Assembly: GCA_964477745.1 (NCBI GenBank)
Contig: CAYZEI010000001.1
Coordinates: 64,393-128,392, forward strand
Direction: 5' to 3'
DNA: 64,000 nt
Origin: an uncultured Candidatus Saccharibacteria bacterium
Lineage (GTDB): Bacteria > Patescibacteriota > Doudnabacteria > UBA920
In this document: one piece after another, positions 1 through 64,000 of the stretch
How the letters are laid out: the number at the start of each line of letters is the position of its first letter
Position numbering within the stretch: position 1 is the first letter of the stretch
Program-made: the position numbers and the translations under genes
The notes under the pieces: generated by a model
Told to the model about the DNA's origin: nothing
The model's database searches: none
What the model saw: the letters and a program-made list of their open reading frames with translations, nothing else

Positions 1-137
1 TTCACAAAATCCAAAATAAACTCTTCACCGGTATGGGCAATTTGTGCCATATTGGCATAAGCTCCGCGCAAAACTTCGTCGGAAACTTTCACTTGGATTT
101 GCTGATCACCGGCTCCCTGATTATTTATATTTGTCAT
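1..137 (-). CDS. Partial gene (N-terminal part only, runs off window start); product resembles small DUF3467-like proteins (MTNINNQGAGDQQIQVKVSDEVLRGAYANMAQIAHTGEEFILDF...)
   Basis: ATG at 137..135 on minus strand, open frame to window edge; family assignment from memory of DUF3467 N-terminal motif, not verified. Confidence 0.35.
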   Translation of the reverse strand, partial: MTNINNQGAGDQQIQVKVSDEVLRGAYANMAQIAHTGEEFILDFV

Positions 138-141
138 AATA

Positions 142-885
142 TTATTTGTTAGCTGCGGCTTGATTAGCTTTCAACTGGTTTAACTCAAAGTCACAAAACT
201 TAGTTTTAATATAATCAATGCTTTGACCCCAAAGAGCAACGGGCTTTTCCACACTTTCATTCATAATACAGCCAAACTCTTCGTTGTGCTCCAAACCAAG
301 CTGATGGCCGAACTCATGAAGCAAAGTAGATTCTACGTATTCTGTCTCTGCCCCCGGATAACCGGAAGTAACTTCCTTTACCCTTTTATTGGATAAAACC
401 ATTGCGTATTCATTGTACGTCTTTGCAATTTCTGTGCCTTCGCGCTCAAAATCATCCGCGTAAATTATAAATAGATTCGGCTGTCCGGAAATAGTTTGCT
501 TACGATGCAGGGCAATTTCTTTTCCTATGTCGGCATCGGTCAAAACTCCATTTGGCACTTCTTCATAATTGAATACTGTGGCATACCTCCCGATATATTT
601 TTGAATATCTTCGGCAAAATTATCCAGAGCCTTTTGATCAATATCAATATTCTTGGCCGACACAACTTCAACCACAATAGAAGAATTACCTTTTAAATAC
701 CAATCTCTGGCATCTCCGTAATTATGCATCCCCAAAATACTTCGCATAAACTGAGAAGAACCCAGCTTATACCGATACGTTTTGTTAAAGCTACTATTTA
801 CGTCTCCTAAAATTTGAACTTTTAGGTATATAAATACACCTAAAATCAAAATTATTATAAGGAGCAAAAAGGTTTTCCAGGACAT
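142..885 (-). CDS. Membrane-anchored zinc metalloprotease (metzincin-type HEFGHQLGLEH motif)
   Basis: N-terminal TM helix; HExxHxxGxxH zinc-binding signature near C-terminus. Confidence 0.65.
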   Translation of the reverse strand: MSWKTFLLLIIILILGVFIYLKVQILGDVNSSFNKTYRYKLGSSQFMRSILGMHNYGDARDWYLKGNSSIVVEVVSAKNIDIDQKALDNFAEDIQKYIGRYATVFNYEEVPNGVLTDADIGKEIALHRKQTISGQPNLFIIYADDFEREGTEIAKTYNEYAMVLSNKRVKEVTSGYPGAETEYVESTLLHEFGHQLGLEHNEEFGCIMNESVEKPVALWGQSIDYIKTKFCDFELNQLKANQAAANK

Positions 886-912
886 AGATTTTTATTTAAG
901 GTTTTTGTCTGA

Positions 913-2781
913 CTATTGTTTTGGAACTTCTTTAAACTCTGCGTCTACCGGCCCTTGCTCCCCTGCTTTTGCAGAATCTGCCGGTGCCTCTTCCGACTTC
1001 TGATTCTCCGATTTTCCGGTCTCGTACATTGCCGCGCCGACTTTTTGTACGGCTTCGGATAACTCGTCCATGGCTTTCTTTAAAGCTTCCACATCGTCTT
1101 TGTCTTTAATGTCTTTTAAAGCTTTAATTTTTTCTTCTACCGCGGTCTTGTCTTCGGCCTTGGCTTTGTCCCCGGCGTCTTTTAAGGTTTTTTCCGAAAC
1201 GGAAATTAAAGTATCAGCCTGGTTTCGCATATCTACGGTCTCTTTGCGCTTGCGATCTTCGGCGGCATGAGTCTCGGCTTCTTTTTTCATTCGTTCAATT
1301 TCATCTTTGTTTAAATTGGAAGAGCCTTGAATGGTAATTTTATTTTCTTTACCGGTTGCCTTGTCTTTAGCATGCACGCTTAAAATTCCGTTGGCATCAA
1401 TATCAAAAGTTACCTCCACCTGAGGCACTCCCCGAGGCGCCGGCGGAATTCCGTCTAAAATAAAGTTGCCCAAAGTTTTGTTGTCTTTGGCAAATTCGCG
1501 CTCTCCCTGCAGTACATGAATTTCCACAGAGGTTTGGTTATCGGCCGCGGTAGAAAAAGTTTGGCTTTTGGAAGTTGGGATAGTGGTATTGCGATCTATT
1601 AACGGAGTGCGCACACCGCCTAAAGTTTCCAAACCTAAAGTCAATGGAGTGACATCCAGCAATAAAATTTCCTTGCTTTGTACGTCACCACCCAAAATCC
1701 CGGCTTGAATGGCAGCTCCCTTGGCTACCGCTTCCATAGGGTCAATTCCACCTTCGGCCTGTTTGCCGATATAGTCTTCCACAAATTTCTTTACAGAAGG
1801 CATTCTGGTCGGTCCGCCGATTAAGATAATTTTGTCTATATTTTGCGGAGACAATTTGGCGTCGGTAATTGCTTGCTCCACCGGATGACGCATTTTATCC
1901 ACCAAAGGTTTAATTAGCTCTTCCATTTTAGTGCGAGTAATCTTCATGGCAAAATGCTTCGGTCCATTGGCGTCGGCGGTCATAAACGGCAAGTTGATGT
2001 CGGTTTCCATAGTGGTAGATAACTCAATCTTGGCTTTTTCCGCGGCTTCGCGAATTCGGTTCATGGCCATTTTATCACCGGTAATATCCACTCCACTTTC
2101 ATTTTTAAAAGTAGCAACTAAATAATCTATTAACGCTTTGTCCATATCTTTACCGCCCAAAGCAGTGTCTCCGGAAGTGGAAAGAACTTCAAAAGTCGCT
2201 TGTCCATCGCTTTCCGAAAAATCCATAATCGTCACGTCCAAGGTTCCACCACCCAAGTCAAACACTAATATTTTTTGATCTTTAGAAGAAGTTTTATCCA
2301 AGCCATAGGCAAAAGCCGCGGCTGTCGGTTCGTTAATAACGCGAACCACTTCCAGTCCTGCAATTTCTCCGGCGTTTTTGGTGGCTTGTCTTTGGCTGTC
2401 ATCAAAATAAGCCGGAACAGTAATAACCGCTTTAGAAACCGGTGCACCCAAAAAGGTTTCGGCGTCTTTTTTTATTTTTTGCAAAATAAACGCAGAAATT
2501 TGTTCCGGGGTATAATCTTTTCCATTCACATGAAAATTAAACTTCTGACCCATTTTACGTTTGGCTTCAAAAATAGTGCCTTCCGGATTTGTTACCGCTT
2601 GTCTTCTGGCCGGTTCCCCGACGAGCAATTGACCTTCTTTAGTAAAAGCCACGTAAGACGGAAAAGCTTTCCCGCCTAAGGAAGCGCCTTCAGCCGCCGG
2701 AATAATTACCGCTTTCCCCGCTTCCATAACGCTTGCAGCGCTGTTGGAAGTCCCTAAATCTATCCCAATAATTTTACTCAT
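913..2781 (-). CDS. dnaK: Molecular chaperone DnaK (Hsp70)
   Basis: [14 protein letters not shown]..., DLGGGTLDV, full-length Hsp70 with C-terminal EEVKD-like tail; start chosen at [10 protein letters not shown] (ATG 2781..2779) rather than upstream in-frame extension. Confidence 0.95.
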
Positions 2782-2992
2782 AATTCTTTCTCCTTGTCCC
2801 CTGCAATCTTCCTCTCCCTTAAGGACTGAGGTTAGATGAGGGTGATATAAATTTGATAATTTAAATTTTTCTTGATTCCTGATCAAGCCTGTCTGCCGAT
2901 AGGCAGGTCCGGAATGACACTACTTCGCTAAAGCTACGAAGTGCAAGCACCTTAATTCTATCTACTAAATACTATATACTAGCTACTAGTTT

Positions 2993-3286
2993 TTACAGTT
3001 CTTCTATATCCAATTTCTTAAATTGCCCTAAAGTTAGACCGGTAATTTTTTTGCTGGCAAATAACTTTTTGGAAATCGGAAACTGGTCGTGAAATTCGTC
3101 TTTTAAGTACACAAATACATTTCCTTCGCTACCGTCAATGCTACGCTTCATATGCAAAATAATTTTATTCTTGTTTAGCGCTTTGCCGGTAATTACACAG
3201 TCGGTATCATCTAACACTTTTATGCTTTTTGCTTTGTCGTCCATTTCCATAATTCCGCCTACTTCAAACATTTCTTTGATCAACAT
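2993..3286 (-). CDS. Hypothetical 97-aa protein encoded between grpE and dnaK
   Basis: ORF in operon position; no recognisable motif. Confidence 0.4.
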   Translation of the reverse strand: MLIKEMFEVGGIMEMDDKAKSIKVLDDTDCVITGKALNKNKIILHMKRSIDGSEGNVFVYLKDEFHDQFPISKKLFASKKITGLTLGQFKKLDIEEL

Positions 3287-3352
3287 AAATTCCTTTCTAC
3301 TAACTGTTAAAAACTTGTTACTGATTACTTGCTCCCTGTTATTTGTTATTTG

Positions 3353-3874
3353 TTATTTGTTATTTGTTATTTGCTTACTGATTACCACCTGGCTGGGACG
3401 AATAACTTTGCCGTTTAGTTCAAACCCGGATTGTAATTCGCTTAAAATAATTCCGTCATCTTCTTCCGACTCCTGTTCGCGAATAGCTTCGTGAAAGTGC
3501 GGGTCAAACTTTTTACCTATTGCCTCTATCTTTTTCACTCCCAACTCTTCTAAAGTTTTATCTAACTGGATAATTATTCCATTTACTCCTGTTTGCCAAT
3601 TCAAATATCTTTTACCAAAATCTCCATCCGATTCTCCGACTTCCGACTTCTGATATTCCGGCATATGTTTTAGAGCTTGCTCCAAAGTATCCAATGTCGG
3701 CAAGAGTTTGGCTACTGTAACTTCACGGGCGAATTCCACCAATTCTTTATTTTCCCCCTCTTTGCGCCGTTTATAGTTTTCAAAATCCGCCATGGCACGC
3801 TTCCATGCATTTGTGGTGTCTTCTAAATCCGATTGAAGTTTTTCAATTGTTATTTCTTCATTTTCTTCTGCCAT
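3353..3874 (-). CDS. grpE: Nucleotide exchange factor GrpE
   Basis: Typical GrpE coiled-coil N-term and C-terminal beta domain (…LLPTLDTLEQAL…NGKVIRPSQVVISK). Confidence 0.9.
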   Translation of the reverse strand: MAEENEEITIEKLQSDLEDTTNAWKRAMADFENYKRRKEGENKELVEFAREVTVAKLLPTLDTLEQALKHMPEYQKSEVGESDGDFGKRYLNWQTGVNGIIIQLDKTLEELGVKKIEAIGKKFDPHFHEAIREQESEEDDGIILSELQSGFELNGKVIRPSQVVISKQITNNK

Positions 3875-3933
3875 GCTAACTTCCTATCATACTAGCATTT
3901 TAACAATGCTTTCCTTGTTAAAATGTTAAGATG

Positions 3934-4680
3934 TTACTTTGTTAAAATAAACATTATTACTGCCGCTCCTCCACCAAGTAATTTGGCAATATACTCCATT
4001 AAACTCATATTTTTTTCATACTTCATTGACTTTGGCCCCACCAAACCGATAATTCCTTTTTTCCCGGAAGGTAACTGCAGACCCGAAACTATCATAGAGT
4101 AATCACTGGTTTTGGAAAGTTCAATTTCTTTACCAATCATGGCCTTTGGCCCTTTGCCGGAATAGTCATGCATCATTTTTTCCGCGTGCTCGTCCAGGTT
4201 ATCAAAAAACTTGGCAATTTCCCGCGCGTCTTCCGAAGGTAAGGCCGGATTATTTAAAATATTGGACATGCCCATGGTGGATATTTCGTTGTCAAAAAGC
4301 GCAAAGCTGGCTGACTGACTGTGATCGGAAAGTAATTTGGTTAAACGCCGGCCCATTTCCATATGCACCATTTGGAGTTTTACCAATTCACGTTTTAAAG
4401 AGTCTTGTTCTTTTAAGGTCAGCTTAACCCGATCCATTAATTCATTTACAAAAAACCGGAAACCCTTATCTGTGGGCACTCGCCCGGCTGAAGTGTGCGG
4501 TTGTTTTATATACCCGGATTTTTCCAGTTCCTGCATTTCATTGCGAATGGTCGGGGCAGATACGCCAAAATTATATTTTTCCGCCAAATCACCACTGGCC
4601 ACGGGTTGGCCATTGTCACAATTTTCCTTCACAATTGCAGCTAGAATTTTTGCTTGGCGTTGAGTAATTTCGTTAGTCAT
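3934..4680 (-). CDS. hrcA: Heat-inducible transcription repressor HrcA
   Basis: N-terminal winged-helix (LAEKYNFGVSAPTIRNEMQELEKSGYI), HrcA-length; ATG at 4680 preferred over TTG at 4695. Confidence 0.9.
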   Translation of the reverse strand: MTNEITQRQAKILAAIVKENCDNGQPVASGDLAEKYNFGVSAPTIRNEMQELEKSGYIKQPHTSAGRVPTDKGFRFFVNELMDRVKLTLKEQDSLKRELVKLQMVHMEMGRRLTKLLSDHSQSASFALFDNEISTMGMSNILNNPALPSEDAREIAKFFDNLDEHAEKMMHDYSGKGPKAMIGKEIELSKTSDYSMIVSGLQLPSGKKGIIGLVGPKSMKYEKNMSLMEYIAKLLGGGAAVIMFILTK

Positions 4681-4705
4681 ATTCCTAAATATCAACTAAT
4701 ACAAA

Positions 4706-4739
4706 AGAGTGCTAAATGCATTTTAGCATTTAGCACTCT
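4706..4739 (-). promoter_or_regulatory. CIRCE-like inverted repeat (AGAGTGCTAAATGC-N6-GCATTTAGCACTCT) upstream of hrcA
   Basis: Perfect 14-bp arms containing the CIRCE half-sites GAGTGCTAA / TTAGCACTC, ~30 nt upstream of hrcA start. Confidence 0.65.
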
Positions 4740-4809
4740 AAGGTGTCAAGTGATAATTCTATTAAAATTTACCTCTGTTTTTAAGGCAAATTATTCGGAA
4801 AAAACCCTT

Positions 4810-5406
4810 TTATTGAATCTCCCCTGTTACCACCCAGCGAGCCAAGGCTGTACCGACCGGATATGAGGTCTGCAGGGTAATCAACTTTTTAGTATTCCCT
4901 TTTTGGTCTAAGACAGAAAGATCGTTCGCCGAAACTCGCCGACTGCTTGTTACCACATAAGTAAATTTATTTCCGTTTTCATCGCTAATATTTATTTCCG
5001 CACCAAGACTAATGGATGGCAAAACCGCGAACACCGTTTTATACTTGCCCTGATTCCAAAAAAAATCCGAGGAGTGACCAAAAAAATATGCATTACCTAA
5101 GTCCCCGGGATTAGAAGTCCCCGGAAAATGAACAACCCCTTGCTCCAATGCTTTTTGATATACCGTTTCCGAATTTTCGGTAACATAAACAACCGGCGCG
5201 GAAATATTCAGACTTGAAATTTCCAATCGGTTTGCCTGCATTTTTTTTGGGATACGCTTGTAGGATTCAGAAAATACATAAACATAAGTTCTCCCGCCAA
5301 ACAAGTATCGAAAATTTGCTAAAAAATAATTAAAATTTAAAACCAAAATCACCACGGGTAAAATACCTATTAAAATACCTATTTTTCTTTTTTTAGATAA
5401 TCCCAT
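4810..5406 (-). CDS. Sortase-like transpeptidase homologue (TLQTSYP in place of TLxTC)
   Basis: N-terminal TM anchor, conserved His (FFGHSS) and Arg (LARW) positions, TLxT[S]xP where catalytic Cys expected; adjacent to LPXTG protein. Confidence 0.55.
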   Translation of the reverse strand: MGLSKKRKIGILIGILPVVILVLNFNYFLANFRYLFGGRTYVYVFSESYKRIPKKMQANRLEISSLNISAPVVYVTENSETVYQKALEQGVVHFPGTSNPGDLGNAYFFGHSSDFFWNQGKYKTVFAVLPSISLGAEINISDENGNKFTYVVTSSRRVSANDLSVLDQKGNTKKLITLQTSYPVGTALARWVVTGEIQ

Positions 5407-5473
5407 AGTTTTAATTATACCATTTTAAAAGTCCGACCCGATATTATCAGGGCGGACTTTTAAAATTTTCAGG

Positions 5474-7093
5474 TTAAACCAATTTAAGTTTTTTATCCGC
5501 TAAAACCAAGGCGATGCCGAATATCAACAAAATGTAGCCCACCGGCATTCCGGTTCTCGGTAAAGTTGTGGAAGCTCCTAATACTTGAGGAACCGGATTA
5601 CTGGTTGCCACAGCAGGAACATCTGTTGATGCTCCTAATACCATAGGCGACCCCGTGGTTACTAAAGTTGGAGTAACACCGCCACCGGAAGGAATTCCAC
5701 TTCCACCACTACTTCCTCCCCCGCCGCTTCCTCCGCTACCGCCACCTGATATTGTGGACACGCTTAGCTCAACACCAGTGACTTCCGGAGAGCCGTGAGA
5801 AACCGGGCGGAAAAAATAAGTTGAGCCGGCGGTTAATCCGGAAATAACTACGCTATGAGTGGTGATTAAACTCGCATCTTCTACCGAAGAATTTGCATAA
5901 CCATAATTAGCATCACTTCCTAAAACCGAATGAGAAACCGTATCGTAAACTACGCGACTGGTTGCCGGATGGTTTGTGGTCCAAGTAATTGTGGCCGAAG
6001 TTTGACCAACTTCTCCCAATTGTTCACCGGAAATTTCCAAATTCCAAGTATTGGTAATTACACACTCTGTTTGAGAATCAACCAATACTCTTGTCGAACC
6101 CTCCGCGCAAGACTCACTAAAAGTTGTTGCATACCCTTCCGGTCCGGATTCGCTAACGGCATATCGGCCCGCAGTAAGCGTATAGGAAGTGCCGGTAACC
6201 GAGCCGGGCTGAGGACTGCCGACAACATCTTCAGAAACCTCTCCGACAGTTTTAACATGAATACTAAAATCAGATGAAGTTGCTGTTCCGCCAACAACCA
6301 ACTTTGAGACCTTCAAAGTTCCGGTTGAACCTTCGCCTTCTCCCCCACCGCTGGCTTTATCGGTAGCTTCCACTGTACAGGCGTTAATATCTCCTACTGC
6401 TATATTTCCGCTACAACCGGAAGAATAAGTAAAATCATACCCTGCGTCTGACGTGGAAATATCGTAAGCACCGGCATCCATGGTTATTAACGTCCCTAAG
6501 GAAGAGCCGGGAAAAGATGCTGAGCTAGGATTGGTGGCCGTAACATTAAAAGTAAAATCGCCGGCGGTTTTGGTTCCGCCATTGCTATTGGTAACGTTCA
6601 CCAACACATTTACACTGGGTGCATATGCCGTGTTGGTTACGGTACAAGTTTTAGTGTCTTCCCCTAGAGTGATTGAAGAGGAACAATTATCATAAGATGT
6701 AATATAGCCCGGAACAGCAACTTCAGTAACCCGATAATTTCCGTTCAGTGAAAAATTAAACGGCACACCGGTTTCGCTACCGACAAAATCCTGATTCACA
6801 ATTAAAGCTCCCGGCATAGTTGGGATGTATCGTAAATGCAAATTAAAATCACCGGCAGTTTTGGTACCGCCGAAATTATTTACCACATGCTTTACCACCG
6901 TTAAATTGGACACGGCAACAGCCTGAACCGGAGTTCGTCCGTACATAACTATTAAGGCGACAATTAATAACCCGCCGACTAATTTATTCCAAGCAATAGG
7001 CTCGTAAGAATTCCTTACGGCATCACCATAAACTCTTCGTACTGCAATCCCTTGCTTGGTATGTTTGATTGTGATTTTTGATTTTTTTATCAT
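5474..7093 (-). CDS. Cell-surface protein with C-terminal LPRTG sorting signal and repeated NGGTKTAGDF beta-domains
   Basis: N-terminal TM/signal, Gly/Ser linker, LPRTG + hydrophobic stretch + KKLKLV tail. Confidence 0.7.
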   Translation of the reverse strand: MIKKSKITIKHTKQGIAVRRVYGDAVRNSYEPIAWNKLVGGLLIVALIVMYGRTPVQAVAVSNLTVVKHVVNNFGGTKTAGDFNLHLRYIPTMPGALIVNQDFVGSETGVPFNFSLNGNYRVTEVAVPGYITSYDNCSSSITLGEDTKTCTVTNTAYAPSVNVLVNVTNSNGGTKTAGDFTFNVTATNPSSASFPGSSLGTLITMDAGAYDISTSDAGYDFTYSSGCSGNIAVGDINACTVEATDKASGGGEGEGSTGTLKVSKLVVGGTATSSDFSIHVKTVGEVSEDVVGSPQPGSVTGTSYTLTAGRYAVSESGPEGYATTFSESCAEGSTRVLVDSQTECVITNTWNLEISGEQLGEVGQTSATITWTTNHPATSRVVYDTVSHSVLGSDANYGYANSSVEDASLITTHSVVISGLTAGSTYFFRPVSHGSPEVTGVELSVSTISGGGSGGSGGGGSSGGSGIPSGGGVTPTLVTTGSPMVLGASTDVPAVATSNPVPQVLGASTTLPRTGMPVGYILLIFGIALVLADKKLKLV

Positions 7094-7413
7094 AAGTTTT
7101 ATTTAACTGATTAATTGCCTAAAGCCACTATTAATAGTGACTAATATAAGCAATACTAATGTCTGTTAGACAATTTTATCACAATTATGTTGTAACTTAC
7201 AAGCATTTTAGTGTATAACCTGTTGATGATTGGTGCTAATTAAAAATGCTTATAATTAAAAGCGAAATTGCCCTTAAGAAGGGTTTACAAACCACAAAAA
7301 ATTTGGTAAAATTATAAATCTTGTCGAATGTTCGGACGGCAAGAAATGTCCTGGGTAGCTTTTCTCAATTGAGCCCAGGAATCCTCTATTCCGAACCAGG
7401 AGGAGGGCTGGAG

Positions 7414-7965
7414 ATGATCCATCCCCAGAAGAGTGGTTACCGTGCGGTAGCCATATTCACTCTCGTCTTGGTTGCCGTGGTGCTTTGCGCCCCGGTCGCC
7501 ACAGGCGCGCCAATCAATCTCTATAACACGTTGGACAACACAGCCACCGGGCTGATTTGCACGACGTGTACACCAATCGCTACCAGTGGCCAAGTGGTCT
7601 CTGGATACGCGATCGGGTCTTCGGACCCGAACATCAACAACACAGGAGCGTGGCTGTTCGCGTTGATCTTCCCTGACCTTGGAGGAACTGACGCGGGTCT
7701 TGCAGACCACGTTAAATTGCTAACCGGGGCATCCATGCCAATGCTTGCCCAAGTGTTGATTGATCCCCACACCACCTTCACAGGAACCTCTTCCGGCGGC
7801 ACCTACACCGTTGGAGACGCCTCCTACGTTGTCCACATTGTCAGCGGTGGTAATGGAGGTGGCGGTGGCGGCAACGATCCGGGCGGACAGGTGCCGGAAC
7901 CTGCCAGCGTCGGACTCGTTGGCGCCGGAATCGGCGCAATCTTGTACTCCCGCTTCCGGCGGTAG
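7414..7965 (+). CDS. Secreted protein with PEP-CTERM sorting signal (VPEPASVGLVGAGIGAILYSRFRR)
   Basis: AGGAGGG RBS 7 nt upstream of ATG, signal peptide, Gly-rich linker, canonical PEP + TM + RR C-terminus; locally GC-rich. Confidence 0.6.
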   Translation: MIHPQKSGYRAVAIFTLVLVAVVLCAPVATGAPINLYNTLDNTATGLICTTCTPIATSGQVVSGYAIGSSDPNINNTGAWLFALIFPDLGGTDAGLADHVKLLTGASMPMLAQVLIDPHTTFTGTSSGGTYTVGDASYVVHIVSGGNGGGGGGNDPGGQVPEPASVGLVGAGIGAILYSRFRR

Positions 7966-8038
7966 AATTATTTGGAACGGAAGGAGGAGCCGTTTCAAAC
8001 TTTTAGGAGGATACTAACTTACCCTTAATTGGGCTTTC

Positions 8039-8072
8039 GCCGGAGTACATCCGTATGTACTCCGGCTTTTTT
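8039..8072 (+). terminator. Rho-independent terminator after PEP-CTERM gene
   Basis: GCCGGAGTACATCCGTATGTACTCCGGC hairpin followed by TTTTTT. Confidence 0.65.
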
Positions 8073-8136
8073 ATTTTTCCCTAAAAAACAAAATCCCTCC
8101 CCCGTATAAACGGAGAAGGGATTTTAAAAATTTAAA

Positions 8137-8637
8137 CTAGCGGGTAATACATATTGGCGGATTTCCAACAGAAGATTCAACTGTGTAAGCACAAACTGTA
8201 ACTCTGCCAGTAGTTGCATCTTTAAATACATGATAGCCTGTATCATAAGAAGTCGGACTAACATAAGCAGCCACTGCAGGTGTTGTTGTGCTTGGATCAA
8301 AAGGCAAAGCTGAAATATAGGTCGGTACCAAACATGGAGCAATATCATATCCGGCAGAATTACCCATCCTTGTTGCTGCTGTCGGGATATCAGTTGTACA
8401 ACCAGTCCCTGTAAACACTCCTTTATTGTCAGCCATCCTTTGTCCGACTGCATTTAAAATTGCATTTACATTGCTTGTTCTTTGAGTATTTCTGGATAAA
8501 GCAAATTGTCTCGCCGGGTTAATGGCGATTAATACGATTACCGCCAAAATGGCAATAATACCGATAACCACCAAAATTTCAATAAGGGTAAACCCTTCTT
8601 GCTTTGAAGCTAAAAGCTTCTTCATATTTTTAGTCAT
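8137..8637 (-). CDS. Type IV pilin (prepilin; KQEG/FTLIEILVV class III signal)
   Basis: Prepilin leader ending in Gly followed by FTLIE and hydrophobic helix; own promoter region, likely major pilin; true start may be internal ATG at 8625. Confidence 0.8.
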   Translation of the reverse strand: MTKNMKKLLASKQEGFTLIEILVVIGIIAILAVIVLIAINPARQFALSRNTQRTSNVNAILNAVGQRMADNKGVFTGTGCTTDIPTAATRMGNSAGYDIAPCLVPTYISALPFDPSTTTPAVAAYVSPTSYDTGYHVFKDATTGRVTVCAYTVESSVGNPPICITR

Positions 8638-8859
8638 ACCTTTAAATTTAATTAATTCTAAATTTGAACTTTTATATTTTTGGCCAAACTGCGGTCAAAA
8701 TTAATCTTTAATAATGTACAGAATTTATATCACGTCCTATAAAAAATGTCCAGCCTTTATTTATGCCAAACTTTAAGTTTTTTCTGCAAAATAAAGGGGA
8801 AATTTTGTCTCTTATCGACCGTTTAATTTTTAAGAGACTTAAAATATCGATTTATAAAC

Positions 8860-9321
8860 TTAAGAACAAACATCCGTAAAATTTGGGGCGGTAAATTTTG
8901 GGCATTCTACCCATGAAATAGTTTTAAAATTATTTGCCGGATCCACTGTAATTAATAAATTTGTATAACTACCTTGGTACTGCGCTTGGGTTCTGACCTC
9001 TTTGTAAGCGCCGTTAGTGAACACACCGGCAATTACACAAGATTGTCCGGCACTAACTAAAACGTTATCACCGCCTCCGGCCGGACTATAGCTCGAATTA
9101 TTTACTAAATTCAACAATGCCCTGTCTACACAAGCCTGTGCTAAAGAATAACTTCGTTCTTTATATTCGCTTTCTAAAATATTTACCCGGCTAAAATAAT
9201 TTATACTGCTTAAAGCAAAGCTAACGGTAACCAACAAAAGCGTAATAATAATTACGGAAGTAACCGCAATGTACCCCCGCTCGGTATTTTTGCCGTGTGT
9301 TTTTTTAGCGGTACTTATCAT
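8860..9321 (-). CDS. Pilin-like / minor pilin protein
   Basis: N-terminal hydrophobic helix, 4-nt overlap with upstream pseudopilin gene, in pilus operon. Confidence 0.5.
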   Translation of the reverse strand: MISTAKKTHGKNTERGYIAVTSVIIITLLLVTVSFALSSINYFSRVNILESEYKERSYSLAQACVDRALLNLVNNSSYSPAGGGDNVLVSAGQSCVIAGVFTNGAYKEVRTQAQYQGSYTNLLITVDPANNFKTISWVECPKFTAPNFTDVCS

Positions 9322-9788
9322 TTACGTATATATTTTGTTAATTTAAAATCTTGTCCGCTAATTTTAAAATATGCCGTCAACCAAATCTGAATTCCGTTGG
9401 TGTTTCTCACAAACGAAAAATCTGTAATTTGCACATTTTGACTATTTAAATTTTGGCCGTCCATTTGAACATTACTACCGATATTGGCAAAAGTTATTGA
9501 AACCGGTGACGCATACCGAGTGACAGTTAAGTGTTGCGGATCGGGCACAGAAATGTCAGAAGCGGAACCCATAGCCCAACCGATTTTTTTTAAAATAAAA
9601 TTGCCTTCCTGTTGAATCACAATCTTTTTCTGCACCTGATCGGCAGAAGCAATTGTCTGAAAAGTTACACCCAGCAGACTCCCAACCAACAAAGCAAAAA
9701 ATGCAATATAAATTAATGTCTCAATTAAGGTAAACCCGTCAGAAGGCTTGCAGGCAAATGTTAAACTGCGGGCAGTTTTGAATTTCAT
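9318..9788 (-). CDS. Prepilin-type pseudopilin (GFTLIETLIY)
   Basis: Class III signal motif G/FTLIE. Confidence 0.65.
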   Translation of the reverse strand: MKFKTARSLTFACKPSDGFTLIETLIYIAFFALLVGSLLGVTFQTIASADQVQKKIVIQQEGNFILKKIGWAMGSASDISVPDPQHLTVTRYASPVSITFANIGSNVQMDGQNLNSQNVQITDFSFVRNTNGIQIWLTAYFKISGQDFKLTKYIRK

Positions 9789-9829
9789 AAATATTTACGG
9801 TAAATCTTTTTTAAGATTATACTCCTACT

Positions 9830-11314
9830 CTACTGCATCTTTAATATCTTCAAACCTTCTTGAGATTTAATGGCCAAATAAACCAAGCCGTTCTGGTAAA
9901 CAATCCCGGCGCCGGCGCCGGACAGCGATGCGGTGGTACAGGCTGCGGGTATGGATGCCGGGGATGACACGTTATACACCTGGAAACCCACAAACGACAG
10001 ACTGCTGGCCACAAAGGCATAGTTCCCGGAAACGGTAATCCCGTTAGCCGCGTAACTTAAAGTCTTGGCACCAAGCTTGGTTAAGATCGGCGCGGCAGAA
10101 TTATCTAATACATAAAAGCCACGCGGGAGCACTGAACCTCCAACCGGCCCCGGGGACGTTCCTAAATAAAACTTTCCTCCGGAAAAATAAAGTGACTGCC
10201 CACCGGCTGCACCAAGATCGCTAAATTGCGTGGCAAACACAGGAGCACCACTTGCGATGTTTAAAACAATTTCCTGAGCGGCACTGCTATTCACTGCCAA
10301 GTAAGCATAATCTCCCCGAACATATATGGCATTTACTCTGGAGCCGACTTCATAAGACCCTCCGCTCACCAACACCGGACTGCCGGGCACGGTGGCATCT
10401 ACCACAAAAAATTCCGGTCCGACTGAATTATTCTCGGTAGCGATATAAACATAGTCATGATTATTGTTAGGGTTTTTGTAGTACACAATAGCGGTAGCTG
10501 GCATAGCATTTCCGGGCAAAGCAAAAGTCGAGCCGGAAATAATTGAAGCCGATCCCGGAACGGTGACATCTGCTATTTGAAATTGTCCGGTGCTTTTGGC
10601 CGTAGCTAAATAGGAATAAATATGTGGACCAACTGTTGCCGTATCAACCGCATTTACGCTACCACTGCCCGTGGACAAAGATTTTAAAACACTTGGAGAC
10701 TGAAAATTATTTGCGTCAACTACATAAAAATCGTCTCCCGAAGAGGCACTCGGTCTAACGGCTAAATATACCGTATTACCGATTACATCCAAACCGTTTG
10801 CAAAACTCCCGCTGGGCAAATTTAACGGACTTCCTGTTGTTTGAATGCTGGGACAAGTCGCCGGTGGCGCAGAGTTAGGACCGCACCCGCCTTGAGCCAC
10901 ACACTGATTCAAATTAACCAGGGTGCTGGATAGCACAACATTTTGGTTGCGCCCGTCAATTACCCACGAGACCGTTTCCGTAACATTTTTTACATCGCTA
11001 GAAACGTCTATCACACTCAATGAGCAACTATAATCCATTGCCGTCCCACAAGCATATGCCGAAATATTTTTAATCCCGTCAAAATTGGTCTGAGCCAAGG
11101 AACGAAAACTTTCCACGGCTTCTTGGGCAATTTGTAAGGCCTCATTGTTGCGCTGTGAGTCCACAGAAATGGATTGGTTGCCAAAAGCCAGGGTCGCTAC
11201 TCCGCCTAAACTAATGGAAAAAATTGAAAAGGCAATCAGCATTTCCAAAGTTCCATATCCCGCCAGTTTTGAGTTTTTTTGATTATTCATTTGCTTTACA
11301 TTAAAATTATTCAA
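9830..11314 (-). CDS. Large pilin-leader protein with LVIVD-type beta-propeller repeats (putative pilus tip/adhesin)
   Basis: AGYGTLEMLIAF prepilin-like N-terminus; repeated YAYLAV / YVYIAT / GPEFFVVDATVPGSP motifs typical of LVIVD repeats. Confidence 0.55.
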   Translation of the reverse strand: MNNFNVKQMNNQKNSKLAGYGTLEMLIAFSIFSISLGGVATLAFGNQSISVDSQRNNEALQIAQEAVESFRSLAQTNFDGIKNISAYACGTAMDYSCSLSVIDVSSDVKNVTETVSWVIDGRNQNVVLSSTLVNLNQCVAQGGCGPNSAPPATCPSIQTTGSPLNLPSGSFANGLDVIGNTVYLAVRPSASSGDDFYVVDANNFQSPSVLKSLSTGSGSVNAVDTATVGPHIYSYLATAKSTGQFQIADVTVPGSASIISGSTFALPGNAMPATAIVYYKNPNNNHDYVYIATENNSVGPEFFVVDATVPGSPVLVSGGSYEVGSRVNAIYVRGDYAYLAVNSSAAQEIVLNIASGAPVFATQFSDLGAAGGQSLYFSGGKFYLGTSPGPVGGSVLPRGFYVLDNSAAPILTKLGAKTLSYAANGITVSGNYAFVASSLSFVGFQVYNVSSPASIPAACTTASLSGAGAGIVYQNGLVYLAIKSQEGLKILKMQ

Positions 11315-11320
11315 AATATA

Positions 11321-11779
11321 TTACCAATCCACTCTGCCGTTTGCCCCAATGACAATGGAAGTGCTTCGCTTCCCGTCACCAAGTGTAATTGTCCCGGCGC
11401 CGGCAACCACATTCCCCGACACTTGAGCAAATACTATTTCTCCCGGACTGCTGTGGTTTATGTAAGTATCGGCAGGAATTACTTGATCTTGAGAATTGGC
11501 GCCTCCATAACCGGAGCGGTCAAAAAGAATATACTTATCGTTTTCAAAATATACCCCATGAGCAGTTTGACCAAGATTGTTTAAACTTTTACTGCGGGCT
11601 TTTTGTAAAATTGAAACCAGCGTGTCGCGTTCGGAATTAAAGGCATAAGAGCGGTAAAGATCTAAAGTTACCAACAAACCCAAAGTGGCGAGTACAGACA
11701 TAATTCCCATCACCACTAAAAGTTCAATTATGGTAAATCCTTTAATCTCCCTTGCGGGTTGATAATTAAAAATTCTCAT
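11321..11779 (-). CDS. Prepilin-type pseudopilin (KGFTIIELLVV)
   Basis: Class III signal motif. Confidence 0.7.
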   Translation of the reverse strand: MRIFNYQPAREIKGFTIIELLVVMGIMSVLATLGLLVTLDLYRSYAFNSERDTLVSILQKARSKSLNNLGQTAHGVYFENDKYILFDRSGYGGANSQDQVIPADTYINHSSPGEIVFAQVSGNVVAGAGTITLGDGKRSTSIVIGANGRVDW

Positions 11780-11780
11780 A

Positions 11781-12875
11781 CTAGGGATGTAATTTCTGGG
11801 TTACGGAATAAATCGGCGTAATAATCGAAATCGCCACAAATCCAACCATTAACCCCATAAATACCATAAGCACCGGCTCAATTAGACTGGATAAATTTTT
11901 TGTTAAATCATCCACTTCTTCTTCGTACATTTCGGCTAAATACAAAAAAGTTTCGCTTAAATTTCCCGCGGTCTCTCCGATTGCCACCATATGAGACATC
12001 ATGTCCGGAAAATATTTAGGGTGGGTAATTAAATAACTGGAAATCGGCTGACCTCGACTGACTGCCTGGCTAATAAATTCAAACTGCTCCCGGTAAACCA
12101 AATTTTCTGTCGTCGTGGCGGTAGTGGACAAAGCCTCGTCAATCCGTGCATCCCCTTTTAACAACAAGCCCATGGTTCGGGCGAAATTTGCCAAGTAATA
12201 ATCCTGAGCAATAGTCCCGGCTATGGGTAATTTTAATATAAAATTTTGGACCGGTTTTTTAAACCAGGGTTTTCGCATTAAAAAATAAACCGTAACTATT
12301 CCGGCAATAAACAATAAAAGAACCAACCAACCATAACTAATTAAGAACCGACTTACCACTATTAAAATTTTTGTGGACACCGGCAACGGAACATTAATAC
12401 TGGCAAAAATCGGCAACACTTTCGGGAACACAACTACTGTTAAAAGACCGATCATGCCGATTGTGGCGACAACAATAAAAACCGGGTAAATTAAAGCGGC
12501 CTGAACTTTTTTTCGTAGAGCCTGATTTTTTTTCAGTTCCTCGGCTAAATACTGCAAATTTTCCGCCAATATTCCGCCATGCTCGCCAACCCGAATAATA
12601 TTTACTGCAAAATCTCCGAATACCCGACGAAATTTTTCCATTGCGGTAGACAAAAAGTGCCCATTAGCCACATCGGAAATAATAGACTCAAAAATTACGC
12701 GGGAAGACTTTTGCTTAATTTGCTTGGTAATTAATTGCAAACTTTCCAAAATTGGCACTCCGGCCTTCATTAAAAAAGACAGCCGCTTGGCGAACAACAC
12801 CTGTTCTTGTTTGGAAAAGCGCGGTGTGTTAAACCATGAAAAAGATTTTTTTGTGTCTGCGGTTACGTTGTTCAT
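11781..12875 (-). CDS. pilC: Type IV pilus assembly platform protein PilC (GspF family)
   Basis: Two GspF-type domains, three TM segments, conserved ...GE.G.L...L ... motifs. Confidence 0.85.
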   Translation of the reverse strand: MNNVTADTKKSFSWFNTPRFSKQEQVLFAKRLSFLMKAGVPILESLQLITKQIKQKSSRVIFESIISDVANGHFLSTAMEKFRRVFGDFAVNIIRVGEHGGILAENLQYLAEELKKNQALRKKVQAALIYPVFIVVATIGMIGLLTVVVFPKVLPIFASINVPLPVSTKILIVVSRFLISYGWLVLLLFIAGIVTVYFLMRKPWFKKPVQNFILKLPIAGTIAQDYYLANFARTMGLLLKGDARIDEALSTTATTTENLVYREQFEFISQAVSRGQPISSYLITHPKYFPDMMSHMVAIGETAGNLSETFLYLAEMYEEEVDDLTKNLSSLIEPVLMVFMGLMVGFVAISIITPIYSVTQKLHP

Positions 12876-12897
12876 AAAAATAAACTAATAAAATAAT

Positions 12898-14118
12898 TTA
12901 TTCGTGAGCTACTCTCAAAACTTCTTCCACTGTGGTTATCCCGGCCGCGGCTTTTTCCATACCGTCTTGCCCCATTGGGATCATACCGTGAGTAATGGCA
13001 ATCTCTTTAATCTCTGAGGCGGTGGCTTTTTTTAAAATCGCCTCACGAATTGCATCATCTATCTCCAATACTTCGTGAATCGCCACTCTCCCCTTGTAGC
13101 CGGTCTGATTACAATCCTCGCACCCCTTGCCTCTATAAAATGTTTTATACTTTTTTAATATTCCGACCGGTATTTCCTCGGACAACGCTTTTATTTCCGT
13201 TGGGGTAAATTTATACTCCGCCTTACAGTTGCCACAAATTTTTCTTACCAATCTTTGACCAATGGCTACATTTACCGTGGAAGCAACCAAGAAGGCTTCT
13301 ATCCCCATATCCAGTAGGCGTGGTAAGGTGGTGGCCGGATCGTTCGTATGCAAAGTGGAAAGTAACAAGTGTCCGGTTAACGCGACATTAATCGCTATTC
13401 CGGCTGTTTCAGAATCTCGGATTTCTCCCACCATAATTATATTAGGATCTTGTCTTAATATAGAGCGAAGGCCGTTGGCGAAAGTTAGGCCGGTTCTGGG
13501 GTTTACACCTATTTGTTCAATGCCGGCCACTGCGTACTCAATTGGGTCTTCAATGGTAATAATAGAGACTTCCGGTTTACTAAGCATTTTAATAATTGTA
13601 TACAGAGTTGTTGTTTTTCCCGAGCCGGTCGGGCCGGTGGCCAAAATCATTCCGTAAGGCTTTTTCATTGCCCTAAGAATTTTTTTTCGGTTTGGTTCGG
13701 AAAAACCCAAGGTCTCCAGAGTATGGCTTTCTTCTTGAGCGGACAATAACCTCATTACGGCATTTTCGCCGTAATAAGTCGGGGCAATGGAAACGCGAAC
13801 ATCCAAGGGTTCTTGGTCTTTAAATTGCAAACGGAACCGACCATCTTGCGCAGCTTGGTGTTCATCGGTGCGTAGACCGGAAAGAATTTTAATTCTGGAG
13901 ATAACTTCTCCGTGAATGCTTTTTGGAAAGGATAAGGTCTCTATTAATACTCCATCCACCCGAAGTCTAACCCGAACATTTTTTTCTGCCGGATCAATAT
14001 GAATGTCCGAGGAACGGATTTCGCTGGCATAGGCCACAATATCTTGGACTAAATTAATAATAGATACTTGGCTGGGCTTATTTATTTCTTCCTTAATTTT
14101 TGAAAGCAATAATGACAT
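12898..14118 (-). CDS. pilB: Type IV pilus assembly ATPase PilB/GspE family
   Basis: Walker A GPTGSGKTTT, Asp/His boxes, tetracysteine CGNC...CEDC motif. Confidence 0.85.
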   Translation of the reverse strand: MSLLLSKIKEEINKPSQVSIINLVQDIVAYASEIRSSDIHIDPAEKNVRVRLRVDGVLIETLSFPKSIHGEVISRIKILSGLRTDEHQAAQDGRFRLQFKDQEPLDVRVSIAPTYYGENAVMRLLSAQEESHTLETLGFSEPNRKKILRAMKKPYGMILATGPTGSGKTTTLYTIIKMLSKPEVSIITIEDPIEYAVAGIEQIGVNPRTGLTFANGLRSILRQDPNIIMVGEIRDSETAGIAINVALTGHLLLSTLHTNDPATTLPRLLDMGIEAFLVASTVNVAIGQRLVRKICGNCKAEYKFTPTEIKALSEEIPVGILKKYKTFYRGKGCEDCNQTGYKGRVAIHEVLEIDDAIREAILKKATASEIKEIAITHGMIPMGQDGMEKAAAGITTVEEVLRVAHE

Positions 14119-14487
14119 AGTATAAATATCAATCCCAAAGAAATCCGTATTCTATTTAAAATTTAGTTTTAGTTTCAAATCCCTTAAAATCTACTGTGCA
14201 AAAATGTGTATACTTAAAATGCCATATTAATACTTTATAGTCAAAATCTAAAATTTTGGCTTAATTAAAGCCATGAGTGGATAAAATGTGAAGAAGACGT
14301 TGAAAAGAATAGGATAACTGACAAAAAAATCCTTTTAATTAAGATAAAAACCCAATACACAAAGCTATTTTGGCAAAATAAAGAAGCATATTTATAAGAA
14401 AAATTTGAAAAAATGAATATGTTTTGTTATTATATTCTCATAAATTCCCGGTTTTAACCCATAAGACGAGTTGGGTTTAAAAAGATA

Positions 14488-15888
14488 ATGCGCAAAAATA
14501 TGCGCCAGATTAAAAACCAAAATGCGGGTTTTTTAAGTTTAGAAATAGTTTTGAGTTTATGTTTAATCAGCAGCCTTACGTTGGCGGTAATGGTTTTAGT
14601 GTTCACTAACCAATACCTAATAGTAGATACCGAAAATAATCAGATAGCTTTGTTCAAATCTTCTACCGGTATGGAGGAAGCCCGGGCGGAAGGTTTTTAT
14701 TTTGTCCCTCCGGCAGACGAAGTTGAAAACGGATTCCAAAAGCACTTGGAAACCAAATGGCTGTCGGATTACGCAAAAGCCTTTATAAGCAAAACCAGCT
14801 ACACTTCCGAAGCCAGGGCACAAGTTGTGGAATTAAATAGTTTGCTGGCTGATTGGCAAAACGGACCGAGCAATGACACCTGCGCTTTATTCTTTCAAGG
14901 AAATTGGCAAAACCCGCAAGCAAAAGGCCTTAGCCAATTGTCGGTAAGTGAACCGATAACCGATATAGATGTAAATGAAAATTTGGCGTTTGTATCAGCT
15001 AATGGAAACACCTCTGCGATGGAGGATTTTTTTATTTTTAAAGTAGACGACATTAACAACCCGCAACAAGTCACCAAACTAAATACCGGCCCCGGCTTAA
15101 ACGCCGTGCATATTGCGGGAGACTACGCCTTTGTCGCCAACTCCAGCATTAACGGACAGCTGGAAATAATCAAACTTAATCGGTCAACCAATCCTCCTAC
15201 CGCCACCCTAATAAATTCAAAAAAACTAACCGACTATTTAGGCAACATTGCTTTAGGAATCGGTCAAAGCATTTATTATTACCGACAAAAACTTTTTGTC
15301 GGAACCGTTAAAAACTCCGGGCCGGAATTTTTTATTTACGACGTATCCAATCCGCAAGCTCCAACCCCTTTAGGTTCTTTTGAATTAAACACCGCTGTAA
15401 ATGATATTTATGTGCATAACACCACTGCCTATCTGGCACTGGCTCAGGGCAAAGAAATAATCGGTCTTGATTTTAGTAACCCTTATAATATTCAAGAAAT
15501 TAATTCTTACACACCGCCGGGAGCTTTAAGTCAAAGTGGTCAAAGTATTGCCGGCCTTGGTGATTATGCTTTCTTGGGGCGCGCCGGTGGTTTGCCGGCT
15601 TTGGGTTATAAAGAACTGTATATTTTGGAGAAGACCAATATTCCCAATCCGCCGGCAAATTTCGATTTAAATGCCAGCATAAATAAAATTTTCGTTCGGG
15701 ACGGATTAATATTTTTGGCCACTAACGACTCAGGTAAAGAATTCAAAATTTTTAAATTCACAAATAGCCAACTCACTCCCTTTGCGGAACTCCCACTAAC
15801 CGACACAGGAAATGCTTTAGATTGTGAAAATGAAAATCTGTTTGTAACTTCCAATGACGGAAAATTACAAATAATTTCCGCCCAGTAA
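14488..15888 (+). CDS. Pilin-leader-like protein with LVIVD beta-propeller repeats, paralogous to 9830..11314
   Basis: NAGFLSLEIVLSL N-terminus; shared motifs GDYAFVAN, GPEFFIYDVS, AYLALA. Confidence 0.5.
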   Translation: MRKNMRQIKNQNAGFLSLEIVLSLCLISSLTLAVMVLVFTNQYLIVDTENNQIALFKSSTGMEEARAEGFYFVPPADEVENGFQKHLETKWLSDYAKAFISKTSYTSEARAQVVELNSLLADWQNGPSNDTCALFFQGNWQNPQAKGLSQLSVSEPITDIDVNENLAFVSANGNTSAMEDFFIFKVDDINNPQQVTKLNTGPGLNAVHIAGDYAFVANSSINGQLEIIKLNRSTNPPTATLINSKKLTDYLGNIALGIGQSIYYYRQKLFVGTVKNSGPEFFIYDVSNPQAPTPLGSFELNTAVNDIYVHNTTAYLALAQGKEIIGLDFSNPYNIQEINSYTPPGALSQSGQSIAGLGDYAFLGRAGGLPALGYKELYILEKTNIPNPPANFDLNASINKIFVRDGLIFLATNDSGKEFKIFKFTNSQLTPFAELPLTDTGNALDCENENLFVTSNDGKLQIISAQ

Positions 15889-15933
15889 AAAAAGGAGCCT
15901 TAACTTAAGGCTCCTTTTTTAAAAGATTATTCT

Positions 15934-18783
15934 TTAGAGGGCATTTTTTAAATATTGCCCCGTGTAACTGGCTTTGACTTTGGCAATATCTTCCGGGGTG
16001 CCGGCTGCCACTAACTGCCCGCCCTTGTCCCCGCCTTCGGGACCGAGGTCTATAATCCAGTCCGAGGTTTTAATCATGTCCAAGTTATGTTCAATCACCA
16101 CCACAGTATTTCCTTTGTCCACAAGCTTGTTTAGGACTTGCACTAATCTCTTAACATCGGCAAAGTGCAAGCCCGTGGTCGGCTCGTCTAACAAATACAG
16201 GGTGCGACCGGTGGAAGCGCGGGACAATTCCGTGGCTAACTTTATACGTTGAGCTTCCCCACCGGAAAGGGTGGTGGCATTTTGTCCGAGTCGCATATAA
16301 CCCAAACCGACATGACTTAAGGTTTCCAGCTTTTTATAAATTTGCGGTAAGTTGGCAAAATAAATTTTCGCGTCATCAACAGTCATCTCCAGCACATCGG
16401 AAATGGTTTTGTCTTTATAATGAATTTCCAAGGCCTGCGCGTTATAACGTTTGCCGTTGCATTCTTCACAAGTAATATAGACGTCCGGTAAAAAATTCAT
16501 TTCCACTTTAATCACGCCATCGCCCGCGCATTTTTCACATCGTCCGCCTTTAACGTTAAAACTAAATCGCCCGGCGCGATACCCGCGCATTTTTGCTTCT
16601 TTGGTTTCCGCAAATAAATCGCGAATCGGCGTAAATAGTCCAGTATAAGTAGCCGGATTACTTCGTGGAGTGCGCCCAATCGGGCTTTGATCAATATTGA
16701 TAATTTTATCGATATGCTCAATACCAAGAATTTTCTTGTGCTTGCCCGGCTCGTCTTTACTGTTATAAAAATATTTATACAGCGCCCTGGCTAAAATATC
16801 ATGGAAGAGCGTAGACTTACCGCTACCGGACACACCGGTAACGCAAACAAATTTTCCCAAAGGAATGTCTACATTAATGTCTTTTAAATTAAATTCACTG
16901 GCGCCCAAAATAGAAATTTTTCGGCCATTACCGGGTCTGCGTTTTTTCGGTACTTCAATAAATTCCTTACCGGCCAAATACTGACCGGTTAAACTCTTGA
17001 GGTTTTTTTGCACCTGAGCCGGAGTCCCTTCGGCTACCAATTCTCCGCCGTGCTTCCCGGCACCGGGACCGATATCTACGACCCAGTCCGCCTCGCGAAT
17101 GGTTTCCTCGTCGTGTTCCACTACAATTACCGTGTTACCTAAATCGCGTAATTCCTTAAGGGTTTGCAACAACCGGGAGTTGTCCCGCTGGTGCAATCCA
17201 ATGGACGGTTCATCTAATATATAGAGGACGCCGGTAAGGCCGCTGCCAATTTGCGTAGCAAGACGAATACGTTGAGCCTCTCCACCAGACAGCGTGTCGG
17301 CTGCGCGATCCAGTGACAAATATGACAAACCGACATTTAACAAAAATGACAGGCGGGCATTAATTTCTTTTAACACCTGCCTAGCAATGGTTAAATCTTT
17401 TTGGTTTAAAGATTTGGAAAGATTTTTATAAAATTCACTGGCATCTTCAATATTAGAAGCGGAGACTTCCACAATCCCCTTACCGCCTACCGTTACACCC
17501 AAAACCTCAGGTTTTAACCTGCGCCCCAAACAAGTCGGGCATTGGCGCACGCGCATATAATTTTCAATTTCACTGCGCATATATTCGGAATCGGTTTCTC
17601 TGTAACGACGATCTAAATTTGGAATGACTCCTTCAAATACCGTCATCATTTCAAATTCACCTTCTCGGCTGGCAAATTCTCCGGAGACCTTTACTTTTTT
17701 ATCACCGGTACCATATAAAATTACATCCAAGAATTTTTTCGGTAAATCTTTTATGGGAGTATTTATAGAGAAGCCATACTCTTTGGCCACAGCTTCTAAA
17801 ATTCGGCCGTACCAAGACAGGCGGGATGTTGTTTTGCTCCAAGGACGGACTGCGCCTTCGGCCAAAGTTAACCGCGGGTTTGGAATAACCAAATCGGGTT
17901 CAACTGTTAATTTATGTCCCAACCCCTTACATTCACTGCAAGCACCGTGCGGACTGTTAAAAGAAAAATCCCGCGGGTCCAATTGAGACAATTGCATATG
18001 GCCATCCGGACAGGCAAACTTTTGGGACATTAGCATGTCCGCACCTAACTTGTCGCCTTCCATTTTTGTGGCCATAGCTAAACCGTCACCCAAGTCCAAG
18101 GCTTTTTCCAAACTTTCGGAAATTCGGCCCTTGTCGCTTCGGTCTACCACCAGGCGGTCCACCACTACATCAATACTGTGTTTCTTTTGTTTATCCAAAT
18201 TTAAATTTTGGGCTTCGTTTAAGTCCATCACTGTGCCGTCTACGCGCACACGAGCAAACCCGGCTTTTTTGATTTGTTCAAAAATTACCCGATGTTCTCC
18301 TTTTTGATCTTTAATAAAGGGCGCCAATAAAATTATTTTTGTGCCCGGCTTTATTCCCAAAATCTGCTCTACCATAGCGGCAATGGTTTGCCCTTGTATT
18401 TTTTTCCCGCAAACAGGACAATGCGGAATACCAATACGCGCCCACAAAAGCCTCATGTAGTCATAAATTTCCGTAACGGTTCCGACCGTGCTTCTGGGGT
18501 TATGGGATGCAGATTTTTGGTCAATGGATATTGCCGGAGACAAACCTTCAATTTTATCCACGTCCGGCTTATCCATTAAGCCAATGAATTGGCGCGCGTA
18601 AGCAGACAAGCTTTCCACGTAACGCCTTTGTCCTTCGGCGTAAATTGTATCAAACGCCAAAGAACTCTTACCACTGCCGGACAAACCGGTAAAAACTACC
18701 AGCTTATTGCGGGGTAAATCCACATCTAGATTCTTTAAATTGTGTTGCCGGGCTCCCCGGATGGAAATAATGTCTTTTAACAT
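15934..18783 (-). CDS. uvrA: Excinuclease ABC subunit A
   Basis: Two ABC ATPase modules, zinc-finger Cys clusters, N-term [18 protein letters not shown]. Confidence 0.95.
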
Positions 18784-19002
18784 ATGCTACGGAATTATAA
18801 ATAAATACCTACAGAAAACTACAGAATCTAATAGTCAAACCATTTTTATAGTTTTTTGTAGTGGTTCATTTAGACAAATCAAGCAACAAGCTAGTCATCA
18901 TTCTACCACTTATGTCAAGACCGGGCAAGGGGCTAAGACTTAAATTAAAGCGCCCCGCGACATATGCCGCGGGGCAAGAACAAAGAATCCCAGTTGCCTG
19001 AT

Positions 19003-19248
19003 TCAAGAACTACCCCTTGGCCAAGGCAGAGAGGGTTTTTCTACGTCTCGAAGTTTGTTTGCCTGGGGGACTACAACCGTCCAGGCGACCCAGCAAGCGC
19101 AAGCCTGTTGGATATCCTTGGGCTGAGCCAAGAACCACGAAATAATGGCTCCGCAACCCACAAAAGCCAACACAATGACGCCGATGGCAAACACTCTCCA
19201 GACAGCGTGAACTTTGCCATCGAGGACAACAAAAAACTCGAGCTCCAT
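19003..19248 (-). CDS. Small membrane protein (81 aa) in GC-rich mini-island
   Basis: AGGGGGG RBS 4 nt from ATG (MELEFF...), one TM helix, hairpin terminator downstream (18950..18975). Confidence 0.35.
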   Translation of the reverse strand: MELEFFVVLDGKVHAVWRVFAIGVIVLAFVGCGAIISWFLAQPKDIQQACACWVAWTVVVPQANKLRDVEKPSLPWPRGSS

Positions 19249-19463
19249 ACACCCCCCTATCTTATTTCCTCCCCGGCATGAAATTCCGGAGGTTGAGTGC
19301 ACCAAGCATTACCGCGACGACATTCCCGTTCGCACAGAAACAACATGCCAAGCAATGCCACAATGGACCCAAGGGTCCATAAAACAAGATTTCTCTTGAT
19401 CATAACCAGTAAATTATCACTTTATAGACACAAGGTCAACGGATAGATATAATTTAACTACTT

Positions 19464-21410
19464 ATGAATTCCGACACTAAACTAAAATCTAAAGCTTCCG
19501 AGTTCCCAAAGCTACCTGGTGTGTACCAGTTTATAAGCGCTAGCGGGGAAGTTCTTTACGTGGGTAAAGCCAAAAATTTGCGCGTGCGAGTTAAGCAATA
19601 TTTTGGTCACGATGATAGCCGTCCCCAAATCCCTTTTTTAATGGCCGAAGCAACCAACGTTACCTATACGGTAGTAGACAGCGAATTGGAAAGCGCATTT
19701 TTAGAAAACACGTTAATTAAACAACATCATCCGCGGTTTAATATTGACCTAAAAGACGACAAAAATTACGCCTTTATAAAAATTGACTTCTCAACCGAAA
19801 TCCCCCAAATCACTTACACTCGTTCTGTCGACCCGCCTATAAGCTATAAGCTAGCTCCTAAAAGCTTGTTCTTCGGTCCCTACACCGCAGCCTATAAAAT
19901 TCGCAACACCTTAAACTTGGTGCGAAAAATTTTTTCCTTCTGTGCCAATACCAAAGTCGGTAGTCGGCCTTGTTTTTATTACCACATGCATCGCTGTCCC
20001 GGTGTTTGCGTGGGGAAAATTAGTTTGACGGAGTACCGGGAGCACCTGGAAAAAATTGCCAAATTCTTACAGGGCGACACCGCCGGCGTATATAAAAAAA
20101 TCAAGGCGGAAATGCAAAAATCCGCGAATCATAAACGTTTTGAGACCGCAGCTCGTTTGCGTGACCAACTTAAAGCCTTGGAACTACTAAATGAAAAACA
20201 AAATGTCATTTTAGCGAAAAAAGTTGACTGGGATATTATTTCACTGTCGACAGAAAGCGGCTTTTCTTGCGTAAATTTATTTAAGATCCGGGGGGGGAAA
20301 TTATTTGATAAAGAAAATTTTATCTACGAACTTCCAACTTCAGAACAAGAAACAATTAGCACTACAGAAATCTACGGGGGAAAAATTATGCAACGGTTTG
20401 TTGAACAGTATTATCAAGAAACCAGCTTTGCCCCAAAAATTATTTATACCCAAATAAAACTATTAAACGAAAAAATTCTGGAACAAATAATTAAATCCCG
20501 ATTTCATAAAACAATAAAAGTTATTTTGCCACAAAAAGGCAAGTCCCTAAGTTTAATAAAACTGGGGGGTATGAATGCAAACGAATTTTTAAAAACCTGG
20601 CTAACGGACAAGGCAGGTAATTTAGATAAAATTAACCAAAGTCTAGAACAATTAAAGCAGACTTTAAATTTACCTAGCCTGCCAAACCGCATTGAGTGTT
20701 ATGATATTTCCAATATTCAGGGGACCAACCCGGTCGGTAGTATGGTGGTATTTTCCGCCAAAGGCGGATCCGCCTCCGGCGGAAAAAATTTTGGATTTCA
20801 AAAATCTGAATACCGGAAATTTAAAATTCAGGGGAAAAATACGCCCGATGATTTTGCCATGATGAAAGAGATGCTGTCTCGTCGACTCGCGAGAAGCATC
20901 GGCGACAAAACCAAAGTCCAAATTTCCCGCCCGCAGTCGCCTGAAGCTCCAGCTGATGGCGGGCAGGCCAATAACAAAACCTGGCCCATTCCTGACCTCA
21001 TAGTCATCGATGGCGGAAAAGGTCAACTCAATGCTGCCCTGTCAGTCCTTCGCGCTATCCGCTATCCGTTATCCGCTATTCCAGTTATTGGACTCGCGAA
21101 GAGGCTTGAAGAAATCTTTTTACCTAACCAAGAGGAGCCAATTATTTTGGGTCACGACCAACCGGCACTCCAGTTGCTCCAACGCCTGCGTGATGAAACC
21201 CATCGTTTTGGCATTACCTTCCACCGCCAGCTCAGAAGTAAACAAGCTGTTAAATCTGCACTCGACGATATCCCCGGAGTGGGCCCAAAAACAAAAAAAC
21301 TCTTAAAAACCAAATTTGGCACAGTGGCACAAATAAAAAAAACCCCTCTTGCCGACCTGTCGGCAATTGTGGGCGAAAAATTGGCGAAAATTATTCAACA
21401 AGGACTATAA
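19464..21410 (+). CDS. uvrC: Excinuclease ABC subunit C (carries two in-frame palindromic insertions)
   Basis: GIY-YIG N-terminus (VYQFISASGEVLYVGKAKNLRVRV), UvrBC-interaction and RNaseH-like/HhH C-terminus. Confidence 0.95.
   Translation: MNSDTKLKSKASEFPKLPGVYQFISASGEVLYVGKAKNLRVRVKQYFGHDDSRPQIPFLMAEATNVTYTVVDSELESAFLENTLIKQHHPRFNIDLKDDKNYAFIKIDFSTEIPQITYTRSVDPPISYKLAPKSLFFGPYTAAYKIRNTLNLVRKIFSFCANTKVGSRPCFYYHMHRCPGVCVGKISLTEYREHLEKIAKFLQGDTAGVYKKIKAEMQKSANHKRFETAARLRDQLKALELLNEKQNVILAKKVDWDIISLSTESGFSCVNLFKIRGGKLFDKENFIYELPTSEQETISTTEIYGGKIMQRFVEQYYQETSFAPKIIYTQIKLLNEKILEQIIKSRFHKTIKVILPQKGKSLSLIKLGGMNANEFLKTWLTDKAGNLDKINQSLEQLKQTLNLPSLPNRIECYDISNIQGTNPVGSMVVFSAKGGSASGGKNFGFQKSEYRKFKIQGKNTPDDFAMMKEMLSRRLARSIGDKTKVQISRPQSPEAPADGGQANNKTWPIPDLIVIDGGKGQLNAALSVLRAIRYPLSAIPVIGLAKRLEEIFLPNQEEPIILGHDQPALQLLQRLRDETHRFGITFHRQLRSKQAVKSALDDIPGVGPKTKKLLKTKFGTVAQIKKTPLADLSAIVGEKLAKIIQQGL
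20757..20792. repeat. In-frame palindromic element type B, copy 1 (GCCAAAGGCGGATCCGCCTCCGGCGGAAAAAAT) inside uvrC
   Basis: Near-identical to 62755..62794 in tsaD; encodes AKGGSASGGKN insertion. Confidence 0.7.
20926..20968. repeat. In-frame palindromic element type A, copy 1 inside uvrC
   Basis: 41/43 identical to 49364..49406 (which lies in a minus-strand gene); encodes SRPQSPEAPADGGQA. Confidence 0.7.
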
Positions 21411-21563
21411 ACCTTAAGTCTAAAAAGTCAGAAAACCAAAAACCAAAAAATTCCGACTTCCGGCATTCCGATTCTCCGAGTTGCCGGCACAATTGACACC
21501 ACCAGCCATTTTCTTGTATAATGGGCAAGCAATTTACTTCATAATCAACCATTTAAAAAATAT

Positions 21564-21788
21564 ATGTTTTCTGGACCAATCTTCAAGTTTCTCAACATTT
21601 TAGTGATGATTTTGCTGATTATTGTTATTGCCTTGCAAAATAAATCATCCGGCTTGTCTACAGTTTTTGGCGGAGCCGGTAATATTGTCCAAACCAGACG
21701 AGGCTTTGAAAAATGGCTATTTTACGCCACAATCGCTTTAGGAATTCTTTTTGTTTTAATTAACATCGGCTTCTTGTTTAAGTCATAA
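21564..21788 (+). CDS. secG: Preprotein translocase subunit SecG
   Basis: Two TM helices with LLQ..KS.GLS..FGG loop typical of SecG. Confidence 0.7.
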   Translation: MFSGPIFKFLNILVMILLIIVIALQNKSSGLSTVFGGAGNIVQTRRGFEKWLFYATIALGILFVLINIGFLFKS

Positions 21789-21877
21789 TAATCCAAATAT
21801 ACGAATTTTATCCGAATGACCCGAAACCCTTTTAGGAACATTCGGATAAACATTTAAAGCATTAGGATTATACTGTA

Positions 21878-23632
21878 ATGAACGGTTTTCCTCACAATTT
21901 AATCTCTTACACCAAGTCAGCAACCCTCGGCGTTAAAGAGCTAAAACATCTAAGCCTTTCCCGTTTGCGGAAAGTTTTTTCTTTAATGGGCAAACGGGAA
22001 AAAATAACTCTTTTTGCCTTGCTGGCAGCGGCTATTATTAGTCTGATTTGGTCCGGCCGAAATTTTTATATAAACCACACCAACCCGGTGTCTAATTTTG
22101 GCGGAGCATATAGCGAAGGACTACTTGGCCAACCAACTTATATAAATCCCCTATTGGCGCACCAAGAAGCAGAACTGGCTTTAACAAAATTAGTTTTTTC
22201 CGGTCTTTATAAATATGATTCTACCGGTCAACTAACCTCGGATTTGGCCGATGGCATGCCCCAAATCTCCCCGGATCAAAAACAATACACCATTAATTTA
22301 AGACGTGACGCAAAGTGGCATAACGACAAGCCAATAACCGCAGACGACGTCACCTACACTTTTCAGCTCTTAAAGGACCCTGCTTACAAAAGCCCGCTCA
22401 GACCGCTTTGGCAATCCACCACCGTGGAAAAACTGTCCGATTATAGCGTAAAATTTACCACCAAAGATATTTCCGGGCCGTTTATTGAAAATTTGACTCT
22501 GCCGTTATTGCCAAAAAATATTTGGAGTAAGGTCGATTCCCAAAATTTCCTTCTTTCAAAATTCAATTTGGAAGCTATCGGCAGTGGCCCTTATGTAATT
22601 AAACAAATTAAAAAATTATCCAGCGGTAAAATTGAACAAATCTCCCTTCAGGCCAATGCCCAACACTATGCCGGCCGGCCAAAAATTGACCTGTTAACCG
22701 TAAAATTTTACGACTCCGAAGATGATATGCTCAATGCCTTCCATAGTCGAGAAATTCTGGGCTTTGGATTTATTCCATTAGGCAGTAGCTTATACCTGGA
22801 CAAAGAGCAGGACAGCAGCCAGATTTTTCAAATTCCCTTGCCTCAGTACCAGGTTGTATTTTTTAACTTAAATAACAAAATTTTGGCAGATCAGAGCATT
22901 CGTAAGGCTCTATCTTTGGCCACCAACAAAAAACAAATTATAGAAGAGGTGTTTAAAAACAATGCCTTACTCCCCTCTTCTCCTTTTCTATTTGCCGAAC
23001 AAAGAAATTTCCAAACCCCAACAACAGAAACGAATCCGGAACAGGCCAAAGTTCAATTAGACGCCGCCGGTTGGACCGTAAATTCGGAAACTGGACTCAG
23101 AACCAGTAAAAAAGGCACTCCTTTAGAAATCTCTCTGGCGACAAGCGACAGCTTAACCAATGCCAAGGCCGCGGAAATTTTAGCCAACCAATGGCGTGCT
23201 TTAAATATTAAAGTAAATTTGGTTATTTTACCCAGCAAACAACTAACCGATACTTTAATTAAACCTCGAACTTTTGATGTTTTACTTTTCCCGCAAAAAT
23301 TCGGCGCGGACCCGGACCCATTCTTATTTTGGCATTCCAGCCAAGCCAAAGATCCTGGGGTTAATCTGACAGGCTTTCAAGATGCGACAGCAGATAAATT
23401 AATTACCGATGCCAGAACCACAACAGACCGAAAAACCAGGCAAGGGATCTACGAGCAATTTAATCAAATTATTTTGGACAAAGCTCCGGTGATATTTTTA
23501 GACCAGACTGAATACGTTTATGCCCTAGATAAAAATATAAAAAATATTAATATAAGCTTTTTACCAGAACCGGCAATGCGATTTTACAATTTACAAAACT
23601 GGTACATAAATACAAAAAGGGTTTGGAAATAA
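21878..23632 (+). CDS. ABC transporter substrate-binding protein, family 5 (peptide/nickel type), membrane-anchored
   Basis: Length and motifs (AKWHNDKPITADDVTYTF) typical of SBP_bac_5; N-terminal TM anchor. Confidence 0.7.
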   Translation: MNGFPHNLISYTKSATLGVKELKHLSLSRLRKVFSLMGKREKITLFALLAAAIISLIWSGRNFYINHTNPVSNFGGAYSEGLLGQPTYINPLLAHQEAELALTKLVFSGLYKYDSTGQLTSDLADGMPQISPDQKQYTINLRRDAKWHNDKPITADDVTYTFQLLKDPAYKSPLRPLWQSTTVEKLSDYSVKFTTKDISGPFIENLTLPLLPKNIWSKVDSQNFLLSKFNLEAIGSGPYVIKQIKKLSSGKIEQISLQANAQHYAGRPKIDLLTVKFYDSEDDMLNAFHSREILGFGFIPLGSSLYLDKEQDSSQIFQIPLPQYQVVFFNLNNKILADQSIRKALSLATNKKQIIEEVFKNNALLPSSPFLFAEQRNFQTPTTETNPEQAKVQLDAAGWTVNSETGLRTSKKGTPLEISLATSDSLTNAKAAEILANQWRALNIKVNLVILPSKQLTDTLIKPRTFDVLLFPQKFGADPDPFLFWHSSQAKDPGVNLTGFQDATADKLITDARTTTDRKTRQGIYEQFNQIILDKAPVIFLDQTEYVYALDKNIKNINISFLPEPAMRFYNLQNWYINTKRVWK

Positions 23633-23832
23633 TACTACAGTGGGGGTACTACACCTGCCCGCCATGCCTTACCTGACTAGTAGACTAACCTTTGTTAAAA
23701 AATAGACTCTAAAAAAATTAACACTGATTTTCCAAGCAGGCGTTGGCAGGCGGGGAAGCCTACAGAATAATCCCAATTTCTTAAATCGATATAACTTTAA
23801 TTTGGTTTGAAAATATTCTATACTAACAACAC

Positions 23833-23919
23833 GCCGCGGTGGTGGAATTGGCATACACGTACGCTTCAGGTGCGTATGGCCGCAAGGCCGTGAGGGTTCA
23901 AGTCCCTCCCGCGGCACCA
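23833..23919 (+). tRNA. tRNA-Leu (anticodon CAG), class II with long variable arm, CCA encoded
   Basis: Acceptor GCCGCGG/CCGCGGC, anticodon loop TTCAGGT, T-loop GGTTCAAGTCC. Confidence 0.85.
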
Positions 23920-24207
23920 AATATTTTAAACCCAAATTGACAAAAAAAGCCGTAAATGATATAATTAAGGAAATAGTTTAATTCCCCGCAGAAACAAAAG
24001 TAAAATCAGTTGGTAAATTGCAGTTAAAAAGTTCCTTTTTGTTTGCAATTTGTTAATTGCTTCATTTCAAGCAAGTTTTGTTTTAGGTCGGTATAGATTC
24101 CACTTAGAACAAAAGACAAAAAAATTAATAACTAATTCAAGCTTTTTTGCTTGAAAGAATTCCATTAACCTACGTAATATTACTTTAGGTTAATGCACTA
24201 AAACAGA

Positions 24208-26058
24208 ATGATGAAAAGACAAGATCACTCACACACAAGACCCGGCCATCAACATCGGCCGAGCAATTATTCCGGCAACCCGGCGCCGGCCAAAACCGAT
24301 CGTTTGGATATGCTAATTAGCAAAGCCACGGATATGGTTCCGGCCAAAGCCCCAACAACTTTAAATACCAGTCGTTATACCGCCTCCAGACAAAACTTAC
24401 GCATTATCCCTATGGGTGGTGTGGAAGAAGTCGGAGAAAATATGACAGTGCTGGAATTTGGCGATGACTTAATTGTTATTGACATGGGACTGGCCTTTCC
24501 GGACGACACTATGCCGGGAATCGACTATATTATTCCTGACACAAAATGGCTGGAAGAAAACAAACGCCGAATCCGTGGAGTAATTATTACTCACGGTCAC
24601 TTGGACCACATTGGTGCCATTCCTTACATTTTGCCGAAAATCGGTGACCCGCCGGTTTACACCATGGGTCTGACCGCTGCGTTTATAAAAAAACGCCTGG
24701 AGGAATTCGGATTACTTGGACGCTCAAAAATTCACACCTTAACCAAAGACGATGTCTTGGCTTTGGGTAATTTTAAAATTCGCTTTTTTAGGCTTAACCA
24801 CAGCATCCCCGACTCTGTCGGCTTGTGCATTACTACTCCGGTCGGACAAATAATTTATGCCACTGACTGGAAATTTGACCACACCCCGGCTGACGGCAAA
24901 CCAACCGAGTTTGATAAAATTGCCAAATTTGGCGCCGAAGGAGTAACCCTTTTAATGTCCGATTCCACCAATGCCACTAAACCCGGCTACTGCGCTTCTG
25001 AACGTGAAATCGGCTTAACCATTGACCGAACCTTCGCCGATATTAAGGGTAGAATTATTTTTGCCAACTTTTCCACCAACATTTCCCGTATTCAGCAAGT
25101 GTTTGACTCTGCGGCCAAATATAACCGCAAAGTTATTGTTACCGGACGCAGTTTGGTAAATAATATTGAAATTGCGTTGTCTTTAAATTATTTAAAGATC
25201 CAACCAAAAATTATTATCAAATCGGAAGCAGCCAAGAAGTTTCCGGATAGCCAAATTTTAATTTTGACCACCGGAGCCCAAGGGGAAGAAGCGGCCGGCT
25301 TGGCGCGAATTGCCCGTGGTGACCACAAAACTGTAAAAATTAAAAAGGGTGATACTACTATTGTCTCCGCCTCCCCAATTCCGGGTAACGAACGCGCTAT
25401 TTCCGCTATGTTGTCCAACCTGACACGTTTGGGCAGTCACGTTATTTATAACAAAACTTTAGACATTCATACTTCCGGTCACGCGCACCAAGAAGAATTA
25501 AAACTGATGATGGCTTTGGTAAAGCCGAAATTCTTTATGCCAATTCACGGTGAACACCATATGATTGTGGCTCACGCGGAATTGGCCAAAGTTATGAGCA
25601 TTCCGGAAGACCGGGTGTTTGCTTTAGACAACGGACAAATTTTGGAAATTACTTCCGCTCAAGAAGCCAAGGTTACTTCCGATTCCAAAATTTCCACCGG
25701 ATATGTATTTATAGACGGCCTGGGTATTGGTGATGTCGGCGAAGTGGTCATTCGCGATCGCCAAGTAATGGCGCAAGACGGAATGTTTGTTATTATTATG
25801 ACATTGGATCGACGCACCGGAAAACTTATAAACCAAGCGGATATTATTTCTCGAGGGTTTATATATATGAAGGGCAATGACGATTTAATCCGCGAAGTAA
25901 AACACGAGGTACGAAAGTTAGTGGAATCCAAAGGCAAAGAAAAATTGGAACCAAACTATGCATACTTGCGCAACATCGTTCGCGATGAAATCGGCGAATA
26001 CCTCTATCAAAAAACGGAAAGACGCCCAATGGTCTTGCCAGTCGTAATAGAAATCTAG
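24208..26058 (+). CDS. rnj: Ribonuclease J (metallo-beta-lactamase/beta-CASP) with ~65-aa N-terminal extension
   Basis: ITHGHLDHIGAIPY motif, beta-CASP and C-terminal domain. Confidence 0.9.
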   Translation: MMKRQDHSHTRPGHQHRPSNYSGNPAPAKTDRLDMLISKATDMVPAKAPTTLNTSRYTASRQNLRIIPMGGVEEVGENMTVLEFGDDLIVIDMGLAFPDDTMPGIDYIIPDTKWLEENKRRIRGVIITHGHLDHIGAIPYILPKIGDPPVYTMGLTAAFIKKRLEEFGLLGRSKIHTLTKDDVLALGNFKIRFFRLNHSIPDSVGLCITTPVGQIIYATDWKFDHTPADGKPTEFDKIAKFGAEGVTLLMSDSTNATKPGYCASEREIGLTIDRTFADIKGRIIFANFSTNISRIQQVFDSAAKYNRKVIVTGRSLVNNIEIALSLNYLKIQPKIIIKSEAAKKFPDSQILILTTGAQGEEAAGLARIARGDHKTVKIKKGDTTIVSASPIPGNERAISAMLSNLTRLGSHVIYNKTLDIHTSGHAHQEELKLMMALVKPKFFMPIHGEHHMIVAHAELAKVMSIPEDRVFALDNGQILEITSAQEAKVTSDSKISTGYVFIDGLGIGDVGEVVIRDRQVMAQDGMFVIIMTLDRRTGKLINQADIISRGFIYMKGNDDLIREVKHEVRKLVESKGKEKLEPNYAYLRNIVRDEIGEYLYQKTERRPMVLPVVIEI

Positions 26059-26134
26059 CAAAATCATTAGACCCCGCCCTTTGTTCACAAAGAGCGGGGT
26101 TTTTGTTACCATTAAATAACTAGTTAATTCGCAA

Positions 26135-26755
26135 ATGAAAAATCGCCTACTAACATTTTTATTAATTATTGCCGGCCTATTGCCAATAATCCGTTTATCT
26201 CAAGACGGGGTTTCTTCCATTCTGATTTTTTCAATATTTGTCCTGGTATTTTTATGGACCGGGCTTCAGCGTGTTTCCGCTAAACTGCCCATTCCCCTTA
26301 CCATGCAATTTATTGGCTTGGGAATTATTGTTGGGGGAATTACCCAAATTTTTGTGCAAATGGAAGGCTTTGAAAAATCTTTCAGCCCAAATCCGGTTAG
26401 TCATTTCATCCAAGCCCTGACTATTTATTTTTGGGTTATTGTTGCTTGGTATTTTATGCTAAAAAAATATAACTTCTCAACCTGGGATATTTATTGGGTG
26501 ACAGGAATTTGGGGAGTGGTGTTTGAAGCTGTCCTACTGTATGGAGCACTCAATCCATTAATCTGGTTATTTATTTTTGTGGTTTACGGGTCCTTTGCAA
26601 CTATTCCATTTTTGCTGACGCAGGGAAAATTTATGTTGATCCCTCGACCCAAACCAAGCAAAAAAAATTACCTGACCATGTTCGTCCTGCTTGTACTTGC
26701 CCTGGTCATGTCTAACCTACTAATTTTTGTTTTGTCTAAATTTGGGGTCCGTTAA
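26135..26755 (+). CDS. Integral membrane protein (6 TM), unknown function
   Basis: Hydrophobicity pattern only. Confidence 0.5.
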   Translation: MKNRLLTFLLIIAGLLPIIRLSQDGVSSILIFSIFVLVFLWTGLQRVSAKLPIPLTMQFIGLGIIVGGITQIFVQMEGFEKSFSPNPVSHFIQALTIYFWVIVAWYFMLKKYNFSTWDIYWVTGIWGVVFEAVLLYGALNPLIWLFIFVVYGSFATIPFLLTQGKFMLIPRPKPSKKNYLTMFVLLVLALVMSNLLIFVLSKFGVR

Positions 26756-26780
26756 GCCCATATCCTAATAACCCTGCTTC

Positions 26781-26809
26781 TTGGGTATTAAGCAGGGCTA
26801 TGCTATAAT
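26781..26809 (+). promoter_or_regulatory. Promoter with extended -10 (TTGGGT-N17-TGcTATAAT) for small ORF 26833..27015
   Basis: Consensus spacing, followed by AAGGAGG RBS. Confidence 0.5.
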
Positions 26810-26832
26810 TTTTAACGAAGGAGGAATCCACG

Positions 26833-27015
26833 ATGTTTCAGTGGGTTCTGGGTTCGGGATTACTAACGCGCTCAACTATTATTCCGGCGAATGGAACCAC
26901 AGATTCCACCACCGCCAAACCGGCATCAGCCTCACCAGCTCCACAACCAACTCTCACGGCTGAAGAAATCATCACTCTGACAGCCGATGAAATTACCCCC
27001 TCTGAACATTTCTAA
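26833..27015 (+). CDS. Small 60-aa protein/peptide of unknown function
   Basis: Strong promoter and AAGGAGG-N7-ATG, hairpin terminator downstream at ~27040..27075. Confidence 0.35.
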   Translation: MFQWVLGSGLLTRSTIIPANGTTDSTTAKPASASPAPQPTLTAEEIITLTADEITPSEHF

Positions 27016-27107
27016 AACCCGCCCCAAAGCGGCCCTCATTTAGGCCACGAACCCCCAAGTCCGTGGCCACCTTTTTATTTATTGAAACTATTTGCTATAA
27101 TAACTGC

Positions 27108-28085
27108 ATGGAAAAATCGTTAACAATTGTTTCCGGCATCAGAGCCAGCGGAAAACTTCACATCGGCAATTATTTGGGGGCCTTAAAGCAGTTTATTGAA
27201 CTGCAAGACCAGGGCCATAATTGCTATTTTTTTATTGCCGACCTGCACGGTATGACTACCCCGTTTAAACCGGCTGAGCTTTCGGCAAATACGCTTGATG
27301 TGGCTGCTACTTACTTAGCTGCCGGTATAAACCCTGAAAAGTCCACTTTCTTTTTACAAAATCACGTACTTGAACACGCGACCTTGGCTTGGATTTTTAA
27401 CTGCATTACCCCACTTGGGGAATTGGAGCGGATGACCCAGTATAAAGATAAGTCCAAAACCCAAAAAGACAGCATCAATGCCGGACTGCTAACCTACCCG
27501 GCCCTAATGGCTGCGGATATATTAATTTATAAGCCAACGGCAGTGCCTGTGGGTGAAGATCAAATCCAGCATGTGGAATTAACCCGCGAAATCGCCCGCA
27601 AATTTAACAGCAGGTTTGGTCAAACTTTTCCCGAGCCAAAACCGTTTATGCAAAAACCTTTGCGCATAATGTCGCTCACTGACCCGGAGAAAAAAATGAG
27701 CAAAACCGGTGACGAAGCCATTTTAATGGATGACTCCCCTGCCGAAATTACCCGCAAACTAAAAAAAGCCGTTACCGCCACCGAAGGCAATAGCAAATCA
27801 CCGGGAGTGGATAATTTATTTTTCTTACTGGAACAATTTGGCACTAAAGAAGAAGTCGCGTTCTTTAAAGACCAGCAAAAAGCCGGTAATTTGAAATTCA
27901 GCGAACTAAAAGAAACCTTAGCCAAAGAAATTAGCACCTACTTTGCGGAGTTCCGAGAAGAAAAACAGAAGCTATTGGACAAACCGGACTATATTGCCCA
28001 AGTGCTGGGACAAGGTGCCTCCCGCGCCCGCGCCATTGCGCAAGCGACTCTAATTGAAGTAAAAGAAAAAATCGGACTGCTCTAA
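27108..28085 (+). CDS. trpS: Tryptophanyl-tRNA synthetase
   Basis: HIGN (HIGH) and KMSKT (KMSKS) class I motifs; start at MEKSLT directly after TATAAT. Confidence 0.9.
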   Translation: MEKSLTIVSGIRASGKLHIGNYLGALKQFIELQDQGHNCYFFIADLHGMTTPFKPAELSANTLDVAATYLAAGINPEKSTFFLQNHVLEHATLAWIFNCITPLGELERMTQYKDKSKTQKDSINAGLLTYPALMAADILIYKPTAVPVGEDQIQHVELTREIARKFNSRFGQTFPEPKPFMQKPLRIMSLTDPEKKMSKTGDEAILMDDSPAEITRKLKKAVTATEGNSKSPGVDNLFFLLEQFGTKEEVAFFKDQQKAGNLKFSELKETLAKEISTYFAEFREEKQKLLDKPDYIAQVLGQGASRARAIAQATLIEVKEKIGLL

Positions 28086-28140
28086 ATGAGTAGTCTTTTT
28101 TTAAATTAAAACAAATTATGATATTAAAAATAGTTATAGA

Positions 28141-28172
28141 AAAAGACAGCTAAATTTTTTCGCTGTCTTTTT
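28141..28172 (+). terminator. Terminator after trpS
   Basis: AAAGACAGC-loop-GCTGTCTTTTT. Confidence 0.6.
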
Positions 28173-28195
28173 GTGTGACTAAAAGGAGGCAATCA

Positions 28196-28507
28196 GTGCT
28201 TGCGACTAGTGTGGTTCTTATTGAATGCGAGGAGGAGGCATATGCCAGATTCCTTCATGACCAATGGCCAAGCCTACAATCCTGGTGTGGACTCTTTCCC
28301 ACCCATGGACCAGTAGAGGTCCATCGTAAGAATGTGGTCATCGCGTTGACTTGGGGTGGCCAATTCAAGCCAGAAGAAACCCCTACCTACGTCAGGGGGG
28401 TCAAAGTTTTCGCCCACTCGGGCGACTTCCATATTGCCAGGCAGGAACTCTTGGCACATAACAACACTCAGGTTCATCCTGAGACCCTCTTCGGGGGAAA
28501 AAGTTGA
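28196..28507 (+). CDS. Hypothetical 103-aa protein in GC-rich mini-island
   Basis: AAGGAGG RBS 6 nt upstream of GTG start; hairpin terminator 28538..28575. Confidence 0.35.
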   Translation: MLATSVVLIECEEEAYARFLHDQWPSLQSWCGLFPTHGPVEVHRKNVVIALTWGGQFKPEETPTYVRGVKVFAHSGDFHIARQELLAHNNTQVHPETLFGGKS

Positions 28508-28586
28508 CCACGAACAACGCAACAGTACCGACTCACAAAGAGGCCGCCGCGATTTTCATATCACGACGGCCTCAAACTTCTAACAA

Positions 28587-30041
28587 CTATTTTATTTCAT
28601 TTATATACCCGACGACTTCGTCGGTTTTTTGTTTTAATAGTTCAGCGGAGTCGGCTTCCAAATTTATACGTAAAAGGCTCTGAGTGTTGGAGCTACGGAC
28701 ATTAAACCGCCATGAGGGATAGCTAAAACTATAACCGTCGGTTGCGTCTATTCCCGCATCTTTATATTTTTCTTTTAAACTCTCCAGCACATTCGGATTT
28801 GTAAACTCAAAATTTATTTCCTCACTAATATAAAACTGCTCGCGGAATGGTTTTAAAATTTCAGAGAAAGTTTTTATAACCTCTCCCTGACCCTCCCCAT
28901 GAATTGGGGAGGGAATCTGAGTGGATAGTATTTCCAATACTGCTATAAACGGAAACAATCCATTGTCCAAATAAAAATTATCTTTAAAATAATAATGACC
29001 GGAGGTCTCATTGCCGAAAACCGCATCTTCTTTAGCCATACGTTCTTTTATAAACGAATGTCCGGCTTTGGTCATTATGGAAATTCCGCCGTTTTTTTCA
29101 ATAGTGGAATCTATTACCCGCACAACTCTAGTGTCGTGCAAAATTTTCGCACCCGGATGTTTTTGCAAATAGTACTCGGCTAGTAGCGCGTTAATATAGG
29201 CTGGAGTTACAAAAACACCGTTTTCGTCAAAAAAGAAACAACGATCCGCATCCCCGTCCCAAGCCACGCCTAAATCCGGTTTTAATTTTTTTATGGCCTC
29301 AATAGTTTCTCCGCGATTACTCGGCAACAACGGGTCGGAAGGGCCTTTAGGAAAATTCCCGTCTAGGTTTGGGTTAACTATTTCCAAAAATTCTATTGGC
29401 AACCTTTTCTTTAATTCATCTATTGCCTGCGTGGCCATACCAAAATTTGTATTGGCCACAATCTTTAAAGGTTTGATTTTAGAAATATTAAAAGATTTAA
29501 ACACATGGTCAAAATATTCCCGTTTGATATCTTGTTTCGTTACTGTCCCCCCGTTAGGCCCTGAGCCTGTCGAAGGGTTATTTCCTGCTTTTGGGTTTTC
29601 TGTAGTGTCACTTGCCACTTGCCACTTGCCACTGGTTACCAAATCTCTAATTTGGTAAATGCCCGAGTCCCCGGAAATCGGCGCCCCTTTTTCCCGCACT
29701 AACTTGAGCCCGCCAAACTCTTTTGGGTTGTGACTTGCCGTTATTTGCACTCCGCCGGCTACCGGTAAAGTAGCGGCCGCAAAATACAACTGGTCAGTAG
29801 AAGCTAAGCCTATGTCTATTACATTCACCCCGGCATCGGTTAAGGCATTAATGACCGCTTCACTAAACTCTTCTCCAGAAAGCCTCATGTCGTGCCCTAC
29901 AACTATCTTTGATCCCTTATCTTTTATTTCTAACAACTGCACATAGGCCTGGGCAATTTTATACACCAACTCAGCATTAATTTGCGTCGGATAAATTCCG
30001 CGAATGTCGTATGCTTTAAATATGGATGGATCTATGGTCAT
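28587..30041 (-). CDS. Phosphoglucomutase/phosphomannomutase family protein
   Basis: Active-site TASHNP loop, four-domain phosphohexomutase length. Confidence 0.85.
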   Translation of the reverse strand: MTIDPSIFKAYDIRGIYPTQINAELVYKIAQAYVQLLEIKDKGSKIVVGHDMRLSGEEFSEAVINALTDAGVNVIDIGLASTDQLYFAAATLPVAGGVQITASHNPKEFGGLKLVREKGAPISGDSGIYQIRDLVTSGKWQVASDTTENPKAGNNPSTGSGPNGGTVTKQDIKREYFDHVFKSFNISKIKPLKIVANTNFGMATQAIDELKKRLPIEFLEIVNPNLDGNFPKGPSDPLLPSNRGETIEAIKKLKPDLGVAWDGDADRCFFFDENGVFVTPAYINALLAEYYLQKHPGAKILHDTRVVRVIDSTIEKNGGISIMTKAGHSFIKERMAKEDAVFGNETSGHYYFKDNFYLDNGLFPFIAVLEILSTQIPSPIHGEGQGEVIKTFSEILKPFREQFYISEEINFEFTNPNVLESLKEKYKDAGIDATDGYSFSYPSWRFNVRSSNTQSLLRINLEADSAELLKQKTDEVVGYINEIK

Positions 30042-30409
30042 AAAGTTTCGTCTACAGTTTTTAATGCATCTAAAAATTCTTGTGGGGCACCGGTAATAAT
30101 TTCATTATTTTGATTTGGTCTAAAAGCAATTTTGCCATCAGCCATTTGAATAGCACCAGACTTTGCATACCCTGCAGTTACCTGCCCTTGTTGTAATTTT
30201 GCTTGTCTAACATCAATTCCCTTTACGCCTAAATATTGCTTTAATTCCAAAAGCTCCCTAGGGCTTAATGAACTAATCTGTCGTTCTTGCAAGCCAACTT
30301 CCGGACCAACAAGATGCTCGTATTCTATTCCACGATCAGCTTTAAAAGGAGGCTCACCCCCTGCAATTTTTGCTATATATGGACTTGTGCCTTTAGGTCT
30401 TTCAGTCAT
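30038..30409 (-). CDS. Hypothetical 123-aa protein (downstream member of a two-gene pair)
   Basis: ORF with 4-nt overlap to PGM start; no recognised domain. Confidence 0.4.
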   Translation of the reverse strand: MTERPKGTSPYIAKIAGGEPPFKADRGIEYEHLVGPEVGLQERQISSLSPRELLELKQYLGVKGIDVRQAKLQQGQVTAGYAKSGAIQMADGKIAFRPNQNNEIITGAPQEFLDALKTVDETL

Positions 30410-30411
30410 AA

Positions 30412-30801
30412 TTAAATTTTATTATTTTTATGATTATAACCTTTGTGTTGCGCTGAAACTTTATCGTATTTAAAAAACTTGCTATAAAACTCGCTCGGCA
30501 GACCAACATAAACAAAACTTTTGCCATTACTTTCCACTGTTACAACTAATTCCCTTCCTCTAACTTCTACTTTCGCAAAAGGCACAAATTTTTTCCCTAA
30601 CTCTTCGGCAGATAATGCTTTTACGCTTTTTTCCGGAAAAAACCCAGCCAAAGCAAATAATTTATGTACCTCTGCCAACTCAACATGGTTATTATTCTCG
30701 ATGGATGCCAAACTTACCACAATACTCCCTGAAAATTCCACATTTCTTGCAGCCTCGGCTTTATTGCTTAAAAAACCTCTAGTTATATTTCGATTTTCCA
30801 T
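30412..30801 (-). CDS. Hypothetical 129-aa protein (upstream member of the pair)
   Basis: 2-nt spacing to next ORF. Confidence 0.4.
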   Translation of the reverse strand: MENRNITRGFLSNKAEAARNVEFSGSIVVSLASIENNNHVELAEVHKLFALAGFFPEKSVKALSAEELGKKFVPFAKVEVRGRELVVTVESNGKSFVYVGLPSEFYSKFFKYDKVSAQHKGYNHKNNKI

Positions 30802-30954
30802 AAATTTATTCTACTTCCTCAACCCCTTTAAGTCAATTTTCGAGTTTGTCTAATTTTATATGTAATTACGTATAAAATTGGGCAAAAGAAAAAGCGACAG
30901 GGACGTATGGAGAATACGTCAAACCTGTCGCCTATGGCGGATGAACATGAACGG

Positions 30955-31158
30955 TCAGTAGGTGCGCGCGAAGAGGAACGAGCGCATTTCACGATCGGCC
31001 TGACGATCATGCAACTCTCTCTCTTTTTTGGAAACAAGCGCCTCGGCTGCGCGCCCACGGGGAGCACCTTTCATTTTACGCCTTCGGGCGGCTTTTGGCC
31101 CACCTTTTACCATTCCGCCTGCCGCGGTTCTAATTCGTGGCTGACCATGACCACTCAT
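30955..31158 (-). CDS. Small highly basic protein (67 aa, R/K/G/P-rich) in GC-rich island
   Basis: AAGGAGTG RBS 6 nt from ATG; hairpin terminator 30889..30935. Confidence 0.3.
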   Translation of the reverse strand: MSGHGQPRIRTAAGGMVKGGPKAARRRKMKGAPRGRAAEALVSKKERELHDRQADREMRSFLFARTY

Positions 31159-31319
31159 ACAATTCACTCCTTTGAACTGGATTTCGGTGACCTTGAAAAT
31201 AAATTTAGGCAACCGAATTTAATATAAATATTAATCCCGTTGTCGGAATTTGTCAAAAGAAAGAGGCGCGGGGAGTCATTGGGAATTGACTCGCGACCGC
31301 GCCCTTGATGATTTCTGAA

Positions 31320-31775
31320 CTACCGATTCAAGCCGGCAAGCTCTGGCAGTGTGCCGTAGTAGCCGACATACCGTTTTTGGCCGGCGACATTTGCTTCAAA
31401 CAATAGAGCCAGCACCCCTACCTTTCCGGAGGGTCTATCGGTCTCCAACTTCCGACAGTCCCAGACCCGAAACTCCGAGTCGCTTGATTCAACGCTGAGA
31501 CGACGCCCCAAACGGCGCCATTCGGCTGCCAGTTTGTCGTACGACATTTTGTGCTTGCGCGATTGCCCTGCCCAGCAGGACTTTTCCTGGGCGTAAAAAC
31601 CATACACCCCGGCTTCGGTTAGAAGTTCGAGGATATAAACCAGAAGCACCTGGTCTCGACACAACCGGACGTGGCACAAATCTACACGTCCTCCTGACGG
31701 ATCTTTCAGAAATAGAGCCACTGGCTCACCTCCTACAAGTCTGTATTTTTCATAAGGCGAAATTAATCGCCCCAA
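31320..31775 (-). CDS. Hypothetical 151-aa protein in GC-rich island (TTG start)
   Basis: Open frame with GC-rich codon usage distinct from host; terminator hairpin 31262..31297. Confidence 0.3.
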   Translation of the reverse strand: MGRLISPYEKYRLVGGEPVALFLKDPSGGRVDLCHVRLCRDQVLLVYILELLTEAGVYGFYAQEKSCWAGQSRKHKMSYDKLAAEWRRLGRRLSVESSDSEFRVWDCRKLETDRPSGKVGVLALLFEANVAGQKRYVGYYGTLPELAGLNR

Positions 31776-31882
31776 GATTTGAGCAGTATAACAAATAAGT
31801 TTAATAAAAGAAAGAGGCGGCCCAGGGTTACCAGGCCGCCTTGCACATCGCGTTGTGGGCGGGTGCTTGCGGGGGAACTATT

Positions 31883-32341
31883 TCAGGCATGAGCAGACGA
31901 TGCGGAAGGGACGAGCCCGGCCCGTTGCATTACCAACGGACCATGTATCCACGCCAGGAGTTGGAGGTGAGAAAATGTGACCTCCGCCTTTCGGATGGCT
32001 TCGCCATCAAAGGCGTGTTCGATCAGAATTTGGACACACCCCTCTTCTGGCTGAGGCTCGCACTGAACCATGGTGAACCCGTCACCTTTCTTCGTTCCTT
32101 GGTTTCGCTGTTCCCGGAGCGCCTTACCGCACAGACGAAACCGCTTCGCGAAGACCCCAAAGGCCAATTGGGGATTTCTCAGCTCAGGACAAGAATCCAT
32201 GTGAGCACGGAGATACTCCGCGACATCACAGGATTTTACTTCCCCTACCAACGGCTTGATGACAATATCTCGAGGAGCTACATCTCCTGAGGCCAAACTG
32301 GCACCTGAAGAGAACGTCAAACGATCAGTGTGTTTGCTCAT
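31883..32341 (-). CDS. Hypothetical 153-aa protein in GC-rich island
   Basis: AGAGGA RBS, ATG at 32341; terminator hairpin 31812..31842. Confidence 0.35.
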   Translation of the reverse strand: MSKHTDRLTFSSGASLASGDVAPRDIVIKPLVGEVKSCDVAEYLRAHMDSCPELRNPQLAFGVFAKRFRLCGKALREQRNQGTKKGDGFTMVQCEPQPEEGCVQILIEHAFDGEAIRKAEVTFSHLQLLAWIHGPLVMQRAGLVPSASSAHA

Positions 32342-32573
32342 CAATCCTCTTTTGTCTATAATATTTCCGGCCGTCCTGAGAAAATTTGAACGCCGAATTT
32401 AATTTAAATATTACTCCTACATAAACCATCTTGTCAAAGCCTCTCCTTGGCTAACGTTAGAGATACTGATATACTGATGCATGCTGATGGCGCTGAGAAA
32501 TTCCGATATCATTAAAATTTGATATCAGTATTATCCGTTTCATCTGTATTAATCCGTATATCAGTATCATATT

Positions 32574-33659
32574 ATGTCTTTTCAAATCGGCATCGTCGGC
32601 CTGCCTAACGTCGGCAAAAGCACCCTGTTTAACGCTATTACCAAAAGTAAAGTAGAAGCTGCCAATTATCCGTTTGCCACCATAGACCCAAACGTTGGCG
32701 TGGTTGCTGTGCCGGATGAACGCCTGGCAAAACTTTCGGAATTAGAAAAGAGTGAAAAAATTGTGCCTACATCCATAGAATTTGTAGATATTGCCGGGCT
32801 GGTAAAAGGCGCTTCCACGGGGGAAGGTTTGGGCAATAAATTTTTAAGCCACATCCGCGAAGTGGACGCGATTTTGGAAGTAGTGCGGGTATTTGAAAAT
32901 AAAGATATTATCCACGTTAACGGCAACGTTGACCCAAACCGCGATATGGAAACTATTGCCATTGAACTACAATTGGCGGATTTACAAAATGTAAACAACC
33001 GGCTAAATACTACAAGTAAACTGGCCAAATCCGGCGACCGCGACGCGGTGGTAAAAAAACAAGTTTTGGAAAAATATAAATTAGCTTTGGAAAAAGGTGA
33101 AATGGTGCGAACCGTAATGTTAACCGATGAAGAAAAAGAACACAGCAAAGATATTATTTTGCTGACCAATAAACCAATTATGTATGTGGTAAATGACGAA
33201 TTTAATTTAGAGAAAAAACAATTTGCTTCGGAAATTGCCAATGTTAAATTACCAATTGCTAATCCAATCCCAATTGATGCAAAAATTGAAAGCGAGCTGG
33301 CGGAACTGGAAGACGCAGAAAGAGCCGACTACCTCAAAGAACTCGGCCTTCCGGAATCCGGTTTGGATAAAATTATTAAATCTGCCTACAAAACTTTAGG
33401 CCTGATTACTTTTATAACTGCCGGGCCAAAAGAAAGTAAAGCCTGGACTTGCACCGCGGGTAGCAAAGCCCCACAAGCGGCCGGAAAAATTCATACCGAT
33501 TTTGAAAAAGGATTTATTCGCGCGGAAGTGATTCAATGGGACAAACTGCTGGAAGCCAAAGGATACGTTGGCGCCAAAGAAAAAGGTTGGCTTAGAGTAG
33601 AAGGCAAAGAATACGTTGTCCAAGACGGCGATGTAGTTCACTTTAGATTCACCGCTTAA
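32574..33659 (+). CDS. ychF: Ribosome-binding ATPase YchF (Obg family)
   Basis: GIVGLPNVGKSTLFNA P-loop, TGS C-terminal domain. Confidence 0.9.
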   Translation: MSFQIGIVGLPNVGKSTLFNAITKSKVEAANYPFATIDPNVGVVAVPDERLAKLSELEKSEKIVPTSIEFVDIAGLVKGASTGEGLGNKFLSHIREVDAILEVVRVFENKDIIHVNGNVDPNRDMETIAIELQLADLQNVNNRLNTTSKLAKSGDRDAVVKKQVLEKYKLALEKGEMVRTVMLTDEEKEHSKDIILLTNKPIMYVVNDEFNLEKKQFASEIANVKLPIANPIPIDAKIESELAELEDAERADYLKELGLPESGLDKIIKSAYKTLGLITFITAGPKESKAWTCTAGSKAPQAAGKIHTDFEKGFIRAEVIQWDKLLEAKGYVGAKEKGWLRVEGKEYVVQDGDVVHFRFTA

Positions 33660-33766
33660 AAATTCATAGCTCCCCTCTCCAGTACATGGAGAAAGGTTTT
33701 TAACAAAAGAAAAACGCGAGCCGTGAGGTCCGCGTTCTGCATGCCAACCGGGCAAGCTCGGGTTGT

Positions 33767-33985
33767 TTAGGCTCCTTTGACGAAGCCGATGATGATCAAC
33801 CACGCCGCTAGGGCATTGCACCCCCAGAACAGGGGTTTTGAACAGGTTTTCCGAAACCCATCCCACAGTGTCTGATACATTCCGGCGATTGAGCCAGTGT
33901 TGTTCAACGACTGGCTAAGAATTGGGATTCCCCACAAGACTGTGGAGAACAGGATGACACAAAGACCTAAAAAGATGAGAATCAT
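33767..33985 (-). CDS. Small two-TM membrane protein in GC-rich mini-island
   Basis: AAGGAGG RBS before MILIFLG...; hairpin terminator downstream. Confidence 0.35.
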   Translation of the reverse strand: MILIFLGLCVILFSTVLWGIPILSQSLNNTGSIAGMYQTLWDGFRKTCSKPLFWGCNALAAWLIIIGFVKGA

Positions 33986-34165
33986 GGCCCTCCTTGGGCT
34001 TGCCAAATTTATTCTTGGTTGAGCCAAGAATTCTGTATATTATAGCACTTTTTAAGTACTTTGTCAATATCTATGCCCTATCGACAAAAACCCAAGTAAA
34101 TGCTATAATTTCAACAACTTAATAATTCATATTCTCCCGACAGGGAGATAGAAAGGTTACTTTCT

Positions 34166-34696
34166 ATGCCGCAATATGAGCTCATGTATTTGCTTGGCAG
34201 CCAAGTTGCCGACGATGAAGTGCCGAAAATTTCTGAAAGCATATTAAAATTTGCTGCAGACTTTGGCGGAACTGACATTAAAGAGACTCAATTAGGAAAG
34301 AAAAAACTCGCCTACCCCATTGGCAAAACCCGCAACGGTCATTATGTTGTGGTTAATTTTACTATGGACGGCAAAAACATTAATGCCTTTGACGCGAAAA
34401 TCCACACTCAGGATACGCAAATTATCCGCTACCTGATTGTAAATTTGGACGAACATTTGGCCAGAATGGAAAAAGACCGCATTGCCCAATCTAAGATTGT
34501 GCGCAAAGGTCCTCCGTCAGAAGATGCTCCAATTGGTGTTCCGTTAATTACCAAACCGGTAGTAGCGGAAAAACCGGTTCGCAAAACAGTTTCCAAACCA
34601 GCGGTCAAAAAAGAAAAAGTAGTATTGGCCGAAATCAACCAGGAAGAACTGGATAAAAAAATCGAAGAAGCTTTGAGTGAAGACCTAACTAAATAA
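34166..34696 (+). CDS. rpsF: 30S ribosomal protein S6 with Lys-rich C-terminal extension
   Basis: MPQYELMYLL... S6 fold motifs. Confidence 0.85.
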   Translation: MPQYELMYLLGSQVADDEVPKISESILKFAADFGGTDIKETQLGKKKLAYPIGKTRNGHYVVVNFTMDGKNINAFDAKIHTQDTQIIRYLIVNLDEHLARMEKDRIAQSKIVRKGPPSEDAPIGVPLITKPVVAEKPVRKTVSKPAVKKEKVVLAEINQEELDKKIEEALSEDLTK

Positions 34697-34806
34697 ATTC
34701 TAATTACAAAACCCTAAATACTAAACAAATCACAAATTCCAAATTCTAATAGGTTTAGTATTTAGAAATTAGGATTTAGAGTTTGTAAAAATTAATTTTT
34801 ACTCAT

Positions 34807-35319
34807 ATGGACTTAAATAAAGTTATGATCATCGGGCGCTTAACCCGAGATCCAGAACTTCGCAGTACTCCTTCCGGCGTTAACGTTTGCCAAATTGGCG
34901 TAGCTACTTCTTACGTCTACACCAACCAGGCTACCGGTCAGAAGGTAGAACAAACTGAATTCCATAACGTGGTATTGTGGAGAAAATTGGGAGAAATTGC
35001 CAACCAATATTTAAAAAAAGGTGCTCAGGTGTTTATTGAAGGCCGTTTGCAAACCCGTAGCTGGGATGGCAAAGACGGCGCCAAACGCTACCGCACAGAA
35101 ATTATTGGTGACAACATGATTATGTTGGGCAAACCATCCTCCGGCGGAACTTCTTCCGCTACCGGTGGTTACTCCGCCCCAAGCAGTGCTCCAAGCCAAG
35201 CTCCTAAGGCCAGTAGTTCCACTTCCCAAGACTTTGGTGGTGCTCCGGCTCCAATTACCGAAGAACTCCCAACCATTGTCCAAGGCGAAGACATTAATGT
35301 AGAAGACATCCCTTTTTAA
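34807..35319 (+). CDS. ssb: Single-stranded DNA-binding protein
   Basis: OB-fold motifs, Gly/Ser-rich linker, acidic DIPF tail. Confidence 0.9.
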   Translation: MDLNKVMIIGRLTRDPELRSTPSGVNVCQIGVATSYVYTNQATGQKVEQTEFHNVVLWRKLGEIANQYLKKGAQVFIEGRLQTRSWDGKDGAKRYRTEIIGDNMIMLGKPSSGGTSSATGGYSAPSSAPSQAPKASSSTSQDFGGAPAPITEELPTIVQGEDINVEDIPF

Positions 35320-35441
35320 CCAAAGGTTAAAAAGGGAATGACAAGATTTAAAAGAATTAAAAGATTGGCAAGACTAAACTGCAATCTGCAGAACATTCAT
35401 GTCAATCATGTTCAATCCTGATCAATCATTTAAATTATATT

Positions 35442-35672
35442 ATGAGACCAACTAACAACACCCCCCAAGTAAAGAAGCAGTGTTATTTCTGCTCCAATAA
35501 AATCTCTACTGCGGATTACAAAGACACCACCACTTTGCGCCGGTTTATGTCTCCGCATGCAAAAATTTTAAATCACAACCGCACCGGCACTTGCCCAAAG
35601 CACCAGAGAATGGTAACCAAGTCTTTAAAGCAAGCCAGACATATGGCCCTTTTACCTTTCGTAGCGGCGTAA
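35442..35672 (+). CDS. rpsR: 30S ribosomal protein S18
   Basis: CYFC...RTGTCPKHQR motif. Confidence 0.85.
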   Translation: MRPTNNTPQVKKQCYFCSNKISTADYKDTTTLRRFMSPHAKILNHNRTGTCPKHQRMVTKSLKQARHMALLPFVAA

Positions 35673-35823
35673 AGAATAAATCCGAAATTTAAATCTCTAA
35701 ATTCTAAACAATACCTAAATTTAAAATTCCAATATTTAAACATTTGGATTTGAAAATTTGTTTAGAATTTAGCAATTAGGATTTCGAGTTTATTCAAAAT
35801 TTTATTAACAAAAATTTTGAATT

Positions 35824-36384
35824 ATGGATATTTCAGACATCAAACTCGGTGTTATTCTGATGTATAACAATGAACCGTGGCAAATTATCTGGTCGAACCG
35901 CATGCGCACCGCCCAGAGAAAACCGGTTATGCAAACCAAACTTCGCAACGTAATCACCGGCAAAGTTATTGAATACTCATTCAAGTTCGGAGAAAAAGTT
36001 GATGAAGCCGACGTGACCCGCGAAAAAGCAACCTTTATGTATGCGGACGAAGGCGGCACTCACTTTATGAACCAGGAAACTTTTGAAACCATTGATATGG
36101 TTAAAGAGTCCACTGCCGAACAAGAAGCGTTTTTAAAAGAAGGCTTTGAAGTTTCTATTATGCGCTTTAACGGCAATCCTGTTTCCATTGAACTGCCGAT
36201 TAAAGTAGATTTAAAAGTAGTGGAAGCTCCCCCGGATACCAAAGGCAACAGCGGTGGCAACGTAACCAAGCCGGTAAAAATGGAAACCGGTTTGCAAGTA
36301 GATGCACCAATGTTCATTAAAGAAGGTGACACGCTAAGAATAGATACCCGCACCGGTGAATACGTGGAAAGAGCGAGTCAGTAG
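35824..36384 (+). CDS. efp: Elongation factor P
   Basis: Three-domain EF-P length and motifs. Confidence 0.9.
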   Translation: MDISDIKLGVILMYNNEPWQIIWSNRMRTAQRKPVMQTKLRNVITGKVIEYSFKFGEKVDEADVTREKATFMYADEGGTHFMNQETFETIDMVKESTAEQEAFLKEGFEVSIMRFNGNPVSIELPIKVDLKVVEAPPDTKGNSGGNVTKPVKMETGLQVDAPMFIKEGDTLRIDTRTGEYVERASQ

Positions 36385-36420
36385 AATAGTAGATAGTATT
36401 TAGCATATAGTAGATAGAAA

Positions 36421-36467
36421 AACACCACTTCGATACGTCCACGTATCGAAGTGGTGTTTTGTTTTGG
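36421..36467 (+). terminator. Terminator after efp
   Basis: AACACCACTTCGATACG-loop-CGTATCGAAGTGGTGTT + T-tract. Confidence 0.65.
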
Positions 36468-36549
36468 GCAGTCTTTACATAAACCCAAAATACCCTTAAA
36501 CTTATGTGAGCCTGGTAACTAAACTAGGTAATTTACCCAAGGAGGGTGA

Positions 36550-36951
36550 ATGAGATCGCGACTGATTTTTCTACTGCACTGTTGCTGTTTATTCTCCTTG
36601 GTTGCGAGTTCGCTCGCTTCCGAGTTCATTAAACACACCCACCCCAAGTTCTTTGCCGGAACTTTTATTTACGGCCTCGGACTTGCCTCGGTCCTAACTT
36701 TAGCATCGTGGATGGTGTTCGGCGGTTGCCCGCTTACGTGGCTAGAAAACCACTACCGCAGACTGGAAGGCCGGCCAACGTACCACGGATCGTGTATGGT
36801 CCACTACTACCCCACACGGTGGTTAGGCCAGCCCAACTCGCGCTACATCCACTGCGCACTTTTTGCGATCATGGCTTACCCCGTGGCCGTCCGCTACAGC
36901 GAGCAAATCAAAAGCCTCTGCCTTTCGGCAGTCCGCTTTCTCCTCGAGTGA
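36550..36951 (+). CDS. Membrane protein (CPLTWLE motif, DUF2784-like) in GC-rich mini-island
   Basis: AAGGAGGG RBS, TM helices, terminator 36948..36983. Confidence 0.4.
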   Translation: MRSRLIFLLHCCCLFSLVASSLASEFIKHTHPKFFAGTFIYGLGLASVLTLASWMVFGGCPLTWLENHYRRLEGRPTYHGSCMVHYYPTRWLGQPNSRYIHCALFAIMAYPVAVRYSEQIKSLCLSAVRFLLE

Positions 36952-36971
36952 CCCGAGACACTTCGGGTCAC

Positions 36972-37781
36972 TCACTTTTTTTTACAAGATTTTATTTTAA
37001 CTACAAGCGGGCGATGGTCGGAAATATACGGTCCCATTTCCGCAAGTTGGACTACCAAATTTTTACACAACACCCAGTCTAATTTTAATTTAAACAGTTC
37101 CCAAAATTTTGTATAAAACGGCGACCAGGTAGGAAGGTCTAGTTCAAAAACTTCCTTGAACTTATTTTCTTCCGCTACCGAATTAAAAATAATCCGTTCG
37201 TCCTCGGACAAAAATTTATCTTCATAATTCAATTCGGAATTTGGTTCGCGATGCCACCACTGAATAATTTTTCTGGTCCAACCCGTCCTTACTATGGTAA
37301 CGTTAAAATCTCCGCAAAAAATTATTGGCTCGCCGTTATTAGGCGCATGAAAAAATAAATATTTTAACATTTTTAAACGGGACTTTGGCCCAACATCAAT
37401 AATTGGAAAGTGGCAATTATAAATATGCACTTTTTCTCCGTGAATATTTACCCGCGAGTAACTGGCCGATTCCACCACCGCTTTCGCCGGAACCAAATTT
37501 TTAGGAAAATATATTTCTTTGCTTTCTTCAATCGGAAACTTGGAAAGAATGACATTATGGTTTGCTCCATAAACTCTGACCGATGCCGTATTTTTGGCCG
37601 GCACAAAAATTTGATACTGTTTTAAATTTTCTAATTTTTCTGCAGCGTCGGTTAACTCTTGCAAACAAATTATGTCCGCTTGCTGTTTTTGTAAATAGGG
37701 TAAAATTTTTGAAAACTTTGTAACCGGCCCGTGACGAAACTGTTGGCCCTGCACATTCCACGACAATAGAGTAAACATCAT
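36972..37781 (-). CDS. Endonuclease/exonuclease/phosphatase (EEP) family protein
   Basis: LLSWNVQG N-term, SDHRPLV C-terminal motif. Confidence 0.75.
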   Translation of the reverse strand: MMFTLLSWNVQGQQFRHGPVTKFSKILPYLQKQQADIICLQELTDAAEKLENLKQYQIFVPAKNTASVRVYGANHNVILSKFPIEESKEIYFPKNLVPAKAVVESASYSRVNIHGEKVHIYNCHFPIIDVGPKSRLKMLKYLFFHAPNNGEPIIFCGDFNVTIVRTGWTRKIIQWWHREPNSELNYEDKFLSEDERIIFNSVAEENKFKEVFELDLPTWSPFYTKFWELFKLKLDWVLCKNLVVQLAEMGPYISDHRPLVVKIKSCKKK

Positions 37782-37867
37782 AATGAAGTAATTATATCAA
37801 AACACACTGTCCTTACAAAGGACAGTGTGTTTTCCTATTTACTATATGCTATCTACTAAATGCTAAT

Positions 37868-40261
37868 CTATTGTAATCTCACATCTCCATAAGTCATGGG
37901 AGACAAACGAGGTAAGGCTAAATCGTACAAATTAGCCGAGACAATAAAGCCGGCTTGGCCAGCGTTGTTTAAGAAGGTGTTCCAATCCGGAACCGGAATT
38001 AAACCTTGCTCGTGCACCATGTAAACGGCTACACCGCTCTTTACCCAAGCGCCCCATGGGTGACTGGAATAGTTTGTGCGAATAGCATAACCGGAATCAA
38101 CTAAACCGGAATTACCCACTTCGGTCACATTAGAAAATTTATAACCTAACCCGGTAAACACACCGGCGGAGACAAATCCTGTTTTGGTATTTTTATAAAC
38201 AATATATACCGTACCATTTTCGGAAATTAATTGACCGTTGGCATAAGTGCTGGCTCCCAACACGCCGGGATACGTAAGTCCCCCGCCGTTAGAATAACCA
38301 CTCACTGTCACATATACGCTAACACAGGCACTGTAACCACCGCTCTGGCAAATAGACAAGGTGGTACTTCCATATTGCCGACCATAAATGCTTAAAGCGT
38401 TGCCGGAAAGGGAGGCCGTCGCTACACCGGAATTGCTGTTACTGGAAATATAATAACTTCCGCTTCCGTATACTGTAACATTTACATTTTGATTAATACC
38501 AACTGTGACGCTGGGCTGCGACACGGACAAATTGCCACCGGAAGAACCCCCGCCAACTGTAACATACAGCGTACTGCAATAGCTCAAAGAAGAATGACAC
38601 ACGCTAATGCTGGTGGAACCATTTTGGTAAGCATACAAGTTCAGCACTGTGCCGGAAATGCTGGCACTGGCTATATTGGAATTGCTGTTACTGGAAATAT
38701 AATAAGAGGTATTGTTGTAATACGGATAAACAGCTGCATATGCACTGCTGTTAATGGATACTGCTAAACTTTGACCAACATATAAATTCGGGTTGGCCGG
38801 GCTAAACCACAAGTTAGTATTAGAGCCAAGTACGGAACCGGTGACGGTAACATACAAAGTGGCACAGCTACTAACATTATTCTGACACACGCTAATGCTG
38901 GTGGAACCGCTGGCTAAACCGTTTAAATAAAGTGAGCTACCGGAAATACTGGCTGTGGCCACATTTGGGTTGCCGTTAGAAGAAATATAATAGCTATTAT
39001 TATAGTTATAATTATTGTTATTATAAATCGTTACTGTCTGACTTTGTCCCGCGGTTAAACTAACATTGGAAGTGGTAAAATAAATATTCCCGTAACCGCC
39101 GGTTCCGCTTCCGGAAACCGTGACATAAATATATGCGCACTGCGTGGACGAGCTAATCGCACAAACATAAATAGTGCTACTGCCGGCGCTGTTTGCGTAA
39201 AGATTTATTTTATTTACATCCAAGGAAGAAGTTACAACCGACGGACTGCTGTTGGAAGAAATATAAACCGCCGGGGCATTGTACGCGGTAACGGTTAAAC
39301 TTTGACCGACAGTCATCGAGACGCTGGTTTGGGACAAAGACAAACTACCGTAACTGCTACCGGAAACTGTAACATACAAAGTGGCACAATTGGAGTAACT
39401 GCTTTGACAAACACTAATACTGGTGCTTCCACTGACCAATCCGCTCACATACAAAGAACTGCCCGACACATAAGCCGAAGCAACGCTAGAGTTAGAATTA
39501 CTGGAAATATAATAACTCCCGGAGGAATATCCGCTGTTGTTATAAATAGAGACATTAGAATTTTGTCCCGCGGTAAGCGTTAACGAAGATGGAGAAAAAT
39601 AAATATTTCCGCCATAATTACTACCTCCGCTAACCGTTACATACAAATAGGAGCAAGTAGACCCGGTTGAACAAACGGAAATTGTTGCGCTTCCGGAAGC
39701 AAGACCATAAACATTTATTGTGCTACCGGAAATGCTGGCGCTGGCTACACTGGAGTTACTATTGGAAGCAATATAATAACTACCGCTATAAATATAGCTA
39801 CCAATGGAAACGTAGGAAGAAGCACTTTGCCCCACACTTACAGATAAACTGGATGGGCTAATAGTTAGCCCGCCAACACTACATCCGTAGTATCCGCATC
39901 CACCTGTTCCGCTTGAACCCGGATAAATTGAAATGGTAGACGATTGCTGACCGCCAACTGTGACATACAGCTGAACTTGGCTGGAACTATAATCCGAAGG
40001 CATGCTCACAACTTGAGTAAAATATCCACTACCATCGGTTTGGCCAATATTGTTGACCGTGGTCCACAGGGTGCTGGATTGTCGGTAAGACAAATTTACT
40101 TGGCTAAAAGTTGCCGCATTGGAAACGGTTATTTGGACGTTGTCATTTCCACCCTGATAGTTAGCGGAAAGAGTCGGGGAATAGGCTAATGCTGGTCCGG
40201 CAATACTTAACAAACCCGCAACAAATCCCCCTAAAATAAGGCTTTTTATGTATTTAGTCAT
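37868..40261 (-). CDS. Large Ser/Thr/Gly-rich cell-surface protein with ~6 Ig-like (Big_2-like) tandem repeats
   Basis: Signal peptide MTKYIKSLILGGFVAGLLSIAGPALA; repeated YISSNSNSSVASA...SISVC...CATLYVTVSG units. Confidence 0.7.
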   Translation of the reverse strand: MTKYIKSLILGGFVAGLLSIAGPALAYSPTLSANYQGGNDNVQITVSNAATFSQVNLSYRQSSTLWTTVNNIGQTDGSGYFTQVVSMPSDYSSSQVQLYVTVGGQQSSTISIYPGSSGTGGCGYYGCSVGGLTISPSSLSVSVGQSASSYVSIGSYIYSGSYYIASNSNSSVASASISGSTINVYGLASGSATISVCSTGSTCSYLYVTVSGGSNYGGNIYFSPSSLTLTAGQNSNVSIYNNSGYSSGSYYISSNSNSSVASAYVSGSSLYVSGLVSGSTSISVCQSSYSNCATLYVTVSGSSYGSLSLSQTSVSMTVGQSLTVTAYNAPAVYISSNSSPSVVTSSLDVNKINLYANSAGSSTIYVCAISSSTQCAYIYVTVSGSGTGGYGNIYFTTSNVSLTAGQSQTVTIYNNNNYNYNNSYYISSNGNPNVATASISGSSLYLNGLASGSTSISVCQNNVSSCATLYVTVTGSVLGSNTNLWFSPANPNLYVGQSLAVSINSSAYAAVYPYYNNTSYYISSNSNSNIASASISGTVLNLYAYQNGSTSISVCHSSLSYCSTLYVTVGGGSSGGNLSVSQPSVTVGINQNVNVTVYGSGSYYISSNSNSGVATASLSGNALSIYGRQYGSTTLSICQSGGYSACVSVYVTVSGYSNGGGLTYPGVLGASTYANGQLISENGTVYIVYKNTKTGFVSAGVFTGLGYKFSNVTEVGNSGLVDSGYAIRTNYSSHPWGAWVKSGVAVYMVHEQGLIPVPDWNTFLNNAGQAGFIVSANLYDLALPRLSPMTYGDVRLQ

Positions 40262-40289
40262 ATATTTATATGGTTAATTCTTGACTTTA

Positions 40290-40860
40290 TATTATACTCT
40301 TTTGCCCCTCAAGCGTCAATGCAATTTTAAAGGCCCCCGGAAACTTCTGACGAAGCGTGGAGGCCTTTGCTTGAACATCTTTTAACCACCGATGGTGGCA
40401 AGCTGTTCAAACCCGGTAACCGTAGCCGGGGCGGAGATTAGGAGATCACCTCCTTTCGGAAATGATTACAACCATCGTGCGTGGTCATGGTAATACTCCT
40501 TTTCCTGTATGGGTTGATACCTGCCGGAGCTAGCCTTAAGCTCAGGCAAAAATAGAATGGCCTAAGAAATGCCCCTGGGGTCAATGACCCCGTGTCGTGC
40601 CGCAAAAGATCTTGCGGGCTTTCCGGTTTTTGCCGTGGGTTTGTGACTTGAGCCTTTTGGCCTTTCAGTCCGAGGAAATCTCGGATTGGCCTGAAGCCGG
40701 TCAATCACCGGACCAGATTCGGGGGGAGTCGGCATTATGCGAAAATGCGGATCGCGCCGGTTGTCTCGCCGGATCACGGACAGGAATGAGCCCATATTTA
40801 ACCTCCTATGGTTTGTGGGCAAAAAAATGCTCCTTTGGCTTTTTAGGGCTTAAGGAGTTC
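40290..40860. other. GC-rich non-coding block; candidate structured RNA (unclassified), contains 16S-3'-end-like segment
   Basis: GC ~55% vs ~40% flanks, many short hairpins, no convincing ORF; GGTAACCGTAG...GATCACCTCCTTTC at 40420..40466. Confidence 0.3.
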
Positions 40861-40976
40861 GAACAACTAATATTAATACAAAGCTCTCTTGGAATTTATC
40901 TACAAAATCTGCAGATTGTGGAAACGCAACATTCATAAGTAGTATATTAGCCTTATGCTGGTATTATAGCACATTG

Positions 40977-41507
40977 CTAACTTTTCAAAAAAACCTTGGC
41001 AGACAGCACGGCTCTGGAGCCTTCCCCTACCGAGGTTACTGAATTACCCGGCGCCCCGGACAAAACAGACCCACCCGCAAACAGTCCGGGAACATTGGTG
41101 GCCATTTGTGCGTCCACTTTAATTTTATTTTTAAAATCTTTAAATGCGGTTAAATCAAAAGCTGTATTACCTTCATGAGTTACGGAATTCTCACCGCTAC
41201 AAATAATAACACTTTTAGCATAAAAAGTTTGTCCGCTTTTTGTTTCCACAGAAAAACTAATCACGTTTTTTTCCAAAGAAGTTACTTCCTGTTTTAAGTA
41301 TAATTCAAAAAATTGAGCAGAGTTTTCTGTTACTTTAACTAATTCTTTTTGCATTTTTTTAGCATCGAATAAATTTAACTCTGTCGCTCCAACTTTTAGA
41401 ACGGAAAATTCCTTTGCCACCAGCAAAGTTTTTAGTTTTAATTTTACGGCGGTCAGCGCCGCGGACATTCCGGACATCCCCGCACCGATGATTATAATGT
41501 CATGCAT
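40977..41507 (-). CDS. Thioredoxin-reductase-like FAD-domain protein lacking the NADPH/redox-disulfide domain
   Basis: IIIIGAGMSGMSAA Rossmann and VPGLFAGG motifs alignable to both ends of trxB (45644..46576); 176 aa. Confidence 0.5.
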   Translation of the reverse strand: MHDIIIIGAGMSGMSAALTAVKLKLKTLLVAKEFSVLKVGATELNLFDAKKMQKELVKVTENSAQFFELYLKQEVTSLEKNVISFSVETKSGQTFYAKSVIICSGENSVTHEGNTAFDLTAFKDFKNKIKVDAQMATNVPGLFAGGSVLSGAPGNSVTSVGEGSRAVLSAKVFLKS

Positions 41508-41580
41508 AGGTTAGTGGTTAGCATTTAGCATACAGCAGATAGACACAATACAATTATAGCATTTAACAAACTAATATTTG
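41500..41580. repeat. Direct duplication copy A (includes start of 40977..41507 gene and its upstream region)
   Basis: ~75 nt near-identical to 42415..42500. Confidence 0.75.
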
Positions 41581-41602
41581 CAGGAAAAATTGTTGAATAA
41601 TT

Positions 41603-42418
41603 TCATTTATTTATTGAATTTTCTAAAAATGGCTGGTACATCATAATTGCATGATTTGTAACAATTATTTCGTCTGAAATCTTTAAACCAGTTTTAATAT
41701 CATAAATAGTTCTTACTAGCTCGTTATTCCGCGTATAACCGCCCCACCATTCATGCTTAATTAAATGGTTGCGTTCACTTATAGAATATCTAATATTTAG
41801 TGGTTTATTACATAACCATCGACCAATCAAATAAGTTTCTGTCAGTTCAAGCTTTAATTGAAACGTTAAGTCTGTGTCATTTTTTATTTGAAGGTCAATA
41901 TTTGGGTAAGAACACGTGGCACCAGACCCAAAAGGCTGTGTTCTACTTACATCAGGAAACACATCATATGAATGCCTCCAGCGCTCTATAACCGCAAGCG
42001 GAGTATGTAACGTTGCCCAGTATATTAGGTTAGATAATTGACACAAACCACCGCCAATCCCTGCCTTAAACCCGCCCCGGTCTAATACCATTCCAGGCAA
42101 ATAACCTTTTAAACGTGTTGGTTTTCCAACAAGCAGCCAATAGGAAAAAACTTCTCCGGGTTTAATCACTAACCCGTCCAATTTTTTTATTGCTAATTTT
42201 AAGTTTTTTATCTTATTCAATTGCATCCACATATCAACATTTTTCAGTGGCCTAATAAGTAAGCTTTGATGCTGAAAAATTTCTTGCCCTATATTGAAAC
42301 TACATAATTCTTTGGAAAAATTATTTTTAGAAAACCGCCAATAAATATTCTTGCGAATAAGAAAATACATTTTGCCGATTATCAAACGTATCTTTGAACG
42401 ATATTTCGGCTTATTCAT
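41603..42418 (-). CDS. VanW-like protein
   Basis: GGGLCQLSNLIYWA core motif of VanW family (from memory). Confidence 0.55.
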   Translation of the reverse strand: MNKPKYRSKIRLIIGKMYFLIRKNIYWRFSKNNFSKELCSFNIGQEIFQHQSLLIRPLKNVDMWMQLNKIKNLKLAIKKLDGLVIKPGEVFSYWLLVGKPTRLKGYLPGMVLDRGGFKAGIGGGLCQLSNLIYWATLHTPLAVIERWRHSYDVFPDVSRTQPFGSGATCSYPNIDLQIKNDTDLTFQLKLELTETYLIGRWLCNKPLNIRYSISERNHLIKHEWWGGYTRNNELVRTIYDIKTGLKISDEIIVTNHAIMMYQPFLENSINK

Positions 42419-42500
42419 AATATTATAATGTCATGCATGGGTTAGTAGTTAGCATTTAGTATTTAGCATACAGCAGATAGACACAATACAATTATAGCAT
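42415..42500. repeat. Direct duplication copy B upstream of VanW-like gene
   Basis: Contains ATGCATGACATTATAAT identical to first codons of 40977..41507 gene. Confidence 0.75.
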
Positions 42501-42571
42501 TAAGACAGCATTGCTTTGCAATACTGTCTTAAATTCGGATTATTCGGATGTAATTCGTAGTATTCGGATCG

Positions 42572-43801
42572 CTATTTCATTTTCTCTATTATCCTCTGTG
42601 CCGCCAACACATATGCCGCGTTTCTAAATGTCGTGTTATATTTTTTCTGTAATTCATAGACATCGGCAAAGGCCTGTTTAATTTGCTTGGACAGTTTTTC
42701 CAACACATCTTCTTTACTCCAGGATTCATTATGCATATTTTGATACCACTCATAGTAACTTACACAAACCCCGCCGGAATTGGCCAAAATGTCAGGAATA
42801 ACCGGAATATTCTTTTTGGCAAAAATCACGTCAGCTTCCGGAGTGGTCGGACCATTGGCCATTTCCACAATTAGCTTGGCCTTAACCTTGTCCGCGTTCT
42901 CCGCAGTCAACACATTTTCCAAAGCGCCCGGCACCAAAACATCCACCGGCAATTCCAACAATTCGCTGTTGGTAATATTTTTTGCTCCGGCAAAATCTTT
43001 TAAACTACCGGTTTGTTTTTTGTGCGCGGTAACGGCTACCAAATCCAAACCTTTTTCGTTATAGATTCCACCCTTGGAGTCGGAAAGAGCCACAACAACA
43101 AAACTCAATTTTTGCGCCGCTTCGGCAAAAAAACTGGAAACATTTCCAAAACCCTGAAGAGCCACTGTGTTACCTTTAACAACCCCACCCAAGGAATTTT
43201 TTACAGCTTCTTCAAACACATGCACCCCGCCAAATCCGGTAGCCTCCGCTCGGCCTTCGCTTCCGCCTTTGCCCAACGGTTTACCCGTAAAGGTAGCCAA
43301 TGCTTTTGGGTTACCGGTAATTTTTTTATATTCATCAACCATCCATTCCATAATTTGGCCGTTGGTGTTTACATCCGGTGCCGGCACGTCTAACTCCGGA
43401 CCGATTACGGAATAAATCTTTTGCACAAAACCCCTAGACAAACGTTCCAATTCCCCTACCGATAATTCCTTCGGGTTAACAATAATTCCACCCTTACCAC
43501 CGCCGAACGGGACATTCACCACGGCATTTTTAAAACTCATCCAAAAACTTAAAGCCCGAACTTCATCCAGGTTCACATCTTGGTGATAGCGGATTCCGCC
43601 CTTATACGGACCACGGGAATTATTATGCTGACTCCTGAACCCTACAAAAATTTCCTGCTCTCCGCTATCCATGATTACCGGAATTGAAACTTCCACGTAC
43701 CGGTCCGGCATGGTTAGTTGTTGAATTTTATTCTTATCCAACTGAGCGATCTCCGCGGCTTGTAAAAGTTGGGCTTGAGCTGTCTTGAATGGGTTGGTCA
43801 T
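42572..43801 (-). CDS. gdh: Glutamate dehydrogenase (Glu/Leu/Phe/Val dehydrogenase family)
   Basis: KGGIRYHQDVNLDEV and FGGGKGG motifs. Confidence 0.9.
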   Translation of the reverse strand: MTNPFKTAQAQLLQAAEIAQLDKNKIQQLTMPDRYVEVSIPVIMDSGEQEIFVGFRSQHNNSRGPYKGGIRYHQDVNLDEVRALSFWMSFKNAVVNVPFGGGKGGIIVNPKELSVGELERLSRGFVQKIYSVIGPELDVPAPDVNTNGQIMEWMVDEYKKITGNPKALATFTGKPLGKGGSEGRAEATGFGGVHVFEEAVKNSLGGVVKGNTVALQGFGNVSSFFAEAAQKLSFVVVALSDSKGGIYNEKGLDLVAVTAHKKQTGSLKDFAGAKNITNSELLELPVDVLVPGALENVLTAENADKVKAKLIVEMANGPTTPEADVIFAKKNIPVIPDILANSGGVCVSYYEWYQNMHNESWSKEDVLEKLSKQIKQAFADVYELQKKYNTTFRNAAYVLAAQRIIEKMK

Positions 43802-43849
43802 ATAGTCAATTACTAATTACTTTTTTCTAATTTCTAATTACTGAATGAA

Positions 43850-44770
43850 CTATGATGTTTCTTCCACCGGGTTTTCGGCTAAGACCAGCAAAGTTACCGA
43901 AAGCAATAATATTAAAGTCCCAACAATTTGCCAAAGACTTAAACTAATTCCTAAAAATTTCCAGTTAACCACGGCCAAAGCCAGTGGGTAGCCTAGCTCC
44001 ATTAGTGTAGCCACTGAGGCGCGAGTATTTTTTAACCCATAATAATAGAGCAGGAGTGCAAAAAACCCGGTTATTAGGGCAATTATTAAGGTATTACGCC
44101 AAAATAGCGGGGTCATGGCGGAGAATTGGAAGCCCGAAGTCAGGCTTAAATATCCGGCTAAAAAGATAAATCCAAACACAAACCGCATCCCGTTTACCAA
44201 ATGTAAATTTAAATTAGTCATTAAACTTCTGCCCACCACTGTGCCACCGGCCCACAGTACAGCCGCACCCACGGCTAAGCCTGGACCAATTAAAGTAAAC
44301 TTTCCTGAGCTTAATAAAACCGCTGGGGAAGCCAAACCAAATGTTACTAAATAGGCACCGGCTAAAGCCGGAACGGCAAACAACCAAAACTTAGGATGCA
44401 ATTTTTCTTTTAAAAAAATTACGGCAAAAAAAATCGCGAATATCGGTTGTAGTTTTTGTAAAAGAGCCGCTACAGTAAAATTATAGTTCATGACCACGGC
44501 ACCTTGGACAAACATTAATGCCCCCAAGGCCGAGGCCCCGGCGCCAATATAAATTAATCCGAGCCATTGTTTTAGGCTCACATTTTTAATTTGCGCGCGA
44601 GCCATAAACAATCCCGGCAATGACACCACGGCATTTAGCAAATGTTCCAAAAAAGAAACAAAGGCCACGCCTAAGCCACCGACAAGGAGCGGTTTTCTAA
44701 ACGGTCCATCCCCGGCCCAAAGAAGCGAAGCAAGAAAAACAATAAATGGCGATAATTTTTTACGGGTCAT
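43850..44770 (-). CDS. EamA/DMT-family transporter
   Basis: 10 predicted TM segments in two repeats. Confidence 0.65.
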   Translation of the reverse strand: MTRKKLSPFIVFLASLLWAGDGPFRKPLLVGGLGVAFVSFLEHLLNAVVSLPGLFMARAQIKNVSLKQWLGLIYIGAGASALGALMFVQGAVVMNYNFTVAALLQKLQPIFAIFFAVIFLKEKLHPKFWLFAVPALAGAYLVTFGLASPAVLLSSGKFTLIGPGLAVGAAVLWAGGTVVGRSLMTNLNLHLVNGMRFVFGFIFLAGYLSLTSGFQFSAMTPLFWRNTLIIALITGFFALLLYYYGLKNTRASVATLMELGYPLALAVVNWKFLGISLSLWQIVGTLILLLSVTLLVLAENPVEETS

Positions 44771-44835
44771 AAATATTATAGAGATTTAGTGATAAAGAGA
44801 ATTAGAGAAAAAGATAGGGACATCACTACACAGAG

Positions 44836-45204
44836 CTAATATTTAGTTGGGGAGGTTTTCATTTTAGAAACTAAACTGGTCAACATTTTTTGAATTTCTG
44901 AATTTAAATTTTCTGCCTTATCGTAAGTAATTTTAGGATACTCGTTTTTAGCAATTATTAAATGAGTTTCCAATTCTGTAGAAGATCCATACGCAATATT
45001 TAAAAATCTAATAAATTCAATTTTATGATTCCTTCCCCACCCTTCAGCAATATTAGCCGGAATGGAAATTGCCGCCCGAATCATTTGCGATACTAGAATG
45101 AATTGCTCGGTTTTAGGTAATTGCTTGGCGATCTTGTAAATTTCTTTTACCAACTCAATTGCCTTTTGCCAAACAATTAACTCTTTATATGTACTTATCT
45201 TCAT
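44836..45204 (-). CDS. Four-helix-bundle protein (23S rRNA intervening-sequence protein family)
   Basis: LIVWQKA...IRAAISIPANIAEG...GSSTELETHL signature. Confidence 0.7.
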   Translation of the reverse strand: MKISTYKELIVWQKAIELVKEIYKIAKQLPKTEQFILVSQMIRAAISIPANIAEGWGRNHKIEFIRFLNIAYGSSTELETHLIIAKNEYPKITYDKAENLNSEIQKMLTSLVSKMKTSPTKY

Positions 45205-45226
45205 ATTATTTTGTCTAACTATTTCT

Positions 45227-45619
45227 CTATTTCTCTAACTTTCTAATTCTCTGTATATCTTTCTTTATCTGCATCTTTAACTCCGCTTCAGTTTTAAACT
45301 TCTTAAACGGTCTTAAATATTTTTGCAGAGTGACGGTAATTTTTTTCCCGTACAAATTTCCTTTAAAACCAATTAAGTGCGCTTCGAGTTTGGGTAGACC
45401 GGATTTATCTAACGGCCCGACAATGACCCCTGCGGGATAATCTTTTAATCTTTTTATTTTTAAATCTTTCAATTCTACATGCCCAGCATATATGCCAAAC
45501 TTAATATTTTGTTTCCGACGCGAATAACTGCGCCTATCCAAATTTGCAGTCGGAAAACCAATCTTCCGCCCGTACTTTTCTCCATGTATAACCTTGCCTG
45601 ATATTGTTATATCTTCCAT
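45227..45619 (-). CDS. Riboflavin kinase domain protein (no FAD synthetase domain)
   Basis: GKVIHGEKYGRKIGFPTANL motif. Confidence 0.7.
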   Translation of the reverse strand: MEDITISGKVIHGEKYGRKIGFPTANLDRRSYSRRKQNIKFGIYAGHVELKDLKIKRLKDYPAGVIVGPLDKSGLPKLEAHLIGFKGNLYGKKITVTLQKYLRPFKKFKTEAELKMQIKKDIQRIRKLEK

Positions 45620-45643
45620 TTGTATTATCCTATCTACTATATA

Positions 45644-46576
45644 CTAAATGCTTTCTGCTAAATACTTCTCCACATCCAATGCGGCCATACAGCCCATACC
45701 GGCTGCGCTTATGGCTTGGCGGTAACGCGGATCATTTACGTCCCCGGCAACAAACACGCCGGCAATATTGGTGTGGGTGTTGTTTTGTACTTTTATATAA
45801 CCCTTAGCGTCCGTCTCCACGCCGGCCGCGGCAAAAATTTTCGTTGCCGGGGTGTGGCCAATGGCCAAAAATATTCCTTGTAAAGACAAAACAGATTCCT
45901 CGCCTGACTGATTATCTTTAATCTTTAATCCTTCAACTGTGTTCTCGCCCACCACATCCAGCACTGCCACATTGGTCACAAAAGAAATTTTTGGGTTATC
46001 CTGCGCCCGCTTTAACATTATTTTTGAAGCTTTAAATTCCGCCCGACGATGGACAATATAAACTTTATTGGCAAAGCGGGTTAAAAAGTTGGCTTCTTCC
46101 ATAGCTGAGTCTCCCCCGCCAATTACGGCCACATCTTTTCCTTTAAAGAAAAACCCGTCGCAAGTGGCGCAAGCCGAAACTCCCTTACCCCTAAGGCGCT
46201 GTTCTCCGGGCAGGCCAAGCCAATTAGCTTCCGCGCCTGTGGCAATTATTACACTCTTGGCCAAATATTCACCTTTACCGGTTTTTACTTTAAACGGTTG
46301 CGCAGAAAAATCCACGCTCTCCACGTTCTCGGGCAAGATTGTGGTTTCAAACCGCTCTGCTTGCTTGGTCATATTATCCATTAGTTCCGGGCCCATAACA
46401 CCGTTAACAAACCCCGGAAAATTTTCCACTTCCGTAGTATCCATTAATTGTCCACCCGGCTTTAGTCCGGCTAAAACTAGTGGTTTTAATTCCGCTCGCC
46501 CGGCATAAATAGCCGCAGTTAACCCCGCAGGGCCGGAACCGATTATGATTACATTTTTGATTTCTTGATTGGTCAT
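45644..46576 (-). CDS. trxB: Thioredoxin reductase
   Basis: GSGPAG FAD motif, CATC redox centre, GGGDSA NADPH motif. Confidence 0.9.
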   Translation of the reverse strand: MTNQEIKNVIIIGSGPAGLTAAIYAGRAELKPLVLAGLKPGGQLMDTTEVENFPGFVNGVMGPELMDNMTKQAERFETTILPENVESVDFSAQPFKVKTGKGEYLAKSVIIATGAEANWLGLPGEQRLRGKGVSACATCDGFFFKGKDVAVIGGGDSAMEEANFLTRFANKVYIVHRRAEFKASKIMLKRAQDNPKISFVTNVAVLDVVGENTVEGLKIKDNQSGEESVLSLQGIFLAIGHTPATKIFAAAGVETDAKGYIKVQNNTHTNIAGVFVAGDVNDPRYRQAISAAGMGCMAALDVEKYLAESI

Positions 46577-46583
46577 ATATTTA

Positions 46584-46859
46584 TTAGTTTTGTTTACTAT
46601 AAAGTTTTAATAATTCAGATACCGCCGCTTTGCGCTTGTTGGTATTTTTACTGTTTACCGCATCCCATGCGCAAATTCCCAAATGCCCCTCCAGAATCAT
46701 TTGGTTAATTTTTTTTAGGGCTTCGATTACCGCGTGGTTTTGATTAATAATATCTAAGCAGTAAGCGCCTTGGTTAATCATTTTTTCCACAGCTTTTAAA
46801 TGCCCTTGGGCATAATGCACCCTTTTTACCACCTCTTGTTTATTCTTCTCTATCGTCAT
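46584..46859 (-). CDS. CsoR/RcnR-family metal-sensing repressor
   Basis: DUF156 pattern with Cys (YCLD) and His/Cys (EGHLGIC) ligands. Confidence 0.65.
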   Translation of the reverse strand: MTIEKNKQEVVKRVHYAQGHLKAVEKMINQGAYCLDIINQNHAVIEALKKINQMILEGHLGICAWDAVNSKNTNKRKAAVSELLKLYSKQN

Positions 46860-46950
46860 ATTACTTTGCTGTTAAATCTTAAATCCTCAATCTTAAATCT
46901 TAAATTTCCTACCCCCCTCCTGGGGGTCTTAAGTAACTATACTTTTTAAC

Positions 46951-46979
46951 TTGACGACTGTCAACCATTTCTCTATACT
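46951..46979 (+). promoter_or_regulatory. Sigma70-like promoter TTGACG-N17-TATACT
   Basis: Consensus hexamers and spacing upstream of small ORF 47073..47342. Confidence 0.5.
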
Positions 46980-47072
46980 GACCGGTCCACCGGCTAGTTT
47001 TGGGAGCCCCTAGCCAAAAAGGGTGGATAAAAGTTCTTTGAAAAATTAGTGAGGAGGGAAGAAAGGAAACTT

Positions 47073-47342
47073 ATGGAATCCTTGCTGTTCCTGATTTTGG
47101 CAGCCGGCGTCATGGTGCTCTGGAGTTTGCAACACAACTCCAAGCTCCACGAAGTACTGAGTAAACACTCAGTTAAGTCGGAAAAACTGCCCCAGGCCTT
47201 AGGCATGCTGATTATTTGCGCTCAAATTTCTGAGTTGCTGAAAGTCATTGAGCATGTATCTTTGGTCAATGTAGTCGCCGCCCTATTTTTACTGGCAATA
47301 GTGGCTGCAACTAAAACAGGAACAGAAGGAGGCTTGCACTAA
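47073..47342 (+). CDS. Small two-TM membrane protein (89 aa)
   Basis: GAGGAGGG RBS; terminator 47416..47447. Confidence 0.4.
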   Translation: MESLLFLILAAGVMVLWSLQHNSKLHEVLSKHSVKSEKLPQALGMLIICAQISELLKVIEHVSLVNVVAALFLLAIVAATKTGTEGGLH

Positions 47343-47492
47343 TTCCCCGCGCCGATTTCTCGGTAGCGGATGTTTAGTGCAAACTTTTCCAAAAGTTCCT
47401 GATGCAGAATTTGCAAACACCGCCCTTTATTCTAAAGGGCGGTGTTTCAGTTCCTATCTACTAAATGCTATATGCTATCTCCTAGTTACCAG

Positions 47493-48581
47493 CTACTTAT
47501 ACTCCCCCAAAATCACCGGCAATTCCAAAGTCTCACCGGAGCGTAAAATTTTGAAAGTCACTTGACTACCGGCCTGATATTTTTGAATAATTAAATCCAA
47601 TTCGTTGTTGTAACCTAATTTTTGTCCGTTAACCGCAATTACTATATCCCCCGCTTTAATTCCGGCCAGTGCTGCCGGCGTGTTTGGTGACACCGCGGAA
47701 ATAATTGCCCCGTCATCTACGGTTAAGTTATAAGTCAATTTACTTGCTTGATCTATAGTTTTAAATTGTACGCCTAAAAACGGCCGGGAAATTTTGCCAA
47801 AATCTTTTACCTGTTGTAAAGATTCTTTAACAATATTTATCGGGATAGAAAAATTTAAAGAATACCCGCCCGTGTCCATAAGGGTATTTAGCCCCACCAC
47901 CTCACCGGCCAAATTAATTAACGGCCCGCCACTATTACCGTTGCTAATGGCCGCGTCGGTTTGAATTAAATTATGGATGCGGGGAGCACTGCCGTCGGCC
48001 TCACTTAACGCCCGGCCCAACGCGGAAACTACTCCGCGAGTAACACTATTTTGATACCGCCCAAGCGAATTCCCAATGGCAAACACGGTTTGCCCGGTTT
48101 CTAGTGCGTCGGAATCCCCTAAGACAGCCGGAGTTAGTCCTGAACTCTCAATTTTTATAAATGCCACGTCGTCAAATTTGTCTAAAGCTAAAACTTTTGC
48201 CGGGAATCTTTTTCCGTCCGCCAAAATTACCCAATAATCCATATTTAAATCTTCCACCACATGATTATTGGTTACAATTAGCCCATTAGCTTCTAAAATA
48301 ATTCCGGTGCCGGAAATTTCCGTATTTACCGGCACACTAATACTCACACCAAACGAAGGGACGGTGGGCACGGATTTACTTAAACCTAAAATATTTACTA
48401 CCGAGGCTTTGGCTTTTCGCACGGCCAAAATGGCCTGTTGTTCATCGGTAATTCCAACGGCAGATTTTGCCCCCGGTTTAATCGGATTTAATTTTATATT
48501 CTGACTCACCGCCTGGTTTGAAAAAAAAATTATACTTAATACGGCAGTAGCTAAAATGATTTTTTTGTAATTTTGTATCAT
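47493..48581 (-). CDS. htrA: HtrA/DegP-family serine protease with PDZ domain
   Basis: TNNHVV His, GNSGGPL Ser motif, C-terminal PDZ. Confidence 0.85.
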   Translation of the reverse strand: MIQNYKKIILATAVLSIIFFSNQAVSQNIKLNPIKPGAKSAVGITDEQQAILAVRKAKASVVNILGLSKSVPTVPSFGVSISVPVNTEISGTGIILEANGLIVTNNHVVEDLNMDYWVILADGKRFPAKVLALDKFDDVAFIKIESSGLTPAVLGDSDALETGQTVFAIGNSLGRYQNSVTRGVVSALGRALSEADGSAPRIHNLIQTDAAISNGNSGGPLINLAGEVVGLNTLMDTGGYSLNFSIPINIVKESLQQVKDFGKISRPFLGVQFKTIDQASKLTYNLTVDDGAIISAVSPNTPAALAGIKAGDIVIAVNGQKLGYNNELDLIIQKYQAGSQVTFKILRSGETLELPVILGEYK

Positions 48582-48615
48582 AATCTTTAAATCTTTCTAT
48601 TTTTAAATCTTTAAA

Positions 48616-49542
48616 TTACTCTATCCCCAACTCCTGTAATTCCTCCAGCACCTGCCTGGTTGCTGCCATCCAATTAGGATTTTTAGGCTGAACATAAACA
48701 CCATTCATTTGTTCCAGTGTCCAATTACTGTAGCGTCTTTCCAATAACCGGTTAAAATCTTTTACCCAATCCCCTAAGGTGGCATATTTATGCCAGTATG
48801 GATGCCCGGGTTTAACCCCAATGTTGCTACAATTATTATCTACACAATTTCGGCCAAAAGTACTTTCCGCAAACGAAATGGCCAAAATTAATTTCCAATG
48901 TTTTTGTTCGGCAATAATGTCCGAGGCTTCCACAAACGGCGTTTTTTTAGCGGTTAAATAGGCGCGTAATTTTTCTTTCCGCAAAGCCATTCTTTCGGCT
49001 TCTTTTAACTGTTTGTTTTGTTCGGCAATGGAATTTAAATAATTTTCCAACTGACCAATGGTCATATTATACAACACGTCATTGGAGACATTGCTAATCG
49101 GGCCTAAGTTGCCAGTGTTTTGCATTGGGATTGAACCGGCCTGGGTTTGCTCAAAATCTTGGGCTGATGTTTTCTGAGTATTTAATGCTGTCCACGCGCC
49201 CCCGCCAAAGGCCACAATTAGCGCCACTATAATGGCGTACACTGGTACAGCTTTTTTTAAACTATTAAATTTTTTAAACTCAATTATAACCAGAGCTAGG
49301 TTATTTTTAAAAGCATAAAAGATGCCTGTAATTTTTTGTTGAGCCCTTTGCTGGATGCTATATGCCCCGCCTGCAGTCGCCTGAGGCTCCAGCTGATGGC
49401 GGGCAGGTATATGCTTGTTCCCAAGTTTCGGTGGCACTAAAAATTCGGTATAAAAAACTTCCACAGTAGGCTGTATTTTAACTTTAACAATGGGCTTTAA
49501 AGTCTTTGGCTTGGTTTTATTTATCCCGTCTAAGTTTCTCAT
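48616..49542 (-). CDS. Membrane-anchored putative peptidoglycan glucosaminidase-like protein; carries in-frame palindromic element
   Basis: C-terminal ...LAISFAESTFGRN...NIGVKPG resembles glucosaminidase domain; element A copy at 49364..49406. Confidence 0.4.
   Translation of the reverse strand: MRNLDGINKTKPKTLKPIVKVKIQPTVEVFYTEFLVPPKLGNKHIPARHQLEPQATAGGAYSIQQRAQQKITGIFYAFKNNLALVIIEFKKFNSLKKAVPVYAIIVALIVAFGGGAWTALNTQKTSAQDFEQTQAGSIPMQNTGNLGPISNVSNDVLYNMTIGQLENYLNSIAEQNKQLKEAERMALRKEKLRAYLTAKKTPFVEASDIIAEQKHWKLILAISFAESTFGRNCVDNNCSNIGVKPGHPYWHKYATLGDWVKDFNRLLERRYSNWTLEQMNGVYVQPKNPNWMAATRQVLEELQELGIE
49364..49406. repeat. In-frame palindromic element type A, copy 2
   Basis: 41/43 identity with 20926..20968; read on opposite strand yet remains in-frame. 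Confidence 0.7.
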
Positions 49543-49559
49543 TGGTCTTTTAAAAAGTT

Positions 49560-50309
49560 TTACGCCGATCTAATGTCCGCGTGTTTTTTATGATAAGGCC
49601 GTCCAAATAACACTGTCCACAAATAATTTAAACCATAGCGAAGCGGAGTGGCAAAAAATCCTTCTGCTCTCACTCTTCGGCCGGAAGCAAATATGGGCAA
49701 GCTTAAAGTAAACAACACATTCCCCACTTTATTCATGCGCTTGGCAATGTCCGCGTCTTCACCATAAAAATCAAACCCTTCGTTAAATCCGCCAATCTGC
49801 TCTAGTGCACTCCGCCGTAATACAAAGTTTCCGCCCTGTACCATAGAAGCGTTACGCAACACGAATCGATTAAACCAATACAACCCGTACACTATATAAT
49901 AGTAAACCGATACTCCGCGGTTAAACCAATTCGGCATATCGTAAAATACGTGCGGTCCACTTAAACAAACCAGATTGGGTTTTTCGTTATAAAATTTTTC
50001 TACGGTCTCGATCCAACCTTTAGGCATAATTGTGTCGGCATCTAAGTTGGCCACTAAATCCCCGGTTGCCACTTTAAAGCCGGCTTGGCGGGCGTAACTT
50101 ATACCTTTTTTTGGTTGATCCACCACTTTTACCTGCTTATAGCTTTGAGCAATATTTTTAGTCTGGTCAGTGCTGGCGTTGTTAACTACAATAATTTCAC
50201 CGGCAATATTTTTGCCTGCGGTTTCTTTAATTATAGAGTCTAAACAAAGTTTCAGATTATTTTCTTCGTTGTATGCCGGAATAACAAAACTTATTTTAAG
50301 GTTGTTCAT
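49560..50309 (-). CDS. Family 2 glycosyltransferase
   Basis: ISFVIPAYNEE...DAD motifs. Confidence 0.8.
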   Translation of the reverse strand: MNNLKISFVIPAYNEENNLKLCLDSIIKETAGKNIAGEIIVVNNASTDQTKNIAQSYKQVKVVDQPKKGISYARQAGFKVATGDLVANLDADTIMPKGWIETVEKFYNEKPNLVCLSGPHVFYDMPNWFNRGVSVYYYIVYGLYWFNRFVLRNASMVQGGNFVLRRSALEQIGGFNEGFDFYGEDADIAKRMNKVGNVLFTLSLPIFASGRRVRAEGFFATPLRYGLNYLWTVLFGRPYHKKHADIRSA

Positions 50310-50393
50310 TTATCTATTATAGCCCAACAAGGCAATCCTTTACAACTACCAATAGTTTGCTATGCTTTATAAACAATAATTAAAATCCATACT

Positions 50394-50822
50394 ATGCCTA
50401 AAGGATTTATTGCAAAAATTGAATTTACGATTAACGCAACACCGGAAAAAGTTTGGGAAGCTTTAACTAAGCCGGAAATAGTAAAAGAGTACTTATTTGG
50501 CACCAATTTGGTAACTGATTGGGTTGTTGGCGGGCCAATTAGCTACCAAGGTGAATGGGAAGGCAAGCCTTACGAAGACAAAGGAACGGTCTTGGAATTT
50601 ACTCCACCTTCCAAAATAGTTTCCACTTACTGGTCCAGTATGGGCGGTTTGCCGGATGCGCCGGAAAACTACAACACTTTAACTTACGAGTTGGAAAGTG
50701 TGGATGGTGGCACCAAGCTTACCCTCCTGCAAGATAATAACTCCACCGAAGAAAAACGAGACCACAGTCAGCAAAACTGGACCTTGGTGCTAAATAAAAT
50801 GAAAGAGATTTTGGAGAAATAA
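50394..50822 (+). CDS. SRPBCC (AHSA1/START-like) domain protein
   Basis: PEKVWEALTKPE motif. Confidence 0.65.
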   Translation: MPKGFIAKIEFTINATPEKVWEALTKPEIVKEYLFGTNLVTDWVVGGPISYQGEWEGKPYEDKGTVLEFTPPSKIVSTYWSSMGGLPDAPENYNTLTYELESVDGGTKLTLLQDNNSTEEKRDHSQQNWTLVLNKMKEILEK

Positions 50823-50869
50823 CTACAAATCAAAACACCCCCGACCGTATCGGGGGTGTTTTTAAAAAA

Positions 50870-51535
50870 CTACTTTATTTTAAACACTCCAGCTACGGTA
50901 AAAATAATTAGGGCGCAAAATATATAGGTTAAAGGCAATATTATAATTGGCGCGAAATATTTAAAAATGGAGTTAGAGCGATTGGCGGGTAACCGGTCTT
51001 GAATGCGTAAAAATGGTACCGCATTCATGGCATGATAATTTATTAACACATACGGAATAAAAATTAACAAACCAGGATTGGCTAAAAAAGACCGACTGCC
51101 ATCACCCAAACCCTGGCCCAAACCAAATAAAATTATAAACTGCCAGGCATTGTATTGGTACTTATTAATTAAATACCACACCACTCGGAAAATTACATAG
51201 TAAGCCGGAGCAGTAAGCAAAACATCAATGGCATAATTTTTTACCATATCCCCGACAGCCATTCCGGCGGTAAAACGCAAGCTCGGAAGTATTGGGCTGT
51301 AAATCATGTAAAAACCTTCTACAATGGAGGCGGAGATTACGCAAAATAAAATAAACTCTTTGCGAATATTGGTTGCGGTGCTTTTACCAAACTTTTTATA
51401 CGCCCACAAACTTAAAGCCAAATAACCCAAGATTAACATATGGGTAACATTGTCAGCAGAAAATTTACCTTTAGCAAAAACCAAGACAAATACCAGAATG
51501 GCCCAAACTAAATAAACTTTAAAATATTTTGGCAT
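50870..51535 (-). CDS. Integral membrane protein, unknown function
   Basis: Hydrophobicity. Confidence 0.45.
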   Translation of the reverse strand: MPKYFKVYLVWAILVFVLVFAKGKFSADNVTHMLILGYLALSLWAYKKFGKSTATNIRKEFILFCVISASIVEGFYMIYSPILPSLRFTAGMAVGDMVKNYAIDVLLTAPAYYVIFRVVWYLINKYQYNAWQFIILFGLGQGLGDGSRSFLANPGLLIFIPYVLINYHAMNAVPFLRIQDRLPANRSNSIFKYFAPIIILPLTYIFCALIIFTVAGVFKIK

Positions 51536-51541
51536 AAATTA

Positions 51542-52006
51542 TTAATTAATTATTTCTATTTGAGTTTTTGTTTCATCGATGTCTCCTCCTACAATCCCCA
51601 CCCCAGGATAAGCCCATACACTAACAACATATTTACCAGGATTTATTTCTGAACCGAGCATGGCAGTATAAGATCCTGTATTCGCAATACCTTTAACAAG
51701 ATCATAAGAATTAAGTTTATCACAGACCATTTCGCCATTTTCTTTAAAACAACCTTTTTGCCTTTCGCCAATAATACTGATTCTGACCAGTTTATTTGTT
51801 TCCTGACTTTGTTTGCTAGAAGTCCAAGCTATGGTCTGACTTGTACCAATTTTCCAAACTTCGCCACCTTTAGGATTAGTGATGGTAAGTTTTTCGTTGG
51901 AGGGCTGAGTAACAGCCGACGTTGGTATATTTTAAGGCGCAACCTGCTTATTACATCCGGCAGCAAGCAAAAAAACAATTGAAGCTCCCAATAAAATTTT
52001 TTTCAT
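51542..52006 (-). pseudogene. Lipoprotein gene (lipobox LAAGC; Kre9/KNH-like ITNPKGGEVWKIGTSQTIAWT domain) interrupted by in-frame TAA at codon 25
   Basis: MKKILLGASIVFLLAAGCNKQVAP-TAA(51934..51932)-continues in same frame to 51542. Confidence 0.5.
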
Positions 52007-52031
52007 AAATAATATATTATTTTTTAAATAA

Positions 52032-52403
52032 TTAATTTTTTTCTTTCCATTTTTTATCTTCCAGTTTACTTTCTTTTACCCGAAACGCGGTGATTTGGCG
52101 AATTAGAGTTAGGGGTAAAGGTTTTTCCAGCGGGAACTGAATGGATCCGGTGGCGGTTTTGTATTTGGTCAATTTTTTACTAAACGCTTTTATGGCCGAA
52201 GGGGTGGGGTATAACCCGACATGATGTTTAAACCCGGCAAAAGTCACCAGTATTCGCTTGTAGGAAAAGGCGGGCATCCCCCACTTTAAACTCTCCACAG
52301 CCCCCGGCGCTACCGCGCGAATGCAAACCAACATTTCCCGTAATTTCTTTTGTGCCTCTTTTGGCGCTGCTAAAATATACTCGTTAATATTTTTTGGTTT
52401 CAT
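52032..52403 (-). CDS. DUF1801 (YdhG-like) domain protein
   Basis: AAPKEAQKKLREM...WGMPAFSYK...HVGLYP pattern. Confidence 0.6.
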   Translation of the reverse strand: MKPKNINEYILAAPKEAQKKLREMLVCIRAVAPGAVESLKWGMPAFSYKRILVTFAGFKHHVGLYPTPSAIKAFSKKLTKYKTATGSIQFPLEKPLPLTLIRQITAFRVKESKLEDKKWKEKN

Positions 52404-52530
52404 TTCCGTAGATTTATTTGTTAATTATATAAATAGTAGCAAAAAATCACCCATCTGGCGACTTTGAAATATTTTGAATTAAGCTTAAATACATGGTATA
52501 TTTAAATTAATTCAGTATTAAATCAAAAAT

Positions 52531-52830
52531 ATGAGTATTCAATACCCCACTGGTTATGATAGGTCAAAGCCACAAGAAATGTACGATCGTCATTTAGGAG
52601 CGTTAATGGACAATGAAGATGGGCCGGTAAGCCAAGGAAAATATGAGAGTGTAATACTTAGAATGAAAAGTTACCAGAATAACCCGGAAGAAATGGGAAA
52701 ACAAATTACTGCTTTAATAGATTCTATAAATAAAGAACTGCCACGTATTAAAGAATCTTTGGGGGAAGAAATGGCAAATAACTATAAAGGGTTAATCCCG
52801 GAACTAGAAAAACTCCTCCCGAATAAATAA
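52531..52830 (+). CDS. Hypothetical 99-aa protein
   Basis: ORF only. Confidence 0.4.
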   Translation: MSIQYPTGYDRSKPQEMYDRHLGALMDNEDGPVSQGKYESVILRMKSYQNNPEEMGKQITALIDSINKELPRIKESLGEEMANNYKGLIPELEKLLPNK

Positions 52831-52914
52831 TATTTAAAAAACACAATCAAATGATTGTGTTTTTTAAAACGTAAAGGATCACGTCCCCTTTTCCACATTG
52901 GCTAATTCCTGCCT

Positions 52915-52990
52915 ACCGGCGACTGGACAATTCGCGCGAATTGTCCAGTCGCCAAAATACGTAAGTGATGGGATATGTCCCCATTCACAT
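52915..52990 (+). repeat. Direct repeat copy 1 containing 36-nt perfect palindrome GGCGACTGGACAATTCGCGCGAATTGTCCAGTCGCC (52918..52953)
   Basis: Seen directly; partner at 53330..53412. Confidence 0.8.
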
Positions 52991-53066
52991 TCTTGGCAAA
53001 GACACTAAAAGTTGTGGTAAAATATACGGACTAACAATTATCCTTTAAAAAAGGAGTACCAAATTT

Positions 53067-53282
53067 ATGAAGCAAATGACATGTGCCCAAATGGGCGGAC
53101 CTGCAGAGTGTAGCTTTACGCTCTCCGGCAACACTGCCGAAGAAATGGTTAAAAACGGCTTTGACCACGTAATGCAAGCACACCCTGAAATGGGACAAAA
53201 GATTCAAAGCAACAGTCCGGAAGAAAATGAAAAATGGATGGCTGGCTTTCGAGCCACATTCGACGCCATCCCGGAAATGTAA
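53067..53282 (+). CDS. Small DUF1059-like protein (MKQMTCAQMGGPAEC...)
   Basis: AGGAG RBS; extended -10 TGGTAAAAT upstream; terminator 53296..53325. Confidence 0.5.
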   Translation: MKQMTCAQMGGPAECSFTLSGNTAEEMVKNGFDHVMQAHPEMGQKIQSNSPEENEKWMAGFRATFDAIPEM

Positions 53283-53329
53283 AAAGAATTTAAAAAACTC
53301 ATCCAAATTGGATGAGTTTTTTTATACGA

Positions 53330-53412
53330 ATCAGCGCTGGACAATTCGCGCGAATTGTCCAGTCGCCAAAATACGTAATTAAATATGAGGTTAATGGGCC
53401 ATGTCCCCATTT
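53330..53412 (+). repeat. Direct repeat copy 2 with 34-nt near-perfect palindrome (53334..53367)
   Basis: Shares palindrome + AAAATACGTAA...ATGTCCCCATT with copy 1. Confidence 0.8.
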
Positions 53413-53456
53413 GTTTTAGATTTACAATATTATAAAGAATCTGGATTTGATTATAA

Positions 53457-54098
53457 CTATTGTTTTTTAGGAGACTCGGAATACTCTTCTATTGTTTTAT
53501 CCTGAACAGAGTCAACTTTAAAAAAGGGTGTTTTTTTGCCTTGTTGATCTTCTGCATCTACAACTGTGCCAACAATTTGGTATTCTCGAGTTCCTTTTAG
53601 ACCAGAACCTTTAGGGTCTTCCTTTAAGAAGACATATTGCGATTCACCACCATCTGCGATCATATCTATACTAGGGGAATTGGGCTCAGGATTAGCACGT
53701 AATTTAAAGAAATCCGTTCTTGTAACGACGGTTTTCGTATAATATACTCGGGAATTGCCAATCAGAGCACTGTCTAATTCAAAACGTTTTACATCTTTAG
53801 GACCAAGGTATGTTGGGATGCCCCTAGTTTTTATATAACCTTTATCGCGGTAAGCATTTAAACCGTTATTAACTAAGTCTTCCACTTTTGTCTCCGGCAT
53901 TTGTTCTATTTCTTTTCGAGAAATACCGCACGCAGCCATTGCCAAACCTAATCCCGCAGTTAAAACCAATCGTTGAAAACGGCTCCAAAACTTAGCCACT
54001 TGCGGATTGTTGAGTGACTCTCTTAATTCTTTATTTCCTGGTATTTCGGAAGCCGTTTGGGATTGCTCCGTATTTTGAGATGGATATTTTTCACTCAT
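53457..54098 (-). CDS. Putative lipoprotein, unknown function
   Basis: Signal/TM segment with LAMAACG lipobox-like motif. Confidence 0.45.
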   Translation of the reverse strand: MSEKYPSQNTEQSQTASEIPGNKELRESLNNPQVAKFWSRFQRLVLTAGLGLAMAACGISRKEIEQMPETKVEDLVNNGLNAYRDKGYIKTRGIPTYLGPKDVKRFELDSALIGNSRVYYTKTVVTRTDFFKLRANPEPNSPSIDMIADGGESQYVFLKEDPKGSGLKGTREYQIVGTVVDAEDQQGKKTPFFKVDSVQDKTIEEYSESPKKQ

Positions 54099-54330
54099 AT
54101 AATATTTTTAATTAGCTTAATCTTAACACACAGTAATTATATGGAAAAGAGAGTTAAAGACGCTATACGAAATGTTTAAAAGATAATGAGGACATGACCA
54201 ATTTTATTTCAAACAAAAAAACTCCACCCGGATGGGTGAAGTTTTTTGTGGTAGTCTTTTATAAATAGAATCTAAACACCTTTATGAAGAAAATACAATA
54301 ATGAACAACGGTGATACTAGTCTTAAATAG

Positions 54331-55287
54331 TTAGCCATTTTCAAACATATCCTTGTTTGCCCTAAAATTTTCTGGCCATTTATGTTTTAAAGTGGCAACT
54401 ATGGAAGACTTTAAATTAAAATCGTTTGTTTCAAAATAATCACGAACCAAAATTGCCAACTGCTCATTTTCTTCATTATCCTTTGAAATCCCCAAAGCTG
54501 CCAATACCCTTAGTGATTCATTCCCAAAAGCCCTTTCAATATCCCTTAAGTGCATCATTTCTCCTGTAAACAAACCCCTTTTGAATCTCTCCCATACTTT
54601 TTCGGGGTTCTCATTTTTTATTTCAGCAACCTTACCTATAATAACACCTATAGTTTCAACATAATAATCATAAATGTCTAACACTTTGGGAATCCCTTTA
54701 GGCTCAAGCTTTAACTCGGAAACTAATTCTTCTTCATGTTTATGATATAGTTCGTTTTCGAGTTTGGTAGTTATGGCTTCAACAAAACCATCAAAATGTG
54801 AATGTTTGTCTTTTGGATGCTCAATTCCATACCCCACTCTGTACTGTTTTAGGCTCTGCTCTTTTAGAGAAGCAAAATATTTCTGGTGTGATAAAGCGTG
54901 AATTGTTTCGTGAATTATTGTTGAACAAATATCTAATTCATCCCAGCCTTCAAAAGTATCATCATAAACATATATTCCGTCTTCTGGTAAACTCTTATAA
55001 AAAGCAACTGTTTTATGATTAGGAAAATGCTGTGCAAATACAGTAGGCTTCAAAAAATGAAATCTGTGAGGGGGGAACGGCGCAATAGTGGCAATCCCCA
55101 ATTTTTTAAACTCATCTTGCAAATACAAATTCACTAACTCAATCAGCTTTAATTGTTTCTGAGTTTTTTTTGTTTCTCCCTCCAAAATTTTAGCGCCTAC
55201 TTCTTTTTTTCTATCAATCTCTTCCCGCACGGCTTTTTCTAGTTCGGGATGAATGTCTTTGCCAACCAGGCCGTATTCTTTACTCAT
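54331..55287 (-). CDS. Hypothetical protein with HExxH motif (IIHETIHALSH)
   Basis: Possible zinc-dependent hydrolase; otherwise no recognised domain. Confidence 0.45.
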   Translation of the reverse strand: MSKEYGLVGKDIHPELEKAVREEIDRKKEVGAKILEGETKKTQKQLKLIELVNLYLQDEFKKLGIATIAPFPPHRFHFLKPTVFAQHFPNHKTVAFYKSLPEDGIYVYDDTFEGWDELDICSTIIHETIHALSHQKYFASLKEQSLKQYRVGYGIEHPKDKHSHFDGFVEAITTKLENELYHKHEEELVSELKLEPKGIPKVLDIYDYYVETIGVIIGKVAEIKNENPEKVWERFKRGLFTGEMMHLRDIERAFGNESLRVLAALGISKDNEENEQLAILVRDYFETNDFNLKSSIVATLKHKWPENFRANKDMFENG

Positions 55288-55298
55288 TTTTAATCCTT

Positions 55299-55514
55299 TT
55301 AATTTTTGATTAAGCGATTATACGAAGATTTTATTAACCTATAATCTAAGTAGATAAAACCAATTGCTATTAATATACTCGTGGCGTTAGCACCTATCGA
55401 TTCAGCACCGTCTATAGGGTAAAAAGTTAATACTGAAAACATAACAAAAATGGTTAAAGCGATTAAAATAATCGATGTTGAGTAGAAAATTATTTGATTA
55501 TAGATATTTTTCAT
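55299..55514 (-). CDS. Small two-TM membrane protein
   Basis: Hydrophobicity only. Confidence 0.3.
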   Translation of the reverse strand: MKNIYNQIIFYSTSIILIALTIFVMFSVLTFYPIDGAESIGANATSILIAIGFIYLDYRLIKSSYNRLIKN

Positions 55515-55698
55515 ATTTTAGATATTAATTTTTACATATCCAGTATATACCTAAGCCAAATCGTTGTAAATAAAGCTTATATAAGGGATTCATGGGGAAA
55601 TTTTACCCTTGAAAAATTTGAGCATTTATGGTAGAATATCAAAAGTTATTCGTTTATAGTGTCATCTTCTATAATTGATGCATAAACTTACTAATCAT

Positions 55699-55773
55699 GG
55701 CGCTATCATCTAACGGTTAGGATAAGTGGTTTTCATCCACTAAATCGGGGTTCGATTCCCCGTAGCGCTACCA
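55699..55773 (+). tRNA. tRNA-Glu (anticodon UUC), CCA encoded
   Basis: Anticodon loop TTTTCAT, T-loop GGGGTTCGATTCCCC, acceptor pairing. Confidence 0.85.
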
Positions 55774-55897
55774 CTAACAACCTCATTCCCCGGAATGGGG
55801 TTTTTAGTTTGCTTTTATCGGTAAAGGAATGGTTTTCTAAAATTTTGGCATGATTGTAGCATTTCTTAATTAGGCCTATAATTAAGGTAAATTAGTT

Positions 55898-57028
55898 TTG
55901 ATTCTTATTTTACAATCTACAATGCCTACAAAAAAATATAAAATAATACTTGATACAAATTTTATATGGAATGACCAAAATAACGGATTGGGAGTTATTT
56001 TTAGTGAACATCTTAATCAACTATCTGCATTTATAAAAAAACATGATTTGATGGCTTCTGTACAGATCTGTTTGCCGGAAATGGTCATCAAGGAGAGGGT
56101 TGCCCAGAAAGTCCGTAAGGCTGATGAATTTAGAAGAAATAGCATGCTAGCATTAAAAAGTTTAGAAACAATAAACCTAAAAGTTGGAAATAAAAAATTT
56201 GAAATAATCGACCTTGAAAAAGCATTTAAAAAAAAGGCTGCGGATATAGTAAGTACCAATAATATTGAAGTAATACCAATCCCCAAAATTAAAAATCATG
56301 ACATTATTAATCGTTCGTTAAGAAAGATTCCCCCTTTTTCGAAAAAAAATACTGATTCAGGCTATAAGGATACAATTATTTGGCTATCTATTTTGGAGGA
56401 TGCAAAAAAGTCAAAAGATTTTGAATATATTTTTTGCACAGAAAATACAAATGATTTTATAATCCCAGAATGCGCAGATGAATTTAAAAAAATTACAAAA
56501 ATCAATATTGAATTTGTAAATAATTTAGATGAGCTAAAATTATTTTTAGACAAGGAGCTAATTTTAAATTTAGAGCTTAAAAAACTTAATGAGCGTATAA
56601 CCGATGAGATAAAACAACATTTGGGAAATCTAAACATTGAATTTAATAAATTTGTTAGAAAAGAACCCGACCCTTTCCCACGAAATCCTTATACATCATT
56701 AAGGGCTTTTGATTCTATTTTAGGAGAAGAAAATAAAGGCGCAATTAAAGGTTATAATGTTTTAAATTTTGCACCAACTAACATTGACCAAAAAAATAAA
56801 TATCAATTTAGCATTGAGGGGGACTTAATGGTTGAAGAGGTATTTGATAATTCAAAAAATGAACCCTTTTTGGTTTATAGGCCTAGTTTTGGGGTAGATA
56901 CTAAGCCTATTACAACGCAGTGGCGCACGCACTTTATATGGAATGATCAAAATAAAACTTTTACTTCATTATTTACAAATCGGCCTTACCCGCCGGTGGG
57001 AATGGCACACTCTTGGGGAATGATTTAA
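55898..57028 (+). CDS. PIN-like-domain protein (DUF4935-like), 376 aa, very AT-rich
   Basis: N-terminal KYKIILDTNFIW PIN-like start; ORFan-like composition next to tRNA. Confidence 0.5.
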   Translation: MILILQSTMPTKKYKIILDTNFIWNDQNNGLGVIFSEHLNQLSAFIKKHDLMASVQICLPEMVIKERVAQKVRKADEFRRNSMLALKSLETINLKVGNKKFEIIDLEKAFKKKAADIVSTNNIEVIPIPKIKNHDIINRSLRKIPPFSKKNTDSGYKDTIIWLSILEDAKKSKDFEYIFCTENTNDFIIPECADEFKKITKINIEFVNNLDELKLFLDKELILNLELKKLNERITDEIKQHLGNLNIEFNKFVRKEPDPFPRNPYTSLRAFDSILGEENKGAIKGYNVLNFAPTNIDQKNKYQFSIEGDLMVEEVFDNSKNEPFLVYRPSFGVDTKPITTQWRTHFIWNDQNKTFTSLFTNRPYPPVGMAHSWGMI

Positions 57029-57099
57029 TACAAAACACTAATTCAATGAATCATGGATAACCAATCAATAATCAACATTTTAAAGTTAACTAAATTCTA

Positions 57100-58608
57100 A
57101 TGACAACACTCTCAACAAAAAATGTATATTCTATAGGTTTAATATCCCTTGTTTTAGGGCTGGCTTTTACCTATTTATTTTTTGACAAAGTGCCGGGAAT
57201 TTCATTGGTAATTTATGTGGCACTAATACTGTCCGGGCTGTTTGGATTACTGACGTATTTTAAAATACAAAACCGTAAAATTATTGCCTATTATTTATTG
57301 CCCCTGTTATTTTATTCCTTTATGGTCAGCGTGCAAGACAATGAATTTTTAACTTTCTTTAATTTTGTAATGACTTTGGGTTTGCTTATGCTATTGTCCA
57401 GCCATTTAGTCGGGCAAAGCGTTAAAAATTTCTTAATTTTGGATTATGCCAAAACTGCTGTACTATTACCGCTAAAAATTATTGGCAATGCATTTAACGG
57501 TTTAGTGAGAATGCTTTCCGTTGGCAAAAACATAAAAGACAACCAACACTCATCCCAAATAGTAAAAGGGGTGCTATTTACCGTGCCCATTGTAATATTC
57601 TTTTTACTGCTCTTTAGTTCCGCGGATTTAGCGTTTAACCATTTTGTTTCCGGCCTGTTTAATTTCAATTTTAATTTAGACGAAAACACCATTCCTCAAA
57701 TTTGGTGGACGGGAATTTTTACTTTTGTGTGGCTTGGCGCCGGTACATACATTTTAGAAAATTCAGATGGTAGCGAGATCGTGGAAGTAGTGGAAAAAGT
57801 ACCCACTTACCGATTTGGGAATATTGAAGCGGGCATTCTTTTTACTACGCTCAATGTTCTGTTTTTAACTTTTGTAATAGTGCAAATAAAATATTTGTTT
57901 GCCGGGCACAGTGCTATTACGGCTTTAGGTTTTACTTACGCCGATTACGCCCACAAAGGCTTTGGGGAATTAGTGACTGTTGCCTTGTTTACTTTTGGAA
58001 TAATTTTTCTGGCAGATGTATATATAGAGAGAAAAGAAAACAGATCCGGAGTTCTGTTTAAAAGCCTAACCGGCTTGCTAATAATTTTAGTGCTGGTAAT
58101 TATTGCTTCGGCTTTTACTCGGCTAAATATTTACGAACAAGCCTATAGTTTTACGCGCCAAAGAATTTTAGTGCAAGGCTTTATTCTGTGGCTGGCTGTG
58201 GTGTTTTTATGGCTAAGCTATAAAATTATGTTTGGCACGAAAACCAGACAATTTATTTTTGGTATATTTTTGTCTGTTATTGCTTTCTTTGTAGTATTTA
58301 ATTTATTTAATCCCGATGCCTTTATTGCCAAAAAAAATATTGCTAAAGATTTGAGCACCGGCAGACTAGATACCAAATATTTATCCATTCTGTCGGCCGA
58401 CGCCATTCCAGAACTTGTTCCTCTACTTAATATGCCAATGGCTAAAGACATATACGGCAATCCCCTGCCTCACGAAGTGGCTGTGGTTTTAAAAAATTAT
58501 CATGACACAAACCTTACGCAGTCTTGGCAATCCTATAACTTTTCCCGCGCCAGGGCTAAAAATATAATTAACAATAACTGGGATTTAATTTCCAAATTAG
58601 CCCAGTAA
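57100..58608 (+). CDS. Polytopic membrane protein (~12 TM), unknown function
   Basis: Hydrophobicity pattern. Confidence 0.5.
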   Translation: MTTLSTKNVYSIGLISLVLGLAFTYLFFDKVPGISLVIYVALILSGLFGLLTYFKIQNRKIIAYYLLPLLFYSFMVSVQDNEFLTFFNFVMTLGLLMLLSSHLVGQSVKNFLILDYAKTAVLLPLKIIGNAFNGLVRMLSVGKNIKDNQHSSQIVKGVLFTVPIVIFFLLLFSSADLAFNHFVSGLFNFNFNLDENTIPQIWWTGIFTFVWLGAGTYILENSDGSEIVEVVEKVPTYRFGNIEAGILFTTLNVLFLTFVIVQIKYLFAGHSAITALGFTYADYAHKGFGELVTVALFTFGIIFLADVYIERKENRSGVLFKSLTGLLIILVLVIIASAFTRLNIYEQAYSFTRQRILVQGFILWLAVVFLWLSYKIMFGTKTRQFIFGIFLSVIAFFVVFNLFNPDAFIAKKNIAKDLSTGRLDTKYLSILSADAIPELVPLLNMPMAKDIYGNPLPHEVAVVLKNYHDTNLTQSWQSYNFSRARAKNIINNNWDLISKLAQ

Positions 58609-58629
58609 CCCTTATTAATTAAAAAACAT

Positions 58630-59130
58630 ATGAACAAAAATACTTTGGGTTTGGAATTTTTAAGAGTCTTAGAAGAAGAGCTAACAGCCAGTCGCAAGTG
58701 CTTGGAAAGAATCTCCGAAAACTTATTTGACTACAAACCTCACGAAAAATCTATGGGCATGGGCTATTTAGCACTGCTTGTTGCGGAAATGCCTTTATGG
58801 ATTGAGCAAATGGTAGAAGTCGGGGAAATAAATTTTGTGACTTTTAAACATACCCAACCAAAAACCACCGCAGAGTTGGTTGCCCACTTTGACGAGAATA
58901 TGGCCAAGGTCAAAAAATCTTTGAGCACGGTAACGGACGAAAATTTGCAAAAAACTTTTACTTTAAAATCCGGGGAACAAGTACTAATGAGTATGAAAAT
59001 AAATGAAAGCATAAGTTCCACCATTCGTCACTGGGTTCACCATCGTGGCCAACTGACTGTCTACATGCGCCTAAATAACATCCCGGTACCGTCTATTTAC
59101 GGCCCGACCGCGGATGAGGCGGGTTTTTAG
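58630..59130 (+). CDS. DinB/YfiT-family four-helix-bundle protein
   Basis: C-terminal HWVHHRGQ motif. Confidence 0.7.
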   Translation: MNKNTLGLEFLRVLEEELTASRKCLERISENLFDYKPHEKSMGMGYLALLVAEMPLWIEQMVEVGEINFVTFKHTQPKTTAELVAHFDENMAKVKKSLSTVTDENLQKTFTLKSGEQVLMSMKINESISSTIRHWVHHRGQLTVYMRLNNIPVPSIYGPTADEAGF

Positions 59131-59195
59131 CACCCTGATTATTTAAATATTAAAACACCCCGATTAAACGGGGTGTTTTTGTCTTGTTGGTAGTA

Positions 59196-59223
59196 TTGAC
59201 AAATAGCTAATTTTTGCTATAAT
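59196..59223 (+). promoter_or_regulatory. Consensus sigma70 promoter TTGACA-N16-TATAAT
   Basis: Perfect hexamers upstream of small secreted-protein gene. Confidence 0.55.
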
Positions 59224-59294
59224 TATGCGGTAAAAATAGTCCCTGGTCGAGGACTAAATACTTATTTATAAACTAACCAAATAAATATATTCAT

Positions 59295-59528
59295 ATGAAA
59301 AAAACAATCATTGCCTCCTTTTTGGTAATCGTTATGAGTGTCTTTGCGTTTGCTCCGGCTTTTGCTCCAAAAGCCAAAGCCTTTGGAACAGAGCCAACAG
59401 AATATTGTGACTACGCAGTTTACATCTTATTCAACACCAGCCCGATCAAACCGGAAAGAGAACAGGCCTATTATGATGCTGTAAGCTGGGCTTATGATTT
59501 TGTTCGTATTTGGGGTTGCTCCATATAA
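59295..59528 (+). CDS. Small secreted protein (77 aa, signal peptide, 2 Cys)
   Basis: Signal peptide AFAPAFA; hairpin terminator 59548..59572. Confidence 0.45.
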   Translation: MKKTIIASFLVIVMSVFAFAPAFAPKAKAFGTEPTEYCDYAVYILFNTSPIKPEREQAYYDAVSWAYDFVRIWGCSI

Positions 59529-59666
59529 ATTGGTTAGCTAAGCTTAAGACTTTTATACGTAAAAGTCTTGACTTATAAGCCAATTTTTGTTACAATTTGT
59601 TACTGGTTGCTTACCTAAATCTAGTTTAAAAACCAGGGAAGCCCCTACTAATACGTAGTAGTTAAA

Positions 59667-59695
59667 CCCCGCTTCGGCGGGGTTTTTTAATTATT
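59667..59695 (+). terminator. Terminator CCCCGC-TTCG-GCGGGG + T-tract
   Basis: GC hairpin with tetraloop then TTTTTT. Confidence 0.6.
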
Positions 59696-59711
59696 TTGAT
59701 ATAATACCTGT

Positions 59712-60302
59712 ATGAATATAACTGCCGCAAAATTTGTAAAAGGCATTGTGGGTCCGGACGAATCTTTGGACGACGGCATTCCGCAAATTGCTTTTATCGG
59801 CCGGTCCAATGTGGGCAAGTCCAGCGTAATTAACACCCTGGCTAACCGCAGGGATTTGGCGCGCACCAGCTCCATGCCCGGACGAACTCAGCAAATTAAT
59901 TTATTTTTACTTTCCGCTAAAGGCGGAAGCACAATGAGCTCTTTTTACTTGGTTGACTTGCCCGGCTATGGTTTTGCCAAAGCTTCCAAAGACACCCAAG
60001 AACAAATCCAAAAATTAATTTACTGGTATTTTTTTGAATCTGACTACCAGCAAAAAAAAGTGGTCCTAATTATAGACGCCAACATTGGCGCCACCAACAG
60101 CGACATGGAAATGCTTTACAGCTTAAAAGATAGGAATAAGGATGTGGTAATTGTAGCCAACAAAATCGACAAAATGAAAAAGAATTCCCTGGTGGCTCAA
60201 ATTAAAGAAATTCAAACCTCCGTCGGCAACTGCAAGGTAATCCCCTACTCCGCGGAAAAACGCATCGGTATAAACGAGTTGGCAAACGAAATTTCTAAGT
60301 AG
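59712..60302 (+). CDS. engB: GTP-binding protein EngB/YihA
   Basis: GRSNVGKSS G1 motif, DLPGYG G3. Confidence 0.85.
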   Translation: MNITAAKFVKGIVGPDESLDDGIPQIAFIGRSNVGKSSVINTLANRRDLARTSSMPGRTQQINLFLLSAKGGSTMSSFYLVDLPGYGFAKASKDTQEQIQKLIYWYFFESDYQQKKVVLIIDANIGATNSDMEMLYSLKDRNKDVVIVANKIDKMKKNSLVAQIKEIQTSVGNCKVIPYSAEKRIGINELANEISK

Positions 60303-60399
60303 CCTAAAGTTTTACTATTTACAAGTATTTATCCCGCTCTTTGGAAACAAAGAGCGGGATTTTTGCATTGTTAAAAGTTTGGGCATACAATATAGGTAT

Positions 60400-61254
60400 A
60401 TGAATAAAAAGTATCCAAAAATTGGTTTAGCTTTAAGTGGTGGCGCAGCCTTAGGAATTGCCCATGTCGGCGCCCTGCAAGCCTTGGCTGATCATAATGT
60501 CCCCATTAGCTACCTGTCAGGGACCAGTGCCGGGGCAGTGGTTGCCGCAGGTTTGGCCTTTGGTCTGACCCCGGAGCAAATGTCCGAACGGGCCAAAAAC
60601 TTAAGCTGGTACAAACTCTCCAATATTTCCTACTCCCGCATGGGTTTAATTACCACTCAAGGCGTGGGTAATATGATGAAAGAAATTTTAGGCGATGTAA
60701 ACATTGAAGACGCCAAAATCCCGTTGGCAATTGTCGCCACCAATATTGAAAATGGTGAGGCAATAATTTTTAAAAAAGGAAGCGTGGCAGAAGCAGTAAT
60801 GGCCAGCGTGTGCATTCCCGGATTATTTGTTCCCACCGAGTATCAAGGAAAAAAATTAGTTGACGGCGGTTTGGTAAAAAATCTCCCGCTTTCGTTACTG
60901 GATGAAATGGGTGCAGAATTCACCATTGGTGTGAACTTAGCCCGTTGGCGAACATATAAAAAACCAAATAACTTATTGGATGTTATGATTAGCGCCCTGG
61001 ATATTTTAACCCATAAGCAAACGAATTTGGATGCCTTACAGGCGGATATGATTATTGAACCCCACCTGGAACAATTTTCCGCTTCGGACTTTAAAAAAGC
61101 CGCGGAACTAATTACCGAAGGCTACCGGGCAACAATCTTAGCCTTGCCGGCCTTAACCGATTCAATTTCCCAAACCAATAAAACTCAACAACCCGAAACA
61201 AGCCTATGGCAAAAATTCTTATCAATTTTTAAAAGTAAATCTAAAAATATATGA
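60400..61254 (+). CDS. Patatin-like phospholipase
   Basis: GGAALG oxyanion motif and GTSAG nucleophile elbow, DGG catalytic Asp. Confidence 0.8.
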   Translation: MNKKYPKIGLALSGGAALGIAHVGALQALADHNVPISYLSGTSAGAVVAAGLAFGLTPEQMSERAKNLSWYKLSNISYSRMGLITTQGVGNMMKEILGDVNIEDAKIPLAIVATNIENGEAIIFKKGSVAEAVMASVCIPGLFVPTEYQGKKLVDGGLVKNLPLSLLDEMGAEFTIGVNLARWRTYKKPNNLLDVMISALDILTHKQTNLDALQADMIIEPHLEQFSASDFKKAAELITEGYRATILALPALTDSISQTNKTQQPETSLWQKFLSIFKSKSKNI

Positions 61255-61643
61255 CCGGATACATTGCAAACTTAGAAGAAATTACTATAAGCAACACTGA
61301 CTTCCGCAGGGTATTATATACCGGCAAACATAGCCAACTGGTTCTTATGAGCCTAAAACCTAGTGAAGAAATTGGCGCCGAAGTTCACACCCTAGACCAA
61401 TTCTTTCGGTTTGAAAAAGGCGCAGGCAAAGTGGTAATTGACGGAGTAGAACATTTGGTCAAAGACGGTAGCGGGGTAATTGTGCCGGCCGGCGCCAACC
61501 ATAATGTCATAAATACCGGCGATGCGGACTTAAAACTATATACAATTTATTCCCCGGCTGAACATAAAGACGGCACCATTCGCGCTACCAAACAAGAAGC
61601 AATTAATAACGAAGAACATTTTGACGGTGTGGCCACCGAATAA
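61251..61643 (+). CDS. Cupin-domain protein
   Basis: Cupin_2-like G(X)5HXH...-like beta-barrel motifs. Confidence 0.6.
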   Translation: MTGYIANLEEITISNTDFRRVLYTGKHSQLVLMSLKPSEEIGAEVHTLDQFFRFEKGAGKVVIDGVEHLVKDGSGVIVPAGANHNVINTGDADLKLYTIYSPAEHKDGTIRATKQEAINNEEHFDGVATE

Positions 61644-61650
61644 TCTATCT

Positions 61651-62157
61651 ATGAAGAAAACTTTTCAACTAGCTTCACTCATTTTAATTGGAGGGTATTT
61701 AATTTCTTGTGGGGTAACTGCAAGCACTTTCCACTTTATTGATTACACCAATTTAATTTTTCACGAAGCCGGCCATTGGATATTTATGCCCTTTGGGGAA
61801 TTTATAACTTTTGCCGGCGGAAGCCTAAACCAAGTATTAATTCCGCTAATTGTGGCCGGATATTTTTTGTGGCACAGACAAATGGTATCGGCGGCTTTAA
61901 GTTTTATGTGGGCGGGGCAAAGTTTAATTAATGTTTCGGTTTATGCCGCCGACGCCTTAAAAATGCAACTCCCGCTCCTTGGGGGCGACAGCTCCATTCA
62001 TGACTGGAACTGGATGTTAATTTATTTAGGACAGCTTAGACATACCGCCGGAATTGCCCAAACCATAAATGTATTGGGTTGGATTTGTTTGCTTGCTGGA
62101 CTACTGGGAGGTTTGTACTTTATACTTACGGAAACCGAAACTATAGATTATGTCTAA
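61651..62157 (+). CDS. Membrane protein, unknown function
   Basis: Hydrophobicity; terminator 62195..62225. Confidence 0.45.
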   Translation: MKKTFQLASLILIGGYLISCGVTASTFHFIDYTNLIFHEAGHWIFMPFGEFITFAGGSLNQVLIPLIVAGYFLWHRQMVSAALSFMWAGQSLINVSVYAADALKMQLPLLGGDSSIHDWNWMLIYLGQLRHTAGIAQTINVLGWICLLAGLLGGLYFILTETETIDYV

Positions 62158-62245
62158 ACTTAATTCCAAAAAAATTATACTCGATAAACCCTCTCTGCCC
62201 CGCAAAAAGCGGGGCATCTCTCCCATAAAGGGAGAGAGTAAAGTG

Positions 62246-63361
62246 ATGATTCTCGCTATTGAAACCAGCTGCGACGAAACTGCCGCAGCGGTTTTAGAAG
62301 TAACCACCGGCGACAAATGGCCGGAAATTACCACCTTGTCGTCCATAGTAAATTCCCAAATTAAATTACACAGTAAAATGGGTGGCGTAGTACCGGAAGT
62401 GGCTGCCCGGGCTCACGTAAAAAACATCCGCCCGGTGGTCACTGCAGCCCTAAAAGCTAGCTCCTATAAGCTAGAAGCTATAGACTACATCGCCGTCACC
62501 GCCGGCCCCGGTCTTATTCCTTCACTAATTGTTGGCGTGGAGTTTGCTAAAGCTTTGTCCTTGGCCACCGGCAAACCGCTAATCCCGGTTAACCATATGC
62601 TTGGACACCTTTATTCTCCCTTTGGGAGAATAAAATCCAAAATCCAAATTTCCAATGACAAAAAAAATCCAAAATCTGAAATCATAAATCATAAATCTTT
62701 TTTTCCTAATATTTCTTTGATAGTTTCCGGAGGTCATACAATTCTGGTATTAATGCCCGCCAGAGGCGGGTCCGCCTCTGGCGGAGAAAATTCCAAGGAA
62801 TATATAGTACTTGGCCAAACCGTAGACGACGCGGCCGGTGAAGCATTTGATAAAGTAGCCAAGCTCTTAGGTCTCCCCTACCCAGGTGGTCCGGAAGTTT
62901 CGCGCCTGGCTTTAAAAGGAAATCCTACCGCCATAAATTTTCCTCGGCCAATGATCCATGCAAAAAATTATGACTTTTCTTTCTCCGGACTCAAAACCGC
63001 AGTTCTATATTATGTAAAAGATAAAGGATTAAAGATTAAAGATGAAGGTTTTACTGCGGATGTCTGCGCCAGCTTCCAAGCCGCGGCCGTGGACGTCTTG
63101 GTACAAAAAACCATGCGTGCAGTAAAACAATTCAATGCCAAATCCGTATCTCTCTCCGGCGGTGTCGCCGCCAATGCAGTCCTGCGTGATGCATTAAATC
63201 TTCAATCTAAAAACCTAAATCTTAAATTTTTTGTCCCTGACAAAAATTTATGCACCGACAATGCGGAAATGATTGGCATTGCTTCTGCCTTTATGCTACA
63301 AAACGGTTTTAAGCCTGTCAGTTATAAAAAAGCCAAAGCCGACTCCAATTTACATTTATAA
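62246..63361 (+). CDS. tsaD: tRNA N6-threonylcarbamoyladenosine synthase TsaD (carries in-frame palindromic element)
   Basis: MILAIETSCDETAAAV, HMLGHLY, GGVAAN motifs; start after GGGAGAG RBS. Confidence 0.85.
   Translation: MILAIETSCDETAAAVLEVTTGDKWPEITTLSSIVNSQIKLHSKMGGVVPEVAARAHVKNIRPVVTAALKASSYKLEAIDYIAVTAGPGLIPSLIVGVEFAKALSLATGKPLIPVNHMLGHLYSPFGRIKSKIQISNDKKNPKSEIINHKSFFPNISLIVSGGHTILVLMPARGGSASGGENSKEYIVLGQTVDDAAGEAFDKVAKLLGLPYPGGPEVSRLALKGNPTAINFPRPMIHAKNYDFSFSGLKTAVLYYVKDKGLKIKDEGFTADVCASFQAAAVDVLVQKTMRAVKQFNAKSVSLSGGVAANAVLRDALNLQSKNLNLKFFVPDKNLCTDNAEMIGIASAFMLQNGFKPVSYKKAKADSNLHL
62755..62794. repeat. In-frame palindromic element type B, copy 2 inside tsaD
   Basis: Near-identical to 20757..20792; encodes ARGGSASGGEN insertion absent from canonical TsaD. 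Confidence 0.7.
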
Positions 63362-63470
63362 AGAATTTTTTGTCTTTTTGGTTTAAAATAAAAAAATAAA
63401 ACTGTTTGTTAATTGATGATTACCCTAAGGGGTAGTCATGAGGGAACAAATCCACTGGAGGTAAGTGACC

Positions 63471-63755
63471 ATGAGGGTTATGCGTTTTTCTTCTGAGACT
63501 TTCGCTCAGCGCTTTACTGAAGCGCATTTAACGGCGCGGGATCGAGTCACCGTCTACCAAGGACAGCAGGTCTGCCTGGTTATTCCGGAAGACTACATCG
63601 TCCCAAGCGGTTCGGTACCCGGACTGCTTGAAGAAGTGCTGATAGAGCACAACGAATCAAAAATCGTGTCCCTGCTGGAACACGAAGACTGGGACAACCT
63701 CTTTCCCCGAATTGAACGCGGATCGGGAGAGGTGGTACTGTCTCATATTTGCTGA
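63471..63755 (+). CDS. Small protein with Phd/YefM-antitoxin-like N-terminal region; GC-rich unit
   Basis: GGAGG RBS; N-terminal pattern resembles YefM; terminator 63768..63815. Confidence 0.35.
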   Translation: MRVMRFSSETFAQRFTEAHLTARDRVTVYQGQQVCLVIPEDYIVPSGSVPGLLEEVLIEHNESKIVSLLEHEDWDNLFPRIERGSGEVVLSHIC

Positions 63756-64000
63756 AAGCGCTAGCCGGCCGGCCAGACATCACTTAAAGGGTGTCTGGCC
63801 ACAAATTTTTTTAGGCTTGAAACTGCTTTCGGAATGCTATATACTATACACAAGCTTACATTTCGGCCGTCACCGGAATATCCGCGCCGACAGCGCGGAA
63901 GCATCGGAAGAACCACTTAGGAAGTAGTAATTGGAAAATAGTGATTAGTGCCTTACACTAACTACTCATTACTAACTACTCATTACTAATTAAAGTAGAC

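What the first reader, a model, noticed from the sequence alone, without database searches (positions are those of the whole stretch)
4810..7093. Sortase homologue with Ser at the catalytic-Cys position, paired with an LPRTG substrate
The 198-aa protein has the sortase layout: a TM anchor, a conserved His (FFGHSS) and a conserved Arg (LARW). Its signature is TLQTSYP, where sortases have TLxTC. The codon is TCA, so this is not a single-base miscall of Cys. The immediately upstream gene ends with LPRTG + TM + KKLKLV, a canonical sortase substrate. This is either an inactive pseudo-sortase or a serine-nucleophile variant.
Basis: partly seen in the sequence, partly recalled or inferred. Interest (0 to 1): 0.58.

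Follow-up and report, generated by a model that had tools for sequence, protein, structure and literature searches.

The report
Serine-type sortase with paired substrate

Summary
ORF 4810-5406(-) is a membrane-anchored protein with the sortase fold. Ser181 (codon TCA) sits where sortases have the catalytic Cys, and His111 and Arg190 are in their usual places. The gene just upstream, 5474-7093(-), encodes a surface protein that ends in LPRTG, a membrane helix and DKKLKLV.

The Ser is not an error or decay. In a search with no word filter, the nearest ~115 cluster representatives all read LQTS[YW]PxGTA..R. Cys-bearing relatives (TL[IM]TC) appear only from E~6e-29. Gln at -2 pairs perfectly with Ser: 299 Q-x-S against 97 [IMAV]-x-C sequences, with no mixed forms. 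His and Arg never vary, and all six Ser codons are used.

Ser-type genes follow an LPxTG protein in 70 of 79 loci (LPRTG in 56). None of about 52 Cys-type sister loci do. Four independent in-frame substrate-sortase fusions exist.

The likeliest reading is a dedicated sortase with a serine nucleophile (confidence ~0.55). The main rival is a pseudo-sortase that binds the signal without cleaving it (~0.27). I found no description of this in the literature searched. Two things are untested: whether the protein is catalytically active, and whether the same genomes also carry a Cys sortase.

The parts
4810..5406 (-). Ser-type sortase gene (198 aa, stop codon included)
   Evidence: Pfam PF04203 at 73.8 bits. 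AF2 model with pLDDT 89.6. Foldseek top hits are all sortases, e.g. 8t28 and 2xwg at E~5e-11.
5314..5382 (-). N-terminal membrane anchor (residues 9-31, IGILIGILPVVILVLNFNYFLAN), preceded by KKRK
   Evidence: Read from the sequence. AF2 models helices at 5-23 and 25-36. The N-in, C-out orientation is inferred from the positive-inside rule.
5074..5076 (-). His111 codon (CAC) in FFGHSS; position of the catalytic His
   Evidence: Aligned to the sortase catalytic His. Present in 151 of 151 relatives. Sits at the end of model strand 104-110.
4870..4872 (-). Gln179 codon (CAG), two residues before the Ser; strictly coupled to Ser
   Evidence: Gln in 116 of 116 Ser-type sequences, against Ile or Met in 30 of 30 Cys-type. 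Across all sequences held: 299 Q-x-S, 97 [IMAV]-x-C, no mixed forms.
4864..4866 (-). Ser181 codon (TCA) at the catalytic-Cys position of TLxTC
   Evidence: Placement. Across 82 loci the codons are TCT 26, TCG 20, TCC 17, TCA 16, AGC 2, AGT 1.
4837..4839 (-). Arg190 codon (CGC) in LARW; position of the catalytic Arg
   Evidence: Aligned to the sortase Arg. Present in 145 of 145 sequences that cover the site.
5422..5466 (-). Strong stem-loop in the 67-nt spacer between the substrate and sortase genes. An extended -10-like TGGTATAAT follows at 5414-5422, 7 nt before the ATG.
   Evidence: RNA fold gives -26.2 kcal/mol, z -4.5, with 0 of 200 shuffles as stable. Spacers in 50 of 57 related loci also fold with z<-2, and the median spacer is 70 nt. 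The -10-like box was seen by eye and was not called by the promoter scan.
5474..7093 (-). Cognate substrate gene: 539-aa surface protein with an N-terminal signal/anchor, three SpaA_2 prealbumin-like domains, an FN3-like domain, a Gly/Ser linker and a C-terminal sorting signal
   Evidence: Pfam SpaA_2 at 53.2 bits in 3 stretches, and Pur_ac_phosph_N/fn3. An equivalent upstream gene is present in 70 of 79 related loci.
5477..5563 (-). Sorting signal: LPRTG (5549-5563), hydrophobic helix MPVGYILLIFGIALVLA (5498-5548) and basic tail DKKLKLV (5477-5497). The conserved VLGAST lead-in lies just upstream, with an extra copy at 5624-5641.
   Evidence: Coordinates. Family consensus is P-(Q)VLGA-x-T-E-LPRTG-x-P.
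4706..4739 (-). 14-bp-arm palindrome downstream of the sortase stop. It looks like a terminator and overlaps the -10 of the hrcA promoter (TTGACA-18-TAAAAT, 4720-4749). It marks the end of the sortase unit.
   Evidence: Consensus scan only.

Best explanation
Proposed function: This is a dedicated, membrane-anchored sortase-fold transpeptidase. Its nucleophile is a serine (Ser181) rather than the family's defining cysteine.

Proposed steps:
1. The protein encoded just upstream is exported through its N-terminal signal.
2. It is held in the membrane by its C-terminal helix and DKKLKLV tail.
3. The sortase domain faces outward from its own N-terminal anchor. It recognises the extended signal VLGAxTxLPRTG.
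4. Ser181, deprotonated by His111, attacks the Thr-Gly bond. The oxyanion is stabilised by Arg190 and probably by the co-evolved Gln179 amide.
5. This gives an acyl-enzyme held by an oxygen ester.
6. An amine then resolves the ester, most likely from a peptidoglycan precursor. That leaves the adhesin-like protein covalently on the cell surface.

The one-enzyme, one-substrate gene pairing, and the occasional fusion of the two, implies that only low turnover is needed. A slower serine nucleophile would be tolerable under that condition.

Shown here: the fold; the positions and invariance of Ser, His, Arg and Gln; the sorting signal; the gene linkage; the fusions.
Inferred: catalysis by Ser181, the role of Gln179, the identity of the acceptor, and the membrane topology.
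For: 1. Fold and site. Pfam Sortase at 73.8 bits. AF2 model at pLDDT 89.6, with His at the end of strand 104-110, Ser at the end of strand 174-180 and Arg at the start of strand 189-197. The top 50 Foldseek PDB hits are all sortases. Ser181 aligns on the catalytic Cys.

2. Deep conservation. All 120 word-indexed homologues have Ser. In the unbiased search of 1.84 billion representatives, every hit from E 3e-63 down to about 2e-29 that covers the site has LQTS[YW]P. That is 116 Ser against 30 Cys, with His in 151 of 151 and Arg in 145 of 145. All six Ser codons are used, which shows long synonymous turnover under amino-acid constraint.

3. A re-tuned active-site strand. Only four columns separate the Ser-type from its nearest Cys-type relatives, and all four lie in the catalytic motif: Q179 against I/M, S181 against C, Y/W182 against mostly T, and A187 against S/T/N/D. 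There are 299 Q-x-S and 97 [IMAV]-x-C sequences and no intermediates.

4. Substrate linkage specific to the Ser-type. An upstream same-strand ORF carrying LPxTG, a membrane helix and a basic tail is present in 70 of 79 loci (LPRTG 56, LPVTG 6, LPKTG 2). It is present in 0 of about 52 Cys-type sister loci. Within 5 kb there are 79 sorting-signal ORFs near the Ser-type and 2 dubious ones near the Cys-type. A motif-agnostic count gives 78 against 5.

5. Rosetta-stone fusions. Four divergent proteins read substrate-LPRTG-TM-basic loop-TM-sortase in one frame. L070 was checked on the DNA; the others are P0127, P0154 and P0158. All four keep LPRTG and LQTSYP.

6. No alternative nucleophile. There is no Cys in this protein, none in 59 of 83 family members, and no conserved Cys column.
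Against: There is no biochemical evidence. The engineered C184S mutant of S. aureus SrtA is reported to have dramatically decreased activity (PMC4827206). It is also used as an inert cys-less scaffold (PMC5578623).

I could not read coordinates from the model, so the Ser-His-Gln geometry is unverified. Conserved characteristic replacements also occur in pseudoenzymes, so conservation alone does not prove catalysis.

I could not determine whether the same genomes also carry a Cys sortase that could do the cleavage. A strong hairpin separates the substrate and sortase genes, so co-transcription is not established. The acceptor is unknown, and hydrolysis is chemically as plausible as transpeptidation.
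Confidence: 0.55

Rival explanations
1. Pseudo-sortase acting as a substrate trap. The Ser variant binds the LPRTG signal of its neighbour but does not cleave it. It would act as a receptor, holdase or specificity adaptor. Any cleavage would be done by a canonical Cys sortase encoded elsewhere.
For: SrtA C184S is nearly inactive. Natural Cys-to-Ser pseudoenzymes that still bind their ligands are known in other families, for example the pseudophosphatase MK-STYX (my own knowledge). Cys-type relatives exist in CPR bacteria, so they could coexist in the same genomes. Gene linkage and fusion fit a binding partner as well as an enzyme.
Against: His111 and Arg190 are needed for chemistry, and they are invariant over a clade with about one substitution per site. 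Pseudoenzymes usually let such residues drift. The nucleophile position is always Ser, never Ala, Gly or Thr, and it uses all six codons. A polar Gln was recruited next to it in every member. The substrates keep a complete cleavable sorting signal. No Cys sortase lies within 10 kb of any of the 83 Ser-type loci fetched at that point.
Confidence: 0.27
2. Active serine enzyme that works as a hydrolase (sheddase) rather than a transpeptidase. It cuts at LPRT|G and releases the adhesin from its membrane helix into the envelope or medium. Alternatively it transfers the protein to a non-peptidoglycan acceptor.
For: The evidence is the same as for catalysis. In addition, oxygen-ester acyl-enzymes are generally partitioned to water more readily than thioesters. 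That is why subtiligase was engineered from Ser to Cys (my own knowledge). CPR envelopes are poorly known and the acceptor is unidentified.
Against: Serine acyl-enzymes do perform transpeptidation efficiently in penicillin-binding proteins (my own knowledge). The substrates carry typical wall-anchored adhesin domains such as SpaA, SdrD_B, DUF11, VWA and PA14. Nothing in the sequence distinguishes the two outcomes.
Confidence: 0.15
3. Artefact or recent decay: a sequencing error, a miscalled codon or a dying gene.
For: The window holds a single sequence. Cys to Ser can in principle be a one-base change (TGY to TCY or AGY).
Against: There are 299 distinct sequences with the same Q-x-S motif from many assemblies and at least 80 species-level genomes. 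The ORF is intact. The model is confident. TCA differs from TGT and TGC at two positions.
Confidence: 0.01

Closest known systems
Unnamed Cys-type sortases of CPR/Patescibacteria (alignment A2; motif GHSS[NDY]...TL[IM]TC[TWY]PxGT..R; e.g. a cluster containing PIX99379.1 from a Howlettbacteria MAG)
   Same: They are the closest sequence relatives (hhalign probability 100%, E 1.3e-67, 33% identity). They share the N-terminal anchor, the GHSS His motif, the PxGT..R tail, the domain size and the habitat.
   Different: They have Cys with Ile or Met at -2, where the Ser-type has Ser with Gln. None of about 52 loci has an adjacent sorting-signal protein, against 70 of 79 for the Ser-type.
Class C (pilin-specific) sortases, e.g. 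Actinomyces oris SrtC2 (PDB 8t28) and SrtC1 (2xwg)
   Same: They are the best structural matches (Foldseek E 5e-11 to 8e-11, 26% identity) and the best PDB sequence match. They are encoded next to their substrates, which carry SpaA-type Ig-like domains.
   Different: Class C enzymes use Cys, carry a lid (DPW/DPF-type) over the active site, and polymerise pilins through a pilin-motif Lys. I saw no DP[WFY] lid motif in the sequence here (by eye), and none of the few Lys contexts I read in the substrate was a YPKN pilin motif. The NCBIfam class C model scores 34.5 bits against a cutoff of 160.
Class D and E sortases (NCBIfam NF033746, NF058671, NF033747)
   Same: They are the best-scoring curated class models (47.9, 47.3 and 35.8 bits). 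They have the same His/Arg layout.
   Different: All scores are far below the class cutoffs of 140-165 bits. Class D and E recognise LPxTA or LAxTG, where this family recognises LPRTG. They use a Cys nucleophile.
Staphylococcus aureus SrtA C184S (engineered)
   Same: It has the same chemical substitution at the same position.
   Different: It is a single-site mutant without the compensating Gln at -2 or Tyr/Trp at +1. Its activity is reported as dramatically decreased (PMC4827206). The natural family has kept the Ser across a clade with about one substitution per site.
Dedicated sortase-substrate operons such as SrtB-IsdC (own knowledge, not tested here)
   Same: One specialised sortase is encoded beside the one protein it anchors, with a variant sorting motif.
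   Different: SrtB uses Cys and recognises NPQTN. No fusions of enzyme and substrate are known to me.
Nucleophile swaps in other enzyme clans: chymotrypsin-like Ser proteases versus picornaviral 3C Cys proteases; Ser-based D,D-transpeptidases (PBPs) versus Cys-based L,D-transpeptidases (own knowledge)
   Same: They show that a Ser/Cys exchange can preserve acyl-enzyme catalysis, and that a Ser ester can be resolved by an amine in cell-wall transpeptidation.
   Different: They have different folds. No such swap has been described for the sortase fold in the literature I could search.

Membership tests
Sortase superfamily (Pfam PF04203 / MEROPS C60) | Eight-stranded sortase beta-barrel domain | tested here: met
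   PF04203 at 73.8 bits against a cutoff of 26.6. AF2 model at pLDDT 89.6. All top Foldseek PDB hits are sortases.
Sortase superfamily (Pfam PF04203 / MEROPS C60) | Catalytic Cys in the TLxTC motif at the end of strand beta7 | tested here: not met
   Ser181 (TLQTS) occupies this column. The protein has no Cys. Ser is present in 116 of 116 clade members.
Sortase superfamily (Pfam PF04203 / MEROPS C60) | Catalytic His at the end of beta4 and catalytic Arg in beta8 | tested here: met
   His111 in 151 of 151 and Arg190 in 145 of 145. Both align to the His and Arg of 8t28 and 4tqx.
Sortase superfamily (Pfam PF04203 / MEROPS C60) | N-terminal membrane anchor with an extracytoplasmic catalytic domain | tested here: met
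   KKRK plus a hydrophobic stretch at residues 9-31, modelled as a helix. The orientation is inferred, not measured.
Sortase superfamily (Pfam PF04203 / MEROPS C60) | Cognate substrate with a tripartite sorting signal (LPxTG-like motif, hydrophobic helix, basic tail) | tested here: met
   The adjacent ORF ends LPRTG, a 17-residue helix and DKKLKLV. The same arrangement is found in 70 of 79 related loci.
Sortase superfamily (Pfam PF04203 / MEROPS C60) | Cleavage of the Thr-Gly bond and transpeptidation through an acyl-enzyme | not testable with these tools
   This needs enzyme assays and mass spectrometry.
Sortase classes A-F and GN (NCBIfam class models) | Score above the curated cutoff of a class model | tested here: not met
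   Best scores: class D 47.9/165, SrtD 47.3/140, E 35.8/160, C 34.5/160, F 33.9/166, GN 20.7/158. Even the generic TIGR01076 scores 34.9 against 39.35.
Pseudoenzyme (catalytically dead homologue) | Relaxed conservation of the remaining catalytic residues and a variable residue at the former nucleophile position | tested here: not met
   His, Arg and Ser are invariant, and Gln179 has been gained and fixed. This weakens the pseudoenzyme reading but does not exclude it.
Class C pilus-assembly system | A lid motif over the active site and a pilin-motif Lys (YPKN) in the substrate | tested here: not met
   Reading the two sequences by eye: no DP[WFY] motif between the anchor and strand 1, and no YPKN among the few Lys contexts I looked at in the 539-aa substrate. 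No pattern search was run. There is one substrate per locus, with very diverse sizes of 188-1562 aa.

The most novel reading that the evidence does not exclude
These would be the first natural sortases that use a serine nucleophile. They form a CPR-wide clade in which [I/M]-T-C became Q-T-S, with Gln recruited as a new active-site residue. Each works one-to-one on the LPRTG adhesin encoded beside it, and sometimes on the same polypeptide. That would amount to a self-contained anchoring module for a single surface protein. It would also be a cysteine-free, oxidation-insensitive scaffold for LPxTG ligation.
Probability: 0.5. Interest if true: 0.8.

Novelty: new variant of a known kind. Interest (0 to 1): 0.7.

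Why it matters
Sortases are defined as cysteine transpeptidases in textbooks, in MEROPS (family C60) and in every paper I retrieved. A large natural clade that keeps the fold, the His, the Arg and the substrate, but has swapped Cys for Ser together with a coupled Gln, would matter in four ways.

1. It would be a new example of nucleophile exchange, in a fold where none is known.
2. It would show which second-shell change makes Ser workable, since the engineered SrtA C184S is nearly dead.
3. It would offer a thiol-free enzyme for sortase-mediated ligation.
4. It would describe how CPR/Patescibacteria display their adhesins. These organisms live attached to other cells, and their surface biology is almost unknown.

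If the protein turns out to be a non-catalytic LPRTG receptor instead, it would be the first pseudo-sortase. The annotation also needs attention either way. Where the databases name these proteins at all, they call them plain 'sortase' or 'sortase A', and the missing Cys goes unnoticed.

Tried and rejected
- Second sortase in the window. An HMM built from the family, run with filters off against all six-frame ORFs, found only 4810-5406. Pfam scans of 47 of the 53 ORFs of 140 aa or more found no other sortase and no exosortase. The six not scanned are 31320-31775, 31841-32290, 31883-32344, 32666-33241, 33396-33866 and 46068-46508.
- Co-occurrence of Ser-type and Cys-type sortases in one genome. 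This could not be tested. No Cys-type lies within 10 kb of the 83 Ser-type loci fetched at that point. About 1.7 would be expected by chance if each genome had one, so this is uninformative. Matching contig lengths between the Ser-type and Cys-type lists gave no hit.
- Clean monophyly of the Ser clade. A neighbour-joining tree that excluded the motif columns needed 3 Ser/Cys changes. The largest pure Ser clade held 90 of 114 sequences. With 125 columns at about one substitution per site this is too noisy to decide. A single origin is inferred only from the perfect Q-S coupling.
- Asp114 (GHSSD) as the acid of a Ser-His-Asp triad. Rejected. It is not discriminating between the types, and some Ser-type members have N, R or G there.
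Rejected. Gln is invariant even where the neighbouring substrate has LPVTG, LPKTG, LPGTG or LPTTG.
- Assignment to a sortase class. Every curated class model scores far below its cutoff.
- Literature. Six full-text searches found no description of a natural Ser sortase or a pseudo-sortase. Meheust et al. 2019 note only that more than half of CPR genomes have a sortase.
- The GC-rich PEP-CTERM ORF as contamination or a chimeric assembly. Rejected as the sole explanation, because the same kind of gene recurs beside Ser-sortase loci in other genomes.
- Active-site distances.
Full report
**What is in the window.** ORF 4810-5406 on the minus strand encodes a 198-aa protein. It matches Pfam Sortase (PF04203) at 73.8 bits against a cutoff of 26.6, over residues 61-196. 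The protein starts with KKRK followed by a 23-residue hydrophobic stretch (residues 9-31). Its motifs are FFGH(111)SS, TLQTS(181)YP and LAR(190)W. The Ser181 codon is TCA at 4864-4866.

The gene immediately upstream on the same strand is 5474-7093, 539 aa. It has a basic-plus-hydrophobic N-terminal signal, three SpaA_2 prealbumin-like stretches, an FN3-like domain and a Gly/Ser linker. It ends ...PQVLGASTTLPRTG-MPVGYILLIFGIALVLA-DKKLKLV.

**Which residue sits at the catalytic site.** phmmer alignments to solved sortases put TLQTS181YPVG...R190 on LLTLVTCTPLG...R of Actinomyces oris SrtC2 (8t28). They also put it on VTLVTCTDAG...R of S. mutans SrtA (4tqx), and GH111 on the catalytic GH. A profile-profile alignment between 44 Ser-type sequences and 30 Cys-type relatives has probability 100% and E 1.3e-67. 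It aligns LTLQTSYPVGTALkR column for column with lTLiTCtPxGTslkR.

An AlphaFold2 model built on the family alignment is confident (mean pLDDT 89.6, pTM 0.78). It has the strand order of a sortase barrel. His111 closes strand 104-110, Ser181 closes strand 174-180 and Arg190 opens strand 189-197. The 50 best Foldseek matches in the PDB are all sortases. Class C enzymes come first, followed by classes A, D and E.

The protein has no cysteine. Of 83 family members, 59 have none, and no alignment column conserves one. I could not read model coordinates, so inter-residue distances are not verified.

**The serine defines a clade; it is not an accident.** The word-indexed search returned 120 homologues at 41-99% identity, and all have Ser. 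That search favours sequences sharing 5-mers with the query. I therefore repeated the survey with the unfiltered HMMER search of 1.84 billion cluster representatives. It found 3,517 hits at E<=1e-3, 1,635 at <=1e-10 and 95 at <=1e-30.

Among the query plus the best 150 hits, the catalytic column is Ser in 116, Cys in 30 and missing in 5 fragments. His is present in 151 of 151 and Arg in 145 of 145. Every hit that covers the site, from E 3e-63 down to about 2e-29, reads LQTS[YW]PxGTA..R. The first Cys-bearing relative appears at E 5.8e-29 and reads TL[IM]TC[TWY]PxGT..R.

Only four alignment columns separate the two groups, and all lie in this strand. Gln179 is found in 116 of 116 Ser-type sequences, against Ile or Met in 30 of 30 Cys-type. 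The others are Ser/Cys181, Tyr/Trp182 against mostly Thr, and Ala187 against Ser/Thr/Asn/Asp.

Across 82 loci the Ser is encoded by TCT 26, TCG 20, TCC 17, TCA 16, AGC 2 and AGT 1. The amino acid has therefore been held while the codon turned over.

The genome scan kept 80 species-representative genomes, all carrying the motif. Their labels are Doudnabacteria, Uhrbacteria, Yanofskybacteria, Kazan and 'Patescibacteria group', plus some automatically labelled bins whose names I do not trust. The window itself looks like a CPR genome. It has hrcA-grpE-dnaK, a type IV pilus cluster, uvrA, uvrC and RNase J, and it is about 41% GC.

**Linkage to the substrate.** Of 79 Ser-type loci with at least 900 nt of upstream DNA, 70 have a same-strand ORF ending within about 1.2 kb upstream of the estimated start of the sortase domain. 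That ORF carries LPxTG, a hydrophobic helix and a basic tail. The motif is LPRTG in 56, LPVTG in 6 and LPKTG in 2. An extended consensus P-(Q)VLGA-x-T-E-LPRTG-x-P is visible.

The substrates are otherwise very diverse, from 188 to 1,562 aa. They carry typical Gram-positive adhesin domains: SpaA, SpaA_2, SdrD_B, DUF11, VWA and PA14.

The contrast with the nearest Cys-type relatives is sharp. I fetched 80 loci with the Cys-type alignment, and 75 of them carry Cys. None of the roughly 52 with upstream DNA has such a neighbour. The only three loci in that set that do are Ser-type sequences picked up by the shared GHSS pattern.

Within 5 kb there are 79 sorting-signal ORFs in 709 kb around Ser-type genes. 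Around Cys-type genes there are 2 dubious ones in 415 kb. A count that ignores the motif and asks only for a C-terminal helix plus basic tail gives 78 against 5.

Four divergent proteins are in-frame fusions of the form passenger-LPRTG-helix-basic loop-helix-sortase domain. L070 8114-10591 was verified on the DNA. The others are P0127, P0154 and P0158. Two helices restore the correct topology, with both passenger and enzyme outside. All four keep LPRTG and LQTSYP. This is classical Rosetta-stone evidence that enzyme and neighbour work together.

**Expression signals.** The 67-nt spacer holds a 20-bp stem-loop at 5422-5466 (-26.2 kcal/mol, z -4.5). Spacers in 50 of 57 other loci also fold far better than shuffles, and the median spacer is 70 nt. 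In the window the hairpin is followed by TGGTATAAT, 7 nt before the ATG. I saw this by eye, and the scan did not call it.

The pair may therefore be expressed at different levels, or from separate promoters, rather than strictly co-transcribed. I treat the linkage as genomic, not as a proven operon.

**Mechanism.** The best-supported reading is a dedicated sortase that uses Ser181 as its nucleophile.
- **Arguments for retained chemistry:** His and Arg are invariant over a clade whose members differ by about one substitution per site. The nucleophile position is exclusively Ser, never Ala, Gly or Thr. A polar Gln has been fixed two residues earlier.
- **Position of the Gln:** On a beta strand, position -2 faces the same side as the nucleophile. 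From memory, the equivalent Ile182 of S. aureus SrtA lines the substrate groove, but I did not test this. A carboxamide there could help form the oxyanion hole or orient Ser and His, which a poorer nucleophile would need.
- **What the Gln does not do:** It does not track the Arg of LPRTG. It is invariant where the substrate has Val, Lys, Gly or Thr at that position.
- **Low turnover:** The one-to-one pairing and the fusions imply that each enzyme molecule needs to process few substrate molecules. That would tolerate slow chemistry.
- **Chemical precedent:** Serine esters are resolved by amines in penicillin-binding proteins (my own knowledge), so transpeptidation is chemically reasonable.

**Arguments against.** The engineered SrtA C184S is reported as nearly inactive (PMC4827206; PMC5578623). 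Conserved signature replacements also occur in pseudoenzymes. No assay exists. I therefore give the serine-enzyme reading 0.55. Within it, transpeptidation to the wall is somewhat more likely than hydrolytic release. The non-catalytic LPRTG-binding pseudo-sortase gets about 0.27. An artefact is excluded.

**Comparison with known families.**
- **Closest relatives:** the protein has the sortase fold, and its nearest relatives are unnamed Cys-type sortases of CPR bacteria. One cluster includes a Howlettbacteria protein.
- **Class membership:** it fits none of the curated classes. The NCBIfam class models score 21-48 bits against cutoffs of 140-166, and even the generic TIGR01076 falls below its cutoff.
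- **Resemblance to class C:** structurally it is closest to class C enzymes, and it shares their habit of sitting beside SpaA-domain substrates. I saw no lid motif by eye. None of the few Lys contexts I read in the substrate was a YPKN pilin motif.
- **Status as a sortase:** it fails the defining catalytic Cys of the family. I therefore file it as a new variant that probably works like a sortase, not as an ordinary member.

**Novelty.** Six full-text searches found no natural Ser sortase or pseudo-sortase. The terms covered serine sortase, pseudo-sortase, non-canonical sortase, sortase with CPR or Patescibacteria, C184S, and 'lacks the catalytic cysteine'. The one CPR-wide survey that mentions sortase records only its prevalence (PMC6744442). 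Where the databases give these proteins a name, it is plain 'sortase' or 'sortase A'.

**What remains open.**
- Whether genomes with the Ser-type also have a Cys sortase.
- The three-dimensional geometry of the site.
- The acceptor.
- Whether the switch happened once. A neighbour-joining tree was too noisy to tell.

Noticed in passing
window 7321-7965 (+), likely start at 7414; also L012 7868-8527, L016 7789-8469, L021 7954-8637, L037 7975-8652, L123 1447-2277(-): A PEP-CTERM-type protein lies divergently next to the substrate gene. It has a signal peptide, about 150 aa, a Gly run, then VPEP, a helix and RFRR (Pfam PF07589 21.4 bits against cutoff 20.7; TIGR02595 21.4 against 16). The same kind of gene sits directly upstream of the LPRTG substrate in at least four other Ser-sortase loci, sometimes in 2-3 copies. 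By my reading there are about 12 credible copies in 1.33 Mb of Ser-type loci (15 raw pattern hits) and none in 0.52 Mb of Cys-type loci (1 raw hit). All are much more GC-rich than their genomes: 0.53-0.62 against 0.38-0.42, and GC3 is 0.65 here against 0.28-0.45 in neighbouring genes. No exosortase is in the window. It is unclear what processes PEP-CTERM signals in a CPR bacterium.
   Followed up: partly
L070 8114-10591; proteins P0127, P0154, P0158: Natural single-polypeptide fusions of an LPRTG passenger, two membrane helices and the Ser-sortase domain. These would be self-processing candidates.
   Followed up: partly
proteins P0126, P0157, P0160, P0165, P0169: These Ser-type sortases carry a 100-200 aa insert between the membrane anchor and the catalytic domain. 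The insert contains DTDGDG/DTDSDG-type acidic repeats that look like calcium-binding sites.
   Followed up: no
L049 9923-10573 and 10997-11941: Two Ser-type sortase genes in tandem in one locus.
   Followed up: no
window 4706-4749 (-): A near-consensus promoter (TTGACA-18-TAAAAT with TG) lies upstream of hrcA. Its -10 box is the loop of a perfect 14-bp-arm palindrome, AGAGTGCTAAATGC/GCATTTAGCACTCT. The palindrome contains the two CIRCE half-sites in the opposite order to the textbook TTAGCACTC-N9-GAGTGCTAA, here GAGTGCTAA-N14-TTAGCACTC. It also looks like the terminator of the sortase gene. The everted order also occurs in L031, and the canonical order occurs in L036 and L038.
   Followed up: partly
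window 5422-5466 (-) and the equivalent spacers of 50 of 57 related loci: A strong stem-loop between the substrate and sortase genes is a recurrent feature of these loci. It may be an attenuator or terminator, or an element that stabilises the mRNA 3' end and sets the substrate-to-enzyme ratio.
   Followed up: partly
window 8137-14118 (-): A type IV pilus cluster lies about 1 kb from the start of the substrate gene. It has several N-methyl pilin-like genes, a 494-aa protein with no Pfam match, PilC-like T2SSF and a T2SSE ATPase. L001 likewise has N_methyl pilin-like genes near its sortase. Two different surface-appendage systems may therefore be side by side.
   Followed up: no
window 5624-5641 and 5564-5590 (-): The VLGAST lead-in of the sorting signal is duplicated in the substrate (…PMVLGASTDVPAVATSNPVPQVLGASTTLPRTG). 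The conserved VLGA box 5-9 residues before LPRTG is not a feature of classical sorting signals that I know of.
   Followed up: partly
window 40977-41507 (-) and 45644-46576 (-): A 176-aa ORF matches only the N-terminal part of a pyridine-nucleotide-disulphide oxidoreductase. It may be a truncated thioredoxin-reductase-like gene, and it lies a few kb from a full-length 310-aa copy.
   Followed up: no

Follow-up and report, generated by a model that had tools for sequence, protein, structure and literature searches.

GC-rich, Shine–Dalgarno-led small genes in strain-variable intergenic slots of a Saccharibacteria genome

Composition and ribosome-binding signals

The analyzed window, a 64-kb stretch of a Candidatus Saccharibacteria (TM7) genome, carries nine GC-rich segments, here called islands, which sit between core genes that are collinear with those of relatives. 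The window as a whole has a GC content of 41.1%. The intervals of islands 1 to 5 have a GC content of 53.6, 52.3, 51.7, 51.2, and 49.3% and those of islands 6 to 9 of 53.8, 51.0, 45.4, and 50.1%, with 32 to 43% in the 500-bp flanks. GC is clearly raised in eight of the nine intervals and weakly in the one at 46940–47450 (45%). The elevation described in an earlier sequence-only reading of this DNA is real, but its contrast of 50 to 60% against about 40% has to be lowered to 45 to 54% for the intervals and 0.46 to 0.59 for the island ORFs alone. Five further 300-bp stretches exceed the mean by more than 2 SD, all within long core genes (5496–5845, 9848–10225, 15989–16296, 16965–17343, and 20926–21229), so elevated GC by itself is not exclusive to the islands. 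Their distinguishing mark is the combination of GC3, Shine–Dalgarno sequence, and intergenic position.

Mean GC3 is 0.551 in the 13 island ORFs versus 0.389 in 54 core genes (Mann–Whitney p = 1.3e-7) and 0.377 in core genes shorter than 200 aa; the islands are compositional outliers also under proper statistics. A Shine–Dalgarno match of at least 5 nt is present in 11 of 13 island ORFs versus 2 of 54 core genes (Fisher p = 4e-9), and many core genes of the window have a leaderless appearance. Since the remaining window is practically Shine–Dalgarno-less, the Shine–Dalgarno sequence is itself the anomaly on the islands, a point that goes beyond the earlier reading. GC3 and Shine–Dalgarno use set these genes apart from the core genes, and the same dichotomy is seen in relatives, where Shine–Dalgarno-led ORFs are almost exclusively slot genes.

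Architecture of the islands

Promoters and terminators were recognized by eye; a computed scan covered 26500–41000 only and recovered the promoters of islands 5, 4c, and 4a and the terminators of islands 4c and 6.

Island 1 (7285–8079, plus strand) adjoins a pilin/sortase cluster. It features a candidate promoter at approximately 7285–7320, a hairpin-bearing leader, the Shine–Dalgarno sequence AGGAGGAGG at 7398–7407, an ORF of 183 aa at 7414–7965 (GC 0.59, GC3 0.65), and a terminator hairpin at 8040–8065 followed by a T-run. The protein consists of a signal-peptide-like segment, a variable center, a Gly-run, and a PEP-CTERM-like tail (VPEP...RFRR), scoring 21.8 bits against PF07589 (cutoff 20.7) and 21.7 bits against TIGR02595 (cutoff 16). 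The center (7500–7800) is 58 to 66% identical to that of the conspecific strain L172, with flanks at 97 to 100%. DGR-like diversification of the center is out, since every base type is substituted and synonymous sites are included. The domain has five matches in 1.84e9 representatives, the best being the conspecific allele P0018 of L172; the search library carries no names or context for the other four.

Island 2 (18953–19439, minus strand) is an operon of two ORFs with a promoter TTGACC..GATAAT at 19411–19439, whose proximity to the ATG makes it leaderless-like. The first ORF (19257–19403; 48 aa, one TM) lacks a Shine–Dalgarno sequence and is followed by a second one (19003–19248; 81 aa, one TM) and a terminator hairpin at 18953–18974. 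Island 3 (28183–28573, plus strand) lies in the slot between a tyrS/trpS-like gene and pgm and features the Shine–Dalgarno sequence AAAGGAGG at 28183–28191, an ORF of 103 aa with a GTG start (28196–28507), and a GC-rich hairpin without a T-run at 28540–28573. Its AF2 model (pLDDT 67) has the order beta-alpha-beta-beta-beta-alpha.

Island 4 consists of three cassettes in tandem, each of them encoded on the minus strand. Cassette 4a (30883–31256) carries a promoter module TTGACA-17-TAATAT at 31256–31228 followed by TATTTATATTAAATTCGG, an ORF of 67 aa with a net charge of +12 (30955–31158; Shine–Dalgarno AAGGAG), and a terminator at 30883–30929. Cassette 4b (31253–31800) has the Shine–Dalgarno sequence AGGAGGTGA, an ORF of 133 aa with a GTG start (31320–31721), and a terminator at 31253–31303; its protein has no match in Pfam, NCBIfam, PHROG, or PADLOC and no relative among viral contigs. 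Cassette 4c (31805–32454) comprises a conserved 5′ module at 32454–32345, made of TTAGCCAAGGAG.., TTGACA-18-TAATAT at 32437–32408, and a leader, then an ORF of 152 aa (31883–32341) behind a weak Shine–Dalgarno sequence (AGAGGA), and a conserved terminator at 31841–31815 followed by a T-tract.

Island 5 (33703–34067, minus strand) has a promoter TTGACA-17-TATAAT (12/12 match) at 34067–34039, a leader hairpin, an ORF of 72 aa with two TM (33767–33985; Shine–Dalgarno AAGGAGG), and a terminator at 33703–33736. Island 6 (36474–36983, plus strand) features a candidate promoter at 36474–36502, the Shine–Dalgarno sequence AAGGAGGGTGA at 36539–36549, an ORF of 133 aa with multiple TM and seven Cys (36550–36951), and a terminator at 36946–36973 plus T8; the protein is borderline for DUF2784 (29.6 bits, cutoff 29.7). 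Island 7 (40330–40810, minus strand) carries AGGAGGT at 40802–40808, an ORF of 77 aa with a net charge of +10 (40562–40795), and a GC-rich noncoding 3′ tail of about 230 nt (40330–40560) with a perfect 13-nt anti-anti-SD (AAAGGAGGTGATC). The coding status of its ORF is less certain than that of the others. In the relative L090, the homologous protein agrees over approximately the first 17 residues, beyond which the two diverge (overall aa identity 43%), and the tail is at about 82% identity with indels. Island 8 (46951–47450, plus strand), the weakest by GC, has a promoter TTGACG-17-TATACT at 46951–46979, an ORF of 89 aa with two TM (47073–47342; Shine–Dalgarno GAGGAGGG), and a bidirectional terminator at 47417–47445; P0013 and P0014 are variants of its protein. 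Island 9 (63455–63812, plus strand), between tsaD and a 23S_rRNA_IVP-family gene, encodes an acidic protein of 94 aa without TM (63471–63755; Shine–Dalgarno GGAGGT) that has no family match and no viral relative, and ends in a terminator at 63771–63800 followed by a T-run.

Two units lie outside the earlier list. The one at 26800–27070 (plus strand) has a TATAAT −10 box at 26804–26809, the Shine–Dalgarno sequence AAGGAGG at about 26819–26826, an ORF of 60 aa (26833–27015; acidic, without TM), and a hairpin at about 27043–27066; the relative L086 carries a homologous Shine–Dalgarno-led ORF of 54 aa (GC 0.56) at the same place. The other, at 52923–53378, encodes 71 aa behind AAGGAG. The earlier description as at least nine self-contained single-gene units of promoter, ribosome-binding site, ORF, and terminator is borne out in its layout and in the nine segments, but not in the gene count, given the composite islands 2 and 4, nor in a uniformly canonical makeup, given the first ORF of island 2, cassette 4c, and the hairpin of island 3. 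Its view of the products as small membrane, secreted, or basic proteins essentially without family agrees with the family searches, in which only the PEP-CTERM tail of island 1 and, at the borderline, DUF2784 for island 6 matched. AF2 models of the products are poor or uninformative. Phage and plasmid collections and IMG/VR contain no match to the cassette proteins, no integrase or transposase is seen among the annotated ORFs, and no repeat family common to the islands was found.

Variation of the slots among relatives

What a given gap contains differs between relatives: it may be the same gene or a hyper-diverged allele of it, an unrelated gene, several cassettes, or nothing at all. Slot 4c carries mutually unrelated payloads of 152 aa (window), 58 aa (L086), and 104 aa (L090), and all three share the promoter/leader and the terminator around them. 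L092 has the promoter module with a 59-aa payload homologous to that of L086 and a different terminator. One promoter/leader module is combined with at least four payload types in five genomes, with a second copy in the window. The payload is exchanged while the promoter/leader on one side and the terminator on the other stay conserved and form the replacement boundaries; this swap, too, is new relative to the earlier reading. The sole homologue of the 4c protein among 5.8e9 clusters is P0017, from the Patescibacteria contig L177, where the cassette including its promoter is 80% identical in nt and adjoins phage-like primase/helicase genes (PHROG match E = 3e-58), a context known from this one 3.3-kb contig.

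Cassettes 4a and 4b are missing from L086 and L090. Slot 5 is empty (about 90–170 bp) in L092, L094, L007, and L008 and is filled by 1.7 kb of different genes in L090. Island 8 is cleanly missing from L090 (46972–47414, 442 bp), where the promoter of the neighbor abuts the same terminator. Island 6 is kept in L090 at 86.5% nt identity with GC3 0.71 and substitutions of 13/6/31 by codon position. In the distant relative L173, the uvrA/uvrC gap, which equals the slot of island 2, contains a 42-aa TM ORF (AGGAGGTG; GC3 0.74), and the pilin neighborhood encodes another, distinct protein that bears a PEP-CTERM-like tail; these analogous genes are GC-rich and Shine–Dalgarno-led.

Slot 3 holds a Shine–Dalgarno-led ORF of 102 to 110 aa in seven of seven relatives, down to 64% YchF identity, and homology among these ORFs is undetectable by BLAST or hhalign. 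L086, with a flank 89% identical to the window, carries an 83% allele of island 3, with substitutions of 9/5/34 by codon position. The L090 allele has 34% aa identity versus 92.6% nt identity in the flank, with the break exactly at the Shine–Dalgarno sequence, from which point the slot is replaced. The occupancy of slot 3 in all seven relatives is more suggestive of a single fast-evolving orthologue than of repeated replacement. In L008, a relative with 58% GC, the slot-3 gene has a GC3 of 0.83, which is the value of its own genome and speaks against a single donor composition. The islands are strain-variable accessory genes, a flexible gene complement in probable recombination slots, and the statement that such regular islands are unexplained by the annotation was overstated.

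Origin of the islands

Composition shifts abruptly at intergenic positions, as would be expected if reads of a GC-richer organism had been joined into a Saccharibacteria contig, an explanation with next to no probability. Island 1 and both flanks are 99.7 to 100% identical across three independent assemblies (L001–L003), L004 and L005 being shorter contigs with little besides its gene; four assemblies contain island 9, and each exact island protein occurs on one to four contigs (NCBI, Logan, ENA, or JGI). Diverged relatives also keep the junctions (island 3 in L086, island 6 in L090, and island 1 in L172). The islands are real genes in real junctions; because assemblies from different samples and assemblers give identical junctions, the chimerism considered earlier is excluded. 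It is very improbable that the segments are structured noncoding RNAs or regulatory elements with incidental ORFs. Both strands of GC-rich DNA yield ORFs, and the tail of island 7 is conserved with indels and without a convincing ORF; however, Rfam gives no match even at E ≤ 1, every segment has a Shine–Dalgarno sequence and a start codon, PEP-CTERM, TM features, and protein-level homologues occur among them, and the third-position-dominated substitutions of islands 3 (versus L086) and 6 (versus L090) are a coding signal.

The synonymous divergence of islands 3 and 6 equals that of their flanks, with a nonsynonymous share three to six times higher, and this co-divergence identifies some cassettes as long-term residents. 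It argues against the simplest form of the horizontal acquisition considered earlier, a recent import from a foreign GC-rich donor, as these two islands are older than the split from the sister genomes. Higher-GC, Shine–Dalgarno-using donors outside Patescibacteria, such as an actinobacterial host or Gram-negative neighbors, would fit the atypical GC3 and Shine–Dalgarno use, the broad bacterial family DUF2784, and the PEP-CTERM tail, which is typical of Gram-negatives with exosortase. This origin is nevertheless improbable: the single 4c homologue belongs to Patescibacteria, the best of the five island 1 domain matches is conspecific (the other four being nameless in the library), the promoters are host-type and common to several cassettes, no plasmid or phage match exists in the collections searched, and the same slots of deep relatives hold GC-rich Shine–Dalgarno-led ORFs. 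A rather doubtful, though better fitting, reading is a native class of vertically inherited, very fast-evolving lineage genes with no horizontally circulating pool, whose GC is kept by protein or mRNA selection and whose GC-rich, leadered, structured mRNAs would need a Shine–Dalgarno sequence because they could not use the Shine–Dalgarno-independent or leaderless initiation of the AT-rich core. The constant occupancy of slot 3, the analogous genes of L173, the flank-like synonymous divergence, the GC-richness of both island 1 alleles (n = 2, about 35% apart), and the genome-like GC3 in L008 are in line with it. It is at odds with the nonhomologous payloads of slot 4c, the clean presence/absence differences, the 34% island 3 allele of L090 despite a closer flank than that of L086, and the same cassette in the phage-like context of L177.

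We favor the reading that the islands are moron-like cassettes with minimal-mobile-element behavior and that recombination may well exchange them in this lineage, which is naturally competent. The sharp identity breaks are what suggests recombination at the cassettes. Saccharibacteria feature natural competence and insertion by homologous recombination at intergenic sites (PMC10633639), and because of this competence whole cassettes could transfer via homologous recombination following DNA uptake. The homology arms would be either the conserved flanks or the promoter and terminator modules that cassettes have in common, and one vehicle may be phage-like elements. A cassette combines a promoter of the sigma-70 type, a leader bearing a strong Shine–Dalgarno sequence, and a short ORF with an intrinsic terminator; with its own promoter, ribosome-binding site, and terminator, it could be expressed at any landing site and leave the neighbors undisturbed. 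The products may be rapidly diversifying envelope or accessory factors (the PEP-CTERM-like surface protein, peptides with one or two TM, and small basic or acidic proteins), plausibly involved in host-cell or phage interactions. Their GC-rich, Shine–Dalgarno-dependent signature would mark a gene pool separate from the AT-rich, largely Shine–Dalgarno-less core.

Comparison with known systems

The island 1 protein resembles PEP-CTERM/exosortase proteins in its N-terminal hydrophobic signal-like segment and in its C-terminal VPEP, TM helix, and Arg cluster, which score higher than both the Pfam and the TIGRFAM cutoff. It differs from them by residing in a Saccharibacteria genome beside a sortase and pilin cluster, with no exosortase seen within the 64 kb, and by the rarity of its N-domain family.

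Like integron cassettes, the islands are small, mostly orphan single-gene units with strain-variable contents, and tandem arrays are possible (three in slot 4). Unlike them, they share no attC-like recombination site, are accompanied by no integrase among the annotated ORFs, have promoters of their own, and are dispersed across many loci in both orientations.

Minimal mobile elements of Neisseria (Saunders & Snyder 2002; Snyder et al. 2007; definition per PMC3082526) likewise lack mobility genes of their own, occur in a naturally transformable host, and have their incorporation ascribed to homologous recombination in the flanks. The cassettes differ in that a promoter/leader of about 110 nt and a terminator of about 80 nt may provide all the homology, in place of the flanking genes, that each consists of one small orphan gene and all have the same GC-rich Shine–Dalgarno-led signature, and that their host is an ultrasmall episymbiont lineage.

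A phage moron is an autonomous transcription unit that has been added between the genes of a phage (PMC3594210). As in the cassettes, a single gene with a promoter and a terminator of its own sits in a gap with the neighbors undisturbed, its composition is unlike that of the neighbors, its presence varies among relatives, and its product is often a surface or membrane accessory protein; the 4c type even has phage-type primase/helicase neighbors in L177. In the window, however, the cassettes lie among housekeeping genes of the chromosome (dnaK/grpE/hrcA, uvrA/C, RNase J, aaRS, pgm, ychF, rpsF-ssb, efp, and tsaD) and not in a prophage, they also have a translation-initiation signal unlike that of the genes around them, and several of them are stable over species-level divergence.

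Composition and anatomy of the GC-rich islands

The window has a GC content of 41.1%, and nine of its segments had been singled out from the sequence alone as GC-rich mini-islands: i1 (7270–8080), i2 (18950–19400), i3 (28175–28580), i4 (30830–32350), i5 (33660–34030), i6 (36540–36985), i7 (40290–40860), i8 (46940–47450), and i9 (63460–63940). The elevation is borne out—the intervals have 45.4–53.8% GC versus 32–43% in the 500-bp flanks—and is clear in eight of the nine, with 46940–47450 being marginal. The outlier signal also withstands statistics: the mean GC at third codon positions (GC3) is 0.551 for the island ORFs (n = 13) versus 0.389 for the conserved housekeeping, or core, genes (n = 54; Mann–Whitney p = 1.3e-7), and small core genes do not differ in GC3 from large ones. 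GC alone is not diagnostic since five further 300-bp stretches above the mean + 2 SD fall within long core genes. An Rfam scan of the window yields two tRNAs only, even at E ≤ 1; the islands are without match at both the gathering threshold and E ≤ 1.

Read on both strands, the islands resolve into units of promoter, leader, Shine–Dalgarno (SD) sequence, small ORF, and hairpin, hereafter cassettes. A consensus scan for promoters and terminators covering 26500–41000 recovers the promoters of i5 (12/12), i4c, and i4a and the terminators of i4c and i6; the remaining signals were read from the sequence. Together, these support the claim of self-contained units with promoter, ribosome-binding site, ORF, and terminator, and the islands can be read as putative independent transcription units. 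Island 4 features three minus-strand cassettes (i4a–i4c) arranged head-to-tail. Island 2, an operon of two ORFs (i2a and i2b), opens with an SD-less ORF whose ATG follows a −10 box by approximately 10 nt. Two further units lie beyond the nine: 26800–27070, encoding 60 aa (ORF 26833–27015), and 52923–53378, encoding a DUF1059-like protein of 71 aa (gene 53067–53282) that is SD-led and has its own terminator. The DUF1059-like gene is flanked by a perfect 42-bp direct repeat (52923–52964 and 53337–53378) with the palindrome CTGGACAATTCGCGCGAATTGTCCAG inside; these repeats may represent att-like sites, operators, or the product of a duplication. Elsewhere, uvrC (20926–20967) and a 308-aa gene (48616–49542; element at 49366–49407) contain a GC-rich palindrome of 42 nt, CCCGCCYGCAGTCGCCTGARGCTCCAGCTGATGGCGGGCAGG, at 95% identity, and a second GC palindrome at 20754–20790 has two matches in the relative L094 (100% over 32 nt and ~90% over 39 nt). 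Such palindromes inside unrelated coding genes are reminiscent of Rickettsia RPEs.

The product of i1 features a signal-like segment, a Gly-run, and a PEP-CTERM tail—C-terminal PEP motif, transmembrane (TM) segment, and basic cluster—that scores above the cutoffs of PF07589 (21.8 bits; cutoff 20.7) and TIGR02595 (21.7; cutoff 16). The products of i2a, i2b, i5, i6, and i8 carry one to two or more TM-like segments, those of i4a and i7 are strongly basic, and those of i3, i4b, i4c, i9, and ORF 26833–27015 are soluble orphans. The PEP-CTERM of i1 aside, none of the island proteins could be placed in a PHROG, PADLOC, or NCBIfam family. The product of i6 is borderline for DUF2784 (29.6 bits, Pfam cutoff 29.7; E = 7.5e-7; profile positions 38–89 of 109), and its orthologue in the close relative L090 has a DUF2784 match flagged as weak; beyond these two cases family searches are empty, in line with the sequence-only reading, which saw mostly proteins of no recognizable family. 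Among the TM peptides of i2b, i5, and i8, only i2b (48 aa) is below the type I toxin limit of 60 aa, and none of the three has an Rfam RNA match. An AF2 model of i1 from a five-sequence alignment is unusable (pLDDT 34); that of i3 reaches pLDDT 67, with generic ferredoxin-like Foldseek matches to the PDB (E > 0.03).

A sortase gene (PF04203) lies two genes from i1, and no exosortase (EpsH/Xrt) was seen among the annotated ORFs of the 64-kb window. The same type of PEP-CTERM tail ends a pilin-neighbor protein of the distant relative L173. This SD-led protein of 229 aa (L173 16396–17085, GC 0.61) lies beside pilin and sortase genes; its N-domain is unrelated to i1, and a Gly-run and a VPEP...RWRR tail are held in common. 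PEP-CTERM-like anchoring may be a lineage feature of surface proteins in these Saccharibacteria. The neighborhood of pili and sortase, the envelope targeting, and the diversifying patterns described below suggest surface roles for the cassette products.

Translation signals of cassettes and core genes

The anomaly of the islands is their SD, the core of the window being essentially SD-less. A match of at least 5 nt to the anti-SD complement precedes 11 of 13 island ORFs versus 2 of 54 core genes (Fisher p = 4e-9), and at 6 nt or more the count for the core is 0/54. A start-independent scan (GGAGG, start codon, at least 30 codons) recovers practically island genes alone; a broader SD motif adds dnaK (AAGGAG) and the unit at 52923–53378. 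With its true start at 2781, dnaK is the exception among the SD-less core genes, examples of which start at 5406, 50309, 44770, 42418, 37781, and 59712. In 17 of the 54 core genes, a −10-like (TATAAT-like) box ends no more than 12 nt 5' of the start codon—so near that leaderless transcripts, possibly widespread among core genes, are suggested. The core genes of relatives likewise lack SDs, including those of a relative with 58% GC, and the SD-led ORFs there are again genes in the slots, the gaps between collinear core genes that hold cassettes. Among the papers searched, none was found to deal with SD use or leaderless transcription in Saccharibacteria. Loss of the anti-SD within Patescibacteria has been reported mainly for a subgroup of Parcubacteria (PMC9297842), from which it may be surmised that Saccharibacteria have kept theirs.

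A second class of accessory genes is AT-rich and SD-less (36972–37781, 41603–42418, and 55898–57028). It comprises an Exo_endo_phos nuclease (GC 0.37) and a 271-aa gene (GC 0.34), both absent from L090, and a PIN_12 protein (GC 0.30).

Organism and island junctions

Neighboring genes and YchF relatives place the organism in Candidatus Saccharibacteria. The gene order—dnaK-grpE-hrcA, sortase, pilins, pilB/C, uvrA, uvrC, RNase J, aaRS, pgm, ychF, rpsF-ssb, efp, gdh, trxB, htrA, and tsaD—is collinear with that of relatives down to 64% YchF identity. L086 (JGI 3300037810/NCBI MFA5990887.1) is ~89% identical and fully syntenic, yet is labeled Candidatus Doudnabacteria at NCBI, and another relative, L007, carries a Methylomirabilota label; both labels likely reflect MAG mis-binning or misclassification.

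Island 1 and both of its flanks recur at 99.7–100% identity in three contigs (L001–L003) that stem from different samples and assemblers; two shorter contigs (L004 and L005) hold little besides the island 1 gene. Island 9 is present in four assemblies. The exact island proteins occur in one to four contigs each across NCBI, Logan, ENA, or JGI. These recurrences in independent assemblies exclude the assembly chimerism that the sequence-only reading had raised. The observation of that reading stands, and its interpretation is supported in part.

Slot contents across relatives

The close relatives compared are L086 (~89% nucleotide identity), L090 (80–93%), and the conspecific L172 (97–100%); the distant ones are L092, L094, L006, L007, L008, L095, and L173. 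Slots were compared across the window, L086, L090, L092, L094, L007, and L008. Islands 1 and 2 were compared with L172 and L173 only, as a PilB-based search for relatives turned up no genome above 78% identity. Conserved flanking genes enclose differing whole-gene cassettes in slots 3 (aaRS|pgm), 4 (upstream of ychF), 5 (ychF|rpsF), and 8. Slot 3 holds the same gene in L086 as in the window, diverged like the flank; in L090, nucleotide alignment breaks off precisely at the SD and is not regained up to the stop codon of pgm, with a flank 92.6% identical and a protein 34% identical to that of the window. An SD-led ORF of 102–110 aa occupies this slot in seven of seven genomes, and homology among the seven ORFs is detectable by BLAST and hhalign among the window, L086, and L090 only. 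Slot 4 holds three cassettes in the window versus one each in L086 and L090. Its promoter/leader (window 32454–32345) and terminator (31877–31800) are conserved; the ORFs between these modules, of 152 aa (window), 58 aa (L086), and 104 aa (L090), are mutually dissimilar. In L092, this promoter module precedes a 59-aa payload homologous to that of L086, but the terminator differs. Slot 5, occupied in the window, holds nothing in L092, L094, L007, and L008 and three other genes in L090. Island 6 is kept in L090 at 86.5% identity, island 7 retains its first ~17 residues with the remainder replaced, and island 8 is a clean 442-bp indel between the −35 box of a neighbor and a shared terminator.

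Adjoining island 7 is a truncated thioredoxin-reductase-like ORF of 176 aa on the minus strand (40977–41507), consisting of the N-terminal Pyr_redox_2 part only. Its L090 counterpart is also short (163 aa), and a full-length paralogue lies at 45644–46576; the ORF may be a conserved pseudogene or domain remnant. On the other side, 3' of i7, ~230 nt of apparently noncoding GC-rich sequence (40330–40560, minus strand) are ~82% conserved with indels in L090. Within them, 13 nt, AAAGGAGGTGATC, are perfectly complementary to the 3' end of 16S rRNA, and no start codon follows; the stretch may function as a small RNA, a 3' UTR, or an anti-SD sponge.

The cassettes i3 and i6 evolve fast as proteins. 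Substitutions at the three codon positions number 9/5/34 in i3 (window versus L086) and 13/6/31 in i6 (window versus L090); synonymous change is about that of the flanking core genes, and the nonsynonymous share is ~40% versus 0–22% in the core genes compared. Both are translated genes, in place since the respective lineages parted. Between conspecific strains, the center of i1 is 58–66% identical within surroundings of 97–100%. The differences, spread over ~300 nt, fall on all bases and synonymous sites and include a 9-nt indel, and no TR copy was found within the window. DGR variation, by contrast, is restricted to adenine-templated positions of a short VR near a TR and an RT, so that the i1 center is taken for a diverged allele acquired by import, and DGR mutagenesis is rejected. 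A C-terminal domain in the adjoining pilin is similarly divergent. In that gene (8137–8637, minus strand), the globular domain at 8100–8500 is 47–66% identical to L172, with flanks of 97–100%, and, judged by this profile, presents as a classic allelic replacement of a surface antigen; the variable domain is AT-rich (40% GC), in contrast to i1.

A cassette shared with a phage-like locus

Two copies of the promoter module TTTGACAA-N17-TAATATTTAWATTAAATTCGG lie in the window, one before i4c and one before i4a, where chance would give none, and the module precedes other payloads in L086, L090, L092, and L177. The last of these (GCA_038057665.1, JBBUCT010000383.1) encodes P0017, the sole homologue of i4c among 5.8e9 protein clusters, and is 80% identical in nucleotides to the window from 17 nt 5' of the −35 box through the ORF. 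The L177 cassette lies downstream of three genes matching PHROG families—one of unknown function, a primase, and a DNA helicase (E = 3e-58)—and has a GC3 of 0.50 versus 0.38–0.42 for its neighbors. One promoter-bearing cassette thus occupies a chromosomal slot in one genome and sits beside a phage-like replication module in another. Searches of phage and plasmid collections with all island proteins (tblastn) give no match, and IMG/VR scans with i4b, i9, and i6 give no relatives. The promoter-module 18-mer has nine IMG/VR matches, all attributable to chance and without extended similarity, and the relatives of the L177 helicase there are at 23–29% only.

Origin of the GC-rich composition

The evidence is against foreign donors: no homologue outside Patescibacteria was identified in searches of protein clusters (i4c) and protein representatives (i1), and phage or plasmid matches are absent. 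GC-rich Saccharibacteria as a source of SD-bearing genes are unsupported, as the core genes of L008 (58% GC) are SD-less too, and a single donor pool is argued against by the slot-3 gene of L008, whose GC3 equals that of its own genome. The data also disfavor GC-biased gene conversion at hot spots of recombination: the equally hypervariable pilin domain has 40% GC in both strains, while the two i1 alleles, ~35% apart, are both at ~54–55% GC with a GC3 of 0.60–0.64. The remaining options are a circulating pool of cassettes and selection that holds the mRNAs GC-rich, with the SD offsetting structured leaders.

A possible layer of exchangeable cassettes

Patescibacteria, a major and little-understood share of bacterial diversity, have tiny genomes in which synteny is otherwise high. 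A question for this group is by what means the cell surface is varied to keep up with hosts and phages. We tentatively propose, while holding it rather doubtful, that Saccharibacteria, and perhaps other Patescibacteria, carry a dedicated plug-and-play genome layer of swappable cassettes that is translationally set apart from the core. The promoter/leader and terminator modules common to the cassettes would act as homology arms, by which natural transformation would swap hypervariable small envelope proteins into fixed slots between core genes, and phage-like elements would ferry the cassettes. A cassette layer that is SD-dependent, leadered, and GC-rich, versus a core that is SD-less or leaderless and AT-rich, might then come under distinct control, for example during host attachment.

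If such an exchangeable, separately translated layer of small envelope proteins exists, it points out the genes likeliest to mediate strain-specific interactions with hosts and phages. It would likewise provide a gene-finding signature for any Saccharibacteria genome—a strong SD and raised GC3 against an SD-less background—and native promoter/terminator landing pads for engineering the now-transformable Saccharibacteria. There is also a caution for gene calling and HGT detection, as methods calibrated on a single ribosome-binding-site model will handle the two gene classes differently.

Comparison with known systems

Integron cassettes are promoterless, follow intI/attI/Pc, and bear attC at the 3' end. 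The cassettes of the window, in contrast, have their own sigma-70-like promoters and are dispersed in both orientations; judged by repeat comparison and hairpin reading, they share no repeat family, and their 3' hairpins are unrelated stems resembling intrinsic terminators. No integrase domain was detected in the ORFs scanned.

Phage morons, the reference for an independent-unit architecture (PMC3594210), have their own promoter and terminator and a composition unlike that of their neighbors; the window cassettes likewise have putative promoters and terminators and a distinct composition. Morons sit among phage or prophage genes, whereas the window cassettes adjoin housekeeping genes, and their proteins have no PHROG match; the exception is the i4c-type cassette of L177, behind its PHROG-matching genes.

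The minimal mobile elements of Neisseria are differing whole-gene cassettes between conserved genes; the host is transformable, and homologous recombination exchanges the cassettes (PMC3082526). Slots 3, 4, 5, and 8 show the same variation between two conserved flanks. Identity breaks sharply at the slots, at conserved sequence, and no integrase or transposase was seen among the annotated ORFs. Experiments on other Saccharibacteria have demonstrated natural competence and the insertion of cassettes at intergenic sites by recombination (PMC10633639). The sharp breaks, the lack of mobility genes among the annotated ORFs, and the behavior of other Saccharibacteria are consistent with cassette exchange by homologous recombination in a transformable host.

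The window cassettes resemble phage morons in architecture and the minimal mobile elements of Neisseria in behavior. They are flexible-genome cassettes whose distinctive features are the tiny payloads of single orphan genes, the apparent use of shared promoter/leader and terminator modules as exchange borders, and the consistent contrast in GC3 and SD with an SD-less core—unexpected in a Patescibacteria genome.

What the first reader, a model, noticed from the sequence alone, without database searches (positions are those of the whole stretch)
7414..7965. PEP-CTERM sorting-signal protein in a genome that otherwise uses sortase/LPXTG
The C-terminus VPEPASVGLVGAGIGAILYSRFRR is a textbook PEP-CTERM signal. 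Such signals are exosortase substrates, normally found in Gram-negative EPS-producing bacteria together with EpsH. The gene lies in a ~60% GC island next to a type IV pilus operon and a sortase/LPRTG pair. No exosortase is recognisable in this window.
Basis: partly seen in the sequence, partly recalled or inferred. Interest (0 to 1): 0.6.

Follow-up and report, generated by a model that had tools for sequence, protein, structure and literature searches.

The report
PEP-CTERM surface protein in CPR bacterium
A small secreted protein of an ultra-small Candidatus Doudnabacteria (Patescibacteria) bacterium ends in a PEP-CTERM sorting tail of the kind known from Gram-negative bacteria; it is neither contamination nor a stray import, because related genomes keep such a gene beside the same adhesin gene and an unusual cysteine-less sortase.

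Summary
ATG 7414 to stop 7965 encodes 183 aa: a signal peptide, a roughly 110-aa domain, a Gly-rich linker, and a tail that passes both PEP-CTERM models (TIGR02595 21.7 bits against a cutoff of 16; PF07589 21.8 against 20.7). GC is 0.58 and GC3 0.63, in a genome of about 0.41.

It is not contamination. The identical protein sits in the same context in five independent assemblies. It is under purifying selection (dN/dS 0.15).

The window is Candidatus Doudnabacteria (CPR). In four other related lineages a PEP-CTERM gene also flanks the orthologous LPRTG adhesin and sortase pair. Three unrelated mature domains carry the same invariant PEP tail, and each measured gene is a GC3 outlier.

The neighbouring sortase homolog has Ser in place of the catalytic Cys, as do 30 of 49 homologs examined.

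Between strains about 98-99% identical in the flanks, the mature domain is an old divergent allele (dS about 2), while the signal peptide and tail are conserved.

No exosortase lies in the 64 kb window or in about 36 kb of related loci. The whole genome could not be searched, so the processing enzyme is unknown.

Verdict: a real, conserved surface-protein cassette and a new variant of a known sorting signal.

The parts
7284..7312 (+). sigma-70-like promoter (TTTACA, 17-nt spacer, TAAAAT, with TG) in the AT-rich spacer shared head-to-head with the LPRTG gene
   Evidence: 10 of 12 matches. This is a consensus match only.
7398..7407 (+). Shine-Dalgarno stretch AGGAGGAGGG, 7-10 nt upstream of ATG 7414
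   Evidence: sequence
7414..7965 (+). CDS of the 183-aa PEP-CTERM protein, stop codon included
   Evidence: dN/dS 0.15-0.25 against the L006 allele
7414..7506 (+). N-terminal signal peptide (MIHPQKSGYRAVAIFTLVLVAVVLCAPVATG | AP; A at -3 and G at -1)
   Evidence: sequence inspection; 100% conserved at protein level in L006
7515..7820 (+). strain-variable part of the mature domain: about 35% nucleotide divergence and a 9-nt in-frame indel against L006, while the flanks differ by mostly 0-6 mismatches per 100 nt
   Evidence: dS about 2.0, dN 0.30
7843..7890 (+). Gly-rich linker SGGNGGGGGGNDPGGQ; its length varies by one Gly in P0001
7891..7962 (+). PEP-CTERM sorting domain: VPEP motif, an approximately 16-residue hydrophobic helix, and RFRR
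   Evidence: tail dN 0.01, dS 0.15
8039..8076 (+). intrinsic terminator (12-bp stem, 7 of them G-C, followed by a T run)
5474..7093 (-). 539-aa LPRTG surface protein (SpaA_2 prealbumin-like domains plus a Pur_ac_phosph_N/fn3-like domain), divergently transcribed partner
4810..5406 (-). 198-aa sortase-domain protein with no cysteine; TLQTS replaces TLxTC, while His (FGHSSD) and Arg (ALARW) are kept
8137..14118 (-). type IV pilus block: prepilin-type genes (8137-8637, 9318-9788, 9830-11314, 11321-11779), a PilC/GspF-like gene (11781-12875) and a T2SSE ATPase gene (12898-14118). The C-terminal part of the first pilin is also hypervariable between strains.

Best explanation
This is a genuine gene for a small cell-surface protein of a Candidatus Doudnabacteria (Patescibacteria/CPR) bacterium. 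It is a conserved third member of a surface cassette, alongside an LPRTG SpaA-like adhesin and a His-Ser-Arg sortase homolog, next to type IV pilus genes.

Shown: the gene has its own promoter-like site, ribosome-binding site and terminator. It encodes a signal peptide, a variable domain of about 110 aa, a Gly-rich stalk and a model-validated PEP-CTERM tail. It is under purifying selection. The exposed domain exists as old, divergent alleles that are swapped between otherwise near-identical strains through the conserved ends.

Inferred: the protein is exported by Sec. The tail's hydrophobic helix and Arg cluster hold it in the cytoplasmic membrane, and the variable domain faces outward as a strain-specific surface determinant.

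Inferred with less certainty: the P-E-P motif is invariant across three unrelated mature domains and across long divergence. This suggests the tail is read and probably cleaved by a dedicated enzyme. The most likely candidate is an exosortase/archaeosortase-family protein encoded outside the window, acting as archaeosortases do in single-membrane archaea.
For: The PEP-CTERM models are passed in this protein and in four further lineages: window 21.7 bits, L013 20.2, L016 22.6 and L018 23.8, against a cutoff of 16. L066/L067 has a precomputed PF07589 hit (weak).

The identical protein lies in an identical context in five assemblies. dN/dS is 0.15 in the variable middle (dS about 2) and 0.07 in the tail.

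Taxonomy: ribosomal protein S18 is identical to that of a Candidatus Doudnabacteria MAG, and S6, SSB and EF-P are at least 90% identical to it.

The PEP-CTERM gene is adjacent to the orthologous LPRTG gene plus sortase in L013/L014/L015, L016, L066/L067 and L018, in three different arrangements. The mature domains are unrelated; only the tails align. Within family B, 31% identity is kept at the same site while the neighbours are 44-46% identical.

No other PEP-type tail was found among 493 ORFs in 475 kb of related loci. Promoter-like site and terminator.
Against: No exosortase lies in the 64 kb window or in the roughly 36 kb of L013/L014 and L016. PEP-CTERM genomes normally hold many copies (median 8) and have an outer membrane and EPS genes (PMC1569441). 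Here one copy is seen, and CPR bacteria are thought to lack an outer membrane. No paper in the searched library links exosortase or archaeosortase with CPR.

The loci were found through the sortase or the adhesin, so how exclusive the linkage is cannot be judged. The persistent GC3 excess is unexplained, and it could mean repeated import rather than vertical descent. No usable structure model was obtained (pLDDT 40).
Confidence: 0.5

Rival explanations
1. Plain membrane anchor. The tail was inherited from exosortase-bearing donors but is not processed in this organism. It only tethers the protein to the cytoplasmic membrane through its helix and Arg cluster.
For: No exosortase is in view. The genomes are small. 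Only a single copy is seen. High GC3 and unrelated mature domains fit repeated import. Non-CPR relatives with PEP-CTERM tails exist in GC-rich DNA (P0006, P0008).
Against: P-E-P is invariant in all six CPR sequences, although the helix residues have diverged (L013 against L067 against L016). The tail is under strong purifying selection. A simple anchor would not need the motif.
Confidence: 0.27
2. The neighbouring His-Ser-Arg sortase homolog, or another non-exosortase enzyme specific to CPR, reads the PEP tail. The cassette would then hold one enzyme and two signal types.
For: The sortase homolog is the only enzyme conserved next to the PEP-CTERM genes in all five lineages. The two signals share the same tripartite build, and LPXTG tails appear as top noise hits of the PEP-CTERM model (PMC1569441). 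The active-site change marks this sortase clade as unusual.
Against: The Ser-type sortase is found with LP[RK]TG substrates in many loci that have no PEP-CTERM gene, including L030, L038, L039 and L040. LP[RK]TG is therefore its evident cognate signal. There is no precedent for a sortase acting on PEP motifs.
Confidence: 0.12
3. A recent horizontally acquired orphan with no role in this organism: a foreign GC-rich island.
For: GC 0.58 and GC3 0.63 in a genome of about 0.41. Only two close homologs exist among 5.8 billion proteins. The distant relatives that carry PEP-CTERM tails come from GC-richer DNA.
Against: A PEP-CTERM gene is conserved at this cassette in five lineages. dN/dS is 0.15 with saturated dS between two alleles. 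There are no flanking repeats or mobility genes. The gene has its own promoter-like site, ribosome-binding site and terminator.
Confidence: 0.07
4. An artefact: contaminant DNA, a chimeric assembly, or a GC-rich non-coding RNA with a chance ORF.
For: GC-rich sequence is poor in stop codons, and several overlapping ORFs lie on other frames. The predicted RNA is unusually stable (z -9.0 from the tool, -6.1 with 40 shuffles of my own).
Against: The same junctions appear in five independent assemblies at 99.7-100% identity. The substitution pattern follows codon positions (pS 0.70 against pN 0.24) and the indel is in frame. There is no Rfam match. The predicted structure of the variable part is not kept in the L006 allele (z -4.8 against -1.4).
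Confidence: 0.02

Closest known systems
PEP-CTERM/exosortase (EpsH, XrtA) protein sorting of Gram-negative, EPS-producing bacteria (Haft et al. 2006, PMC1569441)
   Same: Full-length match to the 24-residue PEP-CTERM model, at the extreme C-terminus. It has the VPEP motif, a hydrophobic helix and a basic cluster. [quoted passage not shown]
   Different: The host is a CPR bacterium with sortase/LPXTG and type IV pilus genes. No exosortase, EPS locus or PrsK/R/T genes are in view. One copy is seen rather than many. The gene is linked to a sortase cassette.
LPXTG/sortase cell-wall anchoring of Gram-positive bacteria
   Same: The same tripartite C-terminal signal architecture, and the gene lies directly beside an LPRTG substrate and a sortase-fold enzyme.
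   Different: This protein has no LPXTG-like motif. The neighbouring sortase homolog has Ser in place of the catalytic Cys.
PGF-CTERM/archaeosortase A of archaea
   Same: An exosortase-family system working in a cell with a single membrane. This is the nearest precedent for how a PEP-type tail could be processed without an outer membrane.
   Different: The motif differs (PGF against PEP) and so does the domain of life. No archaeosortase homolog was detected here.
NF038129 family PEP-CTERM proteins (NCBIfam)
   Same: Similar size (194-aa model). The distant relative P0008 matches the model end to end (32 bits), and the window protein matches positions 85-194 weakly.
   Different: The scores are far below the 65-bit cutoff (window protein 13.2 bits), so it is not a member.
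Antigenically variable surface genes with conserved ends, such as type IV pilin alleles
   Same: The conserved N- and C-terminal parts flank an old, divergent central allele in strains whose flanks are about 98-99% identical. The adjacent pilin gene shows the same pattern.
   Different: There are no silent cassettes or DGR template in the window. The variation looks like allelic exchange at population level.

Membership tests
PEP-CTERM sorting domain (TIGR02595 / PF07589) | Score at or above the curated cutoff, over the full model | tested here: met
   TIGR02595 21.7 bits against 16, residues 160-183 to model positions 1-24 of 24. PF07589 21.8 bits against 20.7.
PEP-CTERM sorting domain (TIGR02595 / PF07589) | PEP motif, hydrophobic helix and basic cluster at the extreme C-terminus, together with an N-terminal signal peptide | tested here: met
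   VPEP-ASVGLVGAGIGAILYS-RFRR followed by the stop codon. The N-terminus has K/R residues, a 17-residue hydrophobic core and A-x-G before the predicted cleavage site. This rests on sequence inspection; no signal-peptide predictor was available.
PEP-CTERM/exosortase system | An exosortase (EpsH/Xrt family) is encoded in the same genome | tested here: inconclusive
   None was found among the window ORFs with three or more predicted membrane helices (Pfam and NCBIfam, E up to 0.1). None appears in the precomputed Pfam tables of L013/L014/L016. Only about 64 kb of the genome could be examined, and the GTDB scans found no relative.
PEP-CTERM/exosortase system | The host has an outer membrane and EPS biosynthesis genes (PMC1569441) | tested here: inconclusive
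   The host is Candidatus Doudnabacteria. By established knowledge CPR bacteria lack outer-membrane biogenesis genes. The window has sortase/LPXTG genes and no EPS locus, but the envelope cannot be determined from 64 kb.
PEP-CTERM/exosortase system | Several PEP-CTERM paralogs per genome (median 8) | tested here: inconclusive
   One was found in the 64 kb window. One was found per related locus, and none elsewhere in 475 kb of related loci.
NF038129 family PEP-CTERM protein | Score at or above 65 bits | tested here: not met
   13.2 bits. The relative P0008 scores 32.2 bits.
Sortase substrate (LPXTG-type signal) | An LPXTG-like pentapeptide before the helix | tested here: not met
   There is no such motif in the last 50 residues. 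The neighbouring gene carries LPRTG.
Sortase (the neighbouring gene, 4810-5406) | Sortase fold with a His-Cys-Arg catalytic triad | tested here: not met
   The fold and domain are met (PF04203, 73.8 bits). His and Arg are kept. The Cys position is Ser and the protein contains no Cys at all. All NCBIfam sortase class models score below cutoff.
Diversity-generating retroelement target | A template repeat and a reverse transcriptase nearby, with variation at template adenines | tested here: not met
   There is no copy of 7500-7830 elsewhere in the window. The differences from L006 are spread over 300 nt, at all bases, and include an indel.

The most novel reading that the evidence does not exclude
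In this CPR clade the PEP-CTERM tail is read by something other than a classical exosortase. The candidate would be the adjacent His-Ser-Arg sortase homolog or an undescribed membrane protease. The three-gene cassette would then be a self-contained, previously unknown dual-signal surface-sorting system of single-membrane ultra-small bacteria, which displays a strain-variable determinant next to the adhesin and pilus used for host contact.
Probability: 0.13. Interest if true: 0.85.

Novelty: new variant of a known kind. Interest (0 to 1): 0.6.

Why it matters
PEP-CTERM was defined as a signal restricted to bacteria that have an outer membrane, EPS genes and an exosortase. Here a model-validated PEP-CTERM protein is conserved in a CPR lineage, physically tied to an LPXTG adhesin and a sortase homolog whose nucleophile is Ser.

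If an exosortase-family enzyme exists in these genomes, the known range of that system extends to ultra-small episymbiotic bacteria. If none exists, a conserved sorting motif is being kept for an unknown reader.

Either way, the cassette names three testable surface components (a variable PEP-CTERM protein, an LPRTG adhesin and an atypical sortase) next to the type IV pilus genes. Type IV pili are implicated in host attachment in CPR bacteria.

Tried and rejected
- Contamination or chimera: rejected. Five assemblies share the same junctions.
- Non-coding RNA: rejected. There are no Rfam hits at gathering or permissive thresholds, and the substitution pattern is codon-wise. The strong folding z-score is not conserved in the L006 allele or in L018.
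- DGR-driven variation: rejected. There is no template repeat or reverse transcriptase in the window. A DGR does exist next to the cassette in L016, but it targets a different gene.
- Mobile element: no flanking direct or inverted repeats.
- Phage or plasmid origin: no tblastn hits in the phage or plasmid collections and no PHROG hit.
- Species genome look-up: both GTDB scans found nothing, so a genome-wide exosortase search was impossible.
- Structure: the AlphaFold2 model built on a 5-sequence alignment was unusable (mean pLDDT 39.9), so no fold search was run.
- Remote homology between the three mature-domain families: only the tails align.
- P0003 (a 729-aa repeat protein) and the contexts of P0018 and P0039 proved uninformative.
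- Coordinate slip: some early minus-strand references (4810-5403, 5474-7090) were offset by the stop codon. This affected only exact look-ups, not the homology results.

Full report
**1. The observation**

The + strand carries an ORF at 7321..7965. The ATG at 7414 is preceded by AGGAGGAGGG at 7398-7407. It opens a 183-aa product that begins with a typical signal peptide, MIHPQKSGYRAVAIFTLVLVAVVLCAPVATG|AP. Gene callers in five public assemblies chose the same start.

The last 24 residues, VPEPASVGLVGAGIGAILYSRFRR, match the whole PEP-CTERM model. TIGR02595 scores 21.7 bits against a cutoff of 16, and PF07589 scores 21.8 against 20.7.

GC in 200-nt windows is 0.56-0.605 from 7400 to 8000, against 0.28-0.39 in the flanks. 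The gene's GC3 of 0.63 is near the top of the window's ORFs; only a 133-aa DUF2784-like ORF at 36550-36951 (0.66) is higher.

- a 539-aa LPRTG protein with SpaA_2 and Pur_ac_phosph_N domains (5474-7093, minus strand);
- a sortase-domain protein (4810-5406, minus strand);
- a block of prepilin, PilC-like and T2SSE ATPase genes (8137-14118, minus strand).

A promoter-like site lies at 7284-7312, and a strong intrinsic terminator at 8039-8066 followed by a T run. Together they bracket the gene. The GC-rich stretch coincides with this transcription unit.

**2. It is a real gene of this organism**

The identical protein is encoded in the same context in five independent assemblies. These come from Logan, NCBI and ENA, at 99.7-100% nucleotide identity, and one contig spans 14.3 kb. 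This excludes a chimera or contaminant.

A sixth contig, L006, comes from a strain whose flanks differ by mostly 0-6 mismatches per 100 nt. Between 7515 and 7820, however, it differs at about 35% of positions and has a 9-nt in-frame indel. In that segment dS is about 2.0 and dN is 0.30, giving a ratio of 0.15. The signal peptide has no replacement. The tail has dN 0.01 and dS 0.15.

The sequence therefore evolves as a protein. The mature domain exists as old alleles exchanged between near-identical genomes through the conserved ends. The C-terminal part of the adjacent pilin gene behaves in the same way.

Several other readings were checked and excluded:
- No copy of the variable segment lies elsewhere in the window, so a DGR is not the cause.
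- No flanking repeats are present.
- No Rfam family matches.

**3. The organism**

Ribosomal protein S18 is identical to that of a MAG named Candidatus Doudnabacteria bacterium. S6, SSB and EF-P fall in 90% clusters with proteins of the same MAG. The window is therefore from Patescibacteria (CPR). Two scans of the GTDB species genomes found no relative of either the PEP-CTERM protein or the LPRTG protein. The lineage is thus poorly represented, and its whole genome could not be examined.

**4. Relatives of the protein**

Among 5.8 billion proteins only two close relatives exist, both from the same population. An exhaustive HMMER search and a profile search added a few distant relatives of the mature domain:
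- P0006 and P0008 also end in PEP-CTERM and come from GC-richer DNA.
- P0004 ends in a Thr-rich tail.
- P0005 has no tail and sits in a low-GC cluster of large unknown proteins, with weak phage-structural hits.

P0008 matches the NF038129 PEP-CTERM family end to end but below cutoff. The window protein scores only 13 bits against that family. The AlphaFold2 model was unusable.

**5. The decisive context: a conserved cassette**

The closest orthologs of the LPRTG protein are only 37-44% identical to it. I retrieved the surroundings of the three closest orthologs, and each locus contains a PEP-CTERM gene:
- L013/L014/L015: a 209-aa protein directly upstream of the adhesin gene, with the sortase downstream and pilus genes beyond it. 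TIGR02595 scores 20.2 bits.
- L066/L067: a 207-aa protein, 82% identical to the L013 protein. Its helix has diverged but PEP is kept.
- L016: a 206-aa protein in the same position. TIGR02595 scores 22.6 bits.

A search of metagenome contigs with the sortase added L018. There, a 249-aa PEP-CTERM protein (23.8 bits) lies just downstream of the sortase on the other strand.

The mature domains fall into three families that share nothing detectable except the tail:
- family A: the window and L006;
- family B: L013, L066/L067 and L016;
- family C: L018.

Within family B, L013 and L016 are 31% identical, while their adhesins are 46% and their sortases 44% identical. This fits long vertical retention at this site.

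P, E and P are invariant in all six sequences. Each of the four PEP-CTERM genes measured (window, L013, L016, L018) has the highest or near-highest GC3 in its locus, at 0.63-0.66.

In 475 kb and 493 ORFs of related loci, the only C-terminal tripartite signals were LPxTG tails next to the sortase and these PEP tails, apart from a few polytopic membrane proteins that matched the screen. More distant loci of the same sortase clade lack a PEP-CTERM gene; examples are L030, L038, L039 and L040. The loci were found through the sortase or the adhesin. The linkage is therefore real, but whether it is exclusive cannot be judged.

**6. The sortase next door is atypical**

The protein contains no cysteine. 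In alignments to solved sortases its TLQTS motif lies on the TLxTC motif of a class C sortase. The His of FGHSSD and the Arg of ALARW are kept.

In an alignment of 49 homologs, 30 have His-Ser-Arg. These include the window protein and all its nearest relatives at 36-56% identity, and they usually sit next to LP[RK]TG substrates. The other 19, more distant, keep His-Cys-Arg. The Ser is encoded by all four TCN codons across the clade, so it has been held by selection for a long time.

All NCBIfam sortase class models score below cutoff. I found no paper describing a natural Ser-type sortase.

**7. Mechanism**

Shown: this is a self-contained transcription unit encoding a signal peptide, a variable domain, a Gly-rich linker and a PEP-CTERM tail. 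It is under purifying selection, and it is conserved as a partner of the adhesin/sortase pair.

Inferred: the protein is exported by Sec. It is retained by the C-terminal helix and Arg cluster, and the strain-variable domain is displayed outward.

The invariance of PEP across unrelated domains, and across diverged helices, argues that something reads the motif.
- An exosortase/archaeosortase-family enzyme encoded elsewhere in the genome: about 0.45. The precedent is PGF-CTERM/archaeosortase in single-membrane archaea.
- No processing at all, with the tail acting as a plain anchor: about 0.27.
- The neighbouring Ser-type sortase or another novel enzyme: about 0.12.

No exosortase match exists among the window's membrane proteins or in the Pfam tables of L013/L014/L016. 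This covers only a few per cent of a genome.

**8. Comparison with what is known**

Haft et al. 2006 (PMC1569441) state three things about PEP-CTERM. It occurs only in bacteria with an outer membrane and EPS genes. It usually occurs in many copies. It co-occurs with EpsH. The tail here meets the sequence definition of the domain, but the system-level features are untested or doubtful. No paper in the searched library links PEP-CTERM, exosortase or archaeosortase with CPR bacteria. I file this as a new variant of a known kind.

**9. Unexplained points**

- The GC3 excess persists in every CPR copy. The family also stays near 57% GC in a host whose neighbouring gene has GC3 0.93.
- The predicted mRNA 7318-8010 is unusually stable, with z -9.0 from the tool and -6.1 with 40 dinucleotide shuffles of my own. 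The antisense strand gives -3.5 and the L006 allele -4.0. The structure of the variable part is not conserved. This may reflect codon composition or selection for mRNA stability. It does not overturn the coding reading.

Noticed in passing
window 4810-5406 (-); also L018-L046, L066: The sortase-domain protein has no cysteine: TLQTS stands where sortases have TLxTC, and His and Arg are kept. In 49 homologs, 30 (the nearest clade, next to LP[RK]TG substrates) have His-Ser-Arg and 19 more distant ones keep Cys. The Ser uses all four TCN codons. No description of a natural Ser-type sortase was found in the literature searched.
   Followed up: yes
window 8137-8637 (-): The C-terminal two thirds of the first prepilin gene are hypervariable (25-40 mismatches plus gaps per 100 nt) between the window and strain L006, whose flanks are about 98-99% identical. 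This is the same pattern as in the PEP-CTERM gene.
   Followed up: partly
window 7318-8010 (+): The predicted transcript folds far better than dinucleotide shuffles (z -9.0 with 20 shuffles, -6.1 with 40). The antisense strand gives -3.5. The signal is weaker in the L006 allele and absent in the L018 gene. There is no Rfam match.
   Followed up: partly
window 30907-32344; 36550-36951; 18964-19281; 28175-28507; 63465-63927: Further GC-rich patches (0.50-0.54, GC3 up to 0.66) hold short ORFs without family matches, except for a sub-threshold DUF2784 hit at 36550-36951. They could be foreign genes or unannotated RNAs. Rfam at gathering thresholds found only two tRNAs in the window.
   Followed up: partly
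window 2956, 3291, 36385, 37826, 41510, 42448, 45628, 47452: A family of AT-rich intergenic repeats of about 35-55 nt (TAGTAGATAGTATTTAGCATATAG-like) occurs in both orientations between genes (D3, D6, I2-I12).
   Followed up: no
window 52918-52964 and 53337-53378: Two perfect 42-nt copies, each containing a palindrome (CTGGACAATTCGCGCGAATTGTCCAG), flank a 91-aa ORF at 53031-53306 (D15, I4).
   Followed up: no
window 20926-20967 and 49366-49407: A 42-nt GC-rich repeat (CCCGCC..GGCGGGCAGG), 95% identical between copies, lies inside two unrelated genes (D8).
   Followed up: no
window 61621-62157 (+); 26135-26755 (+); 50870-51535 (-): Three polytopic membrane proteins have no family match. The first carries an HEAGH zinc-protease-like motif. 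The other two look related to each other, and one of them has no Cys. None matches exosortase models.
   Followed up: partly
L016 8029-10347: In a related lineage a diversity-generating retroelement (bAvd plus reverse transcriptase) and its likely target (199 aa, GC3 0.67) lie immediately downstream of the PEP-CTERM/adhesin/sortase cassette.
   Followed up: no
L007 678-1088: P0005, a tail-less homolog of the mature domain, is encoded in a tightly packed low-GC cluster (GC3 0.14-0.25) of large unknown proteins with weak phage head-closure and portal hits. The domain may also be used by a virus.
   Followed up: partly
window 7855-7875: The poly-Gly run of the linker differs by one Gly codon between assemblies (P0001 has 182 aa against 183 aa). 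This suggests slippage in the GGT/GGC repeat.
   Followed up: no
window 37868-40261 (-): A 797-aa secreted protein is built of diverged repeats with spacings of about 250-270 nt (D1, D2, D4, D5, D13).
   Followed up: no
L048-L050, L056-L063: Several of the distant Cys-type sortase loci have in-frame TGA codons at conserved Gly positions. This fits CPR lineages that read TGA as Gly.
   Followed up: no
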